A stretch of 64,000 nt of DNA, from the IMG/VR virus record IMGVR_UViG_3300020186_000013, positions 124,001 to 188,000 of that record. One strand, 5' to 3'. Under the pieces are notes generated by a model. That model ran no database searches, was not told where the DNA came from, and worked only from the letters and a program-made list of their open reading frames with translations. The translations under genes were made by a program, and so were the position numbers. Positions within the stretch are counted from its first letter, which is position 1. Every line of letters begins with the position of its first letter. Below, one piece after another: positions 1 through 64,000 of the stretch.

Positions 1-510
1 GACACCCTTGGTCTCGATGTCGGGCGTCTGCCCGGTCGGCTGAGGGTTCAGCGGGCTATCGACGTGATCGTCGGCAGCGGAGCCGGCCGTCTGGACGGCA
101 CCCTCGGCCTTCTTGAGGCGGGCCTTCTTGTCGCGACCCTTCTTCTCGTCCGACTCGTCGGAGTCCGACGACTCGGCCTTGAGGTCCTGCTCGACCTTCT
201 TCATGAAGGGGTTCTCGGCCTTCTTGGAGAACTGGCCCAGGAACGCCGACGCCGTCTTGGCTTTCGCCTCGGCGGTGCTGTCGACGCTGATGGCACCCTG
301 CTCTTCCTTGACGTCCTTTTCGTTCTCCTTGGAACGAGCACCAGTCTGTGCGACTTCGGTGCGGTCGTCGACGTTTTTGACGGGGTGCTCGGTCTCACCG
401 CCGATGGAGCCCGCTTCGGTGTGGGCCTCCTCGGCTGACTTGGTGTGACCGACGCGGCTGAGAAACGATTCGATGGTGGCCATCGAACTCTGTGCGGATT
501 TGGTTGCCAT
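1..510 (-). CDS. Partial ORF (runs off the window start); charged low-complexity protein, possible scaffold or internal head protein
   Basis: Not in the ORF track. ATG at 510 with AAGGAG RBS, open to base 1 (MATKSAQSSMATIESFLSRVGHTKSAEEAH...); several K-x-A motifs; directly downstream of the putative prohead protease. Confidence 0.7.
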   Translation of the reverse strand, partial: MATKSAQSSMATIESFLSRVGHTKSAEEAHTEAGSIGGETEHPVKNVDDRTEVAQTGARSKENEKDVKEEQGAISVDSTAEAKAKTASAFLGQFSKKAENPFMKKVEQDLKAESSDSDESDEKKGRDKKARLKKAEGAVQTAGSAADDHVDSPLNPQPTGQTPDIETKGV

Positions 511-595
511 AGCTGGCAGCACTCCTTTGCTTCGGTTACCTGTGTTGGTCCGTATCGCCAGTCCCTGAGCGGACCTCAGCCACCGTTAGGAGGCG

Positions 596-2104
596 TCAGA
601 TCACCTGATTCTGGACGATACCCAGTCTCGCTGTCAACATGAACTCGTCGTCGAACGCCGCGATGCGTTGCAACGCCGCGACCTTGTAAAGGGCGTACGC
701 CCTCGCGAGTTCTTCCGCCTCGTGCTTGTCCGAGGCGGACTTCTCGCTCCAGATTCCAGTTTCTAGAACTGGCATCCGGTAGGACCGGATCGAGGCGAGC
801 TGGCAGCGGTGGTCGACCGCCGCCTTCTCCAAGGACAGCCCGTCCCGGATTTGCAACACCCAGCGGCGAAGCTGGGCCGATGCGGTTTTGGTGGAGAGAG
901 CAAACGGATTGTTCGTCAGCCGCCGCTCCAAGGACCCGTCAGTAATCATTCGCCCGTAAACGCCACGCAACGCCGCCGCTGCGGGGGCCACGAACTCGGC
1001 CTTCTTGGTGAGCTTCGCGAATTCGCGGAGCGGCAGGATGACCTTCTCGACCGCGAGTGCAGCCAGGGCCTCGGCACACTTCTGCGTGCCGGGTTCGCCC
1101 AGCATCGCAGGATCGACTTTTCCTTGCAACCGGTCGTCGAAGGCGAGCTTGTAGATGTCGTGTACCTGGCGGCGGTCCATGGTCCGCTCCAAGTGGTCGA
1201 GCCCTGCGGCCAGCTTCACCTGTTGGTCAACGTCCGTGGGGTTCATCCGGGAGAAGTAGTCGTCGGCCATCATGACAGCCAGGGGAGCAGAAACGCCCAG
1301 GTCCTCGGCCACCTTGCTGCTGTACGCCCCGTAGGTGCCGTCCCAGCGATCGGACGCAGCCTTGGTGAGGTAGTCCGCCCGATTAGCGTACGCGATGCGG
1401 TCCGCCGGACGGAAGACGTTACTCATGTCGAACCACGTCGGGCGGGGGTTGTCGACGTGCAGCTGGTGGACGTCGTTGCCGACCTTCACCAGGCGGCTCA
1501 GGTTGTCCTTGCACCCGCCGGCCTTGCAGCTGGCTTCTTTGCAGTAGTCGTCGCGGGTCCTGGCCTGATTGCCGCACCACGAGCACGTGTCGTACGGGAC
1601 GCGGCACGCCATCGACACGGCGATGTCCTCGCCACGTGCCAGCTTCTCCATCTCCTTGTCGGCGACCAGCCCGCCGTTGCGTTCCGCCGCCGACTTCTCC
1701 TTGTTCAGGAACGCCAGCAACTCGACGCGACGCATGGTCTCGTTGTACGCGGACTTCTTGATGATCCCGTACGACGCCTGGGGGTCCTTGTTCTTGTGGT
1801 TCCGATACCACCGGGCGAACTTCTCGAACGTGTTGTGGTACTCGCGGCAGGTGGCCTCCTTGAAGCCGTCGCCGTTGCGGTTGGGGCCGTACGCCTCAGT
1901 CGCCCCGTGGGACAAGACGTGGACAGGCTCCTCGTCCTTCGCCGCCTTGATGTTGTCGATGACATCGAGAAAGGCGTGGGACGCCCGCTTGACGAAGTCC
2001 GAGCGGTCGTTGCCGATGAGGCCACGACTGCCGATCTTAATCATGGACACGACGGGACCGTCGAAGTCCCAACCGTGCGGGCTGATAATCTTAACCATTC
2101 CCAT
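596..2104 (-). CDS. Putative prohead (capsid maturation) protease
   Basis: 502 aa. Motifs GPNRNGDGF, YRNH and VSMACRVPYDTCSWCGN resemble large-phage head maturation proteases (by recall); C-terminal half is rich in K-x-A. Confidence 0.6.
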   Translation of the reverse strand: MGMVKIISPHGWDFDGPVVSMIKIGSRGLIGNDRSDFVKRASHAFLDVIDNIKAAKDEEPVHVLSHGATEAYGPNRNGDGFKEATCREYHNTFEKFARWYRNHKNKDPQASYGIIKKSAYNETMRRVELLAFLNKEKSAAERNGGLVADKEMEKLARGEDIAVSMACRVPYDTCSWCGNQARTRDDYCKEASCKAGGCKDNLSRLVKVGNDVHQLHVDNPRPTWFDMSNVFRPADRIAYANRADYLTKAASDRWDGTYGAYSSKVAEDLGVSAPLAVMMADDYFSRMNPTDVDQQVKLAAGLDHLERTMDRRQVHDIYKLAFDDRLQGKVDPAMLGEPGTQKCAEALAALAVEKVILPLREFAKLTKKAEFVAPAAAALRGVYGRMITDGSLERRLTNNPFALSTKTASAQLRRWVLQIRDGLSLEKAAVDHRCQLASIRSYRMPVLETGIWSEKSASDKHEAEELARAYALYKVAALQRIAAFDDEFMLTARLGIVQNQVI

Positions 2105-2115
2105 TGCCTGTCTCC

Positions 2116-3402
2116 TTACTTGCCGGCGGGCACGAGCGGCTTGAGACCGCCCTCGGCTCGCATCTTCTTGAACATCTCTGCCATGGTCTCGTGGCGGACC
2201 TTGTCCTCGGTGGCTCCGCGTCCGAGGTAGCCGGCGGCGTCCAGGGCCATGGGTAAGCCGTACCCGAACACCCGTGCCGGCGTCGACAGGCCCTTGTTCA
2301 TCACATTCTTTTCGCGAAGAGCCCTAAACCCGATTGTGTTGACGTGCCGTACATCGGCCTTCGACATGGTTGCCGGGAGGCCCGGTGCCGACTTGGCGTG
2401 GCTCTTGATCAGAGCGTCCAGTTTTTTCAACGTGCCGGCTGACGCTGGGCCACTGGTCTGCACTTTGTCGCGGAACGCTTTCACGGCGTCTGGAACACCA
2501 GGGGTTGGCGGGGGCGTGAAGTTGTGTACGACCTTATCACCGCTCAAACCGCCCTTGCTGAATAAGTCACGAATGCCGCCGAACCACCGCCCGCCGCCGA
2601 ACAGACCCTGGTTGGTGTTCTGAAGGAGCTTAGCCCGCTCAACGGCGGCGTCTGGTCCGCCCATGAGGTTCTTGATCATCGCTTGCCGCTCAGGCGTGGC
2701 GAACATGGGATGGTCTTTACCGATCTGTTCTAGCCCGGTCATAAACATACGCGGATCGCGGCCCATACCGCGAGCGTTCTGATACATGGTCTTGATATCG
2801 TGCAGGCCCAAGAGCCCGCCACCGTACAACGAGAACGGGGCATTTTCAGCCAGCGTACTCTTGACGCCCCTGACCACGTTCAGAGCCTTTTCCGGCACCG
2901 TCGGCTTACTTGCCGCCTCGATCTTGGCGACCATGTCCGGATGATCAGCGACGTACTTCGGATCGATCGAGAACTTCTTTCCGGTCGTCAGGTCGGTGAA
3001 GACGCCAGGACCGTCGGTCGGCACCTTCGGACCGCCGCCGCCCATGCTCGGCCAGTATTTCTGAGCCGCCCCGATGCCGCCACCCAAGGCACCGCCGGCC
3101 AGGGCACCGGTCAAGGCACTGCCGAGCATGCCCTTACGCTTGCTCTCGGGCGTGCCGTCCTGGTTGCCCATGTAGTGACTGGCCCCGCCGGCCAACGCTC
3201 CGACGCCCCCGCCGAGAAGGGCCTTGCCGACGATCGGGTCCTTGGCGACGTCCCCCACCGAGGTCATGATGTCGGACAAGCCGAGGGCCTTTTTCTCGGT
3301 CCACGTGTGGCCCTCGGTGCGTACCTTCGCCGCCCGCTCGGCGAGGTAATCGACCGCTTGCTTGAGGGTGCCGTCAACCAAGAAGTCCAGAGGGAGCGTC
3401 AT
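2116..3402 (-). CDS. Hypothetical Gly-rich virion-like protein
   Basis: 428 aa; glycine-zipper segments (ALLGGGVGALAGGA); EKKA motif near the N-terminus. Confidence 0.7.
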   Translation of the reverse strand: MTLPLDFLVDGTLKQAVDYLAERAAKVRTEGHTWTEKKALGLSDIMTSVGDVAKDPIVGKALLGGGVGALAGGASHYMGNQDGTPESKRKGMLGSALTGALAGGALGGGIGAAQKYWPSMGGGGPKVPTDGPGVFTDLTTGKKFSIDPKYVADHPDMVAKIEAASKPTVPEKALNVVRGVKSTLAENAPFSLYGGGLLGLHDIKTMYQNARGMGRDPRMFMTGLEQIGKDHPMFATPERQAMIKNLMGGPDAAVERAKLLQNTNQGLFGGGRWFGGIRDLFSKGGLSGDKVVHNFTPPPTPGVPDAVKAFRDKVQTSGPASAGTLKKLDALIKSHAKSAPGLPATMSKADVRHVNTIGFRALREKNVMNKGLSTPARVFGYGLPMALDAAGYLGRGATEDKVRHETMAEMFKKMRAEGGLKPLVPAGK

Positions 3403-5008
3403 TGAGGATGCTCGTGTTAGGCGTTGAGATCCGGGTCGCCGTGATACCCTTCTCGATGTCGGTCAGTTCCTTCGTCTCGAACGGTTCCGTGTGCCCGGCG
3501 AGACGCTTCCGCAGAAGCGGCTTTAACGCCCCGGCGTGCTCGGCGGTCCGGGGAGCCAGCTGGGCGATTTCGTTGTACGCCGACACGACCTTATCCGGGT
3601 CGTGACCCGAGATGGGGTCGTCGGGGTCGGTCAACATCGAGTTCAGCATGGCGTGAGTCTTGATCTTCCGCAACTCGTTCTGGTGCTGCGGGTCCTCCAG
3701 GTCGAGCCACGCATCCTCGATCAGATCGTTCTTGGTCTTGGGGTACTCGCCCAGGCCGCGACTGATCATCGACCCAATGGCCGAAGTGCTAATCTGGGAG
3801 AGGGCTCGCTTCTCGGCTCCCGGTGTGACCATAGCTTTTGCGGCCTGGTCCTTGATCTCCTCGATCGCCGCCAAGCGGTCTTCGTCCTCCGGGTCCGGCT
3901 CATCGTCTTCGATCGGGCCGCGAGCGGCAGGACCGCCGTGTTCGCCCTGGCCCATGCGGTTGAGGACCACGCCACCGCCGATGTCGCCGGCAGCGATAAC
4001 CCCGGCGTCGATCAGGAGGCTCATCGGGGTGTGGGCAGCTTGCTTGGTCCCGCCCAGCAGGTTCCAGCTACTTGCGGAAGTAGACTGGTTTGGGGCCGTG
4101 GCCCTGCTGGACGGTTCCGCGAAAGGGACGAGGTGTCCCGAAACCTGGTCGAAGTAATCCTGTGCCTCCTTCGCCCACACACGGGCCTGGTTCACGTCCC
4201 GAGCCGCCTTGATGGCGGCGACGACGATCGTGAACGGCTCGTGGTGCAGGTCGAACGCAACCTTCTGGACGGGCGTCTTGTCGGCACCAGGCTCCCGCAA
4301 CTTGGCCCGATCGTACGCCATCTTGCACAGATCGACAGCAAGGGGACCGTAGTACGTCTTGGCGGCGTGTTCGACCTGGGCGTACGGCAGACGGTAGCAC
4401 GCTGCCTGCTTGAGGTACGAGGTCAGGTCGGCCACGTGGTGACGCAGCTTGTCTTCGCAGTCGGCCGCGTGCCGGCGTGACTCATCGGCCGCGTTCTTGG
4501 CTCGCTGGAACTTGCCGTAGTCCCGCTTGAGCACCGTGGCGGCTTCCGGTTTGGGTTTGGACACCGGCAGCACCTTGCCAGCCTTGGCGTCCGCCGCCGC
4601 CTTCTCCATGAGCGGGGTGTCCCGCCGCTGGGCTGCGAGCTTCCGCTCGTCGGGCAGCCACGTCGGCGGGGCGTTGTAGTCGGCGTCGAAGGCGACCTTG
4701 TGCATGGCCTCCTTCTTCGTGTCGACCTTCTCCGGGTAGACGGAGGAGACGATCTTGGCGGGGTCGCACAGCGGGTAGCTGGCGAGCTTGTCGAGGATCG
4801 ACGTGTTGGCCCGCCACTGGCCGAGCTGTCGCCCCGTGTTGTAGGCCCGGCCCAGCATGGTAATCATGCCGGGGCCGAACTGTTCGTCGCGGGCCACCTT
4901 CTCGACCGCCTGGTCGGGACTCATGTTCTTCTGGTCGACGTAGTCCACCGCCGTCTTGATTGCACTCAAGAGGCGGCGTTCGTCGCTGCTGGCAATTTCT
5001 TGTGGCAT
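3374..5008 (-). CDS. Hypothetical protein, probable virion/head component
   Basis: ORF track 3374..5023; GGAGG RBS favours the MPQE start at 5008; many K-x-A motifs. Confidence 0.75.
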   Translation of the reverse strand: MPQEIASSDERRLLSAIKTAVDYVDQKNMSPDQAVEKVARDEQFGPGMITMLGRAYNTGRQLGQWRANTSILDKLASYPLCDPAKIVSSVYPEKVDTKKEAMHKVAFDADYNAPPTWLPDERKLAAQRRDTPLMEKAAADAKAGKVLPVSKPKPEAATVLKRDYGKFQRAKNAADESRRHAADCEDKLRHHVADLTSYLKQAACYRLPYAQVEHAAKTYYGPLAVDLCKMAYDRAKLREPGADKTPVQKVAFDLHHEPFTIVVAAIKAARDVNQARVWAKEAQDYFDQVSGHLVPFAEPSSRATAPNQSTSASSWNLLGGTKQAAHTPMSLLIDAGVIAAGDIGGGVVLNRMGQGEHGGPAARGPIEDDEPDPEDEDRLAAIEEIKDQAAKAMVTPGAEKRALSQISTSAIGSMISRGLGEYPKTKNDLIEDAWLDLEDPQHQNELRKIKTHAMLNSMLTDPDDPISGHDPDKVVSAYNEIAQLAPRTAEHAGALKPLLRKRLAGHTEPFETKELTDIEKGITATRISTPNTSILNDAPSGLLG

Positions 5009-5028
5009 AGGGCGGTCCTCCATAACCG

Positions 5029-6063
5029 CTACTTGGTGTCCGTCGGCAAGGCCCGGACCGGCGACGGCAGTCGCAGGCTCTCCAGGTCGTCCAACCCCTT
5101 CACGTTCAGGCCGGCAGCGAGTGCCCCGACCTCACCGTCCCGAAGTTCAGCCGCCATCTTATCGTAGACCTTCACCTTCGGGCTCAGGAACTCGTTCGTC
5201 TCGTCACCGATCGAGTACACGTTCTCGATCTCGGACATCAGCCCGCCGATGCTCTGCTCGATCTGGTTCTTCTTCTGGTCGAGGGTCTCCTCGGACTTCT
5301 CGATCTCCATCAGCCGGGCGTGGATGCCGAACAACTCAATGACGTTGAACTTGTTGATCTCGAACGTCCGGACCGCCTGGCTGGAGCGGGCACGCAACGT
5401 CGTCGCCCAGTGGTCATCCAGGTACTTCGCCATCTCATCCTGAGAGTTGCAAATCTTCCCCGTCTGGAAACTTTGCAGCATGAACTCCAGCACGATCGGC
5501 CCGGCGAAGTACGCGAACATCTTGATCGAGGCGTCGAGGAAGGGGCGGGCGATGATCTCCTTACTCCACGGCATGACCGGGTTGTCGGCGTCGTGGTGCG
5601 ACGGGACCAGGCCGAAGTTCCTCTGCATCGCCGGAATCAGCACGTTCTTGGTGATGTAGTCCCGGTACTTCAGCCGGTCGCGGACATTGAAGAACAGCTG
5701 CTCGTAATACTCGATCGTGTTGGGGAGGATGCCGGTCGCGTTGTGGATCTGGTCGTTGCTCTGGCCCGCCAGGATGCGGGCCTGGATCATCATCGCGGTG
5801 TCGGACTCCTCCAGCTCCTTCTCGTGGATCTTGTAGGCGTAGAACATGTCGATGTTCCTCGCGAACAGCTCGTCGAGGTGGTCCTCCTGGTCGGGGGCGT
5901 TGTATTTGAGGATGAAGTTACGCCCGTCTCGAACGTACTTGTCGTCCGACCGGCCCGGCCTACGCGGGGTCGGCTTGTGCCCGGCCAGTACGAGTACACG
6001 TTCCCACCGCCAGTCCGGGCGGCGGAAGAAGCTGTACGTCTCCATCGCGTGGTGCAGATTCAT
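5029..6063 (-). CDS. Hypothetical protein
   Basis: Start MNLHH at 6063 overlaps the upstream stop (ATGA); typical GC3-rich codons. Confidence 0.75.
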   Translation of the reverse strand: MNLHHAMETYSFFRRPDWRWERVLVLAGHKPTPRRPGRSDDKYVRDGRNFILKYNAPDQEDHLDELFARNIDMFYAYKIHEKELEESDTAMMIQARILAGQSNDQIHNATGILPNTIEYYEQLFFNVRDRLKYRDYITKNVLIPAMQRNFGLVPSHHDADNPVMPWSKEIIARPFLDASIKMFAYFAGPIVLEFMLQSFQTGKICNSQDEMAKYLDDHWATTLRARSSQAVRTFEINKFNVIELFGIHARLMEIEKSEETLDQKKNQIEQSIGGLMSEIENVYSIGDETNEFLSPKVKVYDKMAAELRDGEVGALAAGLNVKGLDDLESLRLPSPVRALPTDTK

Positions 6064-6542
6064 TGCATGTCCGTCGAGGAACCGATGTTCACGCAGAACT
6101 CCCAGCCGTCGGTCGTCGTGATCACAACCCACAGGACGCGGTTGTTGGCTTGGAGGCGGTCCGAGACGCCGGTGATCGGCGTCTGTTGGAGGGGGTCCTG
6201 GCTGAAAAAATAGTGACCAAAGCCGCCGGGCGACTCATCAGCGTCGTACCGGGCCACGCCGAGTGTCCCGGCGATCGTCGGCTGCACGACAAACAGCTCC
6301 CGCGACAGGGCGTTGCCGTCCGCGTCCGTGACCGGCGTGTTGAAGGCCGCTTCCCGCCGGTTGTAGATGTCGACCGCGAAGCCTCCGACGCCGGGGGAGT
6401 CGGTCCGGCAGATGACGATCTTGTTGAGCAGCACGCGGCTGGGGACCTTGAGGCCAATGATGGCCTTGCCCGAGATGCCGCCGAATTCGGCGTCGCCGAT
6501 GACGATGCCGCCGCGTGGTTCGATTTCGTGGGGGACACCCAT
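6060..6542 (-). CDS. Hypothetical protein (beta-strand-rich, possibly structural)
   Basis: 160 aa; GGAG RBS; coupled to the next gene. Confidence 0.7.
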   Translation of the reverse strand: MGVPHEIEPRGGIVIGDAEFGGISGKAIIGLKVPSRVLLNKIVICRTDSPGVGGFAVDIYNRREAAFNTPVTDADGNALSRELFVVQPTIAGTLGVARYDADESPGGFGHYFFSQDPLQQTPITGVSDRLQANNRVLWVVITTTDGWEFCVNIGSSTDMQ

Positions 6543-6553
6543 TGCACTCTCCG

Positions 6554-9160
6554 TTAGTTACGGGCAGCTTCCTGCACACTCGGGTCGGACGGGTTGGCCA
6601 TGTTACCGAACTGGCCGTCCATACCGCCACCGACTTGCTTCTCCTTGAGGAAGAGGCAGACGTCGCCCATGACCTCGAAGGCGTTGCGGAGGGAGTCTTC
6701 GAGTTCCGGCAAGTCCTGCTTGCCGTAGCGGTCCTCGAACTCCTCTTGGTGCCAGTAGAACATGAACAGGATGCGGCCCAGCTTGTCCAGGGCCTTCATC
6801 AGATCGCCCAGGTAGCGATCGACCAGGCTGTCCTGGCGGACGGCTTTGAGCATCCCCGAGATCATTGCCGTGTCGAAGACCTCTTTCTGGCCCGCCGCCC
6901 CGGCCTCCTGGGCCGTCTGCATCGCCTGCTGGTCGGGCTGGTAGAACGGGTCGTAGATCGTCGGGTCCGTCTTGGCGGACATCAGTTCGGGGGCCTGATG
7001 GAACTCCTCCTGCGGGTAGATCGCGTTGACCTGTCCGTTGCCGACCCGCTCCATGCCTTGCTCGGCCGGCGGGAACGCGGGAGCCCCAGGACCACCCGAC
7101 AACGCAGACTGAGTCGGCCCGCCGAAGCCCTCGGCGTACTTGATGCGGTAGGTCGCGGACCCCTTCTTCTCGGCCTGCCGCATGATGGCACGGGCCGACG
7201 CCTCGTCGGTGCCGTGGTCACGGACCAGGCTGATGAACGCCGCCTTCTTGGTCATCCGGTGCTCGCGGCCATTCGCCTTGACGTACACGTCGCAGCCCCG
7301 GTCGAGGACGCGGATCGCCGCCGTCTTCTCGAACAACATGAGCTGCACGTCGTTGATGTTGCCGGGGTTGATCGGCCGCTCCTCGGTGCCGCTGCCGGGG
7401 TCGGACTCCGACATCGAACAACACGCGAGCAGGCCGTCCTCCTCACGCTTCTTCGGCTTGGGCGGGTCCTTGAGCTTGAAGACCTTGAAGTTCTTGGGCA
7501 CGTTCAGCTCGCCACCGACGGACCGCAGCCCGGACCCTTCACGCGGGTTGATGTGCAACAGGACGTCATACGTCGAGACGTACTCCTCGCCCGACAGCCA
7601 CCGGTTGTTACTGTGCGTCGGCGGCAGCCAGGTCGGGCGATCCTTGCCGTACGAACAGGCGTCCTTGAAGTCGACCCGGTAGGTGTCGTCGTCGACCTTC
7701 TTGCGGACGCGGAACGGCGTGGTGCCCGCCCCGTTCTCGCCAACGGCCAGGTAATGGCCCTCCTGCTCCAGCGTGTCCGAGTCCGATACGCCCTTCCACC
7801 ACTTCTGGAAGTCCGGGCGGTCGGGCTTGGCGTTGGGCTTCACCCACAGGTTGGAGGCGTGGATGTTCACCCAGTTCTTCGGGTCCGACAGGCGGATCAC
7901 GGTGGCCCACTGCTCCCGGCCTCGGTTGGTCTGGGGGTGCATGATGACCAGCATCTCGTCGAACGAGCCCGGCTTCTCTAGGACGTCGAAGACCCCGGTC
8001 TCTCCGGGGTTGGTGAGTTCCATGCGGACCTGGGTGTCGTACACCTGGCTGACGCCCTGGGAGTCCCGCTTGTCCTTGATGAGGACGGTGTCCTTGAGGA
8101 GCTTCTCCCGCTCGTCGGAGTCCAGCTCCTCCTTGTTCTGGGTGAAGCCGCCGGGGGCATCCATGTCGACCTTGTTCTCGGTCGCCCGCTTGCCCATGGC
8201 CCCCGCGAGGGCGTCGTAGACGATGATCTGGAGGGCACCGCTCTTGATCGGGTGCACGGCCGGCAGCGGGTCGGCGACGAGGGACCCGCCAACGCGGCGG
8301 TCGGCCGCGACCTTGGTTCGGACCGGGTCGACCTTCTTGATGAGTGACTTCGCGTCGGCCAACATGTCCTGGCCAAGTTTCAAGAAAAAGTCCCTGCCGT
8401 AGAACTTCTCGAAACCGGCTTTTAGGAGCGGGTGTCGCTGGGTCAACTCGAACGCCCCCTCGGCGAGCTTAATGTTCTCGCCCAAGAACCGCGTCAGAGT
8501 GAGCCGCTCGTCGAGGCCAGCGTGCTTCTGGAAGATCTTGTCGCTCTTGGTCGCGGCGGCACCAGCGAACGCCAAGAACGGGAGAGCCCACTCCTGGATG
8601 CGGGGCCGATAGTGGTCCGAGCCGTACTTCGACGACGTCGGCGGGTGCGACAGGCGATAGATGTCCGGCGGGACACCGCCGAGCTGGTAGGTGTCCTTGG
8701 GCGAAGCCTCGCCCAGGACGTGGGGCTTGCGGGAGATCAGGTAGTTGACCCAGTTCTCCTTCATCGGCACGAAGGCGTCCTGCTTCTTGACGTACAGAAG
8801 CTCGTGGCCTTTCAAGTCGCCGTTCAAAAAGAACACCGGGGCGTAGAGCCACTGGTCGCCGACCTTGAACCCGAAGACGCCCATGGCCTTCGTGTTGTCC
8901 TCGTTCCGGTCGACGAGCTGAAAGCCGATGATGTAGTCGATGAGCCGGGGACTCTTGTCCTTCAGGTAGGCGTAGGCGAGCGAGGAGAAGGCTTGCTCGA
9001 AGCCCGACTCCTGCTCGCCGCCGATGGACGCCTGCTTGATCTTGGTGCGGTCGAGGTCCCGGACGGCCTGACGCAGGGGCGTCTTGGCCGACTTGGACGC
9101 CCAGTACCAGCCCTGGTCCGTGGATCGCTTCTCGAATTTGGTCGTGGCGGTAATGCTCAT
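6554..9160 (-). CDS. Large hypothetical protein, probable virion structural protein
   Basis: About 868 aa from MSITAT (GGAG RBS); strong codon bias; K-x-A motifs (IKQAS, TKVAA, EKTAA, IKYAE). Confidence 0.8.
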   Translation of the reverse strand: MSITATTKFEKRSTDQGWYWASKSAKTPLRQAVRDLDRTKIKQASIGGEQESGFEQAFSSLAYAYLKDKSPRLIDYIIGFQLVDRNEDNTKAMGVFGFKVGDQWLYAPVFFLNGDLKGHELLYVKKQDAFVPMKENWVNYLISRKPHVLGEASPKDTYQLGGVPPDIYRLSHPPTSSKYGSDHYRPRIQEWALPFLAFAGAAATKSDKIFQKHAGLDERLTLTRFLGENIKLAEGAFELTQRHPLLKAGFEKFYGRDFFLKLGQDMLADAKSLIKKVDPVRTKVAADRRVGGSLVADPLPAVHPIKSGALQIIVYDALAGAMGKRATENKVDMDAPGGFTQNKEELDSDEREKLLKDTVLIKDKRDSQGVSQVYDTQVRMELTNPGETGVFDVLEKPGSFDEMLVIMHPQTNRGREQWATVIRLSDPKNWVNIHASNLWVKPNAKPDRPDFQKWWKGVSDSDTLEQEGHYLAVGENGAGTTPFRVRKKVDDDTYRVDFKDACSYGKDRPTWLPPTHSNNRWLSGEEYVSTYDVLLHINPREGSGLRSVGGELNVPKNFKVFKLKDPPKPKKREEDGLLACCSMSESDPGSGTEERPINPGNINDVQLMLFEKTAAIRVLDRGCDVYVKANGREHRMTKKAAFISLVRDHGTDEASARAIMRQAEKKGSATYRIKYAEGFGGPTQSALSGGPGAPAFPPAEQGMERVGNGQVNAIYPQEEFHQAPELMSAKTDPTIYDPFYQPDQQAMQTAQEAGAAGQKEVFDTAMISGMLKAVRQDSLVDRYLGDLMKALDKLGRILFMFYWHQEEFEDRYGKQDLPELEDSLRNAFEVMGDVCLFLKEKQVGGGMDGQFGNMANPSDPSVQEAARN

Positions 9161-9217
9161 GACTCCATCCGTGGATTCGGCTGTGTGTCTGCCATTCCTT
9201 CGGCACCGCACCGATGG

Positions 9218-10510
9218 TCACTGACTTCCGAAGACTCTCTTCGTGACTCGCGAGTAGTCGCCGGACTCTTGGGGGTTCGGCCGCTCGGTGGTCGGAACCG
9301 AGCCGACGGGGTGAACGGTATCGTGGTTCGTAAAGACCCGTTGGTTGGTCTTATTGCCGCCGCTGTGGTCCGCCTTCAGACCCGGCGGTGTGGTGTCCTG
9401 CGGGACCGGCTTCAGCAGGTCGTCGAGGTTCAGCCCAAAGGACTCGGCTTTGATCTGTTGTTGCTTCTGCAACTCGTTCATGTTCGTAGGCGACTGCCCG
9501 TGGAACCGATCAGCCCAGACGTTGTTGGCACCGCCGAGGTTCTGACCGGTCGTCTGAAGTTTCAGCCTGGCATCTTGCATCTTCTTTTGCAACTCGGCCA
9601 TATTGCCGTACTTGCCAGTCTTTAGGCCCGCAACTGCCTCTTCGTGCTGCTGCTTCAGCTGGGCTGCGTACGTCTTCGGGTTGAACCCGGCGTACATCTG
9701 GTCCTTGGTCGGCTGGTACGTACCTGTCTCGACTTGCTGCATCTGATCCGCGAGGTTTTGGATGTGGGCATTGTGGGACTCGGTCAATCGCTGGGCCTCT
9801 TGGTGTGCCCCGGCGTACGTATCAATCGGGTGGTCGCCACGAATGGCGTCGGAGATCTGCCTGCGGCCCGCATACACGCCACCAACAGCCGCAGGGACGC
9901 CGAGACCTACGCCGGCACGACCCAGCCACTTGCCGGACGCGGTCCCCAGCGACGCCGGGGTCGGCATCGTCGGAAGCGAGTTCAGTGAACTCGGAGTCGC
10001 GGCCGGGCTGGGAACCGCCGACCGCGTCACGTTCGGGACCGGCCTTGTCGGTGCGGAGACCGGGCCGGGAACCGCCGACCGCGTCACGTTCGGGACCGGC
10101 CTTGTCGGTGCGGAGACCGGGCCGGTCCCGCCCACCGACGCCCGCGACGACATCGTCGAGGCGGGTGCCGGCACCAGTTTCGGGCCGAGCATACTCTTAA
10201 CGATCGGGGTAGGCGGGATAGGTTGGTTGATCACCCTTCCCCCGACAGCCTGAGTCGGCAGCGTACGCCCCGCAGTCAGCTGCTTCGCCTTGCCGCTGAA
10301 TTTGCCGAATTCCAGCAAGGTATTGCCGGCGTCCCGCAGCGTCCTGGGGTCCAGGCGACCAGCAGCATCTTTCTCCATCAAGACAACGACGGCCGCGATC
10401 TTGGCCATTGACGAGATGGCAGTCAGCGGAGACGGAGAAGCGACCTGGCGATGCCCGCTACGGGCACCGCCGGCCGCTCGTGCCAGTTGTGCGATGACAT
10501 CCATGCCCAT
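9218..10510 (-). CDS. Hypothetical Pro/Gly-rich virion-like protein with an internal duplication
   Basis: GGGAGGGAG RBS before MGMDV; AKIAA and EKDAA motifs; glycine-zipper segment. Confidence 0.65.
   Translation of the reverse strand: MGMDVIAQLARAAGGARSGHRQVASPSPLTAISSMAKIAAVVVLMEKDAAGRLDPRTLRDAGNTLLEFGKFSGKAKQLTAGRTLPTQAVGGRVINQPIPPTPIVKSMLGPKLVPAPASTMSSRASVGGTGPVSAPTRPVPNVTRSAVPGPVSAPTRPVPNVTRSAVPSPAATPSSLNSLPTMPTPASLGTASGKWLGRAGVGLGVPAAVGGVYAGRRQISDAIRGDHPIDTYAGAHQEAQRLTESHNAHIQNLADQMQQVETGTYQPTKDQMYAGFNPKTYAAQLKQQHEEAVAGLKTGKYGNMAELQKKMQDARLKLQTTGQNLGGANNVWADRFHGQSPTNMNELQKQQQIKAESFGLNLDDLLKPVPQDTTPPGLKADHSGGNKTNQRVFTNHDTVHPVGSVPTTERPNPQESGDYSRVTKRVFGSQ
10011..10124. repeat. 57-bp tandem duplication (2 copies), in frame (GPVSAPTRPVPNVTRSAVP x2)
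   Basis: Identical units start at 10011 and 10068. Confidence 0.9.
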
Positions 10511-10564
10511 TGCTGTACTCCCTCCCGCGATTATAACGACAAGTCGTTCCTGCAAACCAGACGA

Positions 10565-13500
10565 TTACCGAAGCAAGCTCAGCCAGTCGGAGCCGCCCTT
10601 CTTCATAACCGCTGGAGTTCGGAACTTTGCAAGTTCCGGATAGCGGTCGAAGATGGCGTCCTTCTTCGGGTCGCCCGTCGAGCGAAAGTTGACCAAGTTA
10701 TTGCAGTCCGCCTGCTGGAGCTGGAACTTCGACGCAAGCTCGGAGAGCTCGTCCTGGAACTTGTCAAAGATCTTGGCCTCGTCCACGGACAGTTGAGGCT
10801 TGACGGGGGTGGCGGGTGCTGCGGGAGCGGCCTTCTGGATCGGCGGGATCGACGGGGAGACGGACTCGTCGCCCTGGTAGCCCGGACCGGTCAACGGGGT
10901 CGTACGCCGGTTCGGGTAGGTGAGGTCGATCGGCCGACGGGTGGACGCGGGCGGCATGCCGAGGTTCTGGTTGTATTGGTCCGCCACCTTGCGGTCCTGC
11001 TCGCGTTTCACCGCAGCGACCATCAGCGTCTTCGCGTAGTCGCCGTACATTGGCCCTTTAACCGGGTCGCGGCGGATGTTCGTAAGTTGGGTCGACGACA
11101 GTTTCGCCGGGTCTCCGTATTCCTTCAGAAATAGGGCCTGTTGGTCCGCCATCCGATTCGCCGAGGCAGCCTCCTCCTCCTTCACCTTGTGTTTTCGCTC
11201 GGTGGCCTCTTGCGAAAACTGGGCTTGGAACTTCTGGTCCAGTGTCTTGTGCCACTCGGGGTCGGTGACGTTCTGGGACCGGATCTCGGCGATGCGTTCT
11301 AGGGCTTTCTGCTTCAGCTCCGGCGGCGTGTCCGGATTATTAGCCCGCCGGTGCAGCAACGCATACTCGCTAGCGGCGTTGTTCTGCTCGTCTTGGGCGA
11401 TGTCGCGACGCTCTTGGATTATCGAGCCACCAGTGTGCCCGAGCAGCCGAGCCTGGTGGGCGGGGTTCAAGAAAAAGTTGGCGGCGTCACTGACAGGTGA
11501 CTCCGACTTGCCGGCGAACAGGTTAAACGCATCTTGCAGGGACTGCTCGTTGCGATTTCTCGTGCCCTCGTAATTGCCGCCGATTGCGTTCCCGATATCC
11601 TCGCCCACATCGTTACCCACCATCAGCGGTCGCACGAACTTGCCGAGGAACCCGGCCACGCCCATACGTCCCGGTGCTGCCGGGACACCGGGAGCCGGAT
11701 TGACCGCCTTAGTCCCGGCCAGGGCGTTGCCGATGCGAGAAAAGAGACTACCCTCGCTGCTGACGGTACGTAGGACACGACCGGTTGCCGCCGCAGTTAG
11801 CCCGCCTGCCGCCAGAGCCGCGGGAGCCGCCTTGGCCACGTCAGCCAAACCGATATTCGGCATCTGCGGCCCGCTGTCGGCTTGATTCTGCCCCGGCATG
11901 ACGCCGCCACCGGGGTGGTAGTATTCTTCCTGCCCGTCGCCGTCCTCGTCGCCGTCACCCGGAACACCGCCCATGCCTACCCCACGCCGGCCTGGGTACT
12001 TCGACTGCATGTTGTGGCCGTGGATCTGCCCGGTCAAGACACCCCAGGCGTTCTGATCGAGGCCGTGACCGATCGCCCCGATGCCGCCCTCTTCGATATG
12101 CTGCTGAGCCTGGGTAGGGTCCATGTGGTGTAGGTAGTTCTGGCCGCGTCGGAACCCGCCGTTGTACACGACCGGGTTCTGCTGCTGAGCCTTCTGCTGA
12201 ATGTTGGCGGTCGTCGCCGTGCCGACGCCACCGACGTAATCGTACGACGGCTTCGGGGCCGCAGGGGAGGCCCCAGTTGAGGCCCCAGTAGGAGCCCCAG
12301 TCGCCGCTGGTGGCGAGACCTGCGGTGCAGGCGGCGGTGCAGGCGGCGGTGCAGGCGTCGTCTTCGGGGCGGTCGACGCGATCGGTTTGGGGGCAGTGGC
12401 CGGGTCGTCGGCCTTCTTCAACCGAGACTTCTTGTCCTCCGACCACTTCATTAGGCTGGCCCAGTTCTTCTTGGGGGCCGGTGCCGGTGCGGGTGCCGCC
12501 GGGGGTTTCGCGGCCACGGGCACGCTCGGTCCCGACAGGTCGGGTTTGCTGGTCGGCTCGGGCTGCCGGACCATACCGACCCGGCCGAAGTCCACGGCCC
12601 GTGACAGACCCGGAACAAAGGACGTGCCCAGCTCGTTCGACGTGCCGCCGCGTTGGGCCGCTTCGAGCAGGCTGGCCTTCTGCCCCGACCCGTACATCTT
12701 GGTCATCCAGTCGGGGTCGTGGGCGACGTTCGCCATGCCCCGGATCATCTCGGCCTGGAACGGCGGCGGCTCGGCGTGGACGGTGACGTTGTCGACACCG
12801 AAGTGCTCGAACTCCTTCAGCATCGACGGCCGGACCTTGGTGCCGATCGTGTGGTGTAAGATCGGCCGTTCTAGGTACTTGCCCAGGGCCTTCTTCGGGT
12901 GAACGGACTCGTGCCCGTCGCGGGGCTCGTAAGTGTGCTCCAGCGTCGAGTACGGGACGACGTCGTCCTGTACATGGTCGCCGTGCTCCTCGGTAAGCCG
13001 GACGTGGTTGATGAGGCCGCGTGACAAGACCTCCAGGTTCCGCCGGTTGACCTTGAGCCCGGCCCCCCGCATGGCGTCACGCATGGCCCCCATGAAGTAC
13101 CGCCGGCCCTCACCGATGCCCTTGTGCTCGATCACGGTCGACGGATTCGGCCACCCGTCGGAGAGTATGTCACCAGCTTCGACCTGGTCTCCTGGTTTCA
13201 CCCTCGGGTCGTACCCACGACCGACATAGTGCTGTTGCCCGTCGATGGTGATGAACTTGCCGCCCGCCGGGGCGTCCTCAATCCGCTGGACGATGCCGTC
13301 GACGGTGGAGTGGGCTGCACCGCCCTTGAACGTCTTGGGGGCCTGGATGAGCTGGTTGACGGCCTCGAAGCCGCTCACGGACTTCTCCTGACCGGCGACG
13401 CCGCCGGAGTGCTTGGCACTCAGCTGGCCTTGCTGGAGTGGCTCGGACAGGGCCTGGGCGGCTTGGAGGCCGATCTGCTCGCCCCGCCCAGGGAGACCGC

Positions 13501-14422
13501 CCCGCTCGCGAACGCCGACGTCACGGGAGTAGACACCGCCATCGGGTGAGCCGCCGACCAACGCACTGCGGACGAGGATCTTGTCGTGGCCGAGGGCCTT
13601 CATGTGTTTGAGGATCTTTGGCGTCAGCATCATGTGCCGCTTGTACGGCCCGACGTCCTGGGCCAGGAGGGCACCCTCACTGTCCATGTCGTCGACATCG
13701 ACTGGGAGGCCCCGGTTGGCAGGGTACTCCTGGTCGTGGTCGAGGGCACTGACCATGAGCCGGTGGCTGATCTGGTTCAACTGCTTGGACAGGAAGCCAG
13801 CGTCCTGGGTGGCGAACTTGGTCGCCATGACGCCCTTGCGGGCACCGTACGTGCCAGCCCAGTATTCGGCCGGAGTGAGCCCCTGGCTGTACGAGCGTAT
13901 CACAGGCAGGGGGATGACGTTGTCGTGGTGGTCGGTGTACAGCATGTCGCTGCCACGGAGCGACGACAGGTTCATCTCGTTGCCGCGACTGCCCGACTGG
14001 ACCTGACGGGCCAGGGGGTTGCCCTCGGCGAGGGACTCGGCGTACACGTCCTTCATCTGCTGATCTTGTGCAGCCCCAGCCTTCCGGATGATGAGTTCGT
14101 GCCGCTGCGTGTCGGTGAGCTTGTCGTCGTTGAGGATCTTGTCGATGTCGCCCTGGAGGCTGACGCCGATCTTGTGGGCCGACTTGGCCTTGAGGAGGTG
14201 TTCAAGGGAAAAGCTGTTGCCGCCCGAGCGGGTGGCGACGTGCCGGCCGACGTCGGCCAGCTTCTTCGAGACTTCCAGATACTTCTCGGGGCTCTTCTCA
14301 GCGATCTCCCGGAGAAGGGCGTTCATGCCCTTCTTGTCCATCACCCGGTCGTAATTGCGGTACTCCTCCGGCAACGCTTCGTTGATGAGGAGCTGACCCA
14401 TCGTTGTGCGGAGGGGAGGCAT
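10565..14422 (-). CDS. Phage RNA polymerase beta' C-terminal subunit (bridge helix, trigger loop) fused to a ~660-aa low-complexity extension
   Basis: TTMGQLL (cf. TTVGR), SGSRGN, SYSQGLTPAEYW...GARKGVMATKFATQDAGFLSKQL (bridge helix) and GEQIGLQAAQALSEPLQQGQLSAKHSGG (trigger loop). RNAP similarity ends near residue 620. Confidence 0.9.
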   Translation of the reverse strand: MPPLRTTMGQLLINEALPEEYRNYDRVMDKKGMNALLREIAEKSPEKYLEVSKKLADVGRHVATRSGGNSFSLEHLLKAKSAHKIGVSLQGDIDKILNDDKLTDTQRHELIIRKAGAAQDQQMKDVYAESLAEGNPLARQVQSGSRGNEMNLSSLRGSDMLYTDHHDNVIPLPVIRSYSQGLTPAEYWAGTYGARKGVMATKFATQDAGFLSKQLNQISHRLMVSALDHDQEYPANRGLPVDVDDMDSEGALLAQDVGPYKRHMMLTPKILKHMKALGHDKILVRSALVGGSPDGGVYSRDVGVRERGGLPGRGEQIGLQAAQALSEPLQQGQLSAKHSGGVAGQEKSVSGFEAVNQLIQAPKTFKGGAAHSTVDGIVQRIEDAPAGGKFITIDGQQHYVGRGYDPRVKPGDQVEAGDILSDGWPNPSTVIEHKGIGEGRRYFMGAMRDAMRGAGLKVNRRNLEVLSRGLINHVRLTEEHGDHVQDDVVPYSTLEHTYEPRDGHESVHPKKALGKYLERPILHHTIGTKVRPSMLKEFEHFGVDNVTVHAEPPPFQAEMIRGMANVAHDPDWMTKMYGSGQKASLLEAAQRGGTSNELGTSFVPGLSRAVDFGRVGMVRQPEPTSKPDLSGPSVPVAAKPPAAPAPAPAPKKNWASLMKWSEDKKSRLKKADDPATAPKPIASTAPKTTPAPPPAPPPAPQVSPPAATGAPTGASTGASPAAPKPSYDYVGGVGTATTANIQQKAQQQNPVVYNGGFRRGQNYLHHMDPTQAQQHIEEGGIGAIGHGLDQNAWGVLTGQIHGHNMQSKYPGRRGVGMGGVPGDGDEDGDGQEEYYHPGGGVMPGQNQADSGPQMPNIGLADVAKAAPAALAAGGLTAAATGRVLRTVSSEGSLFSRIGNALAGTKAVNPAPGVPAAPGRMGVAGFLGKFVRPLMVGNDVGEDIGNAIGGNYEGTRNRNEQSLQDAFNLFAGKSESPVSDAANFFLNPAHQARLLGHTGGSIIQERRDIAQDEQNNAASEYALLHRRANNPDTPPELKQKALERIAEIRSQNVTDPEWHKTLDQKFQAQFSQEATERKHKVKEEEAASANRMADQQALFLKEYGDPAKLSSTQLTNIRRDPVKGPMYGDYAKTLMVAAVKREQDRKVADQYNQNLGMPPASTRRPIDLTYPNRRTTPLTGPGYQGDESVSPSIPPIQKAAPAAPATPVKPQLSVDEAKIFDKFQDELSELASKFQLQQADCNNLVNFRSTGDPKKDAIFDRYPELAKFRTPAVMKKGGSDWLSLLR

Positions 14423-14437
14423 CCGTGCCCCTAAGAT

Positions 14438-14455
14438 CTAGAAACCGGAATCTAG
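14438..14455. promoter_or_regulatory. 18-bp pseudo-palindrome CTAGAAACCGGAATCTAG (recurrent motif)
   Basis: Intergenic, 16 bp upstream of the beta'-C start; near-copies at 24329, 34896 and 57877, and inside genes. Confidence 0.55.
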
Positions 14456-14477
14456 CGGCCCGCAACGTGCGGGCCGC
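14455..14477 (-). terminator. GC hairpin (10-bp stem, 3-nt loop); possible terminator or processing site
   Basis: GCGGCCCGCA-ACG-TGCGGGCCGC just after the 14487 stop; weak U-tract. Confidence 0.4.
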
Positions 14478-14486
14478 ACGAGGTGC

Positions 14487-15389
14487 TTAGCGGCGGTTCT
14501 TCTTGGCCTTCTTGCCGGTCACGGGGAGTGCGGGCAAGGGCGGCTCAATCTTCTTGTCCTCGGGGGGCAGGTCGAACAGGTCGTCAACCTCGGCTGCCTC
14601 AGCCGGCTGCACGGCCGACAGGAAGTTCGACGGCGGGGCCATGACGACCGGTTCCTCGGGTTGGAGGAAGTCGTCCGTGCCGTCATCGACCTCGACAGGG
14701 GGCGGGGCCTCGGGGATCGCCTCTTCTTCGACCTCGTCGGTCTTGAGGAAGTCCATCGGGTCGCCCAGGACCGGCTTTTCGCTGCCCTCGCCGTTGGCGA
14801 CCGGGGCACCGTAGATCTCGTCAGGCGTCCGCGTCTCCTTGAGCACGTGAGCCGGACCTCGACCGAGAATGGCGATGTCCCGGTACTGGTCCTCGGTGAT
14901 CGTCTCGCGGGTCACGAGCATCTCCAGCCGCGTCCGCAGCCGCATGACCAAGGCGTTGTCGCCGAACACGTGGATCGTCACCGGCCCGGTCGGGACCATG
15001 TTGACGGCCGAGTGAACGACCGCGTCGACCTCGCGGGCGTCGGTGAGCATCAGCTGACCAGGCACCCGACTGGGGACCGTGGCCATGCCGTTGACGGGAA
15101 TGTCGCCGATTTTGACGCGGTGCCCGCCGGGACGACCAGTCTTCAGTGCGGCGACCTGCTGAGGCGTCGGCTTGCGGTCCTTCGACCGGTAGTACCGGTC
15201 GGTGTCCTTGTCGTTAAGGTCGGCGAGCGAGGCCAAGTTGGTGGGCGGGCCAGGCATGATCGCCTCGCCCGGCTTCATGGTTGTGCTGTCAACGGGCTGG
15301 CCGGCGAACACCGACGGAGTGCCCGATCGGTAGTACCGGTCAGCGTTGTTGGTGTCGAACCGGTTGCGAAGGTCGTCCTGCTGACTCAT
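14487..15389 (-). CDS. Hypothetical protein with an acidic C-terminus
   Basis: AGGAG RBS before MSQQDD; internal repeat DRYYRS x2. Confidence 0.75.
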   Translation of the reverse strand: MSQQDDLRNRFDTNNADRYYRSGTPSVFAGQPVDSTTMKPGEAIMPGPPTNLASLADLNDKDTDRYYRSKDRKPTPQQVAALKTGRPGGHRVKIGDIPVNGMATVPSRVPGQLMLTDAREVDAVVHSAVNMVPTGPVTIHVFGDNALVMRLRTRLEMLVTRETITEDQYRDIAILGRGPAHVLKETRTPDEIYGAPVANGEGSEKPVLGDPMDFLKTDEVEEEAIPEAPPPVEVDDGTDDFLQPEEPVVMAPPSNFLSAVQPAEAAEVDDLFDLPPEDKKIEPPLPALPVTGKKAKKNRR

Positions 15390-15390
15390 G

Positions 15391-15672
15391 TCATTCTCCT
15401 GGCTTCGGCCCCGCAATCAGTCGGGCACCGGGCGGTGGTTTGGGAAGTTCCAACCGGTCGCAGACGACCGTCTCGCCGATGCCGAGGTTCCTCAGCATGC
15501 GGTTGAAGTCGTCCTGGCCGACGATGGAGATGGCCTGGCTCCGGCCACCTCCGTACTCCGCAGCGACGCCGATCGGGGTGCCGGTGTCCTGGCGGATCAG
15601 GATCTGATTGACCTGCAAGACCAGTGGCCTGCTGTTGCCGATCCCGTCCTTGAGAATCAACTCTACGATCAC
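15391..15672 (-). CDS. Hypothetical protein
   Basis: 93 aa; fills the gap between neighbours; GTG start. Confidence 0.65.
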   Translation of the reverse strand: MIVELILKDGIGNSRPLVLQVNQILIRQDTGTPIGVAAEYGGGRSQAISIVGQDDFNRMLRNLGIGETVVCDRLELPKPPPGARLIAGPKPGE

Positions 15673-15683
15673 GGGTCACCCCA

Positions 15684-16436
15684 CTACGCCGCCGGACGCC
15701 GACGAAGGCTGGCGATCATGGCGGCTTTGTTCATGGTCTCTTCCAGGCCCTTGTGGGAGTACGCCACGCCCGCGTCGGCAGCCGCCTTGCCGCCGCCTCC
15801 GGGTGGTGCACCGCCCATGTCGGGCTGCCCGCCCATCGGGGGCATGCCGCCGGGGGCACCCATGGCCGAGTCCTGCTGCCCGCCGGACTGCTGCTTCGCG
15901 GCCATCTGGGTCAGATCGGTCGGCGTGGCGATCATCTCGCTGGCCGGGATCTTGACACCGAGGGCGTCCGCAATGCGGGCGATCATCTTCGACATCTGCA
16001 TGATGGCGACGTTGACGTCGATCTTGGGCTTGATCTGCCCGGCCATGTTCGAGCCAGACTGAGCCGACCCGCCCTGGACGGCCTGGAGGATCTGGTCCAT
16101 CTTGGCCGTCATCGCCGGGTCGCCGCCACCCCCGCCGCCCGGAGGCGGCATCGGAGGCATGCCCATCATGGACGGGTCCATCGGAGGAGCACCGCCGCCG
16201 GACGGGTCACCGCCGGGAGGCGGGCCACCCATCATAGACGGGTCCATCGGAGGGGCACCGCCGCCCATGGACGGATCGCCGCCAGGAGGAGGGGCACCAC
16301 CGCCGCCGGTCATGGAGGGGTCACCACCGGGCACGAACGCGAGTTTGGTGAAGTTCGCCGACATCTTGCGGCGGGCTTCCTTCACCAACTCGGGGTTACA
16401 CAGGTGGTCGCCGTAAGGCGTCATCAATTGGCTCAT
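15684..16436 (-). CDS. Pro/Gly/Met-rich, probably disordered protein
   Basis: 250 aa; repeated GGDPSM and GAPPMDPSMMG units; TKLAF motif. Confidence 0.75.
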   Translation of the reverse strand: MSQLMTPYGDHLCNPELVKEARRKMSANFTKLAFVPGGDPSMTGGGGAPPPGGDPSMGGGAPPMDPSMMGGPPPGGDPSGGGAPPMDPSMMGMPPMPPPGGGGGGDPAMTAKMDQILQAVQGGSAQSGSNMAGQIKPKIDVNVAIMQMSKMIARIADALGVKIPASEMIATPTDLTQMAAKQQSGGQQDSAMGAPGGMPPMGGQPDMGGAPPGGGGKAAADAGVAYSHKGLEETMNKAAMIASLRRRPAA

Positions 16437-16506
16437 GGAAATCCCTTTCCCGCAGAGGATACCGTATCGAGTTCAAGTTTACTGCAACGCCACGCCACAG
16501 AGAAGA

Positions 16507-18255
16507 CTACTCCATGATGTGCACGGGAGTGTCCTCGGTGATCTCGCCCTGGTGGAGGGCCGCGAGGGCGTCCTGCTTGTTCCGGAAGACGCGGGGCCGA
16601 CCCTTCTCCTTCTTGGCCGTGCTGGCGTGGTGCAAACCGCCCAGGTACTCCTGGCCGGGCACGTGCACGGGGCTCTTGAAGTCGGCCGGGGATAGAAGGT
16701 TTTTCGACGGCAGCATCCGCTCCAGGGCCTCCTTCTTGGCCTCCTCGGAGGTCGGCACGTGGAACTGCATGGCGTCACCGTCGAAGTCAGCGTTGAACCC
16801 CTTGACGATCAGCGGGGACACCTGCATCGTGTCGCCCTTCACCAGCTTGGGGCGAAACGCCATGATACCGAATCGGTGGAGAACGGGTGCCCGATTGATG
16901 AACACCGGACGGTCTTCCATCTCCTCCTGGAGGATCGACCGGGCCTTGTCGGTCTTATCCTTGACGTGCTGGAGGGCCTGGCTGATCGGCATCCCCTGGC
17001 GGTGCATCCGCCGGACGAGGAACTTGGAGTACACCTCGAACGCCTTCGACTCGGGGATGCCTACCGTGTCCATGTCGTAGTCCGGGTTCGGGCTGATCAC
17101 CGCCCGGCCGACGTTGTCGACAGTCGAGGACAGGAGCTTCCTTTGCACCGTGCCGAACTTGGGGGACGTGCCGAAGATGCTCTTCAAGATGCCCTTGACG
17201 TTCTTGTCTTGGCTCTTCTGGGTGATCGGATCGCCCAGGCCGGTGACCGCCTTGAAGGCGTGGTACACGGCCAACCGTTCGGCCCCCGCGTTGTCGTGGC
17301 CGACCATGCCCTTCATCTCGCCGAGGTTCTTGTTGGCCTCGATCAGCTCCTTGTAGAGGTAGTTCGGGTCCGATACCAGCGGGATGCCCGACTGCCCCAT
17401 CATCGACACCGGGCGGAACGCAGGAGGCAGGACGGGGGCGTGATCGAGCATCCAGTCCTTGGGGTGCAGGCCGAGGCTCTGGGCACTCTTCAGGTAGCCG
17501 AGCTTGCGAACCGCCTCGTCCCGCTTACTACGACTCGACGACTGAACCTGGGTCCTAGCGGTCGCCAGCTCCTTGGTCAGGTTGATGTCCTCCAACGCGG
17601 CCTTGAGGGCCTTCGGGCCGGTGCCGTGCCCGCCAATCGTCTCAGTGCCCGCCAACACGCCCTCGAACTGCTTGGCCGTCAACCCGAGGATTCGCCGCAT
17701 CGGCTCCTCCATGACAGGGTTGGGCATGGGCTCGTCGAACTTAATCTTCGACCACTGCTTGCCGCCGTGCCCGCCGGTCATCGCCGGGTCGAACAGACCC
17801 CCGGCCACTGGCTTCAAGTCCCGGTCGAAGTTGACCGTCTCGCCGTGCGTAAGGACGCGGTTGCCGCCCAAGGCGTCCACGTCCTTGTTGGTCATGGCCA
17901 TGATGTGAGTGCGAGGGCCATCCCGGACGACATTGATCCCGGACGCCTTGAGCTGGTGGTGGAACTTGTCGTACACCATCGGGGTCTTCACAGCACTGGG
18001 CATATGTCCCTGCATGAACTGCAACCAGTATTGCTCGTTCCGCTGACCCCGGATACTGCCCACGTCCCGGAGATTCTCGACGGCCCCGTGGGACAGGAGG
18101 GCATTCACGTCGAGCATCGAGATCCGCTTGGAGTTCGACACCAGGACGTTGTTGGCGAAGTACAGGTGGATGCCGTCGACAGTGACGTCGTACACGTCGA
18201 CCAGCCCGTTCGCCTTCGTGACGCCCCGGTAAGGGCCGATGTACGCCACCTTCAT
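16507..18255 (-). CDS. C-intein (41 aa) + RNAP beta C-terminal tail + beta' N-terminal catalytic half
   Basis: VYDVTVDGIHLYFANNVLVSN|S (intein blocks F/G), SKRISMLDVNALLSHGA (beta GQRFGEMEVWALEAYGA equivalent), GGLFDP, PVLPPAFRP, GRAVISP, NRAPVLHRFGIMAF, catalytic FNADFDGDAM. Confidence 0.95.
   Translation of the reverse strand: MKVAYIGPYRGVTKANGLVDVYDVTVDGIHLYFANNVLVSNSKRISMLDVNALLSHGAVENLRDVGSIRGQRNEQYWLQFMQGHMPSAVKTPMVYDKFHHQLKASGINVVRDGPRTHIMAMTNKDVDALGGNRVLTHGETVNFDRDLKPVAGGLFDPAMTGGHGGKQWSKIKFDEPMPNPVMEEPMRRILGLTAKQFEGVLAGTETIGGHGTGPKALKAALEDINLTKELATARTQVQSSSRSKRDEAVRKLGYLKSAQSLGLHPKDWMLDHAPVLPPAFRPVSMMGQSGIPLVSDPNYLYKELIEANKNLGEMKGMVGHDNAGAERLAVYHAFKAVTGLGDPITQKSQDKNVKGILKSIFGTSPKFGTVQRKLLSSTVDNVGRAVISPNPDYDMDTVGIPESKAFEVYSKFLVRRMHRQGMPISQALQHVKDKTDKARSILQEEMEDRPVFINRAPVLHRFGIMAFRPKLVKGDTMQVSPLIVKGFNADFDGDAMQFHVPTSEEAKKEALERMLPSKNLLSPADFKSPVHVPGQEYLGGLHHASTAKKEKGRPRVFRNKQDALAALHQGEITEDTPVHIME
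18133..18255 (-). mobile_element. Split intein, C-terminal fragment (IntC, 41 aa; ends Ser-Asn, Ser+1)
   Basis: Block F VYDVTV..H.YFAN and block G VLVSN; own ATG with a GAGGA RBS. Confidence 0.9.
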
Positions 18256-18656
18256 CGCTGCTTCCTCGTCCAGAAGTCGTGTAGGCCGGACAGGGCTTGG
18301 CCGGTCATGCCACGCAGCTTCATCATCAAACTCCGCTGCATGGCCCGACGGGGGTCGATGCTCTGGGGCGTGGCGGCTTCGACCGGGGCCGGCTTGGCTG
18401 CCGGCTTGGCCATCGGCTTACCCGGCCTCGCCCGCCGCCGGGGCGTGGGCTTCTCGGAAACCTCGCCGAACCTTTGGAACTTGACCGGGGCGAACGGTAA
18501 GTCGACCGGCGGACGGTTGCCCGCCGTCATGAGCGTCTGCTGGCCTGCCCCGAGGGGTGAGCCCGACTGCCCCTCGCCGGGGTCGGCCGGGTCGACGGCA
18601 GCCGTCTTCATGCGGAGAGCTGCCGCCTTGGCCGCGAGAATGTTGAGCCCGTCCAT
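18252..18656 (-). CDS. 134-aa low-complexity protein inserted between the two intein halves
   Basis: ATG at 18656 overlaps the beta stop (TGATG); its own TGA overlaps the IntC ATG (ATGA); AKAAA and MKTAA motifs; no endonuclease motif. Confidence 0.7.
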   Translation of the reverse strand: MDGLNILAAKAAALRMKTAAVDPADPGEGQSGSPLGAGQQTLMTAGNRPPVDLPFAPVKFQRFGEVSEKPTPRRRARPGKPMAKPAAKPAPVEAATPQSIDPRRAMQRSLMMKLRGMTGQALSGLHDFWTRKQR

Positions 18657-21600
18657 CACGCCCCCTGTAGTTCGTCGCCGACGACCAGGTCGCCGGCCAG
18701 TTTCCTCGATCCGTCCGCCAGGATGATCTCGTGGTTCCTGGTGACCTCCAAAACACGGCCAGTGTCGGTCACGACCTCCATGATGTCGATCGGCTTGACG
18801 GCGAACGTGAACCAGTCGACGACCGGCATCCACATGAGCTTGCCGCCCGTGGCTTTCTTGGTCAGGACGTTGATGGCCAGTTTCTTCTGCACGACCTCGG
18901 CGATCGACACCAGGCCGCTCGACTCGGTATGGAGGAAAACCCGCTCGGTGAAGCAGCCGCTCTCGCCGCCCTTGCTGGGCGTCTCGTCCATGCCGTACCC
19001 GCCGCCGCCACGACCCTGGCCCTTGCTTTCGGCCGTGTGGTGCAACTTCATAAAGAACCGGTTGCCCGTGTGGACGCCGGGGATCTTGGACCCCGTGGCC
19101 GGATCGACGATGTCCTCGGTCGAAGTCAGGCCGTGCTTCCGCAGCTCGTCAATCGTGAACTGGTTTAAGTCCTTGATGCTACCGAAGTCTTCCAGCTTGT
19201 ACCTCTTGCCTGTCAACGCGGCAATCTTGCCTAGCTGGGCCTCGACCATCTGGGCTGGATTGGTACGACTGATCACACCGAGGGGGTTGAGCAGGATCTC
19301 GTAGGGCTTACCGTTGCGGTCGTGCGGCATCTGGTGGTCGGGGACGACGGCACTGATGACGCCCTTGTCGCCGTACCGGCCGGAGAGTTTGTCACCCACC
19401 TGCATCTGTGAAGAAGACTTAACGAGGACGACAGGCCCGTCCTTGCCCCGTACGACGTCGGTAACGACCCCAGAATCATGATGCTGCCACACAACGGATT
19501 GGTCATTGTGTCCCGCCTGCTTCTTCTTGTGGACCTTGTTGTCTGCCCGGTCGTTCTCGCGTGCGGCCAAAATGAGAGGTTGGCCGTGCTCGATTTTGGT
19601 GCCAGGTTTGATGATGCCGTCGTCGTCGAGGGACGCCAGCGTCTCCCGGTCAAACTTGCCGGGGAACAAACTGATGAAGTTCTTCTTCCCCATCTTGTGC
19701 TTGTCGTCAACCATCACCTCGTGGTGGTACATGTGGTCGCTCGACAGCCGCTTCGCCGCCGTCTCCGAGATGACCTGAGCGTCCTCGAAGTTGTACCCCT
19801 TCCACGGCGTGTACGCCACGCGGAAGTTCGCACCGAGGGCCGCAGCCCCGGTGTGGTCGGTGTAGTTGCTCTTGGCCAAGAGCTGGCCCGCTTTGAATGT
19901 GTCCCCTGGCTTCAGTGCAGGAGTATTGTGGATGTACGTCTTCCGGTTGAAGGGAAAGTTGTGATAGAGATCGACACGATCTTTGCGTCCGTCTGCGTAT
20001 TGGACGTCCATCCCTCCGTCACTGATCCCAAGGACCCGACCCCCGTGTTCACCAGCATGCACGGCCCCGAGATGACGTCCGTATTCTTCTTCAAAAGATC
20101 TCGCTCCACCCGATCCTGGAAGGCCCGATTGAACCAGGGGTGCTTCTGCGTTCGTAAGTGGTAGTGCTTGAGTGAGCATCCGAGACGCCATAGCGACCCG
20201 TTGCCCTTTGACCATGCTCTTGAGCGGGACCATGTTGCCCAGGGGCGAGAAGGCATTCTCAAAGTGGGGCAACTCGAATTGGACTTCGTTGCGTGGGACA
20301 TATGCGATCTTGCCTCCCTTCATGACCGGGATACGTTTCGCGGTCGACGCCAGTCCGCCGGGGAACGCGATCGCCGCCTCGGCCAGGTCCTGGGGGCTCT
20401 TCCAACCAAGCCTACCCGTCCTAACGTCCCGGAACTCGGAGTACATGCGACCGTCGCCGCCTTTTCGTGCCCCCCGAGCCATGTTCAGGTCGATGCCAAC
20501 GCGGAAACTCTCGGGCGTCCGCAAGGGGTCCATGAACCCCATATGACCGGGCTGCACGCTCCGGGCGTCGTCGGGAACCGACTCCATCGACGGGATGCCG
20601 CCTTCACCCAGGCGGGTGATCCGGCTCTGCTTGTCGAACACCTCGGCAGGGTTGATCTCTTCGATCGCCTGGCCCAGGCCAGAGCCCAGGAGCGTCTGCT
20701 CGATTTGCCGGGTCAGTGCCCCTGACGGCATGTCTTTCAGGTGTCCCTTCATGCTCATCTTGTGAAACAGCATCTTCTGGACGCGACCGTGGTCGCGGGC
20801 CACCCGCTCGGAGATCAGGTCCTCGGGACCCAGCACGGTCTGGAAGTGCGGGGCGTCCCGGTCGTCGACTTCGTCCTCGCCCCGACTGACGGCCAAGAGC
20901 TTCTTGGTTGCCGCCAGGATGGTGTCCTTATTCATCCGGGTGTGGGGGTGTTTGAGCGTGTACTTGGTGACCTCGGGGTCGACCTCCATGTCCTCGAACT
21001 TCTTGACCAGGGCCAGGCGACGGTGCTGCTCGTCTGGGTTGTCCCGGTCGACCTTACTCAGAATCTTGTTCTGGAGCTTGGTCAGTACCCCGCCCTCAGA
21101 CTTGAGCATATTGCTCTGGTACAGCTCGGACCCCCAGTGCTCATACAGCTCTCGGTCGGTCGTACCCATCGCCTTCAGGAGCGGCAGCAACGGCATCTCA
21201 GCTTGGCCGATCTTGATCTTGAACACGCCCTTGGCCGGATCGAGCAGGTAACGGTGGGAGACGCCCTTGCCGGGCAGGATGTTGGCGTGGGACTCCAGCT
21301 CACCGTTGTCCTTGCGACGGGTGAAGACACCGGGCATGAGCCGCTGCTGGTGGTTCAAAGTGTAATCGTTACCGCCGTGGACAAACGTGCCCATGTTCGT
21401 CAAGTGAGGGACGCGGGCGATAACCTGCTCACGGCGATCGACGAGAGCACCCGTGGCGTTGTCGGTCAACTCCCACGTGCCCTTCATGCGGCGGGCCAGG
21501 GTGCCGCCAGTCAGGAGGGCTTGCTTCCGTTGGTCGATACTGAAGTGGTCAGGGTCGATGTACTCCGGACTGTGGAGCCGGAGAGTGTGCCGGACGTTGG

Positions 21601-21772
21601 AAACCGGCTGAATGCCCTGAGCCGCCTTCAGGACGTTGCCGTAGATGTTCTGCCGCGTCTTGACGTGGTCGCCAAAGTCGCGGATGTGGGACTCCGGAAG
21701 CACGGGCGGCGGTGGCGGCGTGCTGCCGGGCAGGAGGGACGGACCCTTATCGGGGATGAGACTGTCAGGCAT
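18656..21772 (-). CDS. Phage RNA polymerase beta subunit (lacks its C-terminal tail) + N-intein
   Basis: RITRLGEGG, DPLRTPES, MASRMLTQALP, GYNFEDA, GDKLSGRYGDKGVI, LNPLGVISRTN and MKLHH are all beta signature equivalents; residues 940-1038 are intein. Confidence 0.95.
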   Translation of the reverse strand: MPDSLIPDKGPSLLPGSTPPPPPVLPESHIRDFGDHVKTRQNIYGNVLKAAQGIQPVSNVRHTLRLHSPEYIDPDHFSIDQRKQALLTGGTLARRMKGTWELTDNATGALVDRREQVIARVPHLTNMGTFVHGGNDYTLNHQQRLMPGVFTRRKDNGELESHANILPGKGVSHRYLLDPAKGVFKIKIGQAEMPLLPLLKAMGTTDRELYEHWGSELYQSNMLKSEGGVLTKLQNKILSKVDRDNPDEQHRRLALVKKFEDMEVDPEVTKYTLKHPHTRMNKDTILAATKKLLAVSRGEDEVDDRDAPHFQTVLGPEDLISERVARDHGRVQKMLFHKMSMKGHLKDMPSGALTRQIEQTLLGSGLGQAIEEINPAEVFDKQSRITRLGEGGIPSMESVPDDARSVQPGHMGFMDPLRTPESFRVGIDLNMARGARKGGDGRMYSEFRDVRTGRLGWKSPQDLAEAAIAFPGGLASTAKRIPVMKGGKIAYVPRNEVQFELPHFENAFSPLGNMVPLKSMVKGQRVAMASRMLTQALPLTNAEAPLVQSGLPGSGGARSFEEEYGRHLGAVHAGEHGGRVLGISDGGMDVQYADGRKDRVDLYHNFPFNRKTYIHNTPALKPGDTFKAGQLLAKSNYTDHTGAAALGANFRVAYTPWKGYNFEDAQVISETAAKRLSSDHMYHHEVMVDDKHKMGKKNFISLFPGKFDRETLASLDDDGIIKPGTKIEHGQPLILAARENDRADNKVHKKKQAGHNDQSVVWQHHDSGVVTDVVRGKDGPVVLVKSSSQMQVGDKLSGRYGDKGVISAVVPDHQMPHDRNGKPYEILLNPLGVISRTNPAQMVEAQLGKIAALTGKRYKLEDFGSIKDLNQFTIDELRKHGLTSTEDIVDPATGSKIPGVHTGNRFFMKLHHTAESKGQGRGGGGYGMDETPSKGGESGCFTERVFLHTESSGLVSIAEVVQKKLAINVLTKKATGGKLMWMPVVDWFTFAVKPIDIMEVVTDTGRVLEVTRNHEIILADGSRKLAGDLVVGDELQGA
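18659..18955 (-). mobile_element. Split intein, N-terminal fragment (IntN, 99 aa; Cys1)
   Basis: CFTERVFL (block A), G.VSIAEV, LEVTRNHEI (block B TxxH), ends AGDLVVGDEL followed shortly by the stop. Confidence 0.9.
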
Positions 21773-21790
21773 TCCGTTGCCCCTAACGAG

Positions 21791-22888
21791 TTACGCGACC
21801 GGCTGTTGGTCCGCCGACGAGTGGGCGATCGGCTCCGGTGTGGCGAAGATCTCGGTCGGGGATTGGTTGAACTTGCGACGGTCGCGACGCTGGAGGGCCT
21901 TCTGCAAGACAGCCGAACGGCTTCGCTTCCGCATCTTGTCGTACACGACGGCCCCAGTCAGCAGGCTCGACAGACCGGCGTACATGCCGTACCCGCCCAT
22001 GGCCTGGCCGAGGACGTTAGAACTTCCCTGGCCGAGATAGTCGGATAGAGCAGCCTGTTTCTCGACGAAAGCGTCATACAGCCGATCAAGGGCCTCGTCG
22101 AGGGCCTTCTTCTCGCCCCACTTGTGACCGCAAGAGTTGCACGCCCCGCTGTACGGGTCACCCTCCATGCTCGCACCGCATTTCGGGCAGTCCTCGCCCT
22201 TGAACGTGTGGTCGCCGGCAGACTTGGCCACGGCCTTGGGCTTGTCGTACTGCGATAGCAGAGCGTCGTGGAACTCCTGGCGGGCCGAATCGAGGGCCTG
22301 CTCGCGTTCCGTCTTGCGACGACTTTCCATCACCGCGTCGACGCCCTTCCAGCCGAGGCCCAGACCGCCAAGACCGCCGGCCAGCATCGACAGACCGTAC
22401 CACGGGATGCCGCCCTTGGTCGTCGCGTCACCGCCGAGTAACCACGGGACCGGGGTGGCCTCCTTGTCCATGGCTGCCTTCCTCTTCGGCACGTCCTCGT
22501 CTTCTTCCTCGGCCGGGATCGGCAGGGGCAGCATCGCCGACCCCGCCGTACTCCGTGCCCCGGCCATGTTCTGGCGAAGCATGTGGTGCAAGCCGACCGC
22601 CCCTCGGGCACCGGCCCCGACGCCGAGGCCGATCCCGAGGATCTTGCCGACGTCGCCCATCGCGGACTCCCGCAACGCCGTGTTCTTGGCCTCGCTTATG
22701 GCCTGGCTGATCACGAGCTGCTGGGGGGTCGGGGCCGAGCCAGTGAGCGAGTCCAAGGCCCCACGGCCCAGGTCGACGACGGGCTTGGCGGCGGCTCCGA
22801 TGGCGTCGCCCACGGCCCCGAGGAAGCCCTCTTTTTGCATCTCCTCGCGGACCTTACTGAGCACCGACTGGCAGGTTAGGCTGTCCAT
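21791..22888 (-). CDS. Gly-rich virion-like protein with an inserted Zn ribbon
   Basis: 365 aa; glycine zippers; CPKC..CNSC flanked by AKSA and EKKA. Confidence 0.75.
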   Translation of the reverse strand: MDSLTCQSVLSKVREEMQKEGFLGAVGDAIGAAAKPVVDLGRGALDSLTGSAPTPQQLVISQAISEAKNTALRESAMGDVGKILGIGLGVGAGARGAVGLHHMLRQNMAGARSTAGSAMLPLPIPAEEEDEDVPKRKAAMDKEATPVPWLLGGDATTKGGIPWYGLSMLAGGLGGLGLGWKGVDAVMESRRKTEREQALDSARQEFHDALLSQYDKPKAVAKSAGDHTFKGEDCPKCGASMEGDPYSGACNSCGHKWGEKKALDEALDRLYDAFVEKQAALSDYLGQGSSNVLGQAMGGYGMYAGLSSLLTGAVVYDKMRKRSRSAVLQKALQRRDRRKFNQSPTEIFATPEPIAHSSADQQPVA

Positions 22889-23255
22889 TGACCAACTCCA
22901 TTTGTCCGGCCGTCATGAACGGTGCCCGGTTACCGTCTTCCATGAAGTATTCGACCCACTCGACGTAGACCATTATCTGGGCGGCGTCGTACTGCCGCTT
23001 AATGTGGATGCACTGGAACCACCCGTTGGCGATCCCGTCGAGTACCTCCAAATACTTCTTATTCTGGTCCGGGTCGGTCGTGTCGAAGTGACCGTTGTGA
23101 GGGTCGGCCACCTTGACGGTCTTGTCTTCCCACTCGTCTGAAGTATACATCGGGGACGATTGGCCGCGAAACGGCATGCCGTCCTCGGTCGCCCGCCCCC
23201 AGTGCACCTTCTGGCCGTTGTGCTCCGTTCGGTTGCTGAACTTGATCAGGCTCAT
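22854..23255 (-). CDS. Hypothetical protein
   Basis: 133 aa; AAGGA RBS. Confidence 0.7.
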   Translation of the reverse strand: MSLIKFSNRTEHNGQKVHWGRATEDGMPFRGQSSPMYTSDEWEDKTVKVADPHNGHFDTTDPDQNKKYLEVLDGIANGWFQCIHIKRQYDAAQIMVYVEWVEYFMEDGNRAPFMTAGQMELVNGQPNLPVGAQ

Positions 23256-23264
23256 CTGACGTCC

Positions 23265-23657
23265 TTACAGGAACATCCGCCCGCCACGACTCTGCTTAGC
23301 CTGCTGCAACCGCCGAATCGCCTGCTGCCGGCGGACCTTGGCAGCTTCGGTACGGTAGGTGTCGATGACCTCGCGGTCCTTGATGTCGGCGACGTCCTTG
23401 TCGGTCACGTCCGTGGCCTTGGCCAAACCGGCCCCGGCGATGCCGCCCAGGATCGGCGGGGCGGCAAGGGCCAGAGGCACCCCGACGCTGCCGACGAGCT
23501 GCGTCAACGCCGTGGCGGCGTCACCGACGGCCCCGAACAACGCGAGCTTGTCCATCGCGGCCTTGACCGCCCCCGCCATTTGTTGGGCGGTCATCCCGTG
23601 CTCGACGCACCGGGCCACGAACCCGACCTTGAATGCTTCCCGTGCAGTCAGTGGCAT
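23265..23657 (-). CDS. Hypothetical virion-like protein
   Basis: 130 aa; AGGAGG RBS; VKAAMDKLALF; hydrophobic Gly-rich segment. Confidence 0.75.
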   Translation of the reverse strand: MPLTAREAFKVGFVARCVEHGMTAQQMAGAVKAAMDKLALFGAVGDAATALTQLVGSVGVPLALAAPPILGGIAGAGLAKATDVTDKDVADIKDREVIDTYRTEAAKVRRQQAIRRLQQAKQSRGGRMFL

Positions 23658-23705
23658 TTGGCCGTCCTCCTTGACAGCTAAGAAAAGGATCTCACCCCTG
23701 AATAG

Positions 23706-23903
23706 CTACCGGACCATCACGGGGCCGGCAGACACCGCACCGAACAACACCAATCCCAGGATTAGCACGCAGAACCACGGGATCAGACAATAGACGCCAA
23801 AGTTCAGTCCGTTGAATGCGGCCCCTCGTGGTTCACGAAGCCTGCACCCAGCAGGCAGCCAGAACATCATCAGTACGACCCAAATGATGACCCAAATCGT
23901 CAT
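23706..23903 (-). CDS. Small two-TM membrane protein
   Basis: MTIWVIIWVVLMMFW... plus a second hydrophobic span. Confidence 0.6.
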   Translation of the reverse strand: MTIWVIIWVVLMMFWLPAGCRLREPRGAAFNGLNFGVYCLIPWFCVLILGLVLFGAVSAGPVMVR

Positions 23904-23926
23904 AGCGTTCCTTCGGAGCGGTAAGG

Positions 23927-24319
23927 TCACATGATCCCGTTTCCGCCGGAAACGCAGACCGTCGTCGGCTGCCGGCGACGGAGGTCGCGGCAGGCCGAAG
24001 CGTCGTCCGGCATGCCCTGCTCCTGGGCCTTCCGAGCGATGTACGCCGCTTTGTCGGTAATGTTCTGCATGTAGCTCTTGAGATCGGCGTCGGCACCACG
24101 ACCGGGCGTGTCCGCCGAGTTACCAAGCATCTGGCTCAAGGCCAGCGTGTGCCGCAAGAACTCGCGAACGGACAGCGTCTCGTACGAGTTGTCGAGGGAG
24201 TCTTCGCAATGGATCAAGCCCCGGTCCGCCCAGAAGCGAACCGAGCGGTTGATGCCTTCCTTGGTCTTGCCCTGAATGATCAAGACGTCGTGACCGAAGG
24301 TGCCAATCTCGATGGTCAT
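23927..24319 (-). CDS. Hypothetical protein
   Basis: 130 aa; AGGAG RBS; pseudo-palindrome immediately upstream. Confidence 0.7.
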   Translation of the reverse strand: MTIEIGTFGHDVLIIQGKTKEGINRSVRFWADRGLIHCEDSLDNSYETLSVREFLRHTLALSQMLGNSADTPGRGADADLKSYMQNITDKAAYIARKAQEQGMPDDASACRDLRRRQPTTVCVSGGNGIM

Positions 24320-24328
24320 CCCTGACTC

Positions 24329-24346
24329 CTAGAAACCAGAATCTAA
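24329..24346. promoter_or_regulatory. Pseudo-palindrome copy CTAGAAACCAGAATCTAA
   Basis: 16/18 identical to the 14438 copy; abuts the RBS of the 24319 gene. Confidence 0.5.
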
Positions 24347-24446
24347 CTCAGAACTCGCCCAGCAGGATCTTGCGACGGACGACCGGGTCGAGCGGCAGGA
24401 GTGCCAGACCGAACCCGGTGTCGATGATCTCGTAGTCCGCACCCCT

Positions 24447-24872
24447 TCAGTAGGGTGTGAACGTCGGCGTCGCGTCCGCCGTCGCGGACGGCTTGGCGAC
24501 CAGCATGCCGGTCAGTGCATCATAAGCCTGGCCGATGATTGCCGGAAGGGCACGCTCGATGGCAGGCCCGATGAACGTGTTGAAGATGAACGGGTGGCCG
24601 ATCGCCGTCGCCAGGTAGCTCTGGATCGACTGCTTGTAAAACGCCATCGTTGCGTCGATGACGATTTGCCTTCGGTCCTCGGGCGACGCACCGACAACCT
24701 GCCCAGCCAAGTTGGTAACGGAACCGATGAACTTCGTCAGGATGCCGACCCAGTCGACAGCCGGAAGGACCGTCCCCGGTTCCGTCACGAACATGGGCAC
24801 GGTGGAACCGTAGTGAATCAGAGCCTTGTCGATCTCGGGTTGCAACTGCGTGTACAGCGGGGTCACCATCAT
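24447..24872 (-). CDS. Hypothetical protein
   Basis: Start MMVTP at 24872 with an AGGAG RBS. Confidence 0.7.
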   Translation of the reverse strand: MMVTPLYTQLQPEIDKALIHYGSTVPMFVTEPGTVLPAVDWVGILTKFIGSVTNLAGQVVGASPEDRRQIVIDATMAFYKQSIQSYLATAIGHPFIFNTFIGPAIERALPAIIGQAYDALTGMLVAKPSATADATPTFTPY

Positions 24873-24880
24873 GGGATCTC

Positions 24881-26020
24881 CTAGTGAAACAGTTTCGGCA
24901 CAACTGACCCGATGAGGCCGAGAGCGGCGACACCCTTGCCGATTTGGCTGAAGGTGTAGGGCGTGCCGACCACCTGGTTTAGCACCGCTCCGACCCAAGC
25001 CCCAGTAAGGTAATCTTTCCCCGCGTTCATTGCTAGTTGACCTAGCTGCCCGCCCGTGACGTGTCCGGGACTGCTCCGCTCGTCAGGCAGTTGCTGGGCC
25101 GCGTACATGGCCCCCATCGTCGTCGCGGCGAGGTCCGGTGACGCCCCCGACTCCCACAGCGTCTGACCGAGGGCGTTGATGTTGACGTCGTACGGCGTGC
25201 GGTGCCGATGGTCGCCGCCGCCGAACATGTCCCCGAACGCCCGCTTTACAAACGAGTCGCAAGCACCCTTGTAAGCATCGCCCACCTGTGGGGCGAGCAG
25301 GTGCTTGTTCGAGAACTCTTGGCTGTACTCTTCGGTCTGTGGGCGGCTGGTGCCGGCGAGTCGGCTTTCCAGGAGACTCGGCCGATCGAACTTAGGCGAG
25401 TCCGACAGCTGCTCGATCGGTGGGGTATCCAGCGGGTGCGGGTCGAGGAGGGAGTGGCCGGTCGCATGATTGGCGTACGCCCAGGCAGCACCGGGAGCCG
25501 CACCCGCCAGAGCACCGAGAATGGCTCCCGTCCGCTTCAATTTCTTGCCGTACTTGTGCGGCATTAACGCTTCAGCCAGAGAGCCAACACCATAACCAAG
25601 ACCACCGCCCACCAATCCGGTCGTAAGCATCGCAGCCAAAGGACTCGGGGCGTTAGGGATTCCACCGGGGTAGGTTCCTGGGAAGAAGTTGAGGAGTTCA
25701 CCGGCCCGCCGCAGCGTCTCGCTGTAGGCGACCTTGACCCAATCGCCACCCGTGGCCTCATCCCGAGTCAGGTAAGTCTCCCGCACGTGATCGGCACCGA
25801 CCGCCCGCTCGGCGGCACGCTTACACCGCAGGGCATCAGGCCGATGGAAGTCGATAGACGTACGCGGGAACAGGGCGACCTGATCGCGGTCCGGGCTATA
25901 GAAGTAATCGACGGGGTACTTGGTGAAGATCGACGCTGCCGCCTGCTTCACGTCCCAGCACGGTGCCGCCGTCTTCACGACCCAGGCATCCAGGCGGGGG
26001 ATCACGTCTTCCCAATCCAT
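24881..26020 (-). CDS. Gly-rich virion-like protein
   Basis: 379 aa; VKTAA, VKQAA, CKRAA, VKVAY and VKRAF motifs; glycine zippers. Confidence 0.75.
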   Translation of the reverse strand: MDWEDVIPRLDAWVVKTAAPCWDVKQAAASIFTKYPVDYFYSPDRDQVALFPRTSIDFHRPDALRCKRAAERAVGADHVRETYLTRDEATGGDWVKVAYSETLRRAGELLNFFPGTYPGGIPNAPSPLAAMLTTGLVGGGLGYGVGSLAEALMPHKYGKKLKRTGAILGALAGAAPGAAWAYANHATGHSLLDPHPLDTPPIEQLSDSPKFDRPSLLESRLAGTSRPQTEEYSQEFSNKHLLAPQVGDAYKGACDSFVKRAFGDMFGGGDHRHRTPYDVNINALGQTLWESGASPDLAATTMGAMYAAQQLPDERSSPGHVTGGQLGQLAMNAGKDYLTGAWVGAVLNQVVGTPYTFSQIGKGVAALGLIGSVVPKLFH

Positions 26021-26040
26021 GGGCAGGGCTCCAATGCGAA

Positions 26041-26065
26041 GAGGTCGGGGTTGACCCCCGACCTC
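26041..26065 (-). terminator. Hairpin downstream of nrdJ
   Basis: GAGGTCGGGG-TTGAC-CCCCGACCTC, perfect 10-bp stem. Confidence 0.55.
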
Positions 26066-26103
26066 TTATCATACTCGGTTTCCGTCTGCGGGCTCAACCG
26101 GTA

Positions 26104-28431
26104 CTACAGCTCACACTTGTCCCCGCTGCACGCATACGTCCGAGAACCCGTGGTGGTGTCGACCTCCTCGTACCGTGGCAGCTTCGCCCAGTCGATGACC
26201 GGGAACTTCGCAGCCAGCTCGTTGTACTGCTCCTCGGTGACCACCTCGTTGGGAGCCGCCTTGTAGCTGCCGTTGTCCCACGGCAGGAAGGAGATGCCCG
26301 TAATCTCGTCGAAGTGCTCCCACACCCACGTGCCAACCGCAGGCCACTCATGGTCCTTGACGTAGATCGTCACCGAGCAAGAGTGATCCGCCCAGTGCCG
26401 TTTCCACAGCAACCAGTTCTCCAGCTGCTGCATGGCCGTCACGTCTTCGCGGAGGGTGCAGCCCTCGGGGTTCTTCTTGATCCACGAGAACGCGACCAGG
26501 GACGGGTCTTCGGGGGCCACCTCCCACGGCACGCCCGACTCCTTGAGGAACTTGCACATCGGGGTGTGCATCGACTCGCGGGTCCGACGGATCTGGTGGC
26601 GACCGAACCGTGGCGACAGACCCGAGCCGCAGTCGAAGAACACGGCCGAGTCGCCGCTGGGCTTCACGGTGGTGTCGGCTGCCGACCGGTTGATGCCGAA
26701 CCGTTTGGCCAGCATCTCGTTCGTCTCGGTCACGATCTGCTTGAGGGCCGTCAGCAGTTCCTCGCGACCGGGAGCACCCGGCTGGAGCAGCGGACAGTCC
26801 GCGTGGCCGGTGATGTCGACGCCGAGCAGCCGCTCCTCGTCGCAGTTCTTCTTCCAGTCCTTGCGGATGTACTGGAAGTTGGTGCAGCACGACTGGAGGG
26901 TGCCGAAGTAGGTCGCCGCCCGCACCTTCTCCATCAGCGTTTCCTTCGTGTCCTCCCGGCGGGCAACGGCGATCGAGAGGTTGCAGAACTGGAACGGCCG
27001 GAGCACGATTTCCGCACACGGGTTGCATCCGAACTTCCAGTTCTTGCGGCGGGCCGGGCGGTGTTTGCGGCACGCCTCGCGGTTGAAGATGCCCCGCTCC
27101 CCGGACTTCGACTTCACGAGGGCCAGCCACTCGTCCATGAAGTCCTCGACCGGGGGCTTCTCGTTGTACGCGGCCGAGTTGTTGGCCATCGACAGGAAAT
27201 CCCGATCACGCCACCACTCGCCATGCTTGGCGTGCCGCATGTTGCGGCTGTTCAGGTCGGAGATGGAGATGCAGGACGCACGCCGTACGCCGCCCACCTG
27301 GACGATCTTGCCGATCATGCAGCAGATGCAGTGGACATCGTAATCCGACAGGCGGCGACCCTGAGCCGCCAAGATGACGCCACGCACGAACGTCAGGAGC
27401 TGGACGAGGGATTCCGGACCTGACGCCCGCCCACCCTTGGTAATCAGGCGTGTGCCCGCCTTCCGCACGTCGTTCGTGTCGAACTCCACGTCCTCGCCCG
27501 AGAACCACTTTGTGATCCCGAACAGCAAGGCGTCGCACCACCCCTCGGTGGAATCCTTGACCTTGTACTTGTACTTCTTGGCGTGCTTGCCCTTCCCCTG
27601 CCGCTTGACGCGGGGGAGATCGTCAACGTAGTCGGTCTCGACCGAGAAGCCGCCGCCGGTGCCCTGCATGAGGATGTAGAGCAACTCGGCAAACGAGAAG
27701 AGATCCTTGATCGGGTGGTAGGCACAGTTGTAGGCACCGACGTGGCACCGTTCGAGGGCAGGACCGGCCATCTGCACGACACGCATCGCGGGGCTGGACT
27801 TCAGCTCGAACATCATCTTGCGGAGCCAGACGACCTCCTCGGACTTGAGGTGGCCGAACTGCGGGATGGTGCCGAACCAGTCGAAGACGCGGTTGTTGCA
27901 CTCTTGCCACGTCTCGCGGCGGTTGTCCTTCTCACGCCACCGGGAGAACTTGGAAAGGAACTGGTAATACTGGAGCGGGCTGGGGAAGTGCTGGGCGTCT
28001 TCGGTGATCGCCTCAGTAACGTGGGCCGGGATCGGCCGTTCCTCGCGAGTCTTACGACGCTCCTCGCGGTAAAGCGTGTAGTGCTCGGCAGCTTCGGCCA
28101 AGCCGTCCGCCCACAACTGAGTAATGACGGCCCGCTGCACCTCTTCGATCGTCATCGCCGACACGCTCTGGGCGGCGAAGTAATTCACGACTCTGACGGT
28201 GACGGCCTCGACCGTGTCGTGCGAGTCGTCAGGCGTGACGTTGAGTCCGTTTTGAAAGCAGCGGGTGACGGCGTGGCGAATCTTGGTACAGTCGAACGGC
28301 TCGGTGCGGCCGTCGCGTTTGGTGACCTTCCAGTCCTGGGACAAAACTTCCGGGGTGAGCGTCTTGCCGTTAGCGTCCTGACGGCTCTGGTAATTACGAC
28401 GCGACGACGCACTTGCAACGCCATGACTCAT
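26104..28431 (-). CDS. nrdJ: Class II (adenosylcobalamin-dependent) ribonucleotide reductase with an N-terminal ATP cone
   Basis: VTKRDG ATP cone, YNCA, GTGGGFS, GGVRR, ANNS, GCNPCAEI, TTVKPSG, C-terminal CSGDKCEL. Confidence 0.93.
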   Translation of the reverse strand: MSHGVASASSRRNYQSRQDANGKTLTPEVLSQDWKVTKRDGRTEPFDCTKIRHAVTRCFQNGLNVTPDDSHDTVEAVTVRVVNYFAAQSVSAMTIEEVQRAVITQLWADGLAEAAEHYTLYREERRKTREERPIPAHVTEAITEDAQHFPSPLQYYQFLSKFSRWREKDNRRETWQECNNRVFDWFGTIPQFGHLKSEEVVWLRKMMFELKSSPAMRVVQMAGPALERCHVGAYNCAYHPIKDLFSFAELLYILMQGTGGGFSVETDYVDDLPRVKRQGKGKHAKKYKYKVKDSTEGWCDALLFGITKWFSGEDVEFDTNDVRKAGTRLITKGGRASGPESLVQLLTFVRGVILAAQGRRLSDYDVHCICCMIGKIVQVGGVRRASCISISDLNSRNMRHAKHGEWWRDRDFLSMANNSAAYNEKPPVEDFMDEWLALVKSKSGERGIFNREACRKHRPARRKNWKFGCNPCAEIVLRPFQFCNLSIAVARREDTKETLMEKVRAATYFGTLQSCCTNFQYIRKDWKKNCDEERLLGVDITGHADCPLLQPGAPGREELLTALKQIVTETNEMLAKRFGINRSAADTTVKPSGDSAVFFDCGSGLSPRFGRHQIRRTRESMHTPMCKFLKESGVPWEVAPEDPSLVAFSWIKKNPEGCTLREDVTAMQQLENWLLWKRHWADHSCSVTIYVKDHEWPAVGTWVWEHFDEITGISFLPWDNGSYKAAPNEVVTEEQYNELAAKFPVIDWAKLPRYEEVDTTTGSRTYACSGDKCEL

Positions 28432-28530
28432 GGCATCTTCCTCCGACAAATTGGGGATGGGAACAAAACACCAGTGCCGACCTGTCCCGCGATTCCTTCC
28501 GGACAGACCTACCGCACCCGCATCCTCGAC

Positions 28531-28983
28531 CTACTTCAGCCAGACCGTACCCCGCACGGGGTCGACGGCGTATGACGCAGGTTCGTCGGGTGGCGGCAGG
28601 TTGAACACACGCAACAGAACGTGGTTCCCGGCGAACGACCCTTGGATCAAGACCTCGGGACCGTCCATATCACCATTGTAGAGAGTGGGTGCAGACCAAC
28701 CCACTTTCTCGACCACCGACATCGCCGACAAAATGCGGGTCACATCGAGGCAAAAGCCGGACACGCAGCGGTGCCCGTCGTTGGCCCCGCCCCGCCATTC
28801 GTTGGGCGTGGGGAACACGGAAACCATCCAACCAGGAAACGAGTTATGAGGGTTGGTCGGCTCCCACAGACGATACCCCAAGGGGCCGATAAAGCCCAGA
28901 GGGGTCATGGCTGAGAGGACGGTCTCGACCAGGGCGTCCACCCACTTGGGGGGCTCGCAGGTGTGGATCTCGAACACACTCAC
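28531..28983 (-). CDS. Hypothetical protein
   Basis: 150 aa; fits between neighbours. Confidence 0.65.
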   Translation of the reverse strand: MSVFEIHTCEPPKWVDALVETVLSAMTPLGFIGPLGYRLWEPTNPHNSFPGWMVSVFPTPNEWRGGANDGHRCVSGFCLDVTRILSAMSVVEKVGWSAPTLYNGDMDGPEVLIQGSFAGNHVLLRVFNLPPPDEPASYAVDPVRGTVWLK

Positions 28984-28996
28984 GGCGTACTCACGG

Positions 28997-30517
28997 TTAC
29001 TCGGAGCTTCCCTGCCCCTGGACTTTTTGTTTCTTGTGCCTACGGGCCGTACTCAAAATCGACGGACCGAACTCACCAAGTCGGACACCGTTGAACGCCC
29101 GGTTGTCCCAGTACACATCGGCCATGACCTTGCCGCTGGAACCAGGAGGCTGGTCGGGGTTCTCGTTGATGTGGTCAAAGGGGATGCCATGCTCCTCCAT
29201 CCACGTCTCGATCAACTTCGGGTTGTTGCGAACCGTGAAGATGATAATCCGAACGCCCGCTTCGTGTAAGAGCTTCATCCACTTCTTCGCCCCGCGACGG
29301 GGCAGACCGATGAAGTCCGGGTCATGCGGCTGCTTCTCCTCGGCCAGCGTCCCGTCGAGGTCAACGGCCACCGAGAACCGGCGTTCCTTGTAGTCGGCAG
29401 CCGTCTTGTCGGCGTAGTGGTTGATGACCTTGACGGACGGATCAGACCGCCACCGGGGAAGGTACGCCTTGTAGATCTGAGTGCCGACCTTGGCCTTGGC
29501 CACCCGCTGCTTCCGCCACTCAAGCTCGTCGAGGCCCATGGCCTTCGGGTTGTACTTGCTACTCGACCGGTCGCGGGTCAATCGCTGCTCGACGAGGCGA
29601 TCAAGCGGCGTGTCGATGAGGTGCCGCTCGTGGGCCTTGCGCAACTCAGGATCACCGTGCATGAGCTGCACGCCCTCAATGATCGACGGCACCTTGGCCT
29701 TCCGGATCGCATCCTCAACGAGCTTGCGGTTGTTCAAGCGACGCATGGCGTTCTTCTCTTCGGGGTCGAGGTGAGACACCTCCATGCCCTTCCACTGCTT
29801 CCACAACGGGTGGGCGTCGAGTGATACATGAGGCATCTTGTTTTCGCCCGACAACTTCTTGGCGTAGGTCGTCTTGCCTGCCCCCGAGAAACCTGTGACG
29901 AGGATGTGCTTCAAAGCTGGCGGCAGCCCCTTCAGGTGCTTGAGCACCTCCATACGCTTCGCGTTCGCTGCCACCAGCGTCGGACTCAGGCCGTCCTGCT
30001 TCGACATGGCCATGGCTTCGTCAATGTCGTAAAGTCCCACGCCCTTGCGGGACACCGGCTCAACCAGCTTGTTACCGTGGGGCTCGCCCAGATCGCCGAC
30101 GAAGTAGTGCGTCCGGGAACCCCGGTAGGTCTTGGCCCGCTCGGCCTGCTTTTTTCCGCTGTAGGGCGGCGACCAGTCCAACTCGTGCGGGTCGAATGGA
30201 AGAGGTCGGGGGTTGTGGACGTGGTATCCGCTTTCTTCCGCGAACTCGCGGACCGCAGCCGTCGCCGGGTCTTCACCAGGGTCGATGCCGCCACCGAACG
30301 TCAGGAAGTTGCCAGCGTCAGCGAGACCCCCGAAGATTTTGCCGTCCTTCATGGCAAACATCTCGGCACGATCGCGGTACGGCTTCGGGTTGCTTTCTTG
30401 CGTGACGCCAGGCAGACTGGTACTCAGAGCCGCCAACGCAGCCTTCGTCAGGCTGAGGCGGTCTTCCGGGACCCGTGGGGCCAGAATCCGCAAGATCGGA
30501 TCTTCGGACTCAAACAT
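28997..30517 (-). CDS. Tri-domain NUDIX hydrolase / P-loop kinase / HAD phosphatase
   Basis: Nudix box GGGIDPGEDPATAAVREFAEESG; Walker A GFSGAGKT; HAD motif VDLDGTL..FTVR..K...DVYWD. Confidence 0.85.
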   Translation of the reverse strand: MFESEDPILRILAPRVPEDRLSLTKAALAALSTSLPGVTQESNPKPYRDRAEMFAMKDGKIFGGLADAGNFLTFGGGIDPGEDPATAAVREFAEESGYHVHNPRPLPFDPHELDWSPPYSGKKQAERAKTYRGSRTHYFVGDLGEPHGNKLVEPVSRKGVGLYDIDEAMAMSKQDGLSPTLVAANAKRMEVLKHLKGLPPALKHILVTGFSGAGKTTYAKKLSGENKMPHVSLDAHPLWKQWKGMEVSHLDPEEKNAMRRLNNRKLVEDAIRKAKVPSIIEGVQLMHGDPELRKAHERHLIDTPLDRLVEQRLTRDRSSSKYNPKAMGLDELEWRKQRVAKAKVGTQIYKAYLPRWRSDPSVKVINHYADKTAADYKERRFSVAVDLDGTLAEEKQPHDPDFIGLPRRGAKKWMKLLHEAGVRIIIFTVRNNPKLIETWMEEHGIPFDHINENPDQPPGSSGKVMADVYWDNRAFNGVRLGEFGPSILSTARRHKKQKVQGQGSSE

Positions 30518-30546
30518 TGACTTGTCCCCTTTTGGGGTGATAAGCT
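30517..30546 (+). promoter_or_regulatory. Sigma70-like promoter for csrA
   Basis: TTGACT-N18-TAAGCT with a TG extension, 43 nt before the ATG. Confidence 0.55.
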
Positions 30547-30588
30547 AACCACGCCTCGGAAACGCTGACAACTCGAAAGGAGTCGATC

Positions 30589-30783
30589 ATGCTCGTACTT
30601 TCACGCAAGGCCGGCGAGAAGATCCACATTGGCGACAACATCGTGTTGACCATCGTCGAGGTTCGCGGCAACAAGGTTCGCCTCGGCCTCGTGGCCCCGG
30701 CCGACGTTGCCGTGCACCGCGAAGAGGTCTTCGAGGCGATCAAGGCGTCGCAGGCGAACGCAGAGGTCGCGGCCCGGAGCTAG
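30589..30783 (+). CDS. csrA: Carbon storage regulator CsrA/RsmA
   Basis: MLVLSRKAGEKIHIGDNI...VRLGLVAPADVAVHREEV; AAGGAG RBS. Confidence 0.95.
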   Translation: MLVLSRKAGEKIHIGDNIVLTIVEVRGNKVRLGLVAPADVAVHREEVFEAIKASQANAEVAARS

Positions 30784-31331
30784 TCCGAGTCCGCCTTGCG
30801 GGTGCCGTTGCGACCGAGAACGCCGCGACGGCGAACCGCACACGTGATGTGGAAGTCGTACTCGCCCCCTTTGGGGCGAGACGACAGCCCGTAAGACCGC
30901 CGCAGCTTCTGAAGTTCCGGTGAGTGGATCGTTGTAAACCACACCTTCTCCACGCCCGGCCACCCGTCAGGCTCCACTTCCTTCAGCCTCCCCAGCGTGT
31001 ACGTGAACTGCTTGCCACGCTCCGTGATCTTGTCGACGCCGCCGATCTCCTCGACCTCTTCCTTGCGGATGACCGAGATGTGAGCGTTGAACGGCTGGTC
31101 GCCGTGGCCCGGCGGCAACTCGACGCCCGGCTCCCTCATAGACTTGAAGATGCCTCGCACCATGGCGTTGGGCACGGTGAGCATGATCCAGCCGCCGGGC
31201 GTCGCGTAGAGCGTCCCCGCCAGGTTGTACACCGGGACAGGGACACCAGCCTCCTTGACAAACCGCTGGCCCAGGATGAAAGCAACCCGCTGGTGCACAG
31301 CGGGGCCGTTCGACACAGATAGCAGCGACAC
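30780..31331 (-). CDS. 2H phosphoesterase
   Basis: Two HxS/T motifs: AHISV and FHITC. Confidence 0.75.
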   Translation of the reverse strand: MSLLSVSNGPAVHQRVAFILGQRFVKEAGVPVPVYNLAGTLYATPGGWIMLTVPNAMVRGIFKSMREPGVELPPGHGDQPFNAHISVIRKEEVEEIGGVDKITERGKQFTYTLGRLKEVEPDGWPGVEKVWFTTIHSPELQKLRRSYGLSSRPKGGEYDFHITCAVRRRGVLGRNGTRKADSD

Positions 31332-31340
31332 GGTAGCCTC

Positions 31341-31781
31341 CTACTTAACGGTCGGCACGACGGTGAAGTACAACGTGAGGGCGGCGATGACGGCGGTGAC
31401 GATCATACCGAGTACGCCCGCGACGATCTGCCCCCGTGACACGATCTTGGCCGTGTTCATGCCGTTGAAGTGTTTGTTGAGCTGGGTGATTCCGGTGGCA
31501 AGGTTGGCCAGGCTGTGCTGGATGAGGATGTGCTCAGTCTCAAGGTGGGACATCCGCTGCATGAGGGACGGCTGGCCGTTGCCGTCGCGGACGATTACCA
31601 ACAGACTGGCGATGCTGTCATTAAGGGTGATCTGACTCTGTTGCATCTGACCCACGCACGCCGCCATCTTCACCTCGGCCGAGTGTGCGTCACGAAGGTC
31701 CTCCCGGAGTTGATCGACCGAGACCGTGAGCGTCTCCATGCCGGCGGTCAGTTTGATGATGGACTGTTCGGTAGCGTTCAT
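31341..31781 (-). CDS. Coiled-coil protein with a C-terminal TM helix (holin/XhlA-like architecture)
   Basis: Start MNATEQ at 31781 with GGAG RBS; heptad pattern; terminal IVAGVLGMIVTAVIAALTLYF. Confidence 0.6.
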   Translation of the reverse strand: MNATEQSIIKLTAGMETLTVSVDQLREDLRDAHSAEVKMAACVGQMQQSQITLNDSIASLLVIVRDGNGQPSLMQRMSHLETEHILIQHSLANLATGITQLNKHFNGMNTAKIVSRGQIVAGVLGMIVTAVIAALTLYFTVVPTVK

Positions 31782-31812
31782 CTGCAACTCCGTTTGCAGT
31801 TCGGGGCGAAGA

Positions 31813-32035
31813 GAGTGTCGTCGGCCGTGCTTGCCTCCCAGGATCGCCCACTCTGGGTCCAACGCCTCACCTCTTGCGAGGCTGGGCAACACGGTGGCTT
31901 AGCGGCGTTCCACCGATACCTCCAGGCACCCGGCCTTTCCGCCACGGTGCCCTTACCTCGGGTTTACGGCAGTCCCTGCCAACCCACGCTTACCTGCCGA
32001 CGCCAGCAGCAAGGCAAGCACGACCGACGACACCC
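31813..32035 (-). ncRNA. Candidate ~223-nt structured RNA (sRNA or 5' leader) closed by a 24-bp terminal helix
   Basis: Arms 32012-32035 and 31813-31836 pair fully on the minus strand (both deviations are G-U); several internal hairpins; promoter directly upstream. Confidence 0.65.
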
Positions 32036-32037
32036 GC

Positions 32038-32067
32038 ATTATCAAGGCAATCGTGCTTCAAAATCAA
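32038..32067 (-). promoter_or_regulatory. Sigma70-like promoter for the structured RNA
   Basis: TTGATT-N18-GATAAT; predicted start falls within the first bases of the 5' helix arm. Confidence 0.5.
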
Positions 32068-32348
32068 GCCGGAGGAGCTTTGCGGGCAGGCACAGACACT
32101 CGGTGACCGGTGAACTCGCGGGCCTTGTGATATTTCCGGCCACACTCGCAGCGGGCACTGAGTGTCGCCAGGGCACGATCGACACTCTGCTGCGTGTGGC
32201 TCCAAACGGGGCCTACGACCGTTTCCGCCCACTGACACTGCACGTACACGCAGATTTGTTTGACCTTCTTCTCGTTTAGAGCTGACGCGAAGTGCACCGA
32301 AGCGGGGGCGACGAACTTGGACTTCTTCCGTGGTCGAAGGGGTGGCAT
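32064..32348 (-). CDS. Small basic Cys-containing protein
   Basis: 94 aa; GGAGG RBS; CEC...H. Confidence 0.6.
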   Translation of the reverse strand: MPPLRPRKKSKFVAPASVHFASALNEKKVKQICVYVQCQWAETVVGPVWSHTQQSVDRALATLSARCECGRKYHKAREFTGHRVSVPARKAPPA

Positions 32349-32361
32349 TATTTCCTCCGTG

Positions 32362-32571
32362 TTAGCCGTTAATGTCGTCGAGCGGCTTACCCTCTATGGC
32401 TCGGTTGTAGCCCCGACGCCACGCTCCGCGACGTTGCCGTTGTACGCCCTGGCCGATCTTGTACGGTTGATCGTTACGACCGGCCAGGGCGTCTTCGTAC
32501 CCTCGACGGTAGCACGAGAAGAGATGCTTCTGCCAGCGAAACTTGGCGTCGCGTGGGTGTACCTTGGACAT
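32362..32571 (-). CDS. Ribosome modulation factor (RMF)-like protein
   Basis: YRRGYEDALAGRNDQPY...RGAWRRGY parallels RMF HQRGYQAGIAGRSKEMCPY...RSQWLGGW. Confidence 0.55.
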   Translation of the reverse strand: MSKVHPRDAKFRWQKHLFSCYRRGYEDALAGRNDQPYKIGQGVQRQRRGAWRRGYNRAIEGKPLDDING

Positions 32572-32585
32572 TGGCGGTGCCTATG

Positions 32586-32624
32586 AAAATTGACCGGCCG
32601 GGTAGTCATTACCCGGCCGGTCAA
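32586..32624 (-). terminator. Intrinsic terminator
   Basis: 15-bp perfect stem TTGACCGGCCGGGTA/TACCCGGCCGGTCAA, followed by TTTT on the minus strand. Confidence 0.7.
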
Positions 32625-32666
32625 CCTGGTGTCCTCCGTCCCCGGAGGACTTGATCGGACGGGGAT

Positions 32667-32975
32667 TTACTTCGCCTTCTTGGCCTTCTTCCCCTCGTCC
32701 GTGATCTGATAGATCTTGTGGATGCTACTGGTCTCCGGATCGCTGCTCTCACCCGTCACGGACAACCACCCCTTCTTCGTGCAAGACTCGACCGTCTCGC
32801 GGTCGGCCTTGGCACCAGCGACGGCCGTTCCCTTCGCCGTCTCAACCGTGGTAGCCGACTTGGGCTTACCGTCCTTGGTCACAGTCCGAACACTGATCCG
32901 TCGTCCGCCGGCAATCACGTCCAAGATCGCCTTCTGCTTTGGTGTCGGTTTGGACACCTTCACTGTCGTCGCCAC
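32667..32975 (-). CDS. Small Lys-rich protein, winged-helix-like DNA binder
   Basis: GGAGG before the GTG start; TPKQKAIL...KKGWL...YQITDEG. Confidence 0.6.
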   Translation of the reverse strand: MATTVKVSKPTPKQKAILDVIAGGRRISVRTVTKDGKPKSATTVETAKGTAVAGAKADRETVESCTKKGWLSVTGESSDPETSSIHKIYQITDEGKKAKKAK

Positions 32976-33075
32976 GCTATCCTCCATCAGTTGTAACACG
33001 TCGCAGCGGACACGCCAAGTGTCCGCGTAAACAAAGCGAGGGCGATCGTACACCGCCCCGCCGATCCGTTGAAGC

Positions 33076-34866
33076 TCAGTCGTCTTCTTTTTTCAGTTTG
33101 ATGATCTTACGCGGCAGTCGCTCCATCTTCTTGTGGAACGCCTCACGGGCCTTTTCCTTCCGCTCTTCGATCGCCTTCTTGTGGGCCTTATCGCTCATCG
33201 CCTCCTTGAGTGACTCCGACAACGGGGCCGCGACCGGGGTGACGCTGCTGCCGCCGACGTACTGCTGGGGCGTGGCCACGTGGGTGACCTTGATGGGGGT
33301 CGTCGAGAAGACCACATTCGCCAGGAAGGACGTCAGCAGGACAGACGAGTGCTCGCTCAGTGGGGCCTTCTCGTCGAGGAAGTCCCGGAAGTTCTTGCCG
33401 ATCTCCTCGACGACCTGTTCCGCTTCGTAGTGGGTCTTGCCCGGCACCACGCAGCACCGCGTCAACTGAGCCAGGTACGCAAAGTTCTTCTTGAGCAGCG
33501 GCAGCAGGAAGGCCACCTGAGCCCGGATCTTGTCGTAAGTGTCGAGCTGCTCGGCCACCTTCTTCGCTGCCTCAATGATCTTGGCAGGGTCCTCAGACGG
33601 CGGCGGACCCTTGGGCAGCGTCCGCGTCTCGGGCACCCCCGCGAACAGGAACGCCATCAGATCGTCCGGCATGTCGGCCTTGTCGATCAGCTTCTCGGCA
33701 AAGCGCTTCTTAATCCACGGCGACACGATGAACTTCTCCGGCGGCTTGACCGTGGTCATCGTCACCGGCTTGGCGGGCGGGTTCTTCAACTCCTCCGTGC
33801 TCTTGGCGTGCGTCTTCGACATCGTCAGAGCCTCGGTCAGCGTGACGCCCATGGTCGAGCAAATGGCACTGAGGTGCTTCTTCTCTTCATCGGTCAACGC
33901 GGCAATGGTCGCCGCGACGAGTCCGCCCATGTCCGCAGGCACGTGGTACGAGGACGGGATCACAGGCCCCAGTGCGATCTCGGGCTCCTCGGTGCTCGGG
34001 GGCAGCTTCAGCTTGTTCTTCTCGGCCCACTTCTGGACCTCGGTGCTAAACTTGACGGGCGTGACCTGGTTGTGGGCACCCGGCACCAGCCGCATCAGCT
34101 GGTCGGTCATGATGACCAGGTTGTACTCCAGGGACTGCTTCTCCTTGGGCGTCTCGGCCTTGTCGCGTGCCGAGTACAGCTTGGCGATGCCGTCTTGCAG
34201 ATACTTCTGCTTCTTGGCCCGAGCTTCGAGGGACATGTCGACGACGGCTTGCGGCTCCTTGCCAGCCTTGCGACTGGTCAGCTCGACCGTGAACGCCGCT
34301 GCCCACTCCTGGTTGACGCGACAGCCGCACGGGTTGAGAGTGTACGTAAGAACCGGAATCTGCTCGATCATCGGCGACCCGGAGTCGATGTCGATCTGCC
34401 CGTTGGGCAGGGGGTACGCCTCCTTGCCGCCGTCGAGACAGCGGACACGCTGGCAGCAACTCGGGCAAGTAATGTGGGGCTTCTGGGCCAACGCCTTCTC
34501 GTCGGCGATCGAATCAAACAGCATGTGGTCTGGCCTCTTCCCGCCGACGTACCTCTTTTTGACCCCGCCCTCCCTGTGTGGGTCATTCCCAGGTCCCGAC
34601 CGGCCGGAGTAGATGTCTTCGCGGTCGTCCAGCCCGCCGGTCGCTTTGGCCCCGTAGCCAACGTCCTGCTTCATGGCGGTGGGCGATTCACTAGGTACTA
34701 TTGTAAGTTCGTGACTTGCTTTCTGGCACTCCATGCCCCCGGCGACGGCGAGGAGGTAGGAGTCGTAGGCGTCATCGGCGGGCTTCCTGCCCTCGGTCAC
34801 CGTCGCGATCTTGGCGAGCATGGACGCCCGGAGATTCTGGAACTTGGCGGCGGACTGTGAAAGCAT
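33076..34866 (-). CDS. Hypothetical protein with Cys clusters
   Basis: ORF track 33076..34947; GGGAGG RBS favours MLSQS at 34866; CPSCC and PCGC. Confidence 0.75.
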   Translation of the reverse strand: MLSQSAAKFQNLRASMLAKIATVTEGRKPADDAYDSYLLAVAGGMECQKASHELTIVPSESPTAMKQDVGYGAKATGGLDDREDIYSGRSGPGNDPHREGGVKKRYVGGKRPDHMLFDSIADEKALAQKPHITCPSCCQRVRCLDGGKEAYPLPNGQIDIDSGSPMIEQIPVLTYTLNPCGCRVNQEWAAAFTVELTSRKAGKEPQAVVDMSLEARAKKQKYLQDGIAKLYSARDKAETPKEKQSLEYNLVIMTDQLMRLVPGAHNQVTPVKFSTEVQKWAEKNKLKLPPSTEEPEIALGPVIPSSYHVPADMGGLVAATIAALTDEEKKHLSAICSTMGVTLTEALTMSKTHAKSTEELKNPPAKPVTMTTVKPPEKFIVSPWIKKRFAEKLIDKADMPDDLMAFLFAGVPETRTLPKGPPPSEDPAKIIEAAKKVAEQLDTYDKIRAQVAFLLPLLKKNFAYLAQLTRCCVVPGKTHYEAEQVVEEIGKNFRDFLDEKAPLSEHSSVLLTSFLANVVFSTTPIKVTHVATPQQYVGGSSVTPVAAPLSESLKEAMSDKAHKKAIEERKEKAREAFHKKMERLPRKIIKLKKEDD

Positions 34867-34895
34867 GAGGGGCCTCCCTTTCGGTGGCCCCTCAG

Positions 34896-34913
34896 TTAGA
34901 AACCAGCTTCTAG
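34896..34913. promoter_or_regulatory. Pseudo-palindrome copy TTAGAAACCAGCTTCTAG
   Basis: Lies between the 34922 stop and the 34866 start; 14/18 match to the 14438 copy. Confidence 0.45.
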
Positions 34914-34921
34914 GAGCCGCG

Positions 34922-35308
34922 TCACTCCACCTTATCGTCTTCGTCATCCTGCGTCAGGGCCAACATGGGGATGATCGCCATCGCGAGCTGGAAGAAGATC
35001 TTGATGATCGCCATGATCCCGTCCTTGTGGGCAGCCCACCACGTGGCCAGACGACCCTTGCCGGTCGGAGGCGGGGGCACCTCCTCCAGCATCTTGAGCA
35101 GCTGTGGCTGCTTGGCGATCTCCGCGTTGGCCGCTTCGTCCGTCGCCTGGGCCACGGCCCGCCGAGCCTGCCGTCGGGAGATCTGCTCTTTCTCGACGAG
35201 GTCATTGACGGCCCCACGTCGACCCATCAGCATCAGAATGCCGCGAGCCGGGGCACCGGGTACGTCCAGGAGGTTCAGGGCCATCGGGTCTGCTTCTTCC
35301 ACGATCAC
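34922..35308 (-). CDS. Hypothetical protein with a C-terminal hydrophobic helix
   Basis: 128 aa; GTGA overlap with the upstream stop. Confidence 0.65.
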   Translation of the reverse strand: MIVEEADPMALNLLDVPGAPARGILMLMGRRGAVNDLVEKEQISRRQARRAVAQATDEAANAEIAKQPQLLKMLEEVPPPPTGKGRLATWWAAHKDGIMAIIKIFFQLAMAIIPMLALTQDDEDDKVE

Positions 35309-35793
35309 TCCTTGGTTGCGGTAAAGTGCTCTTCGAGTGCAGCCTTAGCGGCTGCCTCCTGCTGATCGACCTCGGCGAGGGCGGCGACGAACCGCTCCTC
35401 GTACTGTTCCTGACGGACGATCTTAGTGTCGACCATGAGTTTGACGAGGGCAAGGATGTTGGCGGACGTCGACCGGTAGTGGTCCTTGAGCCGCTTGACC
35501 TCGTCGCGGGTCAGGGCCTGTTCGTCGGCAACCGGCTCGTCGGTCTTGCCCACAGGGACGTTGGCGGCTTGCAAGAGTCGGAGGGCGTCAGCGACGTACG
35601 AGTAGCAGCCGATCATCTTGACGACGCCGGTCTTGGCGTCCTTGAGCGGATAGGACGCAGCCAGACACGGGTAGTGCTGTGGGCCGTTGCCCCAGCCCAC
35701 CGCGTGGGGGTCGACGCCGACGCCCGAGGCCAACGTCTTGCGGTAGTTGTCCCAGTCGTCGGCGTTGTTCAGGAGCGTCCAGTTCGTCGCCAT
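35305..35793 (-). CDS. Hypothetical protein
   Basis: 162 aa; typical codon bias. Confidence 0.7.
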   Translation of the reverse strand: MATNWTLLNNADDWDNYRKTLASGVGVDPHAVGWGNGPQHYPCLAASYPLKDAKTGVVKMIGCYSYVADALRLLQAANVPVGKTDEPVADEQALTRDEVKRLKDHYRSTSANILALVKLMVDTKIVRQEQYEERFVAALAEVDQQEAAAKAALEEHFTATKE

Positions 35794-35794
35794 C

Positions 35795-36022
35795 TCATAC
35801 CTTCTGGTTTCGCACAGCCCACGCGGCGATGCCCGCCTTGGTGAGGCTCAGCTTCTTGCGGACGCGGGCGGCGTACGTGCGGACAGTTTCGTACCCAAGG
35901 TCCAGCTCGTCAGCGATGTGCTGGTAAGTCTTCCCTTCGGCGATCCCTCGCACCACGGCCAGCTCGCGATCCGACAGTTCCTTGTCGGAAGCCACATCGT
36001 TCTCCAATAGAGCTGCCATCAT
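35795..36022 (-). CDS. LuxR-family HTH transcriptional regulator (stand-alone)
   Basis: LSDRELAVVRGIAEGKTYQHIADELDLGYETVRTYAARVRKKL; ATGA-coupled. Confidence 0.85.
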   Translation of the reverse strand: MMAALLENDVASDKELSDRELAVVRGIAEGKTYQHIADELDLGYETVRTYAARVRKKLSLTKAGIAAWAVRNQKV

Positions 36023-36906
36023 TGGGAAAGTAACTCCGTAACCCGCTCCACCTTGTCGTTCGGCTCGCCGACCGGGTAAAGGTCGTCGGGCCACGGCCGG
36101 TTCGGGGACGCCTCGTAGGCGATGGCGTCGGAACCGCTGATGGTGAGTGTGGGTGCATCCCAACGGTAATGAAATGCGAGGAGTTCGTCAATCTTGGCCT
36201 TACGGTCTGAGGCCATGATCCAGTCCCGCTTCCGGGCGTTGGGGGCAGCCGTTGCGATCTGCCGGTGCTGCTCATACCCGCGACCGTTGTCGCCCCGGAC
36301 GCCGACGATGTGGTGGAACGGCAAACCAGGCACCGTCGCCAGGCGGACCCGGCTTTCGCCCAGCTTCCGCACCAGGTCGACCAGAGGCTGCTCGCGGTTG
36401 CTGTACGAGACCTCGGGCCACAGTTCCCTGCGGCCCATGAGCGTCGAGATGGCCCCCCGCTCCTCGGGGTGACCGGTGGGGTTCTGGTAGTTGACGAAGA
36501 ACAGCTCGTGCGAGTCATAGAAGTAGTAGAGGCTGTCCTCCAACATCGTCATCGCCTCGGGTACGGTCAGCTGCCGCTTCATCTGGTCCCGGAGACGGTA
36601 CTCGTGGTTCTGGTTGTCGTCGTCCCAGATCGCCAGGTACTCGCCGTAGGACATCGCCATCGCGTGCACGACGCCCTCGCACCCGACTCGGACCGATCGC
36701 TTATAGACACGGATCTTCACGTCGTGGGGGAGGTTCATGTACATCCACGACCGAATACCGTCCACGTAGGAGGCGTCGTTGGCGACGATCACCAACTCCT
36801 TGTTGGCATAGGACTGACCCTGGAAGTTCAGGATCGCCCGCTGGAGCAAGCCCCAGCGGTCGGGCTTGCTGACGCACATGCAGCTCACAAGAGGCTCGTC
36901 GGACAT
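36019..36906 (-). CDS. Glycosyltransferase family 2-like
   Basis: PLVSCMC, QSYANKELVIV, GEYLAIWDDD...RL..Q. Confidence 0.75.
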   Translation of the reverse strand: MSDEPLVSCMCVSKPDRWGLLQRAILNFQGQSYANKELVIVANDASYVDGIRSWMYMNLPHDVKIRVYKRSVRVGCEGVVHAMAMSYGEYLAIWDDDNQNHEYRLRDQMKRQLTVPEAMTMLEDSLYYFYDSHELFFVNYQNPTGHPEERGAISTLMGRRELWPEVSYSNREQPLVDLVRKLGESRVRLATVPGLPFHHIVGVRGDNGRGYEQHRQIATAAPNARKRDWIMASDRKAKIDELLAFHYRWDAPTLTISGSDAIAYEASPNRPWPDDLYPVGEPNDKVERVTELLSQ

Positions 36907-36915
36907 GTCCACTCC

Positions 36916-37500
36916 CTATGCGACCCCGCTGACGACCAGCGAGTCGGCCATGTGTTTCGTCTCTTCACTCTCCCGGAGGTCCAGGGCTTCGATGGAGTTG
37001 ACCCGAACCATGCGGGAATTGCGAGAGCACTTTGTCCAGTTCGCCGTCCGGTGAGCAATGATCCCGTCGACCCGAACGTCCACGTCACAAAGGTCGAACT
37101 TGCTGACCCCCATGTCGACGTACGCCTGCTTACGGAGCGTGGTAACGGCGAGGTCCACCTTGGTGTGCTTCAAGTGCTCCAGACACTCCTCGGCCCGGAT
37201 CAGGTCCATGAACGGCGTGCAGGCGTTGATGAGGACGGCCGATGCGTGCTTGCCTTGGCGGGCATGGCCGGCCAAGATCTCGTCCCACTTCGAGTCGTCC
37301 TTCTCAGGGAGGGAGACGAACAGGTTGGCGTCGAGGAGTTCCTGGCACTGGGGGAGGTACTTCTCGAACGTCACGCAGGCGACGCGGCCAACGCCACGGA
37401 CCTCGGAGATCTTCTTGAAAACTCTCTCCACGACAGGGAGGGAGCCGAGCCAGGTGAAGACGACGGGGTCAAGGGCAAGGACGCAGGCGAGGGTCGACAT
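36916..37500 (-). CDS. Degenerate cytidylyltransferase-like (NeuA/KdsB fold) protein
   Basis: Weak pattern: WLGSLPVVERV, LINACTPF, EALDL. Confidence 0.4.
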   Translation of the reverse strand: MSTLACVLALDPVVFTWLGSLPVVERVFKKISEVRGVGRVACVTFEKYLPQCQELLDANLFVSLPEKDDSKWDEILAGHARQGKHASAVLINACTPFMDLIRAEECLEHLKHTKVDLAVTTLRKQAYVDMGVSKFDLCDVDVRVDGIIAHRTANWTKCSRNSRMVRVNSIEALDLRESEETKHMADSLVVSGVA

Positions 37501-37502
37501 TA

Positions 37503-38159
37503 TTACTCCATTGATTTCGGGGGAGGTGGTCGCGGTCGGGGCGGCTTACTTTCTTTAGGCCGATCCCGTTCGCGTCGCTCGATTTTGCCGTTCACGTGGT
37601 AGACGGTCGAGGCCCCGTCTTCGTTCAACACAACAAGTCTGTCTGCGGCGGTGAAGGTGATGACCAGGCCCTTGGGAATGTCTACAACGCCGTCGTCGAG
37701 TACCACCAGTTGGCCCAGCCCCTCCTTCTGCGTGACGACCGGCGTCGACGAGCGTCGCAACCGCTCCCCGATCCGTTTGTTCAGTTCTCTCTCGTCGGGC
37801 AAGGCGGCTTGCGTGCGGTCAACCAACTCCTGTCGGCCGTCGGGGCCGTCGAGGTAACTGGTCCCATCGGGGTTGACGACAACGGAGTAGCCCGGTGCCC
37901 CCGCGATCAGGGTGCGGCGAGGCTGAGGTTTCAAATCGTCCCGGACTTCCCGTGGCATTGACGCCACGGGCAAGGACAGGGCGAAGGGTGCGGTGGTTCG
38001 AGGCTCGGGAATCCGTTCCCTCGGTGGCTGTCGCGGCTCGGGCGTCCGTTCGGCGTCGGGCAACCCCACGACCAGTAGGGTGACCATCCCGCCGAGACCG
38101 CCCGAGATCAGCACGCCGCAGAAAAGAACGGTCCAGAGGTTGGACCGTTTACGCCTCAT
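37503..38159 (-). CDS. Membrane-anchored hypothetical protein
   Basis: N-terminal TM helix; Pro-rich linkers. Confidence 0.65.
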   Translation of the reverse strand: MRRKRSNLWTVLFCGVLISGGLGGMVTLLVVGLPDAERTPEPRQPPRERIPEPRTTAPFALSLPVASMPREVRDDLKPQPRRTLIAGAPGYSVVVNPDGTSYLDGPDGRQELVDRTQAALPDERELNKRIGERLRRSSTPVVTQKEGLGQLVVLDDGVVDIPKGLVITFTAADRLVVLNEDGASTVYHVNGKIERRERDRPKESKPPRPRPPPPKSME

Positions 38160-38968
38160 TAGAAGAGATCCTCCGCAGCGAGGTGCTGCCGAACGATGCT
38201 GGGGCCGGACTTGAGCAGCTCATCGTAGTTGATGATCCGCTCCTGCATGGAGCGGTTCCGCAAGCGGCGGATGTTGGGACGCGGGATGCGACGCGGTGAC
38301 AGGTCGAGGAACTCGAACACCCGCTGCATCTCACTCTCGAAGTGCAGAGTCAGATCCTTGTACCGGACGAGGAGCTGGTCCTCGCTGCTGGCCTGGACCT
38401 TGGCCCGTGTCGACTCCCAGTCCCACACGAAGGCCGTCAGCTCAGCCGAGTCAAGGCGAATCGCTGAAGGGCGGACGTGGGACAGAGGTTCGCCGCCGCC
38501 GACGAACCACCGCTGGGTCTTCTCGGCCTGCTTCTTCGACACGAAACAAGCAATCGGGTTACGGAGGACGTGGACGACACAGAAGTCGCCCTCGTGCGTC
38601 CGCTGCTTGAACAGGTCGTACAGCTCGTACTGTCGCACCGCCGCGTACGGGGTACGGACGCCGATCACCCGTTCGTCGTGGAGCGGGTTGTCGAACACCT
38701 GGTTGGCCAGGTAGCGGTTAGGATTGGTCTCGGGCGTGAACCACTCGGGCAGCCGAGCGGGGTCCCGCGTCGGGCCGAAGTATTCCTCGTGGGACGCCCG
38801 ACGGATCGCCTCACTCGGGTTGAACAGGTTAAGGTGGCAAACCGCCTCCCCAAGCTGATTGATGACGCCCTGAACAACCGCCGCACCGCTCCGCACCTCG
38901 CCGACCAGGGCGAAGTTGAGGACAGTCGCCGGTCGTTTGGACGAAGACGCTGACATGGCACTTAACAT
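38159..38968 (-). CDS. Sulfotransferase-like (Stf0-type P-loop), divergent
   Basis: FALVGEVRSG, HVLRNPIACFVS, VRYKDL, FEFL, IINYDEL. Confidence 0.6.
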   Translation of the reverse strand: MLSAMSASSSKRPATVLNFALVGEVRSGAAVVQGVINQLGEAVCHLNLFNPSEAIRRASHEEYFGPTRDPARLPEWFTPETNPNRYLANQVFDNPLHDERVIGVRTPYAAVRQYELYDLFKQRTHEGDFCVVHVLRNPIACFVSKKQAEKTQRWFVGGGEPLSHVRPSAIRLDSAELTAFVWDWESTRAKVQASSEDQLLVRYKDLTLHFESEMQRVFEFLDLSPRRIPRPNIRRLRNRSMQERIINYDELLKSGPSIVRQHLAAEDLF

Positions 38969-39034
38969 CCTTCAAATCTCCGTGAAGGTAGTGGACTCGC
39001 CCTGGCATACTAGCCGTGGCAGTTGATACAAAAC

Positions 39035-40195
39035 TCAGACGACAGGTGCAGTCCTTACACCCGTCACGAGATCCGTCTCGTCCACAACCCTCTTGGTCGC
39101 CTTCAACCCCAATCCGTAGGTGTCGCACAACGCGGTCAGGTACGCCACGTCCGCGTCCCCGAACCCGCAGTAACCCTTGTACTCGGGACCGCCGAAGGCC
39201 CCCATGAACTCCTCCTGGGGCCGTCGGTTGCGGTCGTAGTAGAACCCGACCGACAGCATGTGGGCCGGCAGCACGTCGCCGACGAGCACGCCCACGGCCG
39301 GGACCGGTGCGTTGTCGATGACGACCCGCTTGTGAGCGGAGTGCTTCTTCCAGAACTCGGTCAGCTCGTCGTCGGCGTCCTCGTCGTACCGCTGGTGACT
39401 CCGCACGTGGAGCATCGTCGTGCTAATCCCGTTTTCGTCCTCGTGCAGGAAGATCGTCGACGTCTTGATGTTGATGCGGACCTGCCGCTTGAGCATCGTC
39501 GTCAGCGAGTCCGTGCGGAGGGCCATCTGGTACATGAGCCGCATCGGGTGCGAGTTCTCATCGTCCTCCCAGTTGGCGATGTAGTCCCCCGTGGCGATCT
39601 TGAGCCCCTCGTTTCGCATCGCCCCGTAGCCCATGAGTGGCACACGGTGCTCGGTAATCTCGGGGTGGTCCCACGGCACCACGATCGTCGGCAGGGACAC
39701 CTCCTTCGTGACGCCGTTTGCGTCCGTGGTGGTGACGACCTCGGGCACCGGGTCGATGCCGTTGATAATGATGAGTTGCTTGCGGGGGTAGACCTGCTTG
39801 AGGAAGCAGGTGACGGCCTGCCGGGCGTGGTTCACCCGACGCGGGTCCTTGATGACCATCAGGGCCGTGACCATCGGCTGCCGCACCGACGGGGGCGGCA
39901 GGTTCGCCCGAGGTGAGGCAGCCACCGTTGGAACTGGCCGCTCGGTGAGGGCAGCCACACGCGGGACCACGGCGGACTCTTCGGGCAGCGACTCGACCTG
40001 GGTGACCCGTCGCTCAGACTTCGGGGCATCCGGTATTGACGATGAGGCCATGATCGTGCCGGGCTTGATGGCCGGGACGACCCCCAGTCTCTCCTGCTCC
40101 TTCTTCTTCTCCAGCATCGCCGCGAGTTGTTCAGAACTCATGGCCTGCAAAAAGGCTTCCATGGGCAGACGTGCGGTCGCTTGAGACGTAGACAT
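39035..40195 (-). CDS. Glycosyltransferase family 2-like with an N-terminal extension
   Basis: FLKQVYPRKQLIII, GAMRNEGLKIATGDYIANWEDD...RL.YQ; paralog-like to the 36019 gene. Confidence 0.75.
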   Translation of the reverse strand: MSTSQATARLPMEAFLQAMSSEQLAAMLEKKKEQERLGVVPAIKPGTIMASSSIPDAPKSERRVTQVESLPEESAVVPRVAALTERPVPTVAASPRANLPPPSVRQPMVTALMVIKDPRRVNHARQAVTCFLKQVYPRKQLIIINGIDPVPEVVTTTDANGVTKEVSLPTIVVPWDHPEITEHRVPLMGYGAMRNEGLKIATGDYIANWEDDENSHPMRLMYQMALRTDSLTTMLKRQVRINIKTSTIFLHEDENGISTTMLHVRSHQRYDEDADDELTEFWKKHSAHKRVVIDNAPVPAVGVLVGDVLPAHMLSVGFYYDRNRRPQEEFMGAFGGPEYKGYCGFGDADVAYLTALCDTYGLGLKATKRVVDETDLVTGVRTAPVV

Positions 40196-40238
40196 CTTGT
40201 CTCCGACAGGGATGACTCACCAAACAGTTGATTGGGCA

Positions 40239-40267
40239 ACATTACCCGAAAAGGGGACACCCGGCAA
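40239..40267 (-). promoter_or_regulatory. Sigma70-like promoter
   Basis: TTGCCG-N17-TAATGT in an AT-richer intergenic region. Confidence 0.45.
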
Positions 40268-40345
40268 GCGAAGTTGGCCTGATAAGTGCGTTAAGCCCTC
40301 ATTTGAGAGCTCAACCAACGGCTTAACGCAAAAACGCACGAGAGC

Positions 40346-41035
40346 TTACGCCTCGGCGGATTTCGGCATTTCCACTGGGAACTCACAAAAACCAGGCGAA
40401 ACGCGAGGCTCACGAGGCACACCCTCCTCATCGGCGTACACGGCCTTGGCAGCGTCCACGTCGAGTTGAGCACTGTACTTCTCCCAAGCGAGAACCTTGG
40501 CCTCCATTTCGGGTGACAACATGGTCTCACCGGGTTCGACGGCGATGTCAACCTGCGGCAGCTTCTGCTTACACTGACGCACAGCGTAAACGTCATGTCC
40601 GGAGACGAGGGGCTCGGGGTGGTGGGTAGTGTCGACCGTGATGTCGCCGCCCATCGCTTTTTCGAGCCTGGTCACGGGCCGAGCGTGGATGCTCGCGTCA
40701 CCATCGTCTTTCTTGTAGGACACGACCATCGGCCCCACTTCCACGCCGTGAACGAGTGTGGAACTGTGTCCCGCGTCAGCCTGCTTGACGGCGTACTGCA
40801 TCGCCTGCTGGAGGCCGAAGTGCGGGTTGTGGATGGTCGCAATGCCGTCCCGCACCATGGGCTTAGGCTCGGCCTCTTCGAGGTCGTGCGGCAGTTGCAC
40901 TGGCACCCGCTCGACAGTCGGCAACTCGGGCACGCGGAGCAGCCCCAACGTGCGGTAGACCGCCAGCACGCACAGCACCGCCAAGCACAGCAAGATCCCG
41001 GTAAGGATCACGGTAACGTCCATATGCGACTCCAA
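40346..41035 (-). CDS. Membrane-anchored hypothetical protein
   Basis: N-terminal TM helix. Confidence 0.65.
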   Translation of the reverse strand: MESHMDVTVILTGILLCLAVLCVLAVYRTLGLLRVPELPTVERVPVQLPHDLEEAEPKPMVRDGIATIHNPHFGLQQAMQYAVKQADAGHSSTLVHGVEVGPMVVSYKKDDGDASIHARPVTRLEKAMGGDITVDTTHHPEPLVSGHDVYAVRQCKQKLPQVDIAVEPGETMLSPEMEAKVLAWEKYSAQLDVDAAKAVYADEEGVPREPRVSPGFCEFPVEMPKSAEA

Positions 41036-41040
41036 TGGGT

Positions 41041-41077
41041 AAAAGAAAGAACGGCCCCAGCTTAGCTGGAGCCGTTC
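41041..41077 (-). terminator. Intrinsic terminator
   Basis: GAACGGCTCCAGC-TAA-GCTGGGGCCGTTC followed by TTTCTTTT on the minus strand. Confidence 0.75.
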
Positions 41078-41195
41078 GTGTGGTCGAGTCAGGTGAGGAC
41101 AAAAGACAACGAGTCTATCTCGGCCGTCATTCCCAGTGGTGTAACTTAGGGTTTTCGTGACAGTAACCGAGAATCCTCACCTGACCCTTATCGGG

Positions 41196-42068
41196 TCACA
41201 CCTTTACGGTGCGGGCGATGGCTTGTCGCGTCTCGGACAGGCCGTTCTTCGCCGCCGGTGTGTTGGTGAGGCACTCCAAGATCTGCCACTCCTCGGGGGT
41301 CGGTGGCGGGTCGAACGTGCGGAGGTGAGTGGTCACCTGGTCCCAAACCTTCCATTGGCCCTGGAGGTCGGCGATCGGGATCGTGCACTTGGACGTCGGT
41401 CCGAAGGCCACGTCGGACTCGACGATGCGGATACGAGGGGGCTCGGCCATGACTGCCTTCCATTCTTGGGTGTTGGGGTTGCACCCGTTCGCCACGTAGT
41501 CCTTCACCGCCCGGATCTGGTTCTCCCAGTAGGCGATGAACTCGGCTGCGGCCTCGGGTGTGGCGGACGCCATGCGGCGGCTGGCAGGGGTGTCGTCGGA
41601 GCAGCCGCCGTACGGCGACCGGAGGAAGAAGATGGTCTCCTGGGTCTTGTCGGGCCAGCACTCGGTGTCGAAGCCGACTTCCCGGAACGTGTCCTTGACG
41701 ATCTTCTTACCGGGGCAGCCCTCGACCGCGATGCTCGTTATCTCGTCCGGCACAGTGGTAGTCTCCAGGCACTTTTGGTGGGCGAACTCTTCGCCGTAGT
41801 TGAACACGAACACGCCCTTAGCCTGATACGATCCTCGGCAAACCCGACAGACGTTGAGGAGCTGAGCCTCCTTGACGCTGAGTGTGCCGGTCATCCTCGC
41901 CAGGCACGCGGCACGAAGCTCTTTCATCTTCGCACGCATGTGGGCCAGCTGGTCCTCGTGCGTGTGGTACGCCGCACGAAGCCACTTCAGGGCTTCCTTG
42001 TCGCCGTACTTGAGCACTCGCTCGATCTGCTCGTTGGCCTGCTTGATCTCTTCGTCTGTGCGTGGCAT
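41196..42068 (-). CDS. Hypothetical protein (CxxC...HxxC finger)
   Basis: 290 aa; CRVC...HQKC. Confidence 0.65.
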   Translation of the reverse strand: MPRTDEEIKQANEQIERVLKYGDKEALKWLRAAYHTHEDQLAHMRAKMKELRAACLARMTGTLSVKEAQLLNVCRVCRGSYQAKGVFVFNYGEEFAHQKCLETTTVPDEITSIAVEGCPGKKIVKDTFREVGFDTECWPDKTQETIFFLRSPYGGCSDDTPASRRMASATPEAAAEFIAYWENQIRAVKDYVANGCNPNTQEWKAVMAEPPRIRIVESDVAFGPTSKCTIPIADLQGQWKVWDQVTTHLRTFDPPPTPEEWQILECLTNTPAAKNGLSETRQAIARTVKV

Positions 42069-42076
42069 GGAGTTGA

Positions 42077-42150
42077 ACCCACCGGCGGGACTCGAACCCG
42101 CATAATCCCGCTTAGAAGGCGGTCGCTCTACGCGATTGAGCTACGGGAGG
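42077..42150 (-). tRNA. tRNA-Arg(TCT)
   Basis: TAGCTCAA D-arm, CCGC-CT-TCT-AA-GCGG anticodon arm, GCGGGTTCGAGTCCCGC T-arm; CCA not encoded. Confidence 0.85.
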
Positions 42151-42154
42151 ATAG

Positions 42155-42226
42155 TCGGGGTGGCAGGACTCGAACCTGCGACTTCATGGTTATGAGCCAT
42201 GCGAGCTGCCTCTGCTCTACACCCCA
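42155..42226 (-). tRNA. tRNA with a CAT anticodon (Met; initiator-like D stem; Ile2 not excluded)
   Basis: TGGGGTG/CACCCCG acceptor, GAGC/GCTC D stem, CATGG-CT-CAT-AA-CCATG, GCAGGTTCGAGTCCTGC. Confidence 0.9.
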
Positions 42227-42352
42227 ATAGTACGTCTGCTGCATCCAAGGACTACAGCAGACGCCCTGTGGCCACGCTGGCGATCCTTCGCCACCGCGAC
42301 AGCGGAGAATCTACCCAAGGCGGTAGACCCGCACAAGTCCAAAAGCCAGTTT

Positions 42353-42586
42353 CTACACCTTCATCGCGACCTTCTTCGCTTCCTTGATCATCGCGTCGAT
42401 GACGGTGTCTAGCCGCTTGTGCAAGTTGCACCGCAGACGCGGGTGGTCGATCACGGTCGGCGTCATCGACATCACCTGGGACGACTCGACGTCGGAGCAC
42501 TTCTCAGCCCGCCCGTCGAACGTGACCACGTACACCTCGCACTTGACTAGGACCGTTGCCATTTTGATTTCGTCGGCGTTGAGCAT
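42353..42586 (-). CDS. Small hypothetical protein
   Basis: Start MLNADE; 77 aa. Confidence 0.55.
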   Translation of the reverse strand: MLNADEIKMATVLVKCEVYVVTFDGRAEKCSDVESSQVMSMTPTVIDHPRLRCNLHKRLDTVIDAMIKEAKKVAMKV

Positions 42587-42591
42587 GGTGA

Positions 42592-43377
42592 CTACTTCTC
42601 TGGTGTGATCGACTCCTTTGCTAATGTAGGCCCGCTGACGTGTTCCAACCACACCTGATACACCGCCAAGACGGTTGCCAGCCGAACGCCGGGCCGATTG
42701 TTGAAGTACGTGTAGTCGTCGTGGTGGGCCGGGTTCCACCGGCTGTTCTGCAACGCCCCGCCGTCCTGGGTGCCGTGGCCGATGTGGTGTACGACGCTGC
42801 CGCAGTCCGTAGTCTCGTCCGTAAATAGCTGCATGTCCCGAAACAGCGACGACAGGAAGTAGGCAGCGAAGTAGTTGCCGTCGGTGACGTTACGGACGTG
42901 CTCGGTCTCACGGAACACGGACCGGAAGAACTCGGGCGTCACCCGCAGCCAGTCGAGGTCGACGACGCCAAAGTTGAACCAGTTGGGCCAGTAGTCATCA
43001 CCGCCGTGGTTGCCCATCCACGTGCCCGCGTGCTTGCCCCTGTTGCTTAACTCGGACACGAACCGACACACTTCTCGCTTATCGAGCAAGACCATGTCGT
43101 CGTGCATGAGTAAGGCGTACCTGGCATCGCTCTTGATGGCCGCTGCGAGGCCCAGCAGGTTGCCCATGACGTGGTGCAGGTTGACCTGCGTCCACAGGTG
43201 GGTGTTAAGGCTGTCCGCTTCCTTGGTCGGCGGGCCGTTGGACCCGAGCGGGTCGTTGTCGACCACGATCGTCTGCATCGACCCGCACGTGGACTTGAGG
43301 GCCAGGTCCAGGTACTTGCGGCCAGGCTTGTACTCCCCGGCCGCGACGATCACTACTGCCATCTCATCCCACGTCAT
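42592..43377 (-). CDS. Glycosyltransferase (GT-A fold)-like
   Basis: IVVDN, YALLMHDD, VHHIG. Confidence 0.6.
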   Translation of the reverse strand: MTWDEMAVVIVAAGEYKPGRKYLDLALKSTCGSMQTIVVDNDPLGSNGPPTKEADSLNTHLWTQVNLHHVMGNLLGLAAAIKSDARYALLMHDDMVLLDKREVCRFVSELSNRGKHAGTWMGNHGGDDYWPNWFNFGVVDLDWLRVTPEFFRSVFRETEHVRNVTDGNYFAAYFLSSLFRDMQLFTDETTDCGSVVHHIGHGTQDGGALQNSRWNPAHHDDYTYFNNRPGVRLATVLAVYQVWLEHVSGPTLAKESITPEK

Positions 43378-44059
43378 CCGGCACCTCGACGGTCATGTCA
43401 CGCATGTACTTCCGACTCTTGACCCCGGCATAGGGGTCCCACACAGAGCCGAAGTCGATCAAGGACAGCCGCTGCCCCGCCCAGGCGTGCATCTCATGGA
43501 TCAGGAGCTTGGCGGGCATGCCTGCCGAGAACGACACCACGCTCCCCACGGGTAGCGACTCGGTCGCCGCCTTGACCTCACGCAGCAGGTGGTCGCGGGA
43601 GATGTAGCTGTTCTTCGGGGGGACGGTGATGAACTCCCGGTAGCCCAGGAACTTCTTCAGGCGGGAGAGGTGCGGAGGACCAACCATCACCAGGGGCACG
43701 GACCGCAGGGCTTCGAGCATCGGGCCGAACGTCCTCGCCTGGGAGGCGTTGTGGAACACGTCGGCGTCGATCCAGTCGAGCACGTTCAGGTAGTTCTGGT
43801 CGATCCAGGATTCGATGCGGCCGTCGAACACGCGGCGGGCAAGGCCCTGGAGGCCGAGCACATAGGGCGGCTTGGCCAGCAGGACGTTCTTCAGTTCGGC
43901 ACCCATCTGCGGGAAGTACCGGTGGCCGTCGCAGTTCTGGCCACGGTCCCGGCCGAAGACGGAGTACCATTCTCCGTCGCCCCACCGGCTGAAGGTCACC
44001 GGCTGCCGTGCTACAACCTTCGCCACAAACTCTTCCAGCGGTCGTTCCTTGACCTGCAT
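43364..44059 (-). CDS. GT-D fold (DUF1792-like) glycosyltransferase
   Basis: TFSRWGDGE, VPPKNSY, SAGMPAK, IDFGSVWD. Confidence 0.7.
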   Translation of the reverse strand: MQVKERPLEEFVAKVVARQPVTFSRWGDGEWYSVFGRDRGQNCDGHRYFPQMGAELKNVLLAKPPYVLGLQGLARRVFDGRIESWIDQNYLNVLDWIDADVFHNASQARTFGPMLEALRSVPLVMVGPPHLSRLKKFLGYREFITVPPKNSYISRDHLLREVKAATESLPVGSVVSFSAGMPAKLLIHEMHAWAGQRLSLIDFGSVWDPYAGVKSRKYMRDMTVEVPDDVG

Positions 44060-44064
44060 GAGTA

Positions 44065-44766
44065 TCACCTGATGAGGGGCCACTGGGGGCTTGACGGCCT
44101 GAGCCGCATCCATTGCCCCATTTTACCCCACTCCGGCATCTGGTGCAGAGCAGGAGCCTGTCGCACCCGCGTGATCCGGGTCAGCGTCCGCACGATCAGG
44201 TGCGGATATGCGGCCTTGATGACGTCGATCCCGCCCTGCTCCCGGTCGAGGACCGCGATCACCGCCGACGGGAAGACACGCTCGCTCCGCTCCAGCTTCT
44301 GGAGGGCCTGGATCGTCGAGCCGCCCGTGGTGATCACGTCCTCCAGGAGGACGCAGGCGTTGGTCCGCTTGTTCTCCGTCTTGAACTCCACGCCCGAGTA
44401 CGCCGACCCGCGAACGAGTGCGTCCTCGCCGTCCACCGAGCGAGCCGTGCCGTGAGCCTTGGCCTCCATGCGAACGATGAGGGCGGGCAGCAACTGCCCG
44501 TACTCCCACGCCACCTGTGACACGCCCGACGCCAAGGGCACCGCCCCGACGGCCACACCGGCGAAGCAGTCGATGTCGTGCACGCCCGCCAGGGCCTCGC
44601 GGCACGTCGCCACCATCAAAGCTCGACCGGCACACGGGTGCAGCAACGCCGTCTTGACGTCGATGTACTCGGTCGACTTCAGGCCCGACGCCAGGGTGAA
44701 GTCGCCCGTCTTATAGGAGTAGTGCTTCAACAGGGCGTCGATGAGGGTGCGTTCGTCTTCCGTCAT
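44065..44766 (-). CDS. pyrE: Orotate phosphoribosyltransferase
   Basis: GDFTLASGLKSTEYID, GAVPLA, R.EAKAHGT, LLEDVITTGGS, VLDREQGG. Confidence 0.9.
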   Translation of the reverse strand: MTEDERTLIDALLKHYSYKTGDFTLASGLKSTEYIDVKTALLHPCAGRALMVATCREALAGVHDIDCFAGVAVGAVPLASGVSQVAWEYGQLLPALIVRMEAKAHGTARSVDGEDALVRGSAYSGVEFKTENKRTNACVLLEDVITTGGSTIQALQKLERSERVFPSAVIAVLDREQGGIDVIKAAYPHLIVRTLTRITRVRQAPALHQMPEWGKMGQWMRLRPSSPQWPLIR

Positions 44767-44795
44767 GGCGTCTCCACAGTGAGTAAGTGGGTGAT

Positions 44796-45188
44796 TCATT
44801 GCGGGATGGGGAGGTGGGCGTAGGCAAACCCCTTGACACCGGCCTCGGCCAGCACCCGCTGGGTCTGCTCGGTTTCCGCCCACTCCTTGGGTGGGTCGGA
44901 GACACCGGCGTCCACGTCCTGCCGCGTTATCACGTTCGCGGCCAGTTCGAGGCTACGCCGGAACCTGGCGACCAGCTCGTCAATGGTGCCGATCCACACG
45001 TCGTGTAGGACGTTGATCGTCTTCTCGCAGGCATCGGTGTCGGTGTCCTTCAGCGAGCAGAGCTTGACCTCCACCTTCCGACTGCACGACTGCGTAATCA
45101 GGATCTTGTCCTTCAGCGGGAACAGACTGGCACCGCCCCCCATGCAGAACCGGGTGGTGTCGATGTTTGGTTTCTTCGCGGGCTCCAC
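44796..45188 (-). CDS. Hypothetical protein
   Basis: 130 aa; AGGAG RBS. Confidence 0.6.
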   Translation of the reverse strand: MEPAKKPNIDTTRFCMGGGASLFPLKDKILITQSCSRKVEVKLCSLKDTDTDACEKTINVLHDVWIGTIDELVARFRRSLELAANVITRQDVDAGVSDPPKEWAETEQTQRVLAEAGVKGFAYAHLPIPQ

Positions 45189-45196
45189 GGGAACTC

Positions 45197-45427
45197 CTAC
45201 TCGGCTCGGGTAATGATGACGTCGCAGTCGTCGGCCTCGATCAAGACGTCATTCACGGGGATAAGAAGTCCGAGGTGGGCTTGCACGCCGAAGGCCGTCG
45301 CCTCGAACTTCACGGACTGGATCGGATGGGCGATGGGGACGCCGTTGAGTTCGATCGTCGCCTTGCCGTCCTTGATGACGAGCTTGAACGAGTCTGCCAC
45401 GGCGTCTCTCCAGGGGGTGTCAGTCAT
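45197..45427 (-). CDS. Small hypothetical protein
   Basis: Start MTDTPW overlaps the end of groES. Confidence 0.6.
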   Translation of the reverse strand: MTDTPWRDAVADSFKLVIKDGKATIELNGVPIAHPIQSVKFEATAFGVQAHLGLLIPVNDVLIEADDCDVIITRAE

Positions 45428-45797
45428 TGCTGCGTTCAACGTAGACGGCGAGGATGTCGTCCTCGCGGACGATGATGGTGTTCTCGCAGCCGGGGACTTC
45501 CACGCCCGCGTACCGGGTGTACAGGACGTGCTGGCCGGTCTTCACCGCGATCGGCTTGACCGTCCCATCGGCCAGCGTGCGGCCGGGGCCAATCACGAGG
45601 ACAGTGCCCATCGACGGCTTGTCCCGAGCCCGATCCGGCAGCAGGATGCCGCCGGGCGTCTTCGTGACGGCCTCATCGGTCAGGATAACCACGCGATCGT
45701 CCAGCGGGTCCACGAACGGTTCCTTCTTCTTGACCGGAGAGTCGGCCGTCTTGGGCGTCTTTTCCAACTCGTGTTTAAGATCGAACGTCTTGGCCAT
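45420..45797 (-). CDS. groES: Co-chaperonin GroES
   Basis: PLDDRVVI, KTPGGILLPD, GTVLVIGPG, YAGVEV, REDDILA. Confidence 0.92.
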   Translation of the reverse strand: MAKTFDLKHELEKTPKTADSPVKKKEPFVDPLDDRVVILTDEAVTKTPGGILLPDRARDKPSMGTVLVIGPGRTLADGTVKPIAVKTGQHVLYTRYAGVEVPGCENTIIVREDDILAVYVERSND

Positions 45798-45898
45798 GTT
45801 GCACCCGAGGTTGGTTGGTGCGTCCCTGCGAAACGAAGTCGGCTACCGTGCCTTCCAGTGTCGGAGCATGGTAGCCGGTGATATTCATAACGGCCAGA

Positions 45899-46498
45899 TC
45901 ACTTGTCCTTCATGTCCATGGTCAGCTCGATCTCCTTCTCAACCGTCATCTTCTCTTGGAGCTTTGCCTGCTCCTCCCTCATCAGCTTGCGTTCGACCTC
46001 GTAGTCGAGCGGCTCCATCGTCGCGACGGCCGCGTTGCGTGCGTCCCAGCCCCTCTTCATCCCCCGGTACTCGGTGTTAAGTGCCTCCCAGTTCTTTCGG
46101 AGAGCGTCAAGGTCCGCCGATGTGCCCGTGAACAACTGGGGCGGCGTCACGATCAAGGTCAGCATCCGGTTGGTCTCTTCGACCAGCGGGACGAGGTCGT
46201 CCGGCGTCTCCAGCCACTTCTTGTGGTCCGCGACGAACACGGCCAGCATCTCGGTGTTCTTGTTCACCGCAGCCACCAACTCGTCTTCTTCCTCGTCCTC
46301 GACAGCCGGAGGCGTTTCCACGACCGGCCAGCCCCAGAACAAGGCCGTCACGCTGTCGGTCAGCAGCCGCAGCAGGCTGTGGACGAAGATGCACCCGAGG
46401 ATCGTGAGCACGAAGCCCGCGACGATGACGATGCAACTGAACAACATCTGCGTCGAGGCGTTCCACTTGGAGAACGCCTCCATCCATTGGTCCTGCAT
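45899..46498 (-). CDS. Membrane protein with a coiled-coil tail
   Basis: TM segment plus charged C-terminus; start uncertain. Confidence 0.55.
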   Translation of the reverse strand: MQDQWMEAFSKWNASTQMLFSCIVIVAGFVLTILGCIFVHSLLRLLTDSVTALFWGWPVVETPPAVEDEEEDELVAAVNKNTEMLAVFVADHKKWLETPDDLVPLVEETNRMLTLIVTPPQLFTGTSADLDALRKNWEALNTEYRGMKRGWDARNAAVATMEPLDYEVERKLMREEQAKLQEKMTVEKEIELTMDMKDK

Positions 46499-46563
46499 TA
46501 CGCTCTCCGGGGGTTCAAAGGCGGTCCACAATCTTGACGGGTTTGTCGGTGTCGACGGCACGG

Positions 46564-47049
46564 TCAAAACATCACGCGGTAGCGGGGACCACGGAGGATG
46601 TAGAGGTTCTGGGGCAACGTCGCGAACGGCATGCTGATGCTGACGACGTCGATCGTGTATCGCTTCTGCAACCACCACTGGAACCCGCGACGGAGGATCT
46701 CGTGGGCGACGGTACGCTTGGCCCGGTCCAGAGCCGACTCCCTGGCCACGAAGGAGCCGCCCGTCATCTGCGTGCGAATCGCGTCCCTGAACGTCTCCCG
46801 CAGCAAGTCCTTGTCGCCCACCAGCCGCAGGGCCGCAGCTACCTTCGGCTCTTCCCACTCGTCGAACCGGTCGGCAAGCACCATCGCCGAGAACTCCAGC
46901 TTGCCGTCCCACAGCTTAGCCAGCTCCTCGCCCACCCACGGGTCGTCGGCCCACATCGGGGCAATCGGCTGGTCGAGTACGTACCCCGCGAGAGCTGCAT
47001 CAAGTGTGCGTTGCACGGCCGCGACCGTAGTCTCCACTTCGGTGCTCAT
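46564..47049 (-). CDS. Hypothetical protein
   Basis: Start MSTEV with a GGAG RBS. Confidence 0.6.
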   Translation of the reverse strand: MSTEVETTVAAVQRTLDAALAGYVLDQPIAPMWADDPWVGEELAKLWDGKLEFSAMVLADRFDEWEEPKVAAALRLVGDKDLLRETFRDAIRTQMTGGSFVARESALDRAKRTVAHEILRRGFQWWLQKRYTIDVVSISMPFATLPQNLYILRGPRYRVMF

Positions 47050-47051
47050 GG

Positions 47052-47414
47052 TCACTCCGGCTTCTTCGTGGGGTGGGGGTACGTCCGGGCGTGGATCTTG
47101 TCGGCCCAGTCGGCCGCATCCTTGCGGACATCGGGGTTGCGAGACTTCCAGTCGCCTAGGTGCCCAATCCACAGGTGGTGAGTCGGGCACAGGGTGACGA
47201 AGTTGTCGCGTTCGAGTTCCTTGCTCGGGTCCCAGCTGACGGGCATGACGTGGTGAACTTCGACGTTCTCGCGGTTGCCGCAGGCGGCACACCTCGGGTT
47301 GTCCTTCAACCAAGCCGCCCGGTACGACGGCCACTTGCCCGACCGGGCGACCAGCAACTCGATCTGGGGCCGCGTTGGTCCCAGGCCGACGACACGCAAG
47401 AGAAGTCCGATCAT
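47052..47414 (-). CDS. Small HNH endonuclease
   Basis: CAACG..EVHHVMP...NFVTLCPTHH...H. Confidence 0.85.
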   Translation of the reverse strand: MIGLLLRVVGLGPTRPQIELLVARSGKWPSYRAAWLKDNPRCAACGNRENVEVHHVMPVSWDPSKELERDNFVTLCPTHHLWIGHLGDWKSRNPDVRKDAADWADKIHARTYPHPTKKPE

Positions 47415-47440
47415 GGTAACCTTCCGTGGTTATCGCCCAC

Positions 47441-47812
47441 TCACCGCACGAAGATGTGCATGTAGCGGCGTCCGTCCCGTCCCAAGGCCCAGGCCGCTCC
47501 CGCAAAGCGGTAGCGGTCGTAGGTACAGCAGGCACCCCAGCCGAGGTGCGGTGGCCATGCGGCACAACCAGCGGCGGACGCCGATGTGCTGACAGGCAAG
47601 GCCGTGAAATCGTTGGCGGTGTGGCCCTGGATCAGTCGGGCGGCTCGGAAGTCGGCGATGTTCTTGGCCCCCGCCGTCAGGTTGGGGTCCTCGATAAACG
47701 GCGGGAGGCCACGTGCGGCCCGTGCGGCGTTGACCTCTGCAAGGGCGTCGTCGGCGGCGAGGCTGATCGACGCGGTCACCACGCACACGATGAGGGTAGC
47801 GATCCAACGCAT
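47441..47812 (-). CDS. Secreted CAP/SCP-domain-like protein
   Basis: Signal peptide MRWIATLIV..., EVNAARAARGLPP...L, GH. Confidence 0.65.
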   Translation of the reverse strand: MRWIATLIVCVVTASISLAADDALAEVNAARAARGLPPFIEDPNLTAGAKNIADFRAARLIQGHTANDFTALPVSTSASAAGCAAWPPHLGWGACCTYDRYRFAGAAWALGRDGRRYMHIFVR

Positions 47813-47825
47813 TCTTCGTCTCCTG

Positions 47826-48998
47826 TCACTCGGGAACAGGTGGCCTCGGCCGAGGGAACACGTCGTTCTTCTCATGCGGCATCGGGGCCACCTCCACTTG
47901 CCTGAACTCAGCCTTCTTACCGGGGATGAGTCCACGCTTAATGGCTTCTTCCTCGCTGATCCGTTCGAGGCCACGCTTCTTCAGCTCCTCGTCGGACAGC
48001 TTCTCCAGCTCCTTCGGGTCGAGGGAGTTGGCGAGCGGCATCCGCATTGCCTTCAGCATCCACTCCGCTTCACTCACCTTCTTGGTAGTGCCGTCGAGCA
48101 AGAATAGCAAGAACTGCCCGTCCCGCAAGGGCACGGCCAACCTCACCTGGTGGAGGTCCTGGGCCTTGTATACCACACCGCCGTCAGACGCCCGACGGAT
48201 ACATATCGGCTCGCCCGTGGGATCGAAGCCCGAAGCGTTCATGAACACGACCAGGGGGAAGTCGGTGTCCTTAATCAGGGCCTTGTACGGGGCAAGACGA
48301 TCGGGCTGCTGAGCGTTGTCCTCGGCCGTGATGTAGGCGGCGGCGAGACCGTCGGCCGGGACCTCGGTGCCGTTGACGTAGGTGTACCGCACCAGGCCGT
48401 GCCGCTGGTCGAAGTCGACCGTGATCTTAGGCTCCTCCTCGAATGGCTGCACCTTCCAGGTGGCCATCGACGTCTGGCCGGAGATCTTGTCGTACAGCGG
48501 GGAGCCGAGACGTTTGTCCCGGAAGAAGAACGCCAGCAGGATAATGACGGGCACGGACAACAACCACCGCAGCCAACGCGGCCACTTCTTGGGCTCGGGC
48601 AGGCCGAGTTCCTTGACCACTTCCTTCGCGGCCCCCGCGACCTCTTCGGGAGTCTTGGGGTTGTAATAGTTGGGCTTCTTCTTGTCGTCAGGCACGTCCG
48701 TGTCCTCCTCAAAGCTGGTTTCTACATCCCTGTACCGGCTCGCAAGCACCGAGACCACGCGGTCCGACCGGCCGAGGGCGATCACGACATCGTTGTACCC
48801 GAGAGCCCCCTGCACGGTCCCGATCTGGGCGTGGATCAGGTCCAGTTCAGCGTCCGACGGCGGCGGGTCGAGGAACGTCAACGCTGGACCGATCGACGGC
48901 CAGTCCTCGCGGCCCAACTCGAAAATGTCATACGGCAGACCGTTGACGACTACCGAATAGCAGGTGATGACGATACGCCCGGCGATGCTGTCGTGCAT
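47826..48998 (-). CDS. Hypothetical membrane protein
   Basis: 390 aa with an internal TM helix; an internal GTG start near 48696 is also possible. Confidence 0.6.
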   Translation of the reverse strand: MHDSIAGRIVITCYSVVVNGLPYDIFELGREDWPSIGPALTFLDPPPSDAELDLIHAQIGTVQGALGYNDVVIALGRSDRVVSVLASRYRDVETSFEEDTDVPDDKKKPNYYNPKTPEEVAGAAKEVVKELGLPEPKKWPRWLRWLLSVPVIILLAFFFRDKRLGSPLYDKISGQTSMATWKVQPFEEEPKITVDFDQRHGLVRYTYVNGTEVPADGLAAAYITAEDNAQQPDRLAPYKALIKDTDFPLVVFMNASGFDPTGEPICIRRASDGGVVYKAQDLHQVRLAVPLRDGQFLLFLLDGTTKKVSEAEWMLKAMRMPLANSLDPKELEKLSDEELKKRGLERISEEEAIKRGLIPGKKAEFRQVEVAPMPHEKNDVFPRPRPPVPE

Positions 48999-49822
48999 TC
49001 GGCTAACTCCTTGCCGAGGGTCTCGCGAACTTCAATGTTCTTGGCCCACGCCGCCAGCAGGATGCGGGGATCGACCCCGAGCTTCCTCGCCTCGTGGATC
49101 AGGCTGTTGATGTCCTTGGGCAGACACGCACCGCCGAAGCCGAGTTCGCCGTCGTGGCCCGGCACGTCCCAGTGGGTGTCGCCCATCCGACTGTCAAGAC
49201 ACGCCACACTGATCGTCCGGGCGTAGTTGATCTGCGTCGCATCACAGATCTGGCGGATCTCGTTGGCGAAGGCGACCTTGGTAGCGAAGAAGGCGTTGGT
49301 CGCCATCTTCACCATCTCCATGACCTTGGCCTCGTCGACGCAGATGGCGGCAAACGGGAACGCCTTGGAGTAGATGGTCTTGGCCGTCCTCATTCCCTCA
49401 TCGAGCATGCCGCCCAGAAGAACGTGCTTCTGGTCGAGGAACTCCTTGACAGCAGTCTTGGCCGAGGAAAACTCAGGGTTGAACACCACGTCCAAGTTGC
49501 GGTACTTGGCGTTCAGGGCGTCCGTCGTGCCCGGCGGCACGGTCGACTTCAGGAGAACAGTGCGTCGTGCGGTCGGCAGGCTGTGGGCGTTCAACTGGGC
49601 ACAGACCTTGTGCACGATCGACGTGTCACAGCTGCCGTCCGGGTTCATGGACGTCGGGACGCACACGAAGACCGGGCCGTGCCGCAGAACGGCCATCATG
49701 TCCCCGACCGACGGGAACTCAGACTTCGTGGGGTCGGTGTCGTACCGATACAGGCGGTAGTGGCCGTAAAACCCCGCCGCCACCGCGTACCCAATGATGC
49801 CGTACCCAACGATACCGAGCAT
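48950..49822 (-). CDS. UDP-glucose/GDP-mannose dehydrogenase family, lacking the C-terminal domain
   Basis: GIVGYGIIG, VCVPT, KSTVPPGT, NPEF, EMVKMATNAFFATKVAFANE, GFGGACLPKD. Confidence 0.88.
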   Translation of the reverse strand: MLGIVGYGIIGYAVAAGFYGHYRLYRYDTDPTKSEFPSVGDMMAVLRHGPVFVCVPTSMNPDGSCDTSIVHKVCAQLNAHSLPTARRTVLLKSTVPPGTTDALNAKYRNLDVVFNPEFSSAKTAVKEFLDQKHVLLGGMLDEGMRTAKTIYSKAFPFAAICVDEAKVMEMVKMATNAFFATKVAFANEIRQICDATQINYARTISVACLDSRMGDTHWDVPGHDGELGFGGACLPKDINSLIHEARKLGVDPRILLAAWAKNIEVRETLGKELAECTTASPGVSSSPAIR

Positions 49823-49897
49823 GGTGTGCCGCCGCTGAATCTCATAAGTCGCGGAGAAGTCCTTCGTCCAGCCGGGGAAACTGTCCACGATGATCTC

Positions 49898-50302
49898 CTA
49901 GCTATCCGCCCGCAAGACGTTGAGGGCGTCTTCAATGTGAAACGCCGCCTGTTTCGACTTGGCGTCGGTCTGCTCCCGCGACCGTGTACGGTCGAGCAGG
50001 ATGGCTAACAGGGCCTCGTCGGTGAGGCCGTGGGTGCCCTCAGACCGGAACTCCAGCACCGTCTGGGACAGCGATTCATCCGAGCTCAAGTGGGACGGCT
50101 GGGCACACGGCTTGGGTGGGGTGTCAGGGCCGCTTGGCGGGGCGTCCGGGTTGCCCGGCTTGTCGTCGGTGCTGAGCCTGGGCACCGACACGCGATACGT
50201 GCCAGGCTGTAACGCCTCGACCGTGACGTGCTCGTTGTCACCGCGACCAACGCGGTGAGTAGTGATCTCGCGGGCGAGCCAGCAGGCTTCGGGAGCGACC
50301 AT
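49898..50302 (-). CDS. Hypothetical protein with a Tad1-like helical hairpin
   Basis: LEF..EG.HGLTDEALLAILLDR...AAFHIEDAL. Confidence 0.5.
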   Translation of the reverse strand: MVAPEACWLAREITTHRVGRGDNEHVTVEALQPGTYRVSVPRLSTDDKPGNPDAPPSGPDTPPKPCAQPSHLSSDESLSQTVLEFRSEGTHGLTDEALLAILLDRTRSREQTDAKSKQAAFHIEDALNVLRADS

Positions 50303-50353
50303 GTTGTTCCTCCAGGGGTGACAGGTGGGCAGAGAAAAGGATACTCAACCCGG

Positions 50354-51157
50354 TCACGAACCGCCAGCCGGACGCTGCTGCGGCTGTCCCGGCTCTCCAG
50401 GGGCGTGGCAGTGGACAACGTCACCGGGCTTGAACAATTGCCAGACGTAGCAGGGCCGCAGGCTGCCCACAAGGTACTGCTTGTACCAATCCCGCCAATG
50501 GATGCAATCGCCCTCGTGACCGGGGTACTGCAACATCGCCTCTCCCCCATTCTTCACCTTACGCTCGAACTGGGCATAGCTGCGGAGCGGGTAGTGGTGC
50601 ATCTCCAATGCCGGACTCGTGACGACGTCGCCGGTAAGCCCCTCGACGGCGTGCAACCCCTGGGCCACGTGGACGAACATCGACGGCCGGTGGATCACAC
50701 GCGGGTGGTTGTCCTGGAGCACGCAGAACGGGAAGTCCTTCGGGTCGAACGGACCAACTCGGTCGGGCTCACCCTGCACGGGCTTGTGAATCCACGTCCG
50801 ACCCCGGTCGAGGAAGACCGTAGACACGTTCGCGGGCACGGTCTCCAGGTAGGAGAGGTGCCCCCAGAACTCGTCGGCGTCCAGGTGCATGACCCAGTCG
50901 GGCTTGTACCTCTGGGCGATGTACTTCGCCAGCCCCGTGATCCACTTCGACTGCTCGTAGGTGTGGTTGGGTTGATCGAACACGTCGAGGACATGGGGCC
51001 ACTTCCACTGCAACTCGTCGAGCAACTCCCTGGTCCCGTCCGTGCTGCCGTTGTCCATGATGACGAAGCCGTCCACCCCGCGTTCGTGGTGGTGGCGGAT
51101 ATTGGCCTCGACGATCTCGACCTCGTCCCGGACGAGGAGGGTGGCGACGATCTTCAT
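50354..51157 (-). CDS. Glycosyltransferase family 2-like
   Basis: VRDEVEIVEANIRHH, DNGSTDGT, WVMHLDADEF, HHYPLRS. Confidence 0.85.
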   Translation of the reverse strand: MKIVATLLVRDEVEIVEANIRHHHERGVDGFVIMDNGSTDGTRELLDELQWKWPHVLDVFDQPNHTYEQSKWITGLAKYIAQRYKPDWVMHLDADEFWGHLSYLETVPANVSTVFLDRGRTWIHKPVQGEPDRVGPFDPKDFPFCVLQDNHPRVIHRPSMFVHVAQGLHAVEGLTGDVVTSPALEMHHYPLRSYAQFERKVKNGGEAMLQYPGHEGDCIHWRDWYKQYLVGSLRPCYVWQLFKPGDVVHCHAPGEPGQPQQRPAGGS

Positions 51158-51486
51158 TGGTTCAGCTTGCCTTCTGGGCCGGGAGGCTTGTTGCAGTTTT
51201 CGAGTGCCGCCTTCAAAAAGTCGGCCGACGTCTTCTCGTTGTCGACGATGCGGAACTGCTTCTTCACCTCGCAGAAGAACGCTTCGGCACTGGCCGTGTC
51301 GGACGCACCCAGGTGCATCCACTTCGCCTGCCACACCTTCCAGTCCAGAAAGAACGTGTGGATGAGAGCATGGGCCTCGAATGACGCCAATGTGAACTGC
51401 TGGTCGTGGTCGGCGTGCTTCGCCTTCGGGGGCATGTCCTTACCGGCGACCGGCGGGTACAAAGCGTACGGGTTCGTCGAACTCAC
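51154..51486 (-). CDS. Hypothetical protein
   Basis: 110 aa; coupled on both sides. Confidence 0.6.
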   Translation of the reverse strand: MSSTNPYALYPPVAGKDMPPKAKHADHDQQFTLASFEAHALIHTFFLDWKVWQAKWMHLGASDTASAEAFFCEVKKQFRIVDNEKTSADFLKAALENCNKPPGPEGKLNQ

Positions 51487-52388
51487 GTCGACTCCTTCGC
51501 AAGGCGTGCGACGCGGTCCCGCAGGTACTCGACCGAGTCGTGGACGGTGAGGGTCTCCCAGCCCGGACAGCCAGGGCCGACGATCGCGGTCACCAGGAAC
51601 GGATCAGACGTCATGCAGGCTCGTAGCATGAGCCGCTGCCACGGCCGGTCGTGGCTATCGAGGACGAGCTTCAGCTTGTAGTCCGGCACGGCCAGTCGCT
51701 TCTCGGCAGCACGAGCTTCGATCGCGACCTGTCGCAGGCCCTTCTTGTGCAGCTCCTTCATCCGCTCGAACGACTGCTGTTGCCGATTGGCGGGCAGACC
51801 GACGCCGAACCAGTTCTGCCGCACCTCGCCGAAGTGCGTCACGCGGAAACCGAGATCGACCCAACGGGCCTTGGGCCACTTCTCCAGGAACTCCACGTCG
51901 TAGTTGCCGGCGTGGGAGTGCCACGTGTCGAACATCGGCCAGCACTGGCACGCCGGATCATTGGCGTTCCACATCTGGAAATACCCGTACGGCCACGGGT
52001 CGTGGTCGACAATCAGCTTGCCCTTCTCGTCATACCGGCGGGCACCGGCGATCGTGCCGGGCTTGAAGTTCTTCTCGGCGATCTTCCGCCAGTTGGTCTG
52101 AGGCATGATGTCGGAGTCGAAGTGCAGGACGTGGGCGTGGGGGTCCATCGCGGCGTAGGCGACGTTAAGGGCGGCACCCTTGTTGAATGCGGCACCGAAC
52201 TTGCCGAAGACGTCCGTGGTCACCACCCGGATTCGACGGTACTTATTGCACACGTCGATGACGGTCTTATCCTCGGGCTTGGTCACCACCGTTAGGCTGT
52301 CGAGGGTGTCCATCCAGATCGGGAGGGACTGCCGCAGGTAGTTGGCGTAGACGGGGCCGACGCAACACGTGAAGGCATCAATTTCCAT
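51483..52388 (-). CDS. Glycosyltransferase (GT-A fold)-like
   Basis: FNKGAALN, LHFDSDI, GYFQ, D.EF. Confidence 0.7.
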   Translation of the reverse strand: MEIDAFTCCVGPVYANYLRQSLPIWMDTLDSLTVVTKPEDKTVIDVCNKYRRIRVVTTDVFGKFGAAFNKGAALNVAYAAMDPHAHVLHFDSDIMPQTNWRKIAEKNFKPGTIAGARRYDEKGKLIVDHDPWPYGYFQMWNANDPACQCWPMFDTWHSHAGNYDVEFLEKWPKARWVDLGFRVTHFGEVRQNWFGVGLPANRQQQSFERMKELHKKGLRQVAIEARAAEKRLAVPDYKLKLVLDSHDRPWQRLMLRACMTSDPFLVTAIVGPGCPGWETLTVHDSVEYLRDRVARLAKEST

Positions 52389-53070
52389 TGGGCTTCCTGG
52401 CAACGCAGTACAAGAAGTTTTCGTGCTCGACGACCTTCTTCATAACGATCTTGACGTCCTCAAACCCCAACCGCGTCAGCACGTAGCGGAGGGAGTCGGC
52501 GGTGTAGAACCACAGGTGGTCGGGGTTCGTCAAGTCCGTATCGTCGGGCACGATAAGATACAGCGGACGGCCCGGTGCGAGCAACCGGTACATCTCTCGC
52601 AGGGCTCCCGGCGAGTCCGGCATATGCTCGGCGGCGTGAGCACACAGCACCAACTGGGCCTGCCCGGTGGCTGCCGCCTCCAACTCCTCGAAGCACCGGT
52701 TCTCCATGTGCACGTGGTGGTTGTCCCGCATCCACTGAGCCGCCCACGGGTCGGGCTCGAAGCCGACGTAGCTGTAGCCAAGCGACTTCAGGTGACTCAC
52801 GTACGGGCTAACCCCCGTGCCGATCTCAACGGCCATGCCGCCGCCCGGCGGGGCGGGCGGCAGCTTACCGAGGGCACCCGTCAACTCTTCAAGGTACTTG
52901 CCCGGACAGAACGTCCCGTTGACCAGCGAACCCAAGCTCTCGTAATACACCTGTCCCCCCGACGGGTGGTCCCGCCGGTACTGAACATGGTGGGCACACT
53001 TCTTCACCGACTTGGTCGCGTACCAAGTCGGGTCGGGAGTAGTGACGCAGCCGCAGGGGTGCTTGGTCAT
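52378..53070 (-). CDS. Class I SAM-dependent methyltransferase
   Basis: VEIGTG, GFEPD, HAAEHMPD, LLAPG. Confidence 0.8.
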   Translation of the reverse strand: MTKHPCGCVTTPDPTWYATKSVKKCAHHVQYRRDHPSGGQVYYESLGSLVNGTFCPGKYLEELTGALGKLPPAPPGGGMAVEIGTGVSPYVSHLKSLGYSYVGFEPDPWAAQWMRDNHHVHMENRCFEELEAAATGQAQLVLCAHAAEHMPDSPGALREMYRLLAPGRPLYLIVPDDTDLTNPDHLWFYTADSLRYVLTRLGFEDVKIVMKKVVEHENFLYCVARKPNGN

Positions 53071-54011
53071 TTGATTGCCGAGTTCTCGATGTAGTTCGTG
53101 ACCAACTTCAACGTCTTCGCGGCCGGTGCCGTGTCGAGGGTGATGAGTTCCACCCGGCGGTTCTTGTCCTTGGGCTTGTAGATGCCCGCGTGGGTCTGGC
53201 TGACCTCCTCGAACTCGCCGTCGCAGGCCAGTTGCCCGAACCGTCGCAGAGGAACACCGCACCGGTGACAGTGAAACTTCACCTGCTTGGCAAACGCCTC
53301 GATGCTGGAACGCCACCACCCCTCCACGATCGGCACGCCCAGGTCGGGCCACTCAGGGTCATCGGCGTGCAACATCGCCTGGGCACCCATGATCTCGCAC
53401 AGGTAACCCCGCAGGCCCCGGCCCGGCACGGCACAGATCATGGCCGACCAGTTCTGGTTGACGTCGCAGTTGGCGATCATCTCCCACCGCTTGCCCTCGT
53501 CGGGCTCGACGTCCATCATCGCCACGAACGGCGGCGAGTGCCGGGAGTCCGTGTCGTGGCCCTTGAGCTGCTTGCGACACTCCGGCCAGTCCCGGTAGAA
53601 CTCGTCGTACGCAACCTGGTCCATGTGGACGTTCAGGTTGCTGACCTCGGGGTTGAACGTGATGCGGGCAGCCTTGCCCTTCCCGAACAGCTTGTTGCAC
53701 CACAGCCCGCACTGCTCCTGGGGGATGTGCTTGCGGAGGATGGTGCACAGCTCCTCGAACTTCGGGTGCATCGCCGGGTTGCCGCCGAAGATGCCCACGA
53801 CCCCGAAGTAGTCCTTGAGGCTGACCACGGCCTGCTCGAACTCCTCGGTGGTGATGTAGACGTTCTTGCCGCCGAGGTTGCTCCCCTGCGTACAGCCGAA
53901 GCACTGCTTGTCGCAGGCACGGGTGATGTGGATCTGGAGGATGCCGTTACGCCAGCACTTCCGCTTCATGCTGGGCGTCACCATCTTCGCCAAGGCTTCC
54001 TGCTCGGTCAT
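53067..54011 (-). CDS. Radical SAM protein
   Basis: ITRACDKQCFGC (CxxxCxxC), FGGNPAMHP, additional C-terminal Cys residues. Confidence 0.85.
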   Translation of the reverse strand: MTEQEALAKMVTPSMKRKCWRNGILQIHITRACDKQCFGCTQGSNLGGKNVYITTEEFEQAVVSLKDYFGVVGIFGGNPAMHPKFEELCTILRKHIPQEQCGLWCNKLFGKGKAARITFNPEVSNLNVHMDQVAYDEFYRDWPECRKQLKGHDTDSRHSPPFVAMMDVEPDEGKRWEMIANCDVNQNWSAMICAVPGRGLRGYLCEIMGAQAMLHADDPEWPDLGVPIVEGWWRSSIEAFAKQVKFHCHRCGVPLRRFGQLACDGEFEEVSQTHAGIYKPKDKNRRVELITLDTAPAAKTLKLVTNYIENSAIK

Positions 54012-54030
54012 GTCTCACTCCGTTGAGGGT

Positions 54031-54645
54031 TCAGTAATCCGCCGTCGGTCGAACGTACGACGGCGGCGGGTCGGCGGACTTTGGGTAGAACAGCTTATCC
54101 TGTTCGTGCATGACCCGGAAGACCGCTCGGATGGCGTCGACCGGGACGCCGTCGTACACCATCACGATCGCCACCCGTCGGGACACCCGGCGGTACTCGG
54201 CGTACGACCGCGTGTCGTTGTACAGCACGCACGTCAGCGGCACGTGCTTCCAGTACCGGGTCTGCTCCAGGTAAGGCTTGAACGTCGCCGAGGCCCACCG
54301 GAACACGAAGGTCGACTTCTCGTCGTAGCACTTCTTCTCGACGTTGTACCACAGGGCGTCGATGTAGGGGAAGTCCGCGAACTCCGCGTCGACCAGGGCC
54401 TCGGCCGTCAGCCACCGCCTCCCGTTGAGCCGGTTGATGACGCAGACCGCCCGCATCCGCACCTCGGCGTCCTCGCTAGTCGCCGCCGCGTGCTTGAGCT
54501 TGGCGACCACCGCCTCGCCCCGGTACATCAGGTCGGCCGTCGCCCGCTCGCGGACGCGGTACTCCTTGTCGCCCAGTTCGACAATCAGGCGGTCGACAGG
54601 GTCTACGTGGATGGCCAGCACTACGGCCAAGATGAAACCGATCAT
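54031..54645 (-). CDS. Secreted protein with a planctomycete-type HEAT-like hairpin
   Basis: Signal peptide; LIVELGDKEYRVRERATADL...DAEVRMRA. Confidence 0.7.
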   Translation of the reverse strand: MIGFILAVVLAIHVDPVDRLIVELGDKEYRVRERATADLMYRGEAVVAKLKHAAATSEDAEVRMRAVCVINRLNGRRWLTAEALVDAEFADFPYIDALWYNVEKKCYDEKSTFVFRWASATFKPYLEQTRYWKHVPLTCVLYNDTRSYAEYRRVSRRVAIVMVYDGVPVDAIRAVFRVMHEQDKLFYPKSADPPPSYVRPTADY

Positions 54646-54658
54646 TGGCGGTCCTCCG

Positions 54659-55126
54659 TTACACACCTTTCACTCCCCGAGGATGCAGTATGCGGTGCAC
54701 CCGCTTGAGCTGTTTAACCATCTTCGGGATCTCGTGTTGCTCTAGGGTGACCCGTCCTTGCGTCACACTACTGGTGTAAGTCACAGCCCAATCAGCCCGT
54801 GGCATACTCTTGTTCGGGACCGTACCGTCGTACAGCGTTGCCAGCAGCTTGTCGATGAACGCGGCGATGGCTTGACCACTACCGTCACCCACAGTGAAGC
54901 GGACCCACGCAGAATCGCGTTCTCGGTCCCAACCAGGAAACCTCTCGCCTTTCTTCGGTCTGAGCATTTCCGCCATGGTCGGTGTTCGCGTGCCCTGACA
55001 GGAGTAGAGAGTGGCGACCTCTGGGAACAACAACAGAGCTTTAACCAGAGGGGCAATCAACACGTCGACAGGGGATCGTACGGTGACCAGGATAGTCGGG
55101 TGTTCTTTCTTCACAACGACTCGCAT
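54659..55126 (-). CDS. Hypothetical protein, lower GC than neighbours
   Basis: VDVLIAPLVKAL...TLYSCQG. Confidence 0.6.
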   Translation of the reverse strand: MRVVVKKEHPTILVTVRSPVDVLIAPLVKALLLFPEVATLYSCQGTRTPTMAEMLRPKKGERFPGWDRERDSAWVRFTVGDGSGQAIAAFIDKLLATLYDGTVPNKSMPRADWAVTYTSSVTQGRVTLEQHEIPKMVKQLKRVHRILHPRGVKGV

Positions 55127-55135
55127 GGTGTGGTC

Positions 55136-55927
55136 TCAGGAGATTGGTCCGCCGTTGCGGACGATGATCTTCGGGTCTGCCTTCGTCTGCTCCAGGAGCT
55201 TCCTGTTCTGGGGGATGCGATTGATCTGCATCTGGCACTTCGGGTGGTCCATGTGGTAGACCGTCGGGTCGGTGAGCACCCGGTAGCGGACGCCCGCCCG
55301 GAAGCACCGCAGGCCGAACTCCTGGTCCTCGGCACCCGAGCCAAGCATCTCCTCCCACATGCCGCCGACGGACTTGGCGATTGCAGTGGGTAAACCCAGG
55401 TGGCACGTCCACAGGTAGCCCTGGATCTCCCACTTGTTATCCCGCACCAGCTCGGCCATCCGCCGCTGGTGCTTGGCCTCGTGCCGCTGCTCGGGCCGAG
55501 CCGGGACCAACCGCTTGATGTCGGCCAGGTGCCGGTCGGTGAGCTGCTTGACAACTTCGAGGGCCACGAACCGACGGAAGCCAATGACGCCACCGTTGCC
55601 CCCGACGGTCGCGTGGCGGGCCACCAGGTCAGCCGGGCACAGGCAATCGTCGTCGACGATAAGCAGGCGAGGTGCCTCGGAGTGCTTGATGCCGACATTG
55701 CGGGTCGCGGCGGCTCCGCACGGCTGGTGGCCGGGCTCGCGAGTCCAGTGGTGCTGGATGCGGAGCCGGTTCTTGAAGCGTTCGACGAGTTCAATCGTAC
55801 TTGTGTCGCCGCCGTCGTTTACCACATGAACCTGGAAGTCCTTCTCCGACTGGAGGGCTAGGCTCTTGAGAGTCTTCTCCAGATAGAAGTTCTTCTTGTG
55901 CGTCGCGATGACCACGGAGACCTTCAT
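55136..55927 (-). CDS. Glycosyltransferase family 2
   Basis: VSVVIATH, VVNDG, ATRNVG, IVDDD, GGMWE...GAEDQEF. Confidence 0.88.
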   Translation of the reverse strand: MKVSVVIATHKKNFYLEKTLKSLALQSEKDFQVHVVNDGGDTSTIELVERFKNRLRIQHHWTREPGHQPCGAAATRNVGIKHSEAPRLLIVDDDCLCPADLVARHATVGGNGGVIGFRRFVALEVVKQLTDRHLADIKRLVPARPEQRHEAKHQRRMAELVRDNKWEIQGYLWTCHLGLPTAIAKSVGGMWEEMLGSGAEDQEFGLRCFRAGVRYRVLTDPTVYHMDHPKCQMQINRIPQNRKLLEQTKADPKIIVRNGGPIS

Positions 55928-56102
55928 AGCCGACCTTCTTGTAGCCCAACGCCTTGGCGACGTTGAGGACGTCGATGAACGACGGGAACCGCACCTTCTT
56001 CTCGACCATGAAGCGTCGCACCGCCTGCATGAACTCGATCTCGTCGGGCGTGTACTCCGAGCCGACGGAGGTCTTGCTCAGCCCGTGGTTGGCGTCCGCC
56101 AT
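55791..56102 (-). CDS. Small planctomycete-type conserved protein
   Basis: YTPDEIEFMQAV..F......FPSFIDVLNVAKALGY; its tail overlaps the next gene. Confidence 0.55.
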   Translation of the reverse strand: MADANHGLSKTSVGSEYTPDEIEFMQAVRRFMVEKKVRFPSFIDVLNVAKALGYKKVGYEGLRGHRDAQEELLSGEDSQEPSPPVGEGLPGSCGKRRRRHKYD

Positions 56103-56674
56103 CACGCCCTCCAGCGAGTGACCCCGCCAGCCGTGTGCGTGAACGTCGAGGTGACCCCGCTGGCCAACTGCATCGACGACGGCGGCTGCCCAAAGACGAC
56201 GCACCAGTAGATCCACCCCTTGGCCGACACGGCAACCCCAAATCCAACATTCCAGTAGGCGGGGTTGAGAATGTTGTTGCGGTGCGGCGGTGAACCGATC
56301 CAGTCCCGGAACACGGACGCGGGCGTCGTCTGCCCGGCGGCGATGTTCTCGCCGCACGAGCGGTACAGGTAGCCCGCCGTTGCAATGCGGTCGCTGACCA
56401 CCGGCTCGCCCGGCAACTGGTGCGACATGCGGTCGGCCTTGGCCATCGCGTCAGCGTGGACCTGGGCTGCCGTGCACAGCTTGCCGTTGAGCAACAGGAT
56501 CGAGACGCGGCGTTCCGCCCGGTAGTCGTTGTGGAGAATGAGCAGCTTCGCCGCCGTCTCGTTGGCCGAGGGCGGTTGAGTCGGCCACGGGTTGGTGTTG
56601 GGAGGCAGTGGCTCGGGTCGCTTGCCGAAGAGAACCCAGGCAAACCACTCACGCCACGTCATGCTGTTGTCCAC
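56102..56674 (-). CDS. CAP/SCP domain protein
   Basis: HNDYR, AAQVHADAMA...SH, GENIAAG, WIGSPPHRNNIL, GFG. Confidence 0.9.
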   Translation of the reverse strand: MDNSMTWREWFAWVLFGKRPEPLPPNTNPWPTQPPSANETAAKLLILHNDYRAERRVSILLLNGKLCTAAQVHADAMAKADRMSHQLPGEPVVSDRIATAGYLYRSCGENIAAGQTTPASVFRDWIGSPPHRNNILNPAYWNVGFGVAVSAKGWIYWCVVFGQPPSSMQLASGVTSTFTHTAGGVTRWRA

Positions 56675-56696
56675 GTTCGCCTCCTTGCGAGTTAGA

Positions 56697-57047
56697 TCAG
56701 CAACTCTTGAACTCTCCGTCGACGAGGTGCCCGTGCCAGCCGCAGCAGCCTTTGCACAGGATCGACGGAGACAGCGTTAGCGTGGAAGGATCTTCCAGTG
56801 ACCCCTTCACGGCGTCCCAGCTCGGCGGGGGCTCGGGCTTGGGGTGCCCGACAATAATCCCGCCCACGTCGCCGCACCCAGGACAGGCGAAGGTGAGGAA
56901 GCCCCCACGACCCTGGTCGGGGTGACCCTCGCACGACCCCGGCTCGGCGTACCGCTGAGCCATCAGATCCTTCTCGGGATCGTCGTCGGGTGACTTGACG
57001 ACGATCGCCCTGACAGTTCGTTTCACGTCGACGAGCGGACGTTCCAT
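56697..57047 (-). CDS. Zn-binding DUF6527-like protein
   Basis: FACPGCG...TLSPSILC...CGWHGHL. Confidence 0.6.
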   Translation of the reverse strand: MERPLVDVKRTVRAIVVKSPDDDPEKDLMAQRYAEPGSCEGHPDQGRGGFLTFACPGCGDVGGIIVGHPKPEPPPSWDAVKGSLEDPSTLTLSPSILCKGCCGWHGHLVDGEFKSC

Positions 57048-57085
57048 GTCAACTCCTTATGGGAACCAGAGTCACGGCCAGCTCC

Positions 57086-57865
57086 TTATAGGCCGGTCAC
57101 CCACTTCAGCCAGAACTTGCACTGGCTAAAGTGTAGGACGATCGTCTCGGGCTCGCGGGCGTGCCACTTAGCCACCTCCGTGTCGAGCCAGGTGTGCATG
57201 TCGGTGGAGGCCGGGTCGTCCGTCCCGACGATCCGGTTCCACCCCGGACGGTCAAGGACGCGGTGGCCGTAGTCCCGCTTCCGCAGTGCCCAGATCAACG
57301 CCCCTTCGTCCTGCCACGTCACCAGCTGCCTCGCCCGGCCGACCGTGCCCTCGTGGCACATCCGCGTCCACTGCATGAGGAGGTCGGCGTCACGATCAGG
57401 GTCGAGACCAACCACGCCGTTGTTGGGCGGGTAGGGGATCTCGTGCAGGACGGGGAACAGCTCGTACAGTGAGGGGTCATTAGGTAGCGGGTAGGCCGTG
57501 TCGTACGTGTGACGCACCGCAAACGACCCGTTAGCCGCCAATTCATCCAGGATCGCGTCTAAGGGCCTCAAAATGACGCAATCGGCATCCAGCCACAAAC
57601 ACTGGTCGAGGCCGCTGTAGGCCATCCAGACGGGCTTGTTCCAGATCTGCCACAATTCATGCCCCACAGGAACCGCCAGGAGGCAGTCGTGGGGCTTGGG
57701 CTTCACGGTCACGCCACGGCGTCGCAGCCACTCTCCCTGGGTATCCGTCAGGCCGAGGTCGGTTACAACGACCGAGGTTGCAGGCGAGTTACCCGCAAGG
57801 GAGGTGACCAGGCACTGGAGCGGCCGGAAGTATTCCGAGTCGGCCGCTGTCACGACACCACGCAT
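57086..57865 (-). CDS. Glycosyltransferase (GT8-like, DxD)
   Basis: VTAADSEY, DLGL, WNKP, LWLDAD, NNGV, DEGAL, LHF. Confidence 0.7.
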   Translation of the reverse strand: MRGVVTAADSEYFRPLQCLVTSLAGNSPATSVVVTDLGLTDTQGEWLRRRGVTVKPKPHDCLLAVPVGHELWQIWNKPVWMAYSGLDQCLWLDADCVILRPLDAILDELAANGSFAVRHTYDTAYPLPNDPSLYELFPVLHEIPYPPNNGVVGLDPDRDADLLMQWTRMCHEGTVGRARQLVTWQDEGALIWALRKRDYGHRVLDRPGWNRIVGTDDPASTDMHTWLDTEVAKWHAREPETIVLHFSQCKFWLKWVTGL

Positions 57866-57876
57866 GGGTACTCACT

Positions 57877-57894
57877 CCTAAAACCGGAATCTAG
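57877..57894. promoter_or_regulatory. Pseudo-palindrome copy CCTAAAACCGGAATCTAG
   Basis: Spans the upstream stop codon and the RBS of the 57865 gene; 14-nt exact match AAACCGGAATCTAG to the 14438 copy. Confidence 0.5.
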
Positions 57895-58451
57895 ATGTCG
57901 ACGACCCAGCACGACCCCTTGACCGTCCGGTTGGGGAGCAGCTCGTCGACGGCCTTGATCACGCCGGGGTCCTCGGGCCGGTAGTCGTGGCCGCACAGCC
58001 AACCGCCGGACTTGACCTTGGGCATCCACGCCAGGATGTCGGCCTTGACGAAATCGTAGGTGTGGTCGCCGTCGATGAACACAACATCCTGGGAGCCGTC
58101 CGCGAATGTCGCTGCGGCTTGCACGCTAGAGAGCTGCATGGGGTGCACGTGCGAGCCGACGCCACCCTTAATCATGTTGTTGATAAACGCCGGGCACATG
58201 TCGCCGGGGATGTCGATCCCCCACGGGGCACTGTTGGTGGCCATGATCCCGGTCCACGTGTCCACAGCGTAGATGGTGGGCTGCTTGCCGAGGTTGATGA
58301 TCTCGACGGCCAAGAAGGCGGCACTGCGGCCGAGCCACGAGCCGACCTCGACGACGCTGCCGTTGGCGGGCACCCGCCGGGCGATCTCCCGGTAGAGGTC
58401 GAACAGCGGGCCGTCCGAGAAACCCGGAATGGTCTCGAAGAAATGGTTCAT
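57891..58451 (-). CDS. Class I SAM methyltransferase (Methyltransf_24-like)
   Basis: VEVGSWLGRS, AVDTW, FIDGDHTY, GGWLCGHDY. Confidence 0.85.
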   Translation of the reverse strand: MNHFFETIPGFSDGPLFDLYREIARRVPANGSVVEVGSWLGRSAAFLAVEIINLGKQPTIYAVDTWTGIMATNSAPWGIDIPGDMCPAFINNMIKGGVGSHVHPMQLSSVQAAATFADGSQDVVFIDGDHTYDFVKADILAWMPKVKSGGWLCGHDYRPEDPGVIKAVDELLPNRTVKGSCWVVDI

Positions 58452-59569
58452 TAGTTTGAGATCCCCTCGAAAGTAACACACGCCTTCTCGCCGCCCAGCG
58501 GGATGTGGTGCTTCAACCAAATGCGGAGTTCGAGACCGATCGCAGAGTCCAGTTCCATGACCGACGTCGTCTGCCCGTACGAGAACCGGAACTGCATGCG
58601 TTGCTGCGTGATCCCCCGGCCGTTCGCCCCGACGATCACCGGGCACAAGGGGAACGACCCCTGCGTGTAGTTGATCAGGTCGTCCGCATTCTTGAAATAC
58701 TGCCGCGTCCCCGGCACTTCGAGCTTCGGCCCGGCAGGCTGCCCCAGTGCCTGCGGGTAGATGAACGCGGCCGTGATGATCGAGTCGTCGAACGACAGGT
58801 CCACGGAGATGTTCATCTCGAACGCCGTCAGCGTGAGCACCTTACCGGCAGCCGGGGCGGCGATGAACGTGCTGCCGGAGTCCGCCGGGCTGTAGTGGTA
58901 GTCGCACGCGATCGCCAAGCCGTTCGCCGGGGCGGTGAAGAACGTGATGGTCCCGGCCGCGTAGTCGATCGTGTAGTCGCCGCCCGTGGCCATGCCGTAC
59001 TCGCGTTCCGTCTTGACCACGCCGTCGACTCGGACCACGGGGACGTACGAGCCGTCGTCCGGGGTGAAGATGTAGTCCTCGTCCGAGATCTTGCCATGGC
59101 TCAGGTCGATGACGAACGGGTGATCCAGGTTGAACGTGACCGTGGAACCGTCTCCGGTTCCAACGGCCTCACCGCTGACCTCGACAGACTCCGTGAACCA
59201 CGTCGTCTTGTCCGTGAAGTCCTGGGAGAAGACCATCGCCCGCGTGCCCACCGATACGGGCTTCTGCCAGACGAACTGCGGCGTCTCGAACGAGACCGAC
59301 TGGATGTCGCCGGGCGTGGGCGTGTTGTCGTGGGCCGCGATCAAGCCGCCCTTGGGGTGCCCGGCTACGTCGTTATCGAGGATCGTCTTGTCGCCAGACG
59401 GGAGGGCATCCCTGAACAGCACAAGTACGTCGTCGCCACTCGTCCCGACGCTGTCGAGGGCGATGGAGATGGCCGATGCCCGGATCTCGGCGTCGAACTT
59501 CGACGGGTTGATCGCCCCGTCGGGGAAGTCATCGGCGATCGAGTACGTGTACGTGGTTGGCGTGGGCAT
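58451..59569 (-). CDS. Virion structural protein (tail/baseplate-associated)
   Basis: AVGTGDGSTVTFNL and DYTIDYAAGTITF..APANG are typical phage structural beta-domain patterns. Confidence 0.6.
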   Translation of the reverse strand: MPTPTTYTYSIADDFPDGAINPSKFDAEIRASAISIALDSVGTSGDDVLVLFRDALPSGDKTILDNDVAGHPKGGLIAAHDNTPTPGDIQSVSFETPQFVWQKPVSVGTRAMVFSQDFTDKTTWFTESVEVSGEAVGTGDGSTVTFNLDHPFVIDLSHGKISDEDYIFTPDDGSYVPVVRVDGVVKTEREYGMATGGDYTIDYAAGTITFFTAPANGLAIACDYHYSPADSGSTFIAAPAAGKVLTLTAFEMNISVDLSFDDSIITAAFIYPQALGQPAGPKLEVPGTRQYFKNADDLINYTQGSFPLCPVIVGANGRGITQQRMQFRFSYGQTTSVMELDSAIGLELRIWLKHHIPLGGEKACVTFEGISN

Positions 59570-60123
59570 TAGTTAGTGACCTCCTGAACCAGCAAGGCTG
59601 CGTGCTCCTCAAGCGGTGCACCCGTGACCGGTCGAATCTGTCCGGTGTTCGCAGACACCTTCCACTGGATCTTGACGGTGTGACTACCGGCCGAGACGCT
59701 TGGGATGCGAAGCACCATGGCCCCGGAATCGGCGATGCTCGCCCCAGGCGGGCGGACCATGGCCCCCATGTACGACGTGCCGTCAAACAGGACACTGAAG
59801 CTGATCGCCCGGTTAGCACTTGAGTTGCTGGCACTGAACGTGAACCAGATCAACAGGTCGCAGGCACCTGTGGTGAGCGTAAGGGTCACGCCGGTCAGGT
59901 CCGTGAACGTCGTCGACGTCGTCGTGGTGTCTGACGTTATCCGAACGAACGCGGTCTGTATCGCGAGACTGAGGTTGCCGCCGTACTGCTGCCACTTGGA
60001 GTTGACGGCGTCGTAAACGTACGTCTTCCCGGTAGCCGAGTCGTGGTACGTCTGGCCCCCGACCGGTGAACCGGGGGCAGACGTACGCGACACCTCGTTG
60101 GTCGTACCGAGTTGCTTCGGCAT
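59569..60123 (-). CDS. Tail-fibre-like protein
   Basis: SAPGSPVGGQTYHDS repeat; Thr/Ser-rich C-terminal beta domain. Confidence 0.6.
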   Translation of the reverse strand: MPKQLGTTNEVSRTSAPGSPVGGQTYHDSATGKTYVYDAVNSKWQQYGGNLSLAIQTAFVRITSDTTTTSTTFTDLTGVTLTLTTGACDLLIWFTFSASNSSANRAISFSVLFDGTSYMGAMVRPPGASIADSGAMVLRIPSVSAGSHTVKIQWKVSANTGQIRPVTGAPLEEHAALLVQEVTN

Positions 60124-60136
60124 CTCTCACCCCCGG

Positions 60137-61414
60137 TTAGCCGATCACAACAACGCGGTACTGGTTGGTCGTCGGTGCCACGGCGAACGTGACGTCGACG
60201 TTGTTGGCGTCCGTCACGACCCAGTCGGTGATCACGCCCGCACCGCCCGACACCGTGAACACCTGCACGATCACGTCCGTGGTGCCCAGTGCGTGGTTGA
60301 CGGTGATCGTCGTGAGTGAGCCGTTGCCCACGCTGGCGGCGAACTTACCCGTGGCACCGAGGTTCGTGCGGGCACCGGCAGCCGTACCCGAGCCCGTGCC
60401 ACCCCGAGTAACAGCGAGGTTGGCCTCACTCGACAGCGTGCCCGAGCCGTTGTTGATGACGACGTGGTCGGCCGTACCGTTGGCGATCTTGGTCCGAGCG
60501 ATGGCTGCGGCCGTGGCGACCTCGGCGTTGGTCACGCCGAGGGCCTTGATGGAGAACGTGTTGCCCGTCAGCGTCAGCGAGACCTCGTCCGCGACGTAGG
60601 ACGTGCCGGACGAGAACGTGATGAAGGTCAGCCCGTCCGTGCCCACCACCGCCGAGCCGGTGTCGTTGGTGCAGACGAACGCCTTGTCGGCGTTGACCGT
60701 GCCCTTCTGGACCCAGAACGCGACCGACGCGGCGTCCGAGCCCGTGGGGAGGTCCGTCGCACGGGTCCAGGCACCCGCAGCGGCGACGTAGACGCCATCC
60801 TGCGACCCGGTCGACTGGCCGGTCGCCGCAACCCGCTCACCCGCCGAGACCGTGTAGCCGTCGATCGTGAGCAGGCCCGTGAGGGCGATGTTGGTCGTGG
60901 CGATGACGACGACGGGCTGGAGCCACTTGGTGCCGTTGATCAGGTTGTCGACATAGCTCTTGGTGACCGCGTCCGTGGCGTTGGTCACCGTGCCCGAGAG
61001 CGTCACACCCGACGAGCTGCCCGAGCCCGCGAAGGTGCCAATGCCCGCCGCGAAGTTGCCCGAACCGTCCCGGAGCACGATCGTCGAGGCCGTGTTCAAG
61101 GCGGTGGCGGCTGCGAGCTTGGTGAAGTCCGAGGACGACATGTAGCCGTTCTGGGAACCACTCGAAGCCTGCACCGTCAGGATCGGGGCGAGTGACGTGC
61201 CCGAGTTGGTGATCGGGGCCGTGACCGAGGTGCCCGTCGCCCAGATGTCGTCGAGGCGGACCCAGCGGGAGCTGTTCCACAGGCGGAAGTAGCCGAGCAC
61301 TGTGTCGTAGTAGATCTGGCCGACCACCGGCGAGCCGGGGGCCGAGGCCAGGTTCTGGACGCGAGCGTTTTGCAGCTCGTTCTGGTTCAGGTTGATGTTG
61401 TTGAGGAACAGCAT
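60137..61414 (-). CDS. Tail-fibre/collar-like structural protein
   Basis: APGSPVVGQIYYDT, DAVTKSYVD, GGTGSGTAAGARTNLG, VNHALGT. Confidence 0.75.
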   Translation of the reverse strand: MLFLNNINLNQNELQNARVQNLASAPGSPVVGQIYYDTVLGYFRLWNSSRWVRLDDIWATGTSVTAPITNSGTSLAPILTVQASSGSQNGYMSSSDFTKLAAATALNTASTIVLRDGSGNFAAGIGTFAGSGSSSGVTLSGTVTNATDAVTKSYVDNLINGTKWLQPVVVIATTNIALTGLLTIDGYTVSAGERVAATGQSTGSQDGVYVAAAGAWTRATDLPTGSDAASVAFWVQKGTVNADKAFVCTNDTGSAVVGTDGLTFITFSSGTSYVADEVSLTLTGNTFSIKALGVTNAEVATAAAIARTKIANGTADHVVINNGSGTLSSEANLAVTRGGTGSGTAAGARTNLGATGKFAASVGNGSLTTITVNHALGTTDVIVQVFTVSGGAGVITDWVVTDANNVDVTFAVAPTTNQYRVVVIG

Positions 61415-61441
61415 GCGAAAAGCCTCCGTGCTTTCGAGAAG

Positions 61442-61789
61442 TTAGTTGATGTAAGCCTTACCACCGAACGCCGCCGAGAACGTCACCGTGAGCTGGGCGT
61501 TGCTCACGTACCGCACCTCCCCGAAGACGAGCGTCCCGGCACTGTCGACGACGGAGACGGATGGGAATCTACCCAAATTGTGGTTCACGGTCCATACCGC
61601 CGCCGGGACGGCCTGCGTGTGGATGTACGAGACGTTGCCCCCGCCGCCACTCGCAACCAACGCGATCAGGTTGGCCAGGTTGAGCTGCGACGCATCGCCG
61701 TCGCCGGGCCTGTCCGTAGCGATGGAGACCTGCGTCGTATCGACGGTGTTGACATCGGGTAGGTCGCGGATTCGCGTCGCCTTGGCCAT
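61442..61789 (-). CDS. Small fibre-associated structural protein
   Basis: WTVNHNLGRFPSVSVVD..G; similar to the C-terminal domain of the adjacent gene. Confidence 0.65.
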   Translation of the reverse strand: MAKATRIRDLPDVNTVDTTQVSIATDRPGDGDASQLNLANLIALVASGGGGNVSYIHTQAVPAAVWTVNHNLGRFPSVSVVDSAGTLVFGEVRYVSNAQLTVTFSAAFGGKAYIN

Positions 61790-61801
61790 TTCGTCCCTCG
61801 G

Positions 61802-63997
61802 TTAGGAGTGGCCCTCGCCCGTCAGACCCTGAGCGGCTTGACGGGCTTTGTTAGTCTGGTGATGGAGTTCATCGCGTGCGGGTGCTTGACCGCCAGTGAG
61901 CTTGTTCCAAGCGTCGGAGATGGCTCCGGGGTTCTGCTGGATGCGGGGATAAGCCGCCAAGCCCGCACCACCCGCCATTATCAGCGGGTTACCAGTCAGC
62001 ATCCCGAGCCCGCCGAGACCCATACCGCCCAACGCCATTCCCCGCTGCCCGCCCGTCATGTTCTCGGTGTCGTACCCCAGAGCTTTCAAGAACGGGTTAC
62101 CGACGTTACCCACCCGCTGGCCGATCTGGTACCGGATCTCCTGGGTCGGGTCGAACTGGCCCTCCTCGTTGAGGAAGCCACGCTCGTGCATGTACTTGTC
62201 CGCGTCCCGTGCTATGTTCGCCTGCAACGTCGGGTAGTCCTGCTCGATGAAGGTCTTCTTCAGGTCGTTGATCTTGTTGTCGACGTCGCCGGCGACCTGG
62301 TCATGCAGAGAACCATAGGCCGTTCCGCCCAAAGCAGCAGCCCCCGTCCCGAGCGTCAACCCCTGCCCCGCCCGGAAGCCGAGCTTCCTGGCCCCGGACA
62401 AACCGGCGGCACCGCTCTGGTATGCACCTTTGCCCCACAGGAAGTGCCCGGCACGACTAAACGGGTCCATGACGCCCTGACCCATCCGCGTCATCGCGTT
62501 CGACGGAGCCTCCAGGGCGGTCGTGACACCCCGACTCAGCATGCTAGGTTCCACGGGCGTCGTCCCCGCCGCTCGTGCCGCTGCGTTCGTCCGAACCAAA
62601 GACGAGTTGCGTGCAGCAGCGACGTTGCCCCCCAGGCCAGTCATCAAACCGGCTCGACTCAGGCGACGGCTCCACTTCTCAGGGTCGTTCGGGTCACCGT
62701 TACCTGTCATGTCGCCGAGCTGGTCCATGCCGAACCCGATATTGGTCCCGGCAAACGACTGAGCCAACGGACGCCACAGCGTCTGACCCGTCGCCGAGTT
62801 GCGGAATCCTCGGTTGCCCATCAACGCACCGCCGGCAATGCCCAGCGGATTGATCCTCCAACTTCGCCAGCCGCCCTCGGGTTGGCCAGTGGCCGGGTCA
62901 ATCCCCGGACTACCAAGGGTGAAACTACCCTCCCCGCCGCCCATCGCGTTGGCCGTCATGTTGCCTTGCAAGCCACCGAAGGTCATCTGCATGCCACTAC
63001 CGGACATGTTCGCCCGCGTTCGACCGGCGGCAGTCGCCGCACGGGGGAGCGTGGCAGCCTCGGTGATGTTGAGACCCGAGTTGTCTTTACCGTGTGTTGC
63101 CGGACGCGGAGACACGATCTTCGGACCCATACCCGGCGTCGGAGCACCCCGTGTGCCGGTCCGCATCAAGGGCTTGGTCGACGACGCACCAGGACGGACC
63201 AGTCCGCCCAGCCACTTCGCACCCGACACCAGGGTCTCCTTGCTGGGCCAGACGGCGTCCTTCTCGAACGCCTGCTTCTGCCCGAACATGCTGCCTAGGC
63301 CCTGGGCCATCTGCTGCCCGCCCATCATCGACCAACCCGACGGGGCGTACTGCGACGCCAGCTGCTGAGCCGACCCGGCAGCCTGCTCATTGGCCACCTC
63401 GGACGTTGCCTTCATCGACTTCGGACCGGTGATGGACATCGGCGGCGGGGCCAGCGACGCCGCCCCGGTATTCTTGTTGACGCTGACCTCACCCATCCCC
63501 TGCGGGTGTGTCGCCTGAGCCACCTGGGTCTTCTGACTCACCTGATTCTTGCCCGTCGGCAGCGTACCGGGGGACGGAGCGGTCGGTGCGGTCTTGGGCT
63601 TCTCCTGCTTGCCGCCCACCATCTTGTCGAAGCTGTCGAGGAACGCGAGCTTCTTGAGGCCGGCAGCAAGCTCAGCGTGCACCTGAAGGCCGTAGTTGGT
63701 CCCGACCCGGTCCACGGCGGACTTGATCTGCGACAGACCGAGGCCCTTCTGACGACAGTGGTCAAAGAACGACTCGGCGAACGGCGTCATGTCCATGCCG
63801 CCTTTGTCGAACCCAGGTAGTCGCGGCCCGGTGTACGGGACCGGAGGAACAGGTTGTTGCTGCCCGAAGTTGGCAGGCAGACGCGACCCGGTGTACGGGA
63901 CCGGAGGAACAGGTTGTTGCTGCCCGAAGTTGGCAGGCAGACGCGACCCGGTATACGCCGGCACAACGTGCTGTGGCACCGGCTTAGCCTGGGGCAT
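61802..63997 (-). CDS. Large Gly-rich virion-like protein (may start beyond the window)
   Basis: 731 aa, frame open to the window end; KKLAF and QKQAFEKDA motifs; glycine zippers. Confidence 0.7.
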   Translation of the reverse strand: MPQAKPVPQHVVPAYTGSRLPANFGQQQPVPPVPYTGSRLPANFGQQQPVPPVPYTGPRLPGFDKGGMDMTPFAESFFDHCRQKGLGLSQIKSAVDRVGTNYGLQVHAELAAGLKKLAFLDSFDKMVGGKQEKPKTAPTAPSPGTLPTGKNQVSQKTQVAQATHPQGMGEVSVNKNTGAASLAPPPMSITGPKSMKATSEVANEQAAGSAQQLASQYAPSGWSMMGGQQMAQGLGSMFGQKQAFEKDAVWPSKETLVSGAKWLGGLVRPGASSTKPLMRTGTRGAPTPGMGPKIVSPRPATHGKDNSGLNITEAATLPRAATAAGRTRANMSGSGMQMTFGGLQGNMTANAMGGGEGSFTLGSPGIDPATGQPEGGWRSWRINPLGIAGGALMGNRGFRNSATGQTLWRPLAQSFAGTNIGFGMDQLGDMTGNGDPNDPEKWSRRLSRAGLMTGLGGNVAAARNSSLVRTNAAARAAGTTPVEPSMLSRGVTTALEAPSNAMTRMGQGVMDPFSRAGHFLWGKGAYQSGAAGLSGARKLGFRAGQGLTLGTGAAALGGTAYGSLHDQVAGDVDNKINDLKKTFIEQDYPTLQANIARDADKYMHERGFLNEEGQFDPTQEIRYQIGQRVGNVGNPFLKALGYDTENMTGGQRGMALGGMGLGGLGMLTGNPLIMAGGAGLAAYPRIQQNPGAISDAWNKLTGGQAPARDELHHQTNKARQAAQGLTGEGHS
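63827..63957. repeat. 60-bp tandem repeat (2 copies plus partial), in frame (YTGSRLPANFGQQQPVPPVP)
   Basis: Lines 63841 and 63901 are identical for 52 nt. Confidence 0.9.
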
Positions 63998-64000
63998 CGG

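Follow-up and report, generated by a model that had tools for sequence, protein, structure and literature searches.

The DNA stretch analysed here (the window; 64 000 nucleotides, positions 124 001 to 188 000 of IMG/VR record IMGVR_UViG_3300020186_000013) belongs to a 208-kb phage genome. It carries genes of a head-assembly module, including a putative prohead protease, scaffold-like proteins and glycine-zipper proteins, several of which are rich in the short motif Lys-x-Ala (K-x-A). The genes and sites listed here are all encoded on the minus strand:

1..510, minus strand: 5' part of a 493-aa gene that continues to the left of the window, to position -971; the product resembles a scaffold or core protein, with 14 K-x-A against 4.7 expected and a long Gly/Pro/Met/Asp low-complexity region.
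596..2104, minus strand: predicted prohead protease gene (502 aa), with a T4 gp21-like catalytic domain (residues 1-233), a disordered linker (residues 231-259) and a helical C-terminal domain rich in K-x-A; 18 K-x-A against 4.3 expected.
1796..1798, minus strand: His103 codon, the candidate catalytic histidine.
1613..1615, minus strand: Ser164 codon, the candidate catalytic serine, in the invariant S-M-A/G-C motif.
1511..1606, minus strand: cysteine cluster (C167, C174, C177, C188, C193, C198) inserted just after the candidate catalytic serine; it may bind metal.
1982..1990, minus strand: K39-R-A41, a conserved site just upstream of the protease fold and a predicted N-terminal self-processing site.
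1355..1363, minus strand: K248-A-A250 (context L-T-K-A-A|S-D), in a low-confidence linker at the end of the catalytic domain; the predicted site of release of the C-terminal domain.
734..742, minus strand: K455-S-A457 (context E-K-S-A|S-D), in a low-confidence loop of the C-terminal domain.
2116..3402, minus strand: glycine-zipper protein (428 aa, 14.7% Gly); an N-terminal leader carries K14-Q-A (window 3355-3363) and K37-K-A, and the body has only one further K-x-A.
3374..5008, minus strand: 544-aa protein with 15 K-x-A against 5.5 expected, all in the N-terminal 74% (the last at residue 400), the C-terminal part being free of sites; K37-V-A lies at window 4892-4900.
6554..9160, minus strand: 868-aa multidomain protein, a homologue of the abundant Arash virion protein gp218 and not the portal; 11 K-x-A against 5.6 expected, with K42-Q-A44 (window 9029-9037) following a variable 40-residue leader.
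16338..16346, minus strand: K31-L-A, an N-terminal site of the 250-aa Gly/Pro/Met low-complexity protein encoded at 15684-16436.
23556..23564, minus strand: K32-A-A, an N-terminal site of the 130-aa protein encoded at 23265-23657, followed by a Gly/Ala-rich hydrophobic segment.
25940..25948, minus strand: K25-Q-A, an N-terminal site of the 379-aa glycine-zipper protein encoded at 24881-26020 (6 K-x-A against 2.0 expected).
31248..31256, minus strand: K26-E-A, an N-terminal site of the 2H phosphoesterase encoded at 30780-31331; this enzyme may be packaged into the head with a cleavable leader.

Over-representation of K-x-A

The initial annotation listed 22 K-x-A peptides in otherwise unrelated ORFs, and all of them are present in the ORFs named. 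Its observation, an enrichment judged by eye, is confirmed. There are 152 K-x-A in the window proteins against 107 in whole-protein shuffles (z 4.6), and 409 against 332 in the whole genome (z 4.6). K-x-A ranks second of the 400 a-x-b pairs in this genome. The signal is specific to this spacing, as KA, KxxA, KxxxA and AxK are all near 1.0, and to these residues, as RxA is at 0.97, KxS at 0.83 and KxG at 0.72. It survives shuffling within blocks of 10-40 residues, so local composition does not explain it (global and local shuffles give z 3.9-4.7). The signal acts at the amino-acid level: codon choice at the sites matches codon choice elsewhere, and the DNA pattern appears only in the reading frame.

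The same analysis was extended to about 80 related loci. In 74 distinct loci (GC 39-70%), K-x-A is the top pair, far above every other gapped pair, with 4974 observed and 2536 expected (1.96 times expectation, z 48), although orthologues are not independent samples and z-scores pooled over loci overstate significance. The ratio of observed to expected is 1.5-2.8 in every one of the 80 loci, while KA, KxxA and AxK stay near 1. The extended consensus is [L/F/M]-[E/I/V/T]-K-x-A-[S/A/E]-[D/E].

The excess is concentrated in a few proteins. About eight carry it at 2.4-4 times expectation, including the 596-2104 product. Six head-module proteins of the window have 68 K-x-A against 23.0 expected (Poisson p 2e-14). 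The six head-module orthologue groups lie at 2.4-4.0 times expectation (the 1-510 group at 2.4), whereas neighbouring genes lie at 0.6-1.3. The 118 homologues of the 596-2104 product have a ratio of 3.9. An unlinked 390-aa gene family carries 11-18 sites per protein, with a ratio of 3.9 across 120 homologues. The same carriers recur in four complete relatives, and they share no detectable homology with one another. In four of the six groups, orthologue sites that do not align with any site in this genome exceed the whole expected count on their own, indicating that sites turn over while density is kept.

Outside the heavy carriers, the first 60 residues of the other window proteins have 33 K-x-A against 17.4 expected (p 5.5e-4), while the rest of those proteins have 81 against 80.5. 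About 117 of the 161 K-x-A in window-encoded proteins (about 73%) are expected by chance, so most single examples are uninformative taken alone. The controls that had been named in advance are at or below expectation: nrdJ has 2 against 3.6, and the glycosyltransferase and sugar cluster 6 against 8.0. The RNA polymerase is also at chance level, and orthologues of its beta' subunit lie below expectation, at 0.69.

A predicted protease and conserved boundary sites

The N-terminal domain of the 596-2104 product has the T4 gp21 protease fold: T4 gp21 (PDB 5jbl) matches at Z 10.8 with 150 of 164 residues aligned, and the Foldseek probability is 1.0. By sequence alone the hhalign match to T4 gp21 is not significant; its low-probability register places His103 at T4 His85 and Ser164 at T4 Ser140. 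Both residues are invariant in an alignment (A2) that includes Salmonella phage Arash, Vibrio phage D69, Bacillus phage G and Rhodococcus phage E3; a third catalytic residue was not identified. The six cysteines are invariant columns in another alignment (A1), and C174, C177 and C188 are invariant out to phage G and E3.

Conserved K-x-A sites flank the catalytic domain. K-x-A sits at the aligned columns of K39-R-A41 in 94% of 35 orthologues, against 0.40 identity in the flanks, and K39 is invariant in A2. K248-A-A250 is conserved in 100% of orthologues, against 0.20 identity in the flanks; pLDDT is below 50 over residues 231-259, and L-x-K-[AV]-A-[SN] is kept in Arash gp222, D69 and phage G gp19. 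At K455-S-A457, K-x-A sits at the aligned columns in 0.63 of orthologues and within a few columns in 0.89, against 0.17 identity in the flanks, with pLDDT below 50 over residues 450-457. However, eight K-x-A lie inside the folded protease domain and several lie in predicted helices, and a purely structural role for some of them cannot be excluded.

A single K-x-A marks the boundary between a variable leader and the conserved body in two other proteins. Of 42 orthologues of the major capsid protein, 41 have K-x-A in the first 50 residues (47 observed, 10.8 expected), near residue 30, and K29 and A31 are the only conserved residues in the variable leader. The mature part is four-fold depleted (11 against 44.7 expected). 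The phage G capsid protein lacks the site, even though K-x-A is enriched in the head module of that phage. In the 868-aa protein, for which no fold match was found, K42 is invariant and A44 nearly so, and the C-terminal part has 10 against 28. In the 544-aa protein, K37-V-A is conserved in all nine orthologues; in orthologues the N-terminal part has 486 against 146 expected and the C-terminal part 12 against 33.

The glycine-zipper protein 2116-3402 shows the same split. Its 34 positional equivalents have 69 K-x-A against 22.5 expected in the first 60 residues, followed by a Gly-zipper-rich body with 34 against 91.1 (p 6e-12). N-terminal K-x-A is present in both detectable orthologues of the 250-aa protein and in both of the 379-aa protein. 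For the 130-aa protein, in which a transmembrane-like segment spans residues 54-72, it lies at residues 30-40 in all four complete relatives, and for the 2H phosphoesterase (Pfam 2H-SAK match at 1e-12) at residues 16-26 in all four complete relatives.

As a positive control, the same statistic was applied to T4 gp21 and gp22. It returns LxE and IxE, the known T4 cleavage motif, as the top two pairs.

Interpretation and comparison with known systems

We consider it likely that K-x-A is the recognition motif of the phage's own prohead (capsid maturation) protease, the 596-2104 product, which would be a serine protease with the T4 gp21/herpesvirus assemblin fold. In this view, the protease is built into the procapsid and frees its catalytic domain by cutting at residues 39-41 and 248-250. 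It would then cut a single N-terminal leader on the major capsid protein (L-E-K-Q-A|I-D, residue 31), on the 868-aa virion protein (residue 44) and on several cargo proteins, including the glycine-zipper proteins and the 2H phosphoesterase. It would also cut many sites in scaffold- or core-like proteins, which would be chopped into small pieces and lost, and its own C-terminal domain. By analogy with every characterized member of this fold, K would sit at P3 and A at P1, with cleavage after Ala; S/A is preferred at P1' and D/E at P2'. The enrichment of the motif, its specificity, distribution and conservation, and the protease fold are established by the analysis. Cleavage itself, the bond that is cut and the fate of each substrate are inferred, as no experimental N-terminus, semi-tryptic peptide or in vitro cleavage exists for any member and the virion proteomics of Arash, the closest cultured phage, did not analyse processing.

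The interpretation in the initial annotation is partly supported. Its core, an Ala-directed code of the prohead protease that removes propeptides, is the best-supported explanation, although all of the evidence is indirect. It was extended too far to internal examples, namely LKKAD in the RNA polymerase subunit, DKTAA in 28997, and KKLAF and QKQAFEKDA in 61802, which appear to be background. It had also proposed that glycine-zipper segments after the sites form ejection or membrane-spanning proteins; support is limited to the one gene position 2116-3402, and ejection or membrane insertion, like the marking of virion-internal proteins, remains conjecture.

It is possible, though unlikely, that K-x-A is a protease site with the scissile bond elsewhere, for example after Lys (P1 = K, P2' = A), or that the cut is made by a host protease or a second phage protease. 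Sequence statistics cannot place the bond, and the two positions preceding K are also informative (L/F/M, then E/I/V/T), which is compatible with a register shifted towards K. HK97 cuts its capsid protein after a Lys. On the other hand, all characterized enzymes of this fold read P3-x-P1 and cut after the second fixed residue, and the preference of SPN3US and herpesvirus for Ser at P1' matches the S/A peak directly after Ala. The motif also flanks the protease's own domain and travels with this protease lineage: it is present in the clade, Arash, D69 and phage G, and absent around the more distant Rhodococcus phage E3 homologue.

A less likely alternative is a structural or binding motif that is not cut, such as a helix-start or packing signature of an all-helical scaffold family, or a contact motif docking scaffold and cargo onto the capsid interior. 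Many sites in the protease C-terminal domain lie at or near predicted helix starts (e.g. residues 341, 427 and 454), the heavy carriers appear largely helical or disordered, and several sites inside the folded catalytic domain are conserved. However, there is no i+3, i+4 or i+7 periodicity, only the i, i+2 spacing being enriched, and the carriers are not detectably homologous. A single conserved site at the boundary between leader and body in unrelated folds (capsid protein, 868-aa protein, 2H enzyme, Gly-zipper proteins) does not fit a fold signature. Three- to four-fold depletion in mature bodies suggests that the motif is harmful there, as a cut site would be, and the true cleavage code of T4 leaves the same footprint. 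Chance or composition, in a proteome rich in Ala and Lys, probably accounts for several of the individual examples but is refuted as a general explanation by the shuffling controls.

Prohead proteases with a two-residue code are already known; the specificity proposed here is new. The T4 protease gp21 (MEROPS S77, [L/I]-x-E|) has the same catalytic fold, with His and Ser at matching positions and the two-residue P3-x-P1 pattern. As here, its gene sits beside scaffold-like genes and the capsid protein gene, sites are dense in the scaffold (gp22 has 16 [LI]xE against 5.7 expected) and in the protease itself, and the capsid protein carries an N-terminal propeptide site. In our system the predicted P1 is Ala and P3 is Lys, where T4 has Glu and Leu/Ile. 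The protease is 502 aa, with a large helical C-terminal domain that is itself full of sites and the six-cysteine insertion after the candidate catalytic Ser, and there is no significant sequence similarity to gp21.

The giant-phage proteases phiKZ gp175 and SPN3US gp245 ([S/A/G]-x-E|, Ser at P1') offer a second comparison (PMC5694885, PMC10052503). Like our phage, these are jumbo phages with virion-associated multisubunit RNA polymerase. As proposed here, the protease is thought to cut off its own C-terminal part, and many head proteins carry N-terminal propeptides, some with several sites. The P1' Ser and the beta-branched or acidic P4 seen here parallel the logo measured for SPN3US gp245 (PMC10052503). 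The specificity differs, K-x-A here and A-x-E there, and these are unrelated phage lineages; the closest cultured relatives of our phage are Arash and Vibrio phage D69, and its capsid protein is a small 312-aa phage-G-type protein.

Herpesvirus assemblin (MEROPS S21) has the consensus [V/L/I]-x-A|S. The T4 gp21 fold is regarded as homologous to assemblin (Cheng et al. 2004, listed in PMC10052503), and the predicted code shares with it Ala at P1, a small Ser/Ala at P1' and the P3-x-P1 spacing. No sequence or direct structural match to an assemblin chain was obtained, only T4 gp21 scoring. Here P3 is Lys instead of an aliphatic residue, and herpesviruses use two sites per precursor, not dozens.

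Genome context and distribution of K-x-A

The virus record containing the window (bases 124,001-188,000) is a single sequence of 208,145 bp with 63% GC, and nearly all of the genes in the window lie on the minus strand. From low to high coordinates the window holds the following groups of genes.

About 1-10,400: head-assembly module
10,565-21,772: multisubunit RNA polymerase genes
26,104-28,431: class II ribonucleotide reductase
Next in order: a NUDIX-kinase fusion and a 2H phosphoesterase (30780-31331)
About 36-56 kb: sugar-modification cluster with four or more GT2 glycosyltransferases, a sulfotransferase, a UDP-glucose dehydrogenase and a radical-SAM enzyme
Last in order: tail-like genes

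No cultured phage is close. The nearest are Salmonella phage Arash and Vibrio phages D69, D181 and D148, at about 31-37% protein identity, and hundreds of metagenomic relatives lie on contigs of 180-240 kb. Pfam found no family at E <= 0.01 for any of the ten head-module proteins tested, and PHROGs matched only the predicted protease, to a family of unknown function, with marginal hits for a few others.

The initial annotation had reported, by eye, a recurrent K-x-A motif in many otherwise unrelated ORFs, and this observation proved to be real: every peptide it cited is present in the ORF named. Gene calling on the whole genome gave 225 ORFs, in which K-x-A occurs 409 times against 332 in whole-protein shuffles (z 4.6). 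In proteins lying fully inside the window it occurs 152 times against 107 (z 4.6). Among all 400 a-x-b pairs it ranks second, after PxP. Only this spacing is enriched; KA, KxxA to Kx7A and AxK in every spacing are near 1.0. Shuffling within blocks of 10, 20 or 40 residues leaves z at 3.9-4.7, so local composition is not the cause, and helical periodicity was likewise rejected. Codon choice at the sites is the same as elsewhere and the DNA pattern occurs only in the reading frame. The constraint therefore acts on the protein, and a DNA-level motif was rejected as the cause.

The excess is not spread evenly but is carried by a handful of proteins, listed below. Two small proteins encoded just left of the window also carry an excess.

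K-x-A counts in the main carriers (window coordinates unless stated; product; observed; expected).
596-2104; predicted protease, 502 aa; 18; 4.3
3374-5008; 544 aa; 15; 5.5
-971 to 510; 493 aa; 14; 4.7
6554-9160; 868 aa; 11; 5.6
genome 54,544-55,716, plus strand; 390 aa; 15; 4.4
window +72,579 to +74,438; 619 aa; 16; 7.2

The 390-aa gene (L002:2544-3716 in our locus numbering) is a lone plus-strand gene among minus-strand genes, outside the window. It is a real gene, with a GC3 of 0.87 and a ribosome-binding site, and it probably encodes a scaffold or core protein far from the head module. With these eight proteins removed, the rest of the genome has 299 K-x-A against 280 expected. One exception remains: the first 60 residues of window-encoded proteins have 33 against 17.4 (p 5.5e-4), whereas the remainder of the same proteins has 81 against 80.5, and N-termini encoded outside the window have 35 against 33. 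Controls that had been named in advance are at or below expectation (nrdJ, 2 against 3.6; the glycosyltransferase and sugar cluster, 6 against 8.0); the RNA polymerase subunits, grouped with these controls, have 21 against 16.4. About three-quarters of the K-x-A in the window are therefore background, and internal examples such as LKKAD, DKTAA and KKLAF carry no weight taken alone.

Two K-x-A-bearing proteins contain long low-complexity runs built from Gly, Pro, Met and Asp, with units such as G-G-D-P-S-M and G-G-G-A-P-P: the product of 15684-16436 (residues ~36-110, window 16106-16331) and the product of -971 to 510 (residues ~318-455, encoded left of the window; L084/L001 in our locus numbering). 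In the product of 9218-10408, residues ~100-140 contain a near-exact tandem duplication of a ~19-residue Pro/Val/Ser-rich unit, followed by a glycine-zipper-like segment. The unit reads G-P-V-S-A-P-T-R-P-V-P-N-V-T-R-S-A-V-P.

Conservation and position of the sites in relatives

A scan for relatives of the 596-2104 product returned 80 loci with 10-kb flanks. In every one of them, across GC from 39 to 70%, K-x-A is 1.5-2.8 times expectation, while the control spacings stay near 1. Pooled over 74 distinct loci (1488 ORFs, 443,520 residues), the count is 4974 against 2536, and the z of 48 is more than twice that of any other pair at gaps 0-3. Only Lys is enriched at the first position (RxA 0.97, QxA 1.07) and only Ala at the third (KxS 0.83, KxG 0.72). 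The flanks give the consensus [L/F/M]-[E/I/V/T]-K-[Q/T/V, not G/P/D/N]-A-[S/A/E]-[D/E]. A position matrix trained only on relatives finds 37 sites scoring 3 or more in this genome against 5.5 expected; nine sites scoring 2 or more fall in the unlinked 390-aa protein, which was not in the training set.

The ortholog groups split into two classes. Six head-module groups lie at 2.4-4.0 times expectation, whereas the neighbouring capsid protein, the 5029-6063 product and the RNA polymerase beta' lie at 1.0, 0.94 and 0.70. The 120 homologues of the 390-aa protein carry 11-18 sites each, an observed-to-expected ratio of 3.9, and the 118 protease homologues also give 3.9. These sequences are related, so the pooled z-scores overstate independence. 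Even so, orthologue sites that do not align with any site in this genome exceed the whole expected count on their own in four of six groups, at 1.2-2.0 times; site density is therefore maintained while individual sites turn over. Four complete relatives (219-235 kb) show the same set of heavy carriers. Searches for related loci with single proteins found no relatives: the 390-aa protein returned only a near-identical copy and the RNA polymerase subunit returned nothing. Relatives were reached instead through searches for homologous proteins and through genome searches.

The 312-aa protein encoded 2.2-3.1 kb downstream of the protease gene is the major capsid protein homologue. It matches phage G gp27, whose capsid structure is solved, by BLASTP at 4e-10, and corresponds to the annotated Arash capsid protein, gp226. 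The leader site reads L-E-K-Q-A-I-D-A in this phage, and the K-x-A of Arash gp226 is K27-E-A29. In 41 of 42 distinct capsid orthologues there is a K-x-A within the first 50 residues (47 against 10.8 expected). K29 and A31 are the only conserved positions in a variable leader, and the conserved body starts directly after them; the remaining ~265 residues hold 11 K-x-A against 44.7 expected. A 25-residue stretch of this protein (residues 85-108; capsid gene at L001:16895-17833) recurs at 88% identity at the C-terminus of an unrelated 161-aa ORF product encoded at window 46564-47049 (BLASTP 2e-9).

The 868-aa protein has a variable 40-residue leader, then the K42-x-A44 site (K42 invariant, A44 nearly so) in a low-confidence segment, then conserved sequence. 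By profile comparison it corresponds to Arash gp218, an abundant virion protein that is not the portal; Arash's portal is a different gene, and the 868-aa protein is not similar to the phage G portal. An Atlas search, an AlphaFold2 model (pLDDT 62) and a PDB fold search gave no functional assignment. Five of the 11 K-x-A sites in this model fall in low-confidence linkers against about 4 expected, which is not informative. The 544-aa protein concentrates its sites in the N-terminal 70% (486 against 146 in orthologues) and avoids them in the C-terminal 30% (12 against 33), and the 868-aa protein does likewise (10 against 28 in the C-terminal part).

The gene just upstream of the protease gene, 2116-3402, encodes a glycine-rich protein with GxxxGxxxG runs. 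In the same position in relatives, 44 of 48 distinct products have K-x-A in the first 60 residues. For the 34 longer than 240 aa, the leader holds 69 against 22.5 and the body 34 against 91.1 (p 6e-12). N-terminal sites are also kept in all four complete relatives for the 130-aa protein (23265-23657) and the 2H phosphoesterase, and in both detectable orthologues of 15684-16436 and 24881-26020. The RNA polymerase subunits are encoded at 10565-14401 and 18656-21772, and the homologous subunits of Arash are among its most abundant virion proteins (PMC10585845). K-x-A is depleted in the beta' orthologues (107 against 154 expected, a ratio of 0.69), which fits a polymerase that is packaged and must survive the protease.

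The predicted prohead protease

Residues ~70-250 of the 596-2104 product resemble annotated prohead proteases of Rhodococcus phage E3 and Gordonia phage Pupper, and phage G gp19. There are roughly 900 protease homologues. An AlphaFold2 model (mean pLDDT 81) has a compact domain over residues 1-233, a disordered linker over 231-259 and a helical C-terminal domain. The only convincing structural match is T4 gp21 (5jbl), with a Foldseek probability of 1.0 and a VIA-align Z of 10.8 (150 of 164 residues aligned, rmsd 3.2); the next hit scores Z 4.1. An HK97-type (Pfam Peptidase_S78) or ClpP-type protease is not supported, since there was no Pfam family at E <= 0.01 and a PDB sequence search with the protease profile found nothing.

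H103 and S164 are invariant from this clade out to Arash, D69, phage G and E3. An hhalign alignment that is not significant by itself nonetheless puts them exactly on His85 and Ser140, the catalytic residues of T4 gp21. The third catalytic residue is a second His in T4 and the herpesviruses; no further invariant His was found here, and outgroups keep a His after C188 where the clade of the window has E, A or T. Six invariant cysteines (C167, C174, C177, C188, C193 and C198; residues 167-198, window 1511-1606) form an insertion directly after the candidate catalytic serine. Three of them are conserved out to phage G and E3, and they may form a metal-binding module inside a gp21-fold protease. 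Two metagenomic homologues (P0025 and P0032 in our protein numbering) are about 876 aa and carry intein or homing-endonuclease domains (PF14528, PF13403); the prohead protease gene therefore hosts an intein in some relatives.

Two K-x-A sites bracket the domain. K39-x-A is conserved in 94% of orthologues. L-T-K248-A-A|S-D is conserved in 100%, although its flanks are only 20% identical, and it sits in the disordered linker. The form L-x-K-[A/V]-A-[S/N] persists in Arash gp222, D69 and phage G gp19. K-x-A-rich scaffold-like genes lie on both sides of the protease gene. In Arash the protease is gp222 and the heavy carriers are gp220, gp223 and gp225. K-x-A is the top a-x-b pair around this gene in Arash (60 against 35) and phage G (locus L087, genes gp7, gp19 and gp21; 47 against 25), and second in D69 (70 against 46). 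However, it is not enriched around the more distant E3 homologue, and the phage G capsid protein gp27 has no K-x-A at all and lacks the Lys at the conserved leader site.

Interpretation and comparison with other prohead proteases

The pattern has four parts: dense sites in scaffold-like proteins and in the predicted protease, one site at the junction between leader and body in the capsid protein and putative cargo, depletion in the parts that persist, and co-occurrence with a gp21-fold protease. This is the footprint of a prohead-protease cleavage code. As a control, the same pair statistic applied to T4 gp21 and gp22 returns LxE (13 against 4.7) and IxE (10 against 3.6) as the two top pairs, which is the experimentally known gp21 code; the scaffold gp22 carries 16 against 5.7, the same magnitude as seen here. 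By the same test, no a-x-E pair ranks above TxE (7th in this genome) or ExE (top in Vibrio phage D69), which points to a variant specificity and not to the absence of a code.

All characterised enzymes of this fold read P3-x-P1 and cut after P1, and SPN3US additionally prefers Ser at P1' (PMC10052503). Herpesvirus assemblin cuts [V/L/I]-x-A|S. The most economical reading is therefore K(P3)-x-A(P1), cut before S/A(P1')-D/E(P2'). We consider a cleavage code likely with fairly high confidence, and cutting after Ala specifically somewhat more probable than not. The counts establish the enrichment and where it lies, whereas cleavage itself and the bond that would be cut are inferred from sequence and from a predicted fold. 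The published Arash proteomics reports only coverage (86.6% for the capsid protein), without peptides in its supplements, and never mentions a protease. A complex prediction of the protease domain with the capsid leader peptide scored 0.06, below the mark at which it would count as evidence either way.

The interpretation made in the initial annotation is thus partly supported. Its central inference, an Ala-directed code of the prohead protease, stands as the leading hypothesis; the reach of its list of examples was overstated, and its suggestion that the glycine-zipper segments form ejection or membrane-spanning proteins remains conjecture.

A broader reading is possible but doubtful on present evidence. 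In this view, a large, mostly uncultivated clade of about 180-240-kb phages, with Arash, Vibrio phages D69, D181 and D148, and possibly the megaphage G as distant cultured members, would use one Lys-x-Ala address-and-cut code to load and process a whole set of head cargo. The cargo would include glycine-zipper (possibly membrane-active) ejection proteins and enzymes such as a 2H phosphoesterase. The Ala-P1 / Ser-P1' specificity would be shared with herpesvirus assemblin, implying that small-P1 specificity is ancestral or recurrent in the gp21/assemblin superfamily, and virion-internal proteomes could be read from sequence alone in metagenomic phages.

Prohead-protease codes are known by experiment for only a few phage lineages, all of which cut after Glu. 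A different code that can be read from sequence would show that specificity in the gp21/assemblin fold is more plastic than the T4, phiKZ and SPN3US examples suggest, and closer to the herpesvirus Ala|Ser rule. It would also give a cheap way to predict propeptides, scaffold proteins and packaged cargo in hundreds of uncultivated jumbo-phage genomes where homology searches return nothing, and would supply precise predictions for the cultured relatives Arash and D69. In the literature searched, which omits most subscription journals, we found no paper describing a Lys-x-Ala capsid maturation motif, or any processing analysis for Arash, the Vibrio phages or phage G. The fold and the logic are those of T4, phiKZ and SPN3US; the specificity differs, and it is shared by a large, mostly uncultivated clade.

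What the first reader, a model, noticed from the sequence alone, without database searches (positions are those of the whole stretch)
749..57894. Dispersed 18-bp pseudo-palindrome (best copy CTAGAAACCGGAATCTAG) in both intergenic and coding positions
Seen at gene junctions: 14438 CTAGAAACCGGAATCTAG, 24329 CTAGAAACCAGAATCTAA, 34896 TTAGAAACCAGCTTCTAG, 57877 CCTAAAACCGGAATCTAG, and ~42339-42356 (reverse, GTAGAAACTGGCTTTTGG). Seen in genes: 749-766 (reverse, CTAGAAACTGGAATCTGG), 8408 CTCGAAACCGGCTTTTAG, and ~48708-48725 (reverse, GTAGAAACCAGCTTTGAG). The motif is AT-rich, contains otherwise rare CTAG/TAG, and uses rare codons where coding. Inference: dyad symmetry, both orientations and spacing of several kb suggest a dimeric protein site (operator, parS/matS-like organiser or packaging signal) or a phage-RNAP promoter element.
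Basis: partly seen in the sequence, partly recalled or inferred. Interest (0 to 1): 0.6.

Follow-up and report, generated by a model that had tools for sequence, protein, structure and literature searches.

The report
Evenly spaced palindromes across phage genome
An 18-bp near-palindrome recurs about every 8.6 kb along a 208-kb uncultured jumbo phage genome, and related phages carry their own versions at matching places, which points to an array of docking sites for one dimeric DNA-binding protein rather than to promoters.

Summary
All eight listed copies exist, and the window lies in a 208,145-bp virus record with about 25 copies (consensus YTAGAAAC-YR-GWWTCTAR).

Of the 25 copies, 18 are intergenic, although only 7% of the genome is intergenic. 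Nine of them supply the stop codon of the upstream gene. The other 7 lie in genes, some built from rare synonymous codons on a conserved peptide.

Eight related 180-235 kb phages each carry a lineage-specific 16-24 bp palindrome. I tested spacing in five of them and it is even in all five. Positions are partly syntenic, including the same codons of orthologous genes.

The asymmetric sites occur in both orientations although genes run almost all one way. Some sites sit just before terminators, at a convergent junction, or deep inside genes. RNA folding is weak. These points argue against a promoter, a terminator or an RNA element.

My best explanation is a genome-wide array of binding sites for a phage-encoded dimeric protein. 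The best candidate is a conserved 325-aa protein with a ParB/Noc-like DNA-binding fold, a coiled coil and a basic tail. It is encoded outside the window. Binding and function are inferred, not shown.

The parts
749..766 (-). Motif copy inside the 502-aa gene (596-2104, minus strand), 155 nt before its stop codon. Encodes VLETGIW.
   Evidence: The orthologue in relative G002 carries that phage's own motif version at the same codons (VLKTGFW).
8408..8425 (+). Motif copy inside the 868-aa gene (6554-9160, minus strand), about 1.85 kb from the gene's end.
   Evidence: It is built from rare codons (CTA, AAA, GGT) on the conserved peptide PLLKAGFE, where G001 uses GC-ending codons and has no site.
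14438..14455 (+). Best copy. Intergenic, 16 nt upstream of the start of the 1285-aa RNAP beta-prime C-terminal-like gene (10565-14422, minus strand).
   Evidence: A site sits at the same junction in L029, L030/G001, L031 and G002.
24329..24346 (+). Intergenic copy, 10 nt upstream of the 130-aa gene (23927-24319, minus strand). Its end overlaps the Shine-Dalgarno sequence.
   Evidence: The same junction carries a site in L029, G001 and G002, and in G005 with that phage's unrelated motif sequence.
34896..34913 (+). Intergenic copy, 9 nt after the upstream stop codon. A GC hairpin follows, then the start of the 596-aa gene (33076-34866, minus strand).
   Evidence: The same junction carries a site in G001 and G002.
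42339..42356 (-). Intergenic copy whose TAG is the stop codon of the upstream gene. It lies about 110 nt upstream of tRNA-Met and tRNA-Arg (42077-42226, minus strand).
48708..48725 (-). Degenerate copy inside the 390-aa gene (47826-48998, minus strand), about 0.9 kb from the gene's end.
57877..57894 (+). Intergenic copy. Its TAG is the stop codon of gene 57891-58646, and its other end overlaps the Shine-Dalgarno sequence of gene 57086-57865 (both minus strand).
35795..36022 (-). 75-aa GerE/LuxR-type HTH protein. Rival candidate binder.
   Evidence: Pfam PF00196, 1.6e-11. Present in G000, G001, G002 and G004. Not found above cut-off in G005, G021, G007, G015 or G003, all of which have arrays.

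Best explanation
The motif is one member of a genome-wide, evenly spaced array of about 25 binding sites for a single phage-encoded, sequence-specific, dimeric DNA-binding protein. Each site is a 7-2-7 inverted repeat with a central YR step. The array acts on double-stranded DNA and serves the genome as a whole. It provides docking or nucleation points every 7-9 kb from which the protein organises, coats or insulates the 208-kb chromosome. This is how Noc-NBS, KorB-OB or MatP-matS arrays work. It does not switch individual genes. The most likely binder is a conserved 325-aa protein (G000 8059-9036, minus strand, outside the window). It has an N-terminal ParB/Noc-like helical DNA-binding domain, a long coiled coil that dimerises, and a lysine-rich tail. 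Site sequence and protein recognition helix have diverged together among related phages. Shown: the array, its even spacing, its conservation, and selection on it at nucleotide level. Inferred: that a protein binds it, which protein, and what binding achieves.
For: (1) Non-random array.
(2) Even spacing: in G000 the mean gap is 8.6 kb with CV 0.28 (curated list) or 0.42 (objective list), against 0.95 under random placement, P<5e-5. The same holds in relatives: G002 CV 0.33, G005 0.41, G001 0.45, G007 0.53, G004 0.61, with P from <5e-5 to 0.02. GC-rich chance palindrome families in the same genomes have CV of about 1.
(3) Nucleotide-level selection: in-gene copies sit at the same codons of orthologous genes, each in its own genome's motif version. 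One copy is made purely by rare synonymous codons on a conserved peptide.
(4) Lineage-specific versions sharing the outline of an AT-rich dyad of about 7-2-7 were found in 8 of 9 relatives examined whole. G001, G002, G003 and G004 have A-tract types. G005, G007, G015 and G021 have unrelated half-sites. About ten G000 sites lie at junctions or codons orthologous to G002 sites.
(5) Action on double-stranded DNA: the G000 site is asymmetric (one half TAGAAAC, the other TAGAWKC), yet it lies 16:9 in the two orientations although 228 of 236 genes run one way. G015 shows the same. In G002 the site is a perfect palindrome.
(6) Candidate binder: a core gene found in 12 of 13 relatives that are at least 90% complete. 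Sub-threshold PF17762 (HTH_ParB) hits fall in this gene in four genomes. Best PDB sequence hit is Spo0J, E=0.012. In the AF2 model (pLDDT 70.6), 18 of the 20 best-ranked listed Foldseek matches are ParB/Noc/Spo0J/SopB DNA-binding domains, probability 0.98-1.00 except the two SopB rows (0.33-0.38), E 4e-3 to 0.8. Homodimer model ipSAE 0.73, best control 0.00; this mark was reached by 21 of 30 solved homodimers and 0 of 23 monomers; partner pLDDT 81; runs share at least 96% of contacts. A site lies directly upstream of this gene in G001, G002 and G004. The recognition-helix class LYxL[KR]N[FV] goes with A-tract sites. That rule predicted such sites in G003, and they were then found.
Against: There is no binding experiment and no transcript data for this uncultured phage. 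The fold match is weak by E-value, and the Pfam hits are below the curated cut-off. The ParB CTPase N-domain is absent from G000 and G002, so ParB-like sliding cannot be assumed. The match between helix class and site type is confounded by phylogeny. In G000 itself no site adjoins the candidate gene. No array was found in G010 with my palindrome search. The tenfold preference for gene junctions, and the closeness of many sites to start codons (3-40 nt), would also suit an expression signal. Sites are mildly enriched near terminators: 20% against 12% of junctions. What binding achieves (compaction, protection, silencing, replication) is not constrained by the data.
Confidence: 0.5

Rival explanations
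1. Stoperator-like insulators. The same kind of protein-bound DNA sites, but their job is to block elongating RNA polymerase at gene ends. This would silence or punctuate the one-way transcription of the genome, as the mycobacteriophage L5 repressor does at about 30 stoperators.
For: 14 of 18 intergenic G000 sites lie within 9 nt of the upstream stop codon, and 9 contain it. Distance to the next start varies from 3 to 272 nt. Sites are about twice as often near intrinsic terminators as random junctions. One conserved site sits at a convergent junction in G002. Even spacing would cap read-through length. Stoperators are described as dispersed, mostly intergenic repressor sites in PMC4351075.
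Against: Stoperators are asymmetric and lie in one orientation relative to transcription (PMC4351075). These sites are dyads in both orientations. Seven G000 sites lie inside genes, where a block would truncate the mRNA. No repressor or integrase was identified, although I did not search for them systematically.
Confidence: 0.2
2. Promoter of the phage's own multisubunit RNA polymerase. It would be conserved within a genome and diverge between lineages, as T7-type promoters do.
For: The phage encodes beta and split beta-prime homologues. In the distant relative Arash these are virion proteins (PMC10585845). The motif is AT-rich in a 62.5% GC genome. About 10 of 18 intergenic copies lie 3-30 nt upstream of a start codon, and some of those genes lack a Shine-Dalgarno sequence. 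The copy number is operon-like.
Against: The site is palindromic in G002, and its asymmetric form shows no orientation preference in G000 or G015, although genes run one way. At genome positions 11293, 71680 and 198521 an intrinsic terminator follows within about 10 nt. The G002 site at 130152 lies between two converging gene ends. In-gene sites lie 0.9-1.9 kb from the next start. Separate -10-like TAnnnT elements fill many intergenic regions (direct reading), and a sigma-70 region-2 homologue is encoded. Even spacing is not expected of promoters.
Confidence: 0.12
3. Operators of the 75-aa GerE/LuxR protein (window 35795-36022), forming a regulon of about 25 sites. NarL/GerE-type dimers are known to bind 16-bp 7-2-7 inverted repeats that begin with TA (my own knowledge).
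For: GerE domain at 1.6e-11. Orthologues exist in G000, G001, G002 and G004, the four genomes with closely similar A-tract sites. The gene lies 0.9 kb upstream of a conserved site.
Against: No GerE above cut-off was found in the 100%-complete G005 (26 sites) and G021 (about 29 sites), nor in G007, G015 or G003. The arrays therefore exist without it. Most sites are not next to promoter-like elements.
Confidence: 0.1
4. RNA-level element: a hairpin in the transcript that acts as a processing site, terminator or protein-binding operator. One version would be a target of the phage's CsrA homologue.
For: In G002 and G005 the extended palindrome would fold into a 9-10 bp hairpin (direct reading). 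A CsrA homologue is conserved. The sites lie at gene ends.
Against: The eight window copies fold weakly, -0.4 to -4.9 kcal/mol with non-significant z-scores, apart from one at -9.3, and they adopt different structures. The two orientations give different RNAs. Half-site variants do not co-vary to keep pairing. G002 sites have no GGA for CsrA. Strict sequence identity among copies is not needed for a hairpin.
Confidence: 0.05
5. Selfish or mobile repeat of the REP/MITE kind that has spread through intergenic DNA.
For: It is a genome-specific imperfect palindrome that lies right after stop codons in both orientations, as REPs do (my own knowledge).
Against: No Y1/RAYT transposase was found in five genomes. 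Even spacing, orthologous positions across phages with 57% beta-subunit identity, and in-frame copies shaped by synonymous codons indicate selection on position, not spread.
Confidence: 0.03

Closest known systems
17-bp dyad repeats of Cluster O mycobacteriophages (TGTTCGG-N3-CCGAACA; Cresawn et al. 2015, PMC4351075)
   Same: More than 30 copies of a short inverted repeat occur throughout a phage genome, many in short intergenic spaces and about a third in genes. They show no meaningful orientation and are not tied to promoters. The authors predicted that a dimeric DNA-binding protein binds them in a process other than transcription initiation. Their function is unknown.
   Different: Those repeats are denser towards one genome end, not evenly spaced. 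They occur in 70-kb siphoviruses of one tight cluster. No lineage-specific site turnover and no candidate binder were reported. The phages are unrelated.
Noc-NBS, ParB-parS and KorB-OB arrays (ParB-family HTH dimers on 13-16 bp palindromes)
   Same: The sites are palindromes with a central CG-type step, dispersed in tens of copies (NBS about 70; OB 12 on a 60-kb plasmid; my own knowledge). The candidate binder's fold matches the ParB/Noc DNA-binding domains. Specificity shifts between paralogues in that family. The site is often next to the gene.
   Different: No ParB N-terminal CTPase domain is present. Instead there is a coiled coil and a basic tail. The half-site polarity differs from parS. 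The arrays are evenly spaced along a lytic-type phage genome. No ParA partner was sought.
Stoperators of mycobacteriophage L5 and Cluster A
   Same: About 30 sites for one protein are dispersed over a phage genome, in short intergenic gaps that overlap stop codons. They act on the whole genome rather than on single promoters (PMC4351075; my own knowledge of Brown et al. 1997).
   Different: Stoperators are asymmetric, 13-14 bp, and all oriented with transcription. The immunity repressor of a temperate phage binds them.
MatP-matS and RacA-ram chromosome-organising arrays
   Same: A few dozen palindromic sites are bound by a dimer that bridges or anchors DNA. RacA has a DNA-binding domain followed by a long coiled coil, like the candidate here (my own knowledge).
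   Different: Those arrays are confined to one chromosomal macrodomain of a bacterium and are not evenly spaced. The protein folds are unrelated (MatP is RHH, RacA is MerR-like).
Baculovirus homologous regions (hr) bound by IE-1
   Same: Imperfect palindromes are dispersed around a large viral genome and bound by a viral dimer. They act at a distance, as enhancers and origins (my own knowledge).
   Different: The hrs are clusters of 30-bp repeats at 8-9 loci in a eukaryotic virus. The proteins are unrelated.
T7-type phage-RNAP promoters
   Same: The sequences are highly conserved within a genome, lineage-specific, mostly intergenic, and present in tens of copies.
   Different: Those promoters are asymmetric and all point with the genes they serve. 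They are not evenly spaced and do not lie inside genes far from starts.

Membership tests
ParB-parS / Noc-NBS / KorB-OB type site array | Palindromic site of about 16 bp, present in several to many copies | tested here: met
   7-2-7 dyad, about 25 copies in G000 and 33 perfect palindromes in G002.
ParB-parS / Noc-NBS / KorB-OB type site array | Cognate protein with a ParB-family HTH DNA-binding domain | tested here: inconclusive
   PF17762 hits are below cut-off. Spo0J sequence hit at E=0.012. ParB/Noc/Spo0J/SopB DNA-binding domains take 18 of the 20 best-ranked listed Foldseek matches, at E 4e-3 to 0.8. Binding was not tested.
ParB-parS / Noc-NBS / KorB-OB type site array | N-terminal ParB/Srx CTPase domain that makes the protein a sliding clamp | tested here: not met
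   PF02195 is absent from G000 and G002. The N-terminus of the model is all-helical.
ParB-parS / Noc-NBS / KorB-OB type site array | ParA-type partner ATPase (for partition systems) | not tested
   No search was made.
L5-type stoperators | Dispersed over the genome in short intergenic gaps, often overlapping stop codons | tested here: met
   18 of 25 are intergenic and 9 contain the upstream stop codon.
L5-type stoperators | Asymmetric site in one orientation relative to transcription | tested here: not met
   The site is a dyad. The asymmetric form lies 16:9 in the two orientations.
L5-type stoperators | Bound by the immunity repressor of a temperate phage | not testable with these tools
   No repressor was identified, and the lifestyle is unknown.
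Phage-RNAP promoter (T7-like, AR9/phiKZ-like) | All copies oriented with the downstream gene | tested here: not met
Phage-RNAP promoter (T7-like, AR9/phiKZ-like) | Lies upstream of a transcription unit, with nothing that would stop the transcript at once | tested here: not met
   Terminators follow directly after three sites. One site is at a convergent junction. Some in-gene sites lie far from any start.
Phage-RNAP promoter (T7-like, AR9/phiKZ-like) | Transcripts start at a fixed distance from the element | not testable with these tools
   No RNA runs hold this phage.
Intrinsic terminator or RNA hairpin element | Stable stem-loop in the transcript, with pairing kept by covariation | tested here: not met
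   -0.4 to -4.9 kcal/mol for 7 of 8 copies, z-scores not significant. Half-site variants do not compensate.
REP/RAYT repeats | Cognate Y1 (RAYT) transposase in the genome | tested here: not met
   PF01797 is absent from five genomes.
NarL/GerE 7-2-7 operator | A GerE-type HTH protein co-occurs with the sites | tested here: not met
   Present in G000, G001, G002 and G004. Absent above cut-off from G005 and G021 (both 100% complete, with arrays), and from G007, G015 and G003.
Cluster O-type dispersed dyad repeats | Tens of copies of one short inverted repeat throughout a phage genome, both intergenic and coding, not tied to promoters | tested here: met
   compared with PMC4351075. This is a descriptive class of unknown mechanism.

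The most novel reading that the evidence does not exclude
A large clade of uncultured 180-235 kb phages with their own multisubunit RNA polymerase divides its chromosome into units of roughly 7-9 kb (up to about 16 kb in relatives where only the best copies were counted), using an evenly spaced 'ruler' of lineage-specific palindromes. A previously undescribed ParB-fold, coiled-coil, basic-tail protein reads these palindromes. This would be a phage chromatin or insulation system in which site and reader co-evolve, and in which spacing itself is under selection strong enough to write sites into coding sequence.
Probability: 0.3. Interest if true: 0.85.

Novelty: new variant of a known kind. Interest (0 to 1): 0.72.

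Why it matters
Dispersed dyad repeats have been noted in a few phages without explanation (Cluster O). Here the same kind of element shows three properties that make it tractable and more surprising.

- The spacing is even in all six genomes tested.
- The site sequence turns over in concert between lineages, while many positions stay put.
- Selection on the sites is visible at synonymous codons.

Together these properties show that distance between sites matters, not just their presence. That points to a process acting along the whole DNA molecule, such as looping, coating, insulation, or loading of something that travels a limited distance. No such process is described for tailed phages.

The finding also supplies a concrete, testable protein-DNA pair in each of at least nine genomes. 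It gives a natural specificity series for a ParB-like DNA-binding fold. Lastly, it offers a cheap sequence signature (word over-representation plus a low gap CV) for finding similar systems elsewhere.

Tried and rejected
- **Close relatives.** Megablast of 20 kb against named phages found nothing. The nearest named phages, Salmonella phage Arash and some Vibrio phages, share only about 32% identity in the beta subunit. The Arash paper reports no promoters or motifs.
- **Exact 16-mer scan of IMG/VR.** It returned the same phage at 99.9% identity on three contigs, plus chance hits in AT-rich contigs.
- **Pattern-based locus searches.** The single-protein search failed for the beta subunit. The alignment-based search with the ParB-fold protein re-found only known genomes.
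- **RNA evidence.** The one run search found only DNA contigs from microbial-mat metagenomes and no RNA. I therefore did not use read laying, and no transcript starts could be mapped.
- **ParB CTPase domain.** Absent from G000 and G002.
- **Type IIA topoisomerase.** I looked for one because the sites might be gyrase- or topoisomerase-type sites. It is absent from five genomes.
- **RAYT transposase.** Absent.
- **Link to terminators.** Weak: 20% of sites against 12% of junctions lie within 120 nt of a strict terminator.
- **CsrA as reader.** Rejected. G002 sites lack GGA, and the sites lie in both orientations.
- **162-aa protein at window 35305-35793.** It gave only a sub-threshold HTH_ParB hit (E 0.002). 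I did not pursue it.
- **ORF at 32667.** It has no Pfam match.
- **Site directly upstream of the ParB-fold gene.** This holds in G001, G002 and G004, but not in G000, G003, G005 or the more distant relatives.
- **G010.** My palindrome-family search found no array there. The method misses odd-centred or strongly asymmetric sites.
- **AR9 late promoter.** I recalled a resemblance to AACA-N6-TA from memory. I did not test it, and I dropped it because of the orientation data.

Full report
**Where the window lies.** The window is bases 124001-188000 of a 208,145-bp IMG/VR virus record, G000 (62.5% GC, estimated 93% complete). I called genes with a home-made caller based on codon usage and GC3. It gives 236 genes, 228 of them on the minus strand, covering 93% of the DNA. 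The phage encodes a multisubunit RNA polymerase: a beta-like gene at window 18656-21772 and split beta-prime-like genes at 16507-18255 and 10565-14422. It also encodes a class II ribonucleotide reductase, DNA polymerase, primase, helicase, an SbcC-like protein and a terminase. No named phage is close. The best are Salmonella phage Arash and some Vibrio phages, at about 32% identity in the beta subunit. Hundreds of metagenomic relatives with 50-88% identity exist, many on contigs of 180-235 kb. DNA of this phage occurs in several microbial-mat metagenomes. No RNA run holds it.

In the window the best copy has 4 matches at up to 3 mismatches, against 0.03 expected. Genome-wide a degenerate 15-mer gives 18 matches at up to 1 mismatch, against 0 for the reversed control. 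About 25 sites can be listed. The core 10-mer is the most over-represented word of the genome, 13 observed against 0.09 expected. The site is a 7-2-7 inverted repeat with a central YR step. In G000 one half is always TAGAAAC. The other half deviates at one or two positions (TAGAWKC). No perfect palindrome occurs.

**Position relative to genes.** Eighteen of 25 sites are intergenic, although only 7.0% of the genome is intergenic. Fourteen of these 18 lie within 9 nt of the upstream stop codon, and nine contain it. The distance to the next start codon ranges from 3 to 272 nt. Often the motif is essentially the whole spacer between two genes. Seven sites lie inside genes, 155 to 1855 nt from the gene's end.

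**Even spacing.** Gaps in G000 average 8.6 kb with CV 0.28 on my curated list. On the purely rule-based list, which includes one weak extra match, CV is 0.42. Random placement gives 0.95, whether anywhere in the genome or only at gene junctions. P is below 5e-5. The in-gene copies fall where the even series needs a site.

**Conservation in relatives.** I examined nine related genomes whole. In eight of them one AT-rich palindrome of 16-24 bp is the outstanding repeated word, or one of them, and it is dispersed over the genome. The versions are listed below, with spacing CV where I tested it.
- G002: 33 perfect copies of AAAACCGGTTTT inside a 22-24 bp palindrome, CV 0.33.
- G001: TAAAAGC-CA-GTTTTGA, CV 0.45.
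- G004: TAAAAAA-CG-TTTTTTA, CV 0.61.
- G003: a related asymmetric A-tract version, at least 9 copies.
- G005: CTAATAG-CG-CTATTAG, 26 copies, CV 0.41.
- G007: GTCTTAA-CG-TTAAGAC, 23 copies, CV 0.53.
- G021: AWAGATATCTWT, about 29 copies, CV 0.70.
- G015: CGGTAAT-TA-AGCACCG, 19 copies, asymmetric, both orientations, CV 0.61.

Chance families of GC-rich palindromes in the same genomes have CV of about 1. No array was found in G010. Each of these eight relatives therefore has an array but its own sequence, and spacing is even in all five tested.

**Synteny of sites.** About ten G000 sites lie at the same gene junction as a site in G002, which shares 57% beta-subunit identity. Several also match G001. 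A few match G005, even though the G005 motif is unrelated in sequence. Other sites are shifted by one or two genes.

**Selection at nucleotide level.** In the 502-aa gene (window 596-2104), G000 encodes VLETGIW and G002 encodes VLKTGFW at the same codons. Each spells its own genome's motif. The same holds in the 267-aa gene. In the 868-aa gene (window 6554-9160) the peptide PLLKAGFE is conserved. G000 spells it with rare AT-ending codons that create the motif, whereas G001 uses GC-ending codons and has no site. This shows selection on the DNA word itself, at defined places.

**What the sites are not.**
- *Not promoters.* The asymmetric G000 site lies 16:9 in its two orientations although nearly all genes run one way. 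G015 behaves alike, and G002 uses a perfect palindrome. Three G000 sites are followed within about 10 nt by a classical GC hairpin plus T-run. The G002 site at 130152 lies between two converging gene ends. In-gene sites can be 0.9-1.9 kb from the next start. Many intergenic regions carry separate -10-like TAnnnT elements (direct reading). A sigma-70 region-2 homologue is also encoded.
- *Not intrinsic terminators or RNA hairpins.* Seven of the eight window copies fold at only -0.4 to -4.9 kcal/mol with non-significant z-scores. The variants do not compensate each other.
- *Only weakly tied to terminators.* 20% of sites lie near one, against 12% of junctions.
- *Not REP-like mobile repeats.* No RAYT transposase was found, and positions are conserved.
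- *No phage type IIA topoisomerase* was found that might use them.

**Who might read them.**
It is real, and NarL/GerE dimers do bind 7-2-7 repeats (my own knowledge). However, it is missing from complete relatives that have arrays: G005 and G021, and also G007, G015 and G003.
- *325-aa core protein.* This better candidate is encoded at G000 8059-9036 (minus strand), outside the window. It has no Pfam or PHROG family at standard thresholds. Sub-threshold HTH_ParB hits fall in this gene in four genomes. The best PDB sequence hit of its profile is B. subtilis Spo0J, E=0.012.
- *Its structure model.* The AlphaFold2 model has mean pLDDT 70.6. It shows a helical domain at residues 10-157, a conserved Gly/Arg/Pro linker, a long coiled coil at 176-278, and a disordered lysine-rich tail. 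Eighteen of the 20 best-ranked listed Foldseek matches are ParB, Noc, Spo0J or SopB DNA-binding domains. Probability is 0.98-1.00 for all but the two SopB rows (0.33-0.38), with E-values of only 4e-3 to 0.8.
- *Dimerisation.* A homodimer model scores ipSAE 0.73 against 0.00 for the best control. That mark was reached by 21 of 30 solved homodimers and 0 of 23 monomers. Partner pLDDT is 81, and runs share at least 96% of contacts. This supports dimerisation but does not show it.
- *Distribution and neighbourhood.* The gene is present in 12 of 13 further relatives that are at least 90% complete. A site lies directly upstream of it in G001, G002 and G004, but not in G000.
- *Recognition helix.* The putative helix reads LYxL[KR]N[FV] in the genomes with A-tract sites, and differs in G005, G007, G015 and G021, whose sites differ. 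From this rule I expected an A-tract site in G003, where none had been found. A directed scan then found at least nine. Shared ancestry confounds this correlation, so it is suggestive only.
- *Missing domain.* The ParB CTPase domain is absent. ParB-like sliding must therefore not be assumed.

**Most likely mechanism.** A dimer of a phage protein, probably the ParB-fold protein, binds each dyad on double-stranded DNA. Because the sites are kept 7-9 kb apart over the whole molecule, even at the cost of writing them into genes, the array most likely serves a process that acts along the DNA over a limited range. Candidates are nucleation of a coat, bridging into loops through the coiled coil and basic tail, or insulation of the one-way transcription.
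- Shown: the array, its spacing, its conservation, and selection on it.
- Inferred: protein binding, from dyad symmetry, orientation-independence and concerted lineage-specific change.
- More weakly inferred: the identity of the binder.
- Open: the physiological role.

The stoperator-like reading, a block to elongating polymerase at gene ends, is the strongest rival for the role. It fits the tight link to stop codons but not the in-gene sites or the symmetry.

**Comparison with known systems.** The closest described phenomenon is the set of more than 30 copies of a 17-bp dyad repeat in Cluster O mycobacteriophages. Its function is unknown and its authors reached the same general inference. Those repeats are not evenly spaced, however, and no reader protein or lineage series is known (PMC4351075). 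In working principle the nearest systems are Noc-NBS, KorB-OB, MatP-matS and L5 stoperators. Membership in each fails on at least one defining feature: no CTPase domain, symmetric rather than oriented sites, or a different protein fold. I therefore rate this a new variant of a known kind. The even spacing and the co-evolving site series are the new elements.

**Limits.**
- Gene calls are my own and approximate. For example, a small ORF may follow the site at G000 55980.
- Site lists for relatives come from simple consensus or seed rules, so degenerate copies are missed. This inflates some gaps and CVs.
- All relatives are metagenomic contigs without hosts.
- I made no use of read laying, because only assembled DNA contigs were on offer.

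Noticed in passing
G000 genome 52261-52876 (outside the window; locus L150:12261-12876): A 616-nt gene-free stretch holds about nine copies of TCGAACTTAG(G), in both orientations. Single copies of the same word flank the motif sites at genome 63190 and 71680. It looks like an iteron, origin or promoter cluster.
   Followed up: no
window 30589-30783 (+): A 64-aa CsrA homologue (Pfam 2.2e-24) is encoded on the minority strand. It is conserved in G001, G002 and G005. A phage-borne global translational regulator is unusual.
   Followed up: partly
window 42077-42226 (-): tRNA-Arg(tct) and tRNA-Met(cat) genes lie about 110 nt downstream of the motif copy at 42339-42356.
   Followed up: partly
G000 intergenic regions, e.g. 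genome 119400-119531, 117276-117670, 165024-165195 (window 41024-41195): The word TTTACCCAT (or near variants) recurs right after terminator T-runs and 10-20 nt before start codons. It may be a second expression signal.
   Followed up: no
G000 genome 2152-4269 (-), locus L148: A ThyX thymidylate synthase gene is interrupted by an intein-like Hint plus LAGLIDADG insert. Inteins are also frequent in the beta-subunit genes of relatives (Pfam columns).
   Followed up: no
G000 genome 60426-60626 (-): A sigma-70 region-2 match (5.6e-8) has one in-frame TAA. G002 has an intact counterpart. The phage may carry its own sigma factor, possibly broken or mis-assembled here.
   Followed up: no
window 45420-45797 (-), 36019-36906 (-), 30780-31331 (-), 28997-30517 (-): These genes encode a GroES/Cpn10 homologue, a family-2 glycosyltransferase, a 2H phosphoesterase, and a polynucleotide-kinase/phosphatase-like protein. 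The last two suggest an RNA-repair module.
   Followed up: no
window 35305-35793 (-): A 162-aa protein next to the GerE gene gives a sub-threshold HTH_ParB hit (E 0.002). It is conserved in G001 and G002.
   Followed up: partly
G003 51440-53230 (loci L182:11440-13230): An array of about 25 tandem copies with a 60-bp period dominates the word statistics of that relative.
   Followed up: no
whole genomes G000, G001, G002, G005: Gene orientation is extremely one-sided over about 200 kb: 228/236, 260/263, 239/249 and 308/315 genes on one strand. G002 and two other relatives have direct terminal repeats.
   Followed up: partly

Follow-up and report, generated by a model that had tools for sequence, protein, structure and literature searches.

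A separate beta' C-terminal RNA polymerase gene with a long, variable tail, upstream of head-gene homologues in an uncultured phage

Genes at the locus

The window is the whole stretch of 64,000 nucleotides that was analysed. It belongs to a 208-kb IMG/VR record (93% complete) of an uncultured phage from microbial mats. The RNA polymerase (RNAP) genes and the genes between them are listed below, with the basis of each assignment in brackets.

10565..14422, minus strand: beta'C and its tail, whole gene, 1285 aa (ORF, translation, in-frame GC3, indel-free contigs)
12563..14422, minus strand: RNAP core of beta'C, aa 1-620, with the TTxG start, the bridge helix YGARKGVMATKFATQDAGFLSKQLNQ and the trigger-loop region QLSAKHSGGVAG (Pfam, phmmer, AF2)
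14487..15416, minus strand: intervening gene 3, 309 aa, acidic Pro-rich C-terminus (ORF)
15391..15672, minus strand: intervening gene 2, 93 aa (ORF)
15684..16436, minus strand: intervening gene 1, 250 aa, Gly/Pro/Met-rich (ORF)
16507..18255, minus strand: split-intein C half (aa 1-41), C-terminal end of beta and beta'N, 582 aa (Pfam, phmmer)
18656..21772, minus strand: beta subunit (Rpb2_6), ending in the split-intein N half (Pfam)
18659-18955, minus strand: split-intein N half, beta aa 940-1038 (matches to DnaE split-intein N fragments)

The beta'C gene with its 665-residue tail is a single, real and intact gene. AGGGG is found 8 nt 5' of its ATG, GC3 in frame is 0.66-0.92 across the tail, and the ORF has no indel in the contigs of four other runs. 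The whole ORF is covered by contigs of two runs, which possibly correspond to the source sample, and the core/tail junction also by a contig of a third run. The identical protein is recorded on a separate contig of 136,870 bp. Tailed beta'C ORFs are carried by independent contigs (L003, L005/L006, L007/L008 and, via the gene table, the contig of P0047). The separate beta'C gene with an extension of about 660 aa described in an earlier sequence-only reading is thus borne out by the ORF, its GC3, the lack of indels and the recurrence in relatives; an extension that is a separate gene is contradicted by the contigs of these three runs. An artefact in which a sequencing error or the gene calling joined two neighbouring genes, a notion that stems only from the low-complexity, G+C-rich junction and for which no supporting evidence was found, has a negligible probability and is rejected: the coverage of the full ORF is gap-free in two runs, a third run spans the junction, no stop or frameshift was seen there, and divergent relatives that come from other samples and sources carry the same fusion.

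The RNAP core and the split of beta'

Pfam RNA_pol_Rpb1_5 (PF04998) matches beta'C aa 181-361 above the cut-off (E 3.9e-18). Residues 4-491 align with residues 659-1161 of solved bacterial beta' chains (phmmer, E 8.5e-39), including the beta' motifs GARKG...T(A/Q)D(S/A)G(Y/F)L(T/S)(R/K) and (F/K)H(T/S)GGVAG. AF2 pLDDT is above 90 over most of aa 1-570. The core is 93% identical to that of the nearest relative, and its dN/dS against L003 is 0.06. It is the C-terminal module of a bacterial-type beta' and a separate RNAP subunit. Since tail-less relatives stop at about aa 620-623, the extension comprises 665 aa (621-1285).

The upstream part of the polymerase is encoded by two ORFs. Beta matches Rpb2_6 (E 9.5e-55). 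Beta'N matches Rpb1_1 and Rpb1_2, contains the NADFDGD catalytic loop (FNADFDGDAMQFHVP) and is similar to solved beta' and cyanobacterial gamma chains, with gamma residues 186-549 aligned (phmmer). The intein N half (CFTERV...TRNHEIIL) starts with Cys and contains the TxxH block; among solved structures it matches DnaE split-intein N fragments best (E 0.002). The C half and the Ser after it (MKVAY...VLVSN|S) occupy aa 1-42 of the beta'N ORF. By these features, beta and beta'N would be joined by a naturally split DnaE-like intein. Beta appears to be interrupted by this intein only and would be continuous with beta'N once spliced. The protein splicing proposed earlier is supported by this arrangement, in which the N half ends beta and the C half opens the beta'N ORF.

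The N-terminus of beta'C is MPPLRTTMGQLLINEALP, which places the break in beta' immediately before TTxG, where the sequence-only reading had put it. That reading had also noted that cyanobacteria split beta' at a nearby position. The two sites are near each other but not the same: from two alignments compared, the phage break lies approximately 35-65 residues before the C-terminus of gamma, i.e. of the cyanobacterial gamma/beta' split, and approximately 26 residues are absent at the phage break.

Three genes do lie between the halves and none of them has a Pfam or PHROG match, but "unrelated", as they had been called, is too strong for at least two, which are conserved residents of this place in relatives. 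The C-terminal part of gene 1 is conserved in 16 of the 77 related loci and gene 2 is found at the same position in 29; a homologue of gene 3 occurs in 4/77.

Only one Rpb2_6 match was found in the 208-kb record (93% complete), which indicates a single RNAP set. The earlier statement that the window has no recognisable alpha or sigma gene holds for alpha, of which no gene was found anywhere in the genome. It needs qualification for sigma: the window contains a sub-threshold region-4-like match (35849-35980), and a sigma-70-like gene with Sigma70 r2 and r4 above the cut-off lies outside it (60.1-60.6 kb of the genome).

The C-terminal tail

The Pro/Ala linker, LKKADD (aa 668-673) and the Gly-rich low-complexity stretches reported earlier are all present in the translation.

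12515..12562, minus strand: first tail segment, aa 621-636, PEPTSKPDLSGPSVPV (AF2, recurrence in relatives)
12434..12472, minus strand: motif 1, aa 651-663, KKNWASLMKWSED (regex among tails)
12404..12421, minus strand: LKKADD, aa 668-673 (present, not conserved)
12026..12160, minus strand: module 2, Gly-rich, aa 755-799, GGFRRGQNYLHHMDP...GIGAIGHGLDQNAWGVLTGQ (iterated HMM search)
10568..12004, minus strand: distal tail, aa 807-1285, a Gly/Ala/Pro-rich disordered stretch followed by polar helices (AF2)

In the AF2 prediction the first segment, short and Pro-rich, docks back on the core and contributes a strand to it (block 621-630, pLDDT 81, strand at 625); a PEPG..P-type segment recurs among tailed relatives. 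Motif 1 (consensus [KR]..FF[SG]G[LR]FK[LMV][SG]) is undocked in the model (pLDDT <50). Its strict regex was found in 38/121 tails, within the first 140 aa, and nowhere in 141 kaa elsewhere; looser variants, recognised by eye and not counted by script, occur in roughly 35-40 further tails. In many relatives it lies 25-55 aa past the core. It is absent from neighbouring and other proteins of the genome and of the 77 related loci, and is therefore not a shared targeting or cleavage signal. Module 2 (45-60 aa; consensus GY.PG...DDP...FV.GGG...GFGG.FGAVTRFGSLLD.NAV..LT.G) was found in 52 of the 121 tails, and dN/dS over its region (aa 723-806) is 0.09. Motif 1 and module 2 are the sole conserved elements of the tail; both are proximal and under purifying selection.

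Over the distal part (about 480 aa) the chain is either disordered or helical, and its divergence is fast. No fold of the tail could be predicted (AF2 mean pLDDT 37); helices are placed at approximately aa 1000-1155 and 1214-1283. The distal part is 23-43% identical to that of the nearest relative (dN/dS 0.34-0.57). Strain SNPs in aa 916-1168, from low-depth contigs of one run, are all non-synonymous (12/12; neutral probability roughly 0.03), and the core part covered by the contigs of this run has none.

No Pfam or PHROG domain and no convincing transmembrane segment was found in the tail, nor any homology to known virion, ejection or targeting proteins. Homologues were found only among tailed beta'C proteins. 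The "virion-type" extension of the sequence-only reading is thus unsupported as a statement of homology; its resemblance to neighbouring virion proteins is one of composition, with no paralogue in the genome.

The tail among relatives

At E<=1e-60 the core finds 591 proteins, 707-2249 aa in length, and more than 120 relatives have a beta'C with a tail. Among the 591, the best 120 have cores 59-70% identical to that of the window and all keep long open frames. The median tail among the 121 family proteins analysed is 649 aa, and tail length spans approximately 100 to 1500 aa. The tail is common to hundreds of related uncultured phages, in highly variable forms. In a survey of 76 IMG/VR loci its length is bimodal (<=40 aa in 59, >200 aa in 15), and almost all long tails belong to loci with a core >=60% identical to that of the window. 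Beta'C stops at the core in more distant relatives, among them Arash and D69, which are cultured. The tail is a derived trait of a single large subclade, made up of uncultured phages whose contigs reach ~250 kb.

In one subclade, tails contain small enzyme domains in shuffled arrangements (acylphosphatase, P-loop kinase, DUF4269 and DUF5661). Enzyme domains are restricted to this subclade; 28 of the 32 other long tails sampled are Pfam-empty. MuF, metallopeptidase and other hallmark domains of polyvalent proteins were found in none of the 38 relatives scanned.

Neighbouring genes

9218..10555, minus strand: variable 445-aa gene with a 19-aa tandem repeat (translation)
6554..9211, minus strand: conserved 885-aa gene, weak homologue of Arash gp218 (tblastn, blastp)

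The 445-aa gene, which occupies the slot between beta'C and the 885-aa gene, is 38% identical to its L003 counterpart and has no homologue in the 77 loci. The 885-aa gene has tblastn matches in 68/77 loci, often directly after beta'C. In tail-less relatives it follows beta'C directly or past a small variable ORF, so that the tail fills a hypervariable slot. Beta'C, the 445-aa gene, the 885-aa gene and the one after it are spaced 6-11 nt apart. Downstream of beta'C, which lies ~13 kb 5' of the major capsid gene, there are homologues of Arash gp218, of gp222 and of the major capsid protein. The 885-aa protein matches gp218 (blastp, E 6e-6), which is annotated as a structural protein and was found in virions (PMC10585845).

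Comparison with known systems

The subunits of Salmonella phage Arash and Vibrio phage D69 are 24-32% identical to those of the window. Their beta' is split at the same point (gp206 beta-beta'N and gp216 beta'C in Arash; VPHD69_0261 and VPHD69_0264 in D69), and the gene order is alike: beta-beta'N, a few small genes, beta'C, a gp218-like large protein, head genes. For Arash a sigma-like protein is reported and alpha is unreported, which resembles the gene content of the window phage. In Arash and D69, however, a single uninterrupted ORF encodes beta-beta'N, for which the window needs a split intein, and beta'C (606-609 aa) consists of the core only. Arash, unlike the window, has a helicase gene after beta'C.

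The phiKZ/AR9-type phages, to which the sequence-only reading had pointed, also encode a multisubunit RNAP with beta' as two polypeptides, and one of their two forms is packaged. They have two paralogous sets, a beta that is also split and no sigma factors, and the beta'C module of the nvRNAP of this group bears a unique C-terminal domain (PMC7824862). In the window, by contrast, beta is joined to beta'N, the subunits are much nearer to bacterial beta' (E 1e-39 to 1e-52), and the best PHROG matches are phrog_25354 and phrog_24349, the phiKZ/AR9-type proteins belonging to other families. An RNAP of phiKZ/AR9 type is rejected: no second paralogous set was found in the 93%-complete record, beta is interrupted by the split intein only, the beta and beta' are near the bacterial ones and a sigma-like gene is present.

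Cyanobacterial and plastid gamma/RpoC1 and beta'/RpoC2 divide beta', as in the window, into a half with the catalytic loop and a half with the bridge helix and trigger loop. The window differs by the three genes between the halves and by the fusion of beta'N to beta.

N4 gp50, crAss-like gp66 and the P23-45 enzyme combine a polymerase with large non-catalytic regions for packaging or injection and are encoded among late virion genes. Encapsidation of the N4 vRNAP requires its C-terminal 1,400 aa (PMC5512222), and for the P23-45 vRNAP a fusion to the tape measure protein is reported (bioRxiv 10.1101/2022.12.01.518664). These enzymes are single polypeptides of other polymerase types, with no sequence similarity to the tail of the window; for the latter a like role is proposed. 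Polyvalent proteins (Iyer et al. 2017) have a variable modular C-terminus, and their genes adjoin late virion genes (PMC5512222). Tails with shuffled domains in the related subclade resemble them and combine several unrelated enzymatic or effector domains; the tail of the window, unlike these, has no recognisable domain.

Possible packaging and proposed function of the tail

In Arash virions, the RNAP subunits gp206 and gp216 rank first and fifth by spectral count (PMC10585845); the purified-particle preparation listed 116 "virion" proteins (PMC10585845), so that carry-over is possible, and the data concern the untailed subunits of a distant relative. By this analogy, and with beta'C closely packed 5' of head-gene homologues, a single RNAP set and the N4, P23-45 and polyvalent-protein precedents, packaging of the RNAP in the virion is plausible, and the tail may help to carry it in the virus particle.

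The reading preferred here, tentatively and without calling it probable, is a trans-spliced, packaged RNAP with the tail as an arm for delivery and cargo. Such an enzyme would comprise the trans-spliced beta-beta'N fusion, beta'C and the sigma-like factor of the phage; it would be made alongside the head proteins, packaged, and delivered together with the DNA. Its conserved proximal elements would act as docking signals when the enzyme is packaged or ejected; after entry, partners specific to the host or strain would be contacted by the variable distal part. In function the tail would be akin to the terminal domains of the N4 virion RNAP and to polyvalent proteins.

Packaging is not required if the tail is a flexible arm of beta', loosely comparable to the Pol II CTD, that serves as an intracellular transcription platform and recruits the sigma-like factor, host factors, or RNA or nucleotide enzymes. 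Given a sigma-like gene, a phage might rely on host RNAP in the early phase and turn to its own enzyme later, with no packaging involved. The position on a Pro-rich linker at the C-terminus of beta' agrees with such an arm, as do two short conserved elements in a disordered chain, the P-loop kinase and acylphosphatase-like domains fused at the same place in relatives, and the presence of a sigma-like gene with no alpha found. This explanation is nevertheless considered rather unlikely, as CTD-type repeats are absent from the tail, the gene lies among head-gene homologues, and tail-less relatives evidently transcribe without the tail; moreover, the distal part evolves fast and shows an excess of amino-acid changes, a pattern commoner at conflict interfaces than in housekeeping recruitment.

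It is improbable that beta'C is a polyprotein cut in its linker, at or near LKKADD, by a head-maturation protease, giving an RNAP subunit of ~620-670 aa and an internal virion protein of ~600 aa. Proteolysis at LKKADD had been proposed in the sequence-only reading, but this sequence is LKEAND in the nearest relative (P0003) and absent from P0004 and P0005, and no S78, S77 or ClpP-type protease was detected. The long exposed Pro/Ala linker between functionally distinct parts would suit such processing, which is a known theme for multidomain phage proteins (PMC5512222), and motif 1, given its distance from the core, is a possible recognition site; its restriction to tails is unlike a protease site shared by several head proteins. 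Tail-less relatives often have small, separate low-complexity ORFs at the position of the tail, but the downstream ORF of tail-less L002 has no homology to it.

A tail with no specific function, i.e. low-complexity read-through into the variable slot that was fused recently and is decaying or neutral, is very improbable: the disorder, the divergence and the lack of family matches over the distal 480 aa, the variable length and the tail-less relatives would fit it, but long frames stay open in the best 120 of the 591 matching relatives, GC3 remains of coding type, purifying selection on motif 1 and module 2 is strong, and dN/dS is below 1 even distally.

DNA elements near beta'C

14455..14477, minus strand: perfect 9-bp G+C hairpin, GCGGCCCGC-ACGTT-GCGGGCCGC (sequence read directly)
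14438..14454, minus strand: 17-nt near-palindromic motif, TAGATTCCGGTTTCTAG (copy count in the window)

The DNA of the core/tail junction is low in complexity and G+C-rich, and short foreign contigs match there too. The hairpin follows the stop of the 309-aa gene and precedes the start of beta'C; it is not called a terminator because no T run follows it. The 17-nt motif ends 16 nt 5' of the beta'C ATG. It has 6 copies in the window (0.17 expected; 0/100 shuffles reach 6), and elsewhere it ends 7-12 nt 5' of three other gene starts.

The split beta' gene and its extension

The record, of 208,145 bp, has a CheckV completeness of 93% and a G+C content of ~63%; almost every gene lies on the minus strand. 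The C-terminal half of beta' (beta'C) is encoded by a separate gene, in which a core (aa 1-620) is followed by a tail of 665 aa (aa 621-1285).

Halves of beta' in the window
10565..14422, minus strand, beta'C ORF, 1285 aa
16507..18255, minus strand, ORF of the N-terminal half of beta' (beta'N) with NADFDGD

Pfam RNA_pol_Rpb1_5 matches aa 181-361 of beta'C. By phmmer, aa 4-491 are aligned to residues 659-1161 of solved bacterial beta' chains (E 8.5e-39), the bridge-helix and trigger-loop motifs being within the printed alignment. Since the protein starts with MPPLRTTMGQLLINEALP, beta' is broken immediately before TTxG, where the sequence-only reading had placed the break; the three genes that it saw between the halves are ORFs of 250, 93 and 309 aa. 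It had called them unrelated; those at 15391-15672 and 15684-16436 (minus strand) may instead be associated with the RNAP. Offsets compared between two alignments, to actinobacterial beta' and to cyanobacterial gamma, would put the cyanobacterial split ~35-65 residues downstream of the break, at which ~26 residues are apparently missing. In an AF2 model of aa 1-710 (68-sequence alignment), pLDDT exceeds 90 over most of aa 1-570; confidence is low at aa 572-618, a stretch that probably requires the other subunits.

The fusion of core and tail is borne out as a single gene. In-frame GC3 is 0.66-0.92 along the whole tail. Among public runs containing this DNA, all of them microbial-mat metagenomes, contigs from two span the entire ORF without gaps and a contig from a third spans the core/tail junction (two of the runs may be the source sample); no insertion or deletion in the ORF is listed in any run. 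An identical protein is recorded from a separate 136,870-bp contig, and tailed beta'C ORFs occur in divergent relatives from other samples. Given these contigs and relatives, an artefact of assembly or gene calling has a negligible probability.

Distribution of the tail

The core, used as a query limited to proteins of 707-2249 aa and hence blind to tail-less relatives, matches at least 591 proteins at E<=1e-60. The best 120 of these 591 are 59-70% identical to the core, have total lengths of 714-2107 aa and carry tails; the median tail length after the core is 649 aa (121 family proteins, including the window's own). One relative of 714 aa (P0039), whose terminus apparently coincides with that of its contig, was left out as evidence that short tails reflect fission.

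Tail-less relatives were revealed by 77 IMG/VR loci retrieved with a core profile, each ORF being read to its stop. There, beta'C stops at most 40 aa past the core in 59 of 76 loci and has a tail of >200 aa in 15 of 76. Long tails are nearly restricted to loci whose core is >=60% identical to that of the window; loci with <=58% core identity stop at the core, except L031 (764 aa) and L074 (102 aa). The beta'C proteins of two distant cultured relatives, Salmonella phage Arash and Vibrio phage D69, differ likewise: they have 606-609 aa, 24-26% identity and no tail. The tail is thus a derived feature of one subclade. In tail-less loci, a gene like that of the window's 885-aa protein follows beta'C directly or behind a small low-complexity ORF, so the tail occupies a hypervariable slot. 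That the tail arose when beta'C fused with the ORF that follows it in tail-less relatives has no support: hhalign against the 186-aa ORF of related locus L002 gave a probability of 0.3%.

The 885-aa protein (6554-9211, minus strand) is kept in 68 of 77 related loci, mostly directly after beta'C, which makes it a core partner of the RNAP-head block. Neither Pfam nor PHROGs matched it, but it has weak similarity to gp218, a virion protein of Arash. The 445-aa gene (9218-10555, minus strand) belongs to the same hypervariable slot as the tail: it is 38% identical to its counterpart in the nearest relative (L003) and has no homologue in the 77 loci. Besides two copies of a 19-aa tandem repeat (GPVSAPTRPVPNVTRSAVP), its product contains Q-rich helices and a hydrophobic stretch rich in Gly.

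Composition and evolution of the tail

The tail has no match in Pfam or PHROGs except a sub-threshold one to Ku_C (E 0.06). A word search found no stand-alone homologue of 355-1130 aa; HMMER over 1.84 billion representatives added only two proteins, both tailed beta'C. A feature-based search of the ESM Atlas returned viral hypothetical clusters at 0.78-0.83, under the meaningful level, and the genome contains no paralogue. The likeness to the adjacent 250-aa and 445-aa proteins is compositional. As matches are confined to tailed beta'C proteins, homology allows no claim that the tail is 'virion-type', as it had been described.

Two elements recur in the proximal part. Motif 1 (aa 651-663 in the window, KKNWASLMKWSED) lies 25-55 aa past the core (examples: KKGFFSGLFKMSEDD, TFFGGRFKLA). 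Its strict pattern is found in 38 of 121 tails and has no match among 141,000 residues elsewhere in these proteins; looser forms are visible in many further tails. It was not found as a cleavage or targeting signal shared with other proteins. It may resemble an amphipathic membrane helix of the MinD kind, or else a peptide that binds a clamp, although a search for a phage clamp found none. Docking of motif 1 on beta'C in cis is not predicted, its pLDDT in the AF2 model of aa 1-710 being <50: the only stretch that docks in the model is aa 621-636, with a short strand at aa 621-630 (pLDDT 81), and no segment beyond it does so. Iterated HMM searching detected module 2 (Gly-rich, 45-60 aa; aa 755-799 in the window) in 52 of 121 tails.

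The distal tail (aa 807-1285) is poorly folded in AF2 (mean pLDDT 37, insufficient for a fold search), with helices near aa 1000-1155 and 1214-1283; the tail gives no convincing transmembrane peak (maximum Kyte-Doolittle 1.28). Tails of one related subclade carry shuffled acylphosphatase-like, P-loop kinase, DUF4269 and DUF5661 domains; Pfam domains are absent from most of 32 other long tails sampled. Computed region by region against L003, dN/dS varies sharply within the protein.

dN/dS of beta'C regions against the nearest relative
Core: 0.06
Module 2 region: 0.09
Linker including motif 1: 0.20
Distal 480 aa: 0.34-0.57 (subject to saturation and alignment uncertainty)

Within aa 916-1168 (10921-11676), all 12 strain differences are non-synonymous, 11 of them coming from one contig of X6, another public run with this DNA; over the covered parts of the core, X6 contigs show none. 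This suggests diversifying selection on the distal tail, from few sites at low depth and from contigs, which hide rare variants. Mutagenesis of DGR type was rejected as the source of these SNPs because the changes are not adenine-specific.

Gene context and sigma-like genes

The gene context favours a link of the RNAP to the virion. From beta'C through the 445-aa and 885-aa genes to the gene after these, spacings are 6-11 nt. Three Arash proteins have homologues downstream: gp222 (E 8e-33), the major capsid protein (E 2e-36) and, weakly, the structural protein gp218. A PHROG scan of ten head-region proteins gave no match, the capsid gene being recognised only via Arash. In Arash particles analysed by LC-MS, gp206 (beta-beta'N) ranks first and gp216 (beta'C) fifth by spectral count (PMC10585845). 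Precedents for a polymerase joined to a packaging or injection region are N4 gp50 (PMC5512222) and the tape-measure-fused RNAP of P23-45 (bioRxiv 10.1101/2022.12.01.518664).

The genome contains one RNAP set; no alpha gene was found in it. The sequence-only reading, which recognised neither alpha nor sigma in the window, holds genome-wide for alpha; for sigma it is qualified by a sub-threshold Sigma70_r4-like match inside the window at 35849-35980 (minus strand; 20.7 bits against a cut-off of 24.1; 130-aa open frame). This frame could encode a minimal protein of sigma type or a small HTH protein. Outside the window, a sigma-70-like gene is found at G000:C1:60105-60626 (minus strand; L011, L014), with matches to region 2 (30.6 bits) and region 4 (38 bits). 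The region 2 match contains a TAA, which precedes the ATG of the 137-aa ORF bearing region 4; the gene may be interrupted, in two parts or mis-started.

Phage-encoded multisubunit RNAPs are mostly known from phiKZ/AR9-type phages. Those phages have two RNAP sets, both without sigma (PMC7824862), whereas this genome has a single set and a sigma-70-like gene, so an enzyme of that type is not supported. The group to which the window belongs is a different one, much larger and uncultured, with an enzyme near the bacterial one.

Interpretation of the tail

The preferred reading, put at a little short of an even chance, is that a bacterial-type RNAP is delivered by the virion and that the beta'C tail acts as a delivery and cargo arm; the proximal conserved elements would be docking elements and the distal part would vary. 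A fuller version, 'polyvalent RNA polymerase', is rather doubtful as a whole. Under it, a large uncultured phage clade (contigs to ~250 kb) would deliver, alongside its DNA, an enzyme made of trans-spliced or fused beta-beta'N, beta'C and a phage sigma-like factor; the C-terminus of beta'C would be a hypervariable modular cargo arm, in which the packaging or ejection signal would be formed by two short conserved elements (FFxGxFK motif, GFGG...RFG...LT.G module), while the distal tail would be a replaceable module, effector or host-interacting, evolving under diversifying selection.

The main rival, a recruitment platform acting inside the cell, is unlikely, at about one chance in four. Cleavage of the tail at the linker, proposed earlier at LKKADD (aa 668-673), is improbable: LKKADD is not conserved, motif 1 is confined to beta'C, and no head-maturation protease (S78, S77, ClpP) was detected, which is weak evidence in a genome so divergent. 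A functionless read-through is very improbable. The earlier observation of a tailed beta'C gene stands, and its interpretation in part, without proteolysis or the phiKZ/AR9 type.

No description of a tailed beta'C was found in the literature searched. In this group, beta'C is an attachment point for long, fast-changing tails. If the tail packages or delivers, it would provide a sequence handle on the capsid loading and release of a ~300-kDa cellular-type polymerase, with the two short conserved elements as candidates for these steps, and would bring multisubunit RNAPs within the polyvalent-protein idea; if it recruits, it would be a bacterial-world counterpart of the polymerase C-terminal domain. 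Direct tests of the two conserved elements, and of the strain-level excess of amino-acid changes, are possible under both readings.

Split intein and minor sequence features

Split-intein halves in the window (spacer of 400 bp)
18659-18955, minus strand, N half, last 99 aa of the beta ORF (18656..21772)
18133-18255, minus strand, C half, first 41 aa of the beta'N ORF (16507..18255)

The C-terminus of beta (CFTERV...TRNHEIIL) has DnaE split-intein N fragments as its best solved matches; in the beta'N ORF, the C-terminal end of beta comes after an initial 41 residues that end in VLVSN|S. Because beta-beta'N is contiguous in relatives, with or without inteins (Arash, D69, L002 with LAGLIDADG inteins, the contig of P0047), the partner of beta'C is likely a trans-spliced beta-beta'N fusion, as judged from halves searched separately. 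LAGLIDADG/Hint inteins also occur inside the beta'C core of relatives P0019, P0028, P0095, P0105 and P0117, as seen in their protein sequences; RNAP genes of this clade are thus frequent intein targets.

An ORF lies between the intein halves in the window (18252-18833, minus strand) and in L003 (5691-6086), with 65% identity; related locus L007 has at the same place a 637-aa ORF (3491-5404) with no Pfam match. The ORF at this place might encode a free-standing endonuclease.

A scan of 4000-23500 for promoter and terminator consensus sequences found nothing exceeding chance. A near-palindromic 17-nt motif, TAGATTCNGGTTTYTAG, has 6 copies in the window (0.17 expected) and 21 in genome G000, the whole record.

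Copies of the 17-nt motif (weaker ones also occur)
14438-14454, minus strand
24329-24345, minus strand
57877-57893, minus strand

In several cases, among them the beta'C-tail gene, 7-16 nt separate the end of a copy from a start codon downstream; the motif could be an operator, a promoter or an element of the 5'-UTR. The copy at 14438-14454 is abutted by a hairpin (14455-14477, minus strand) that lies directly past the stop of the 309-aa gene. Its 9-bp G+C stem is perfect, its loop has 5 nt and no T run comes after it; this hairpin may mark a transcript boundary before beta'C.
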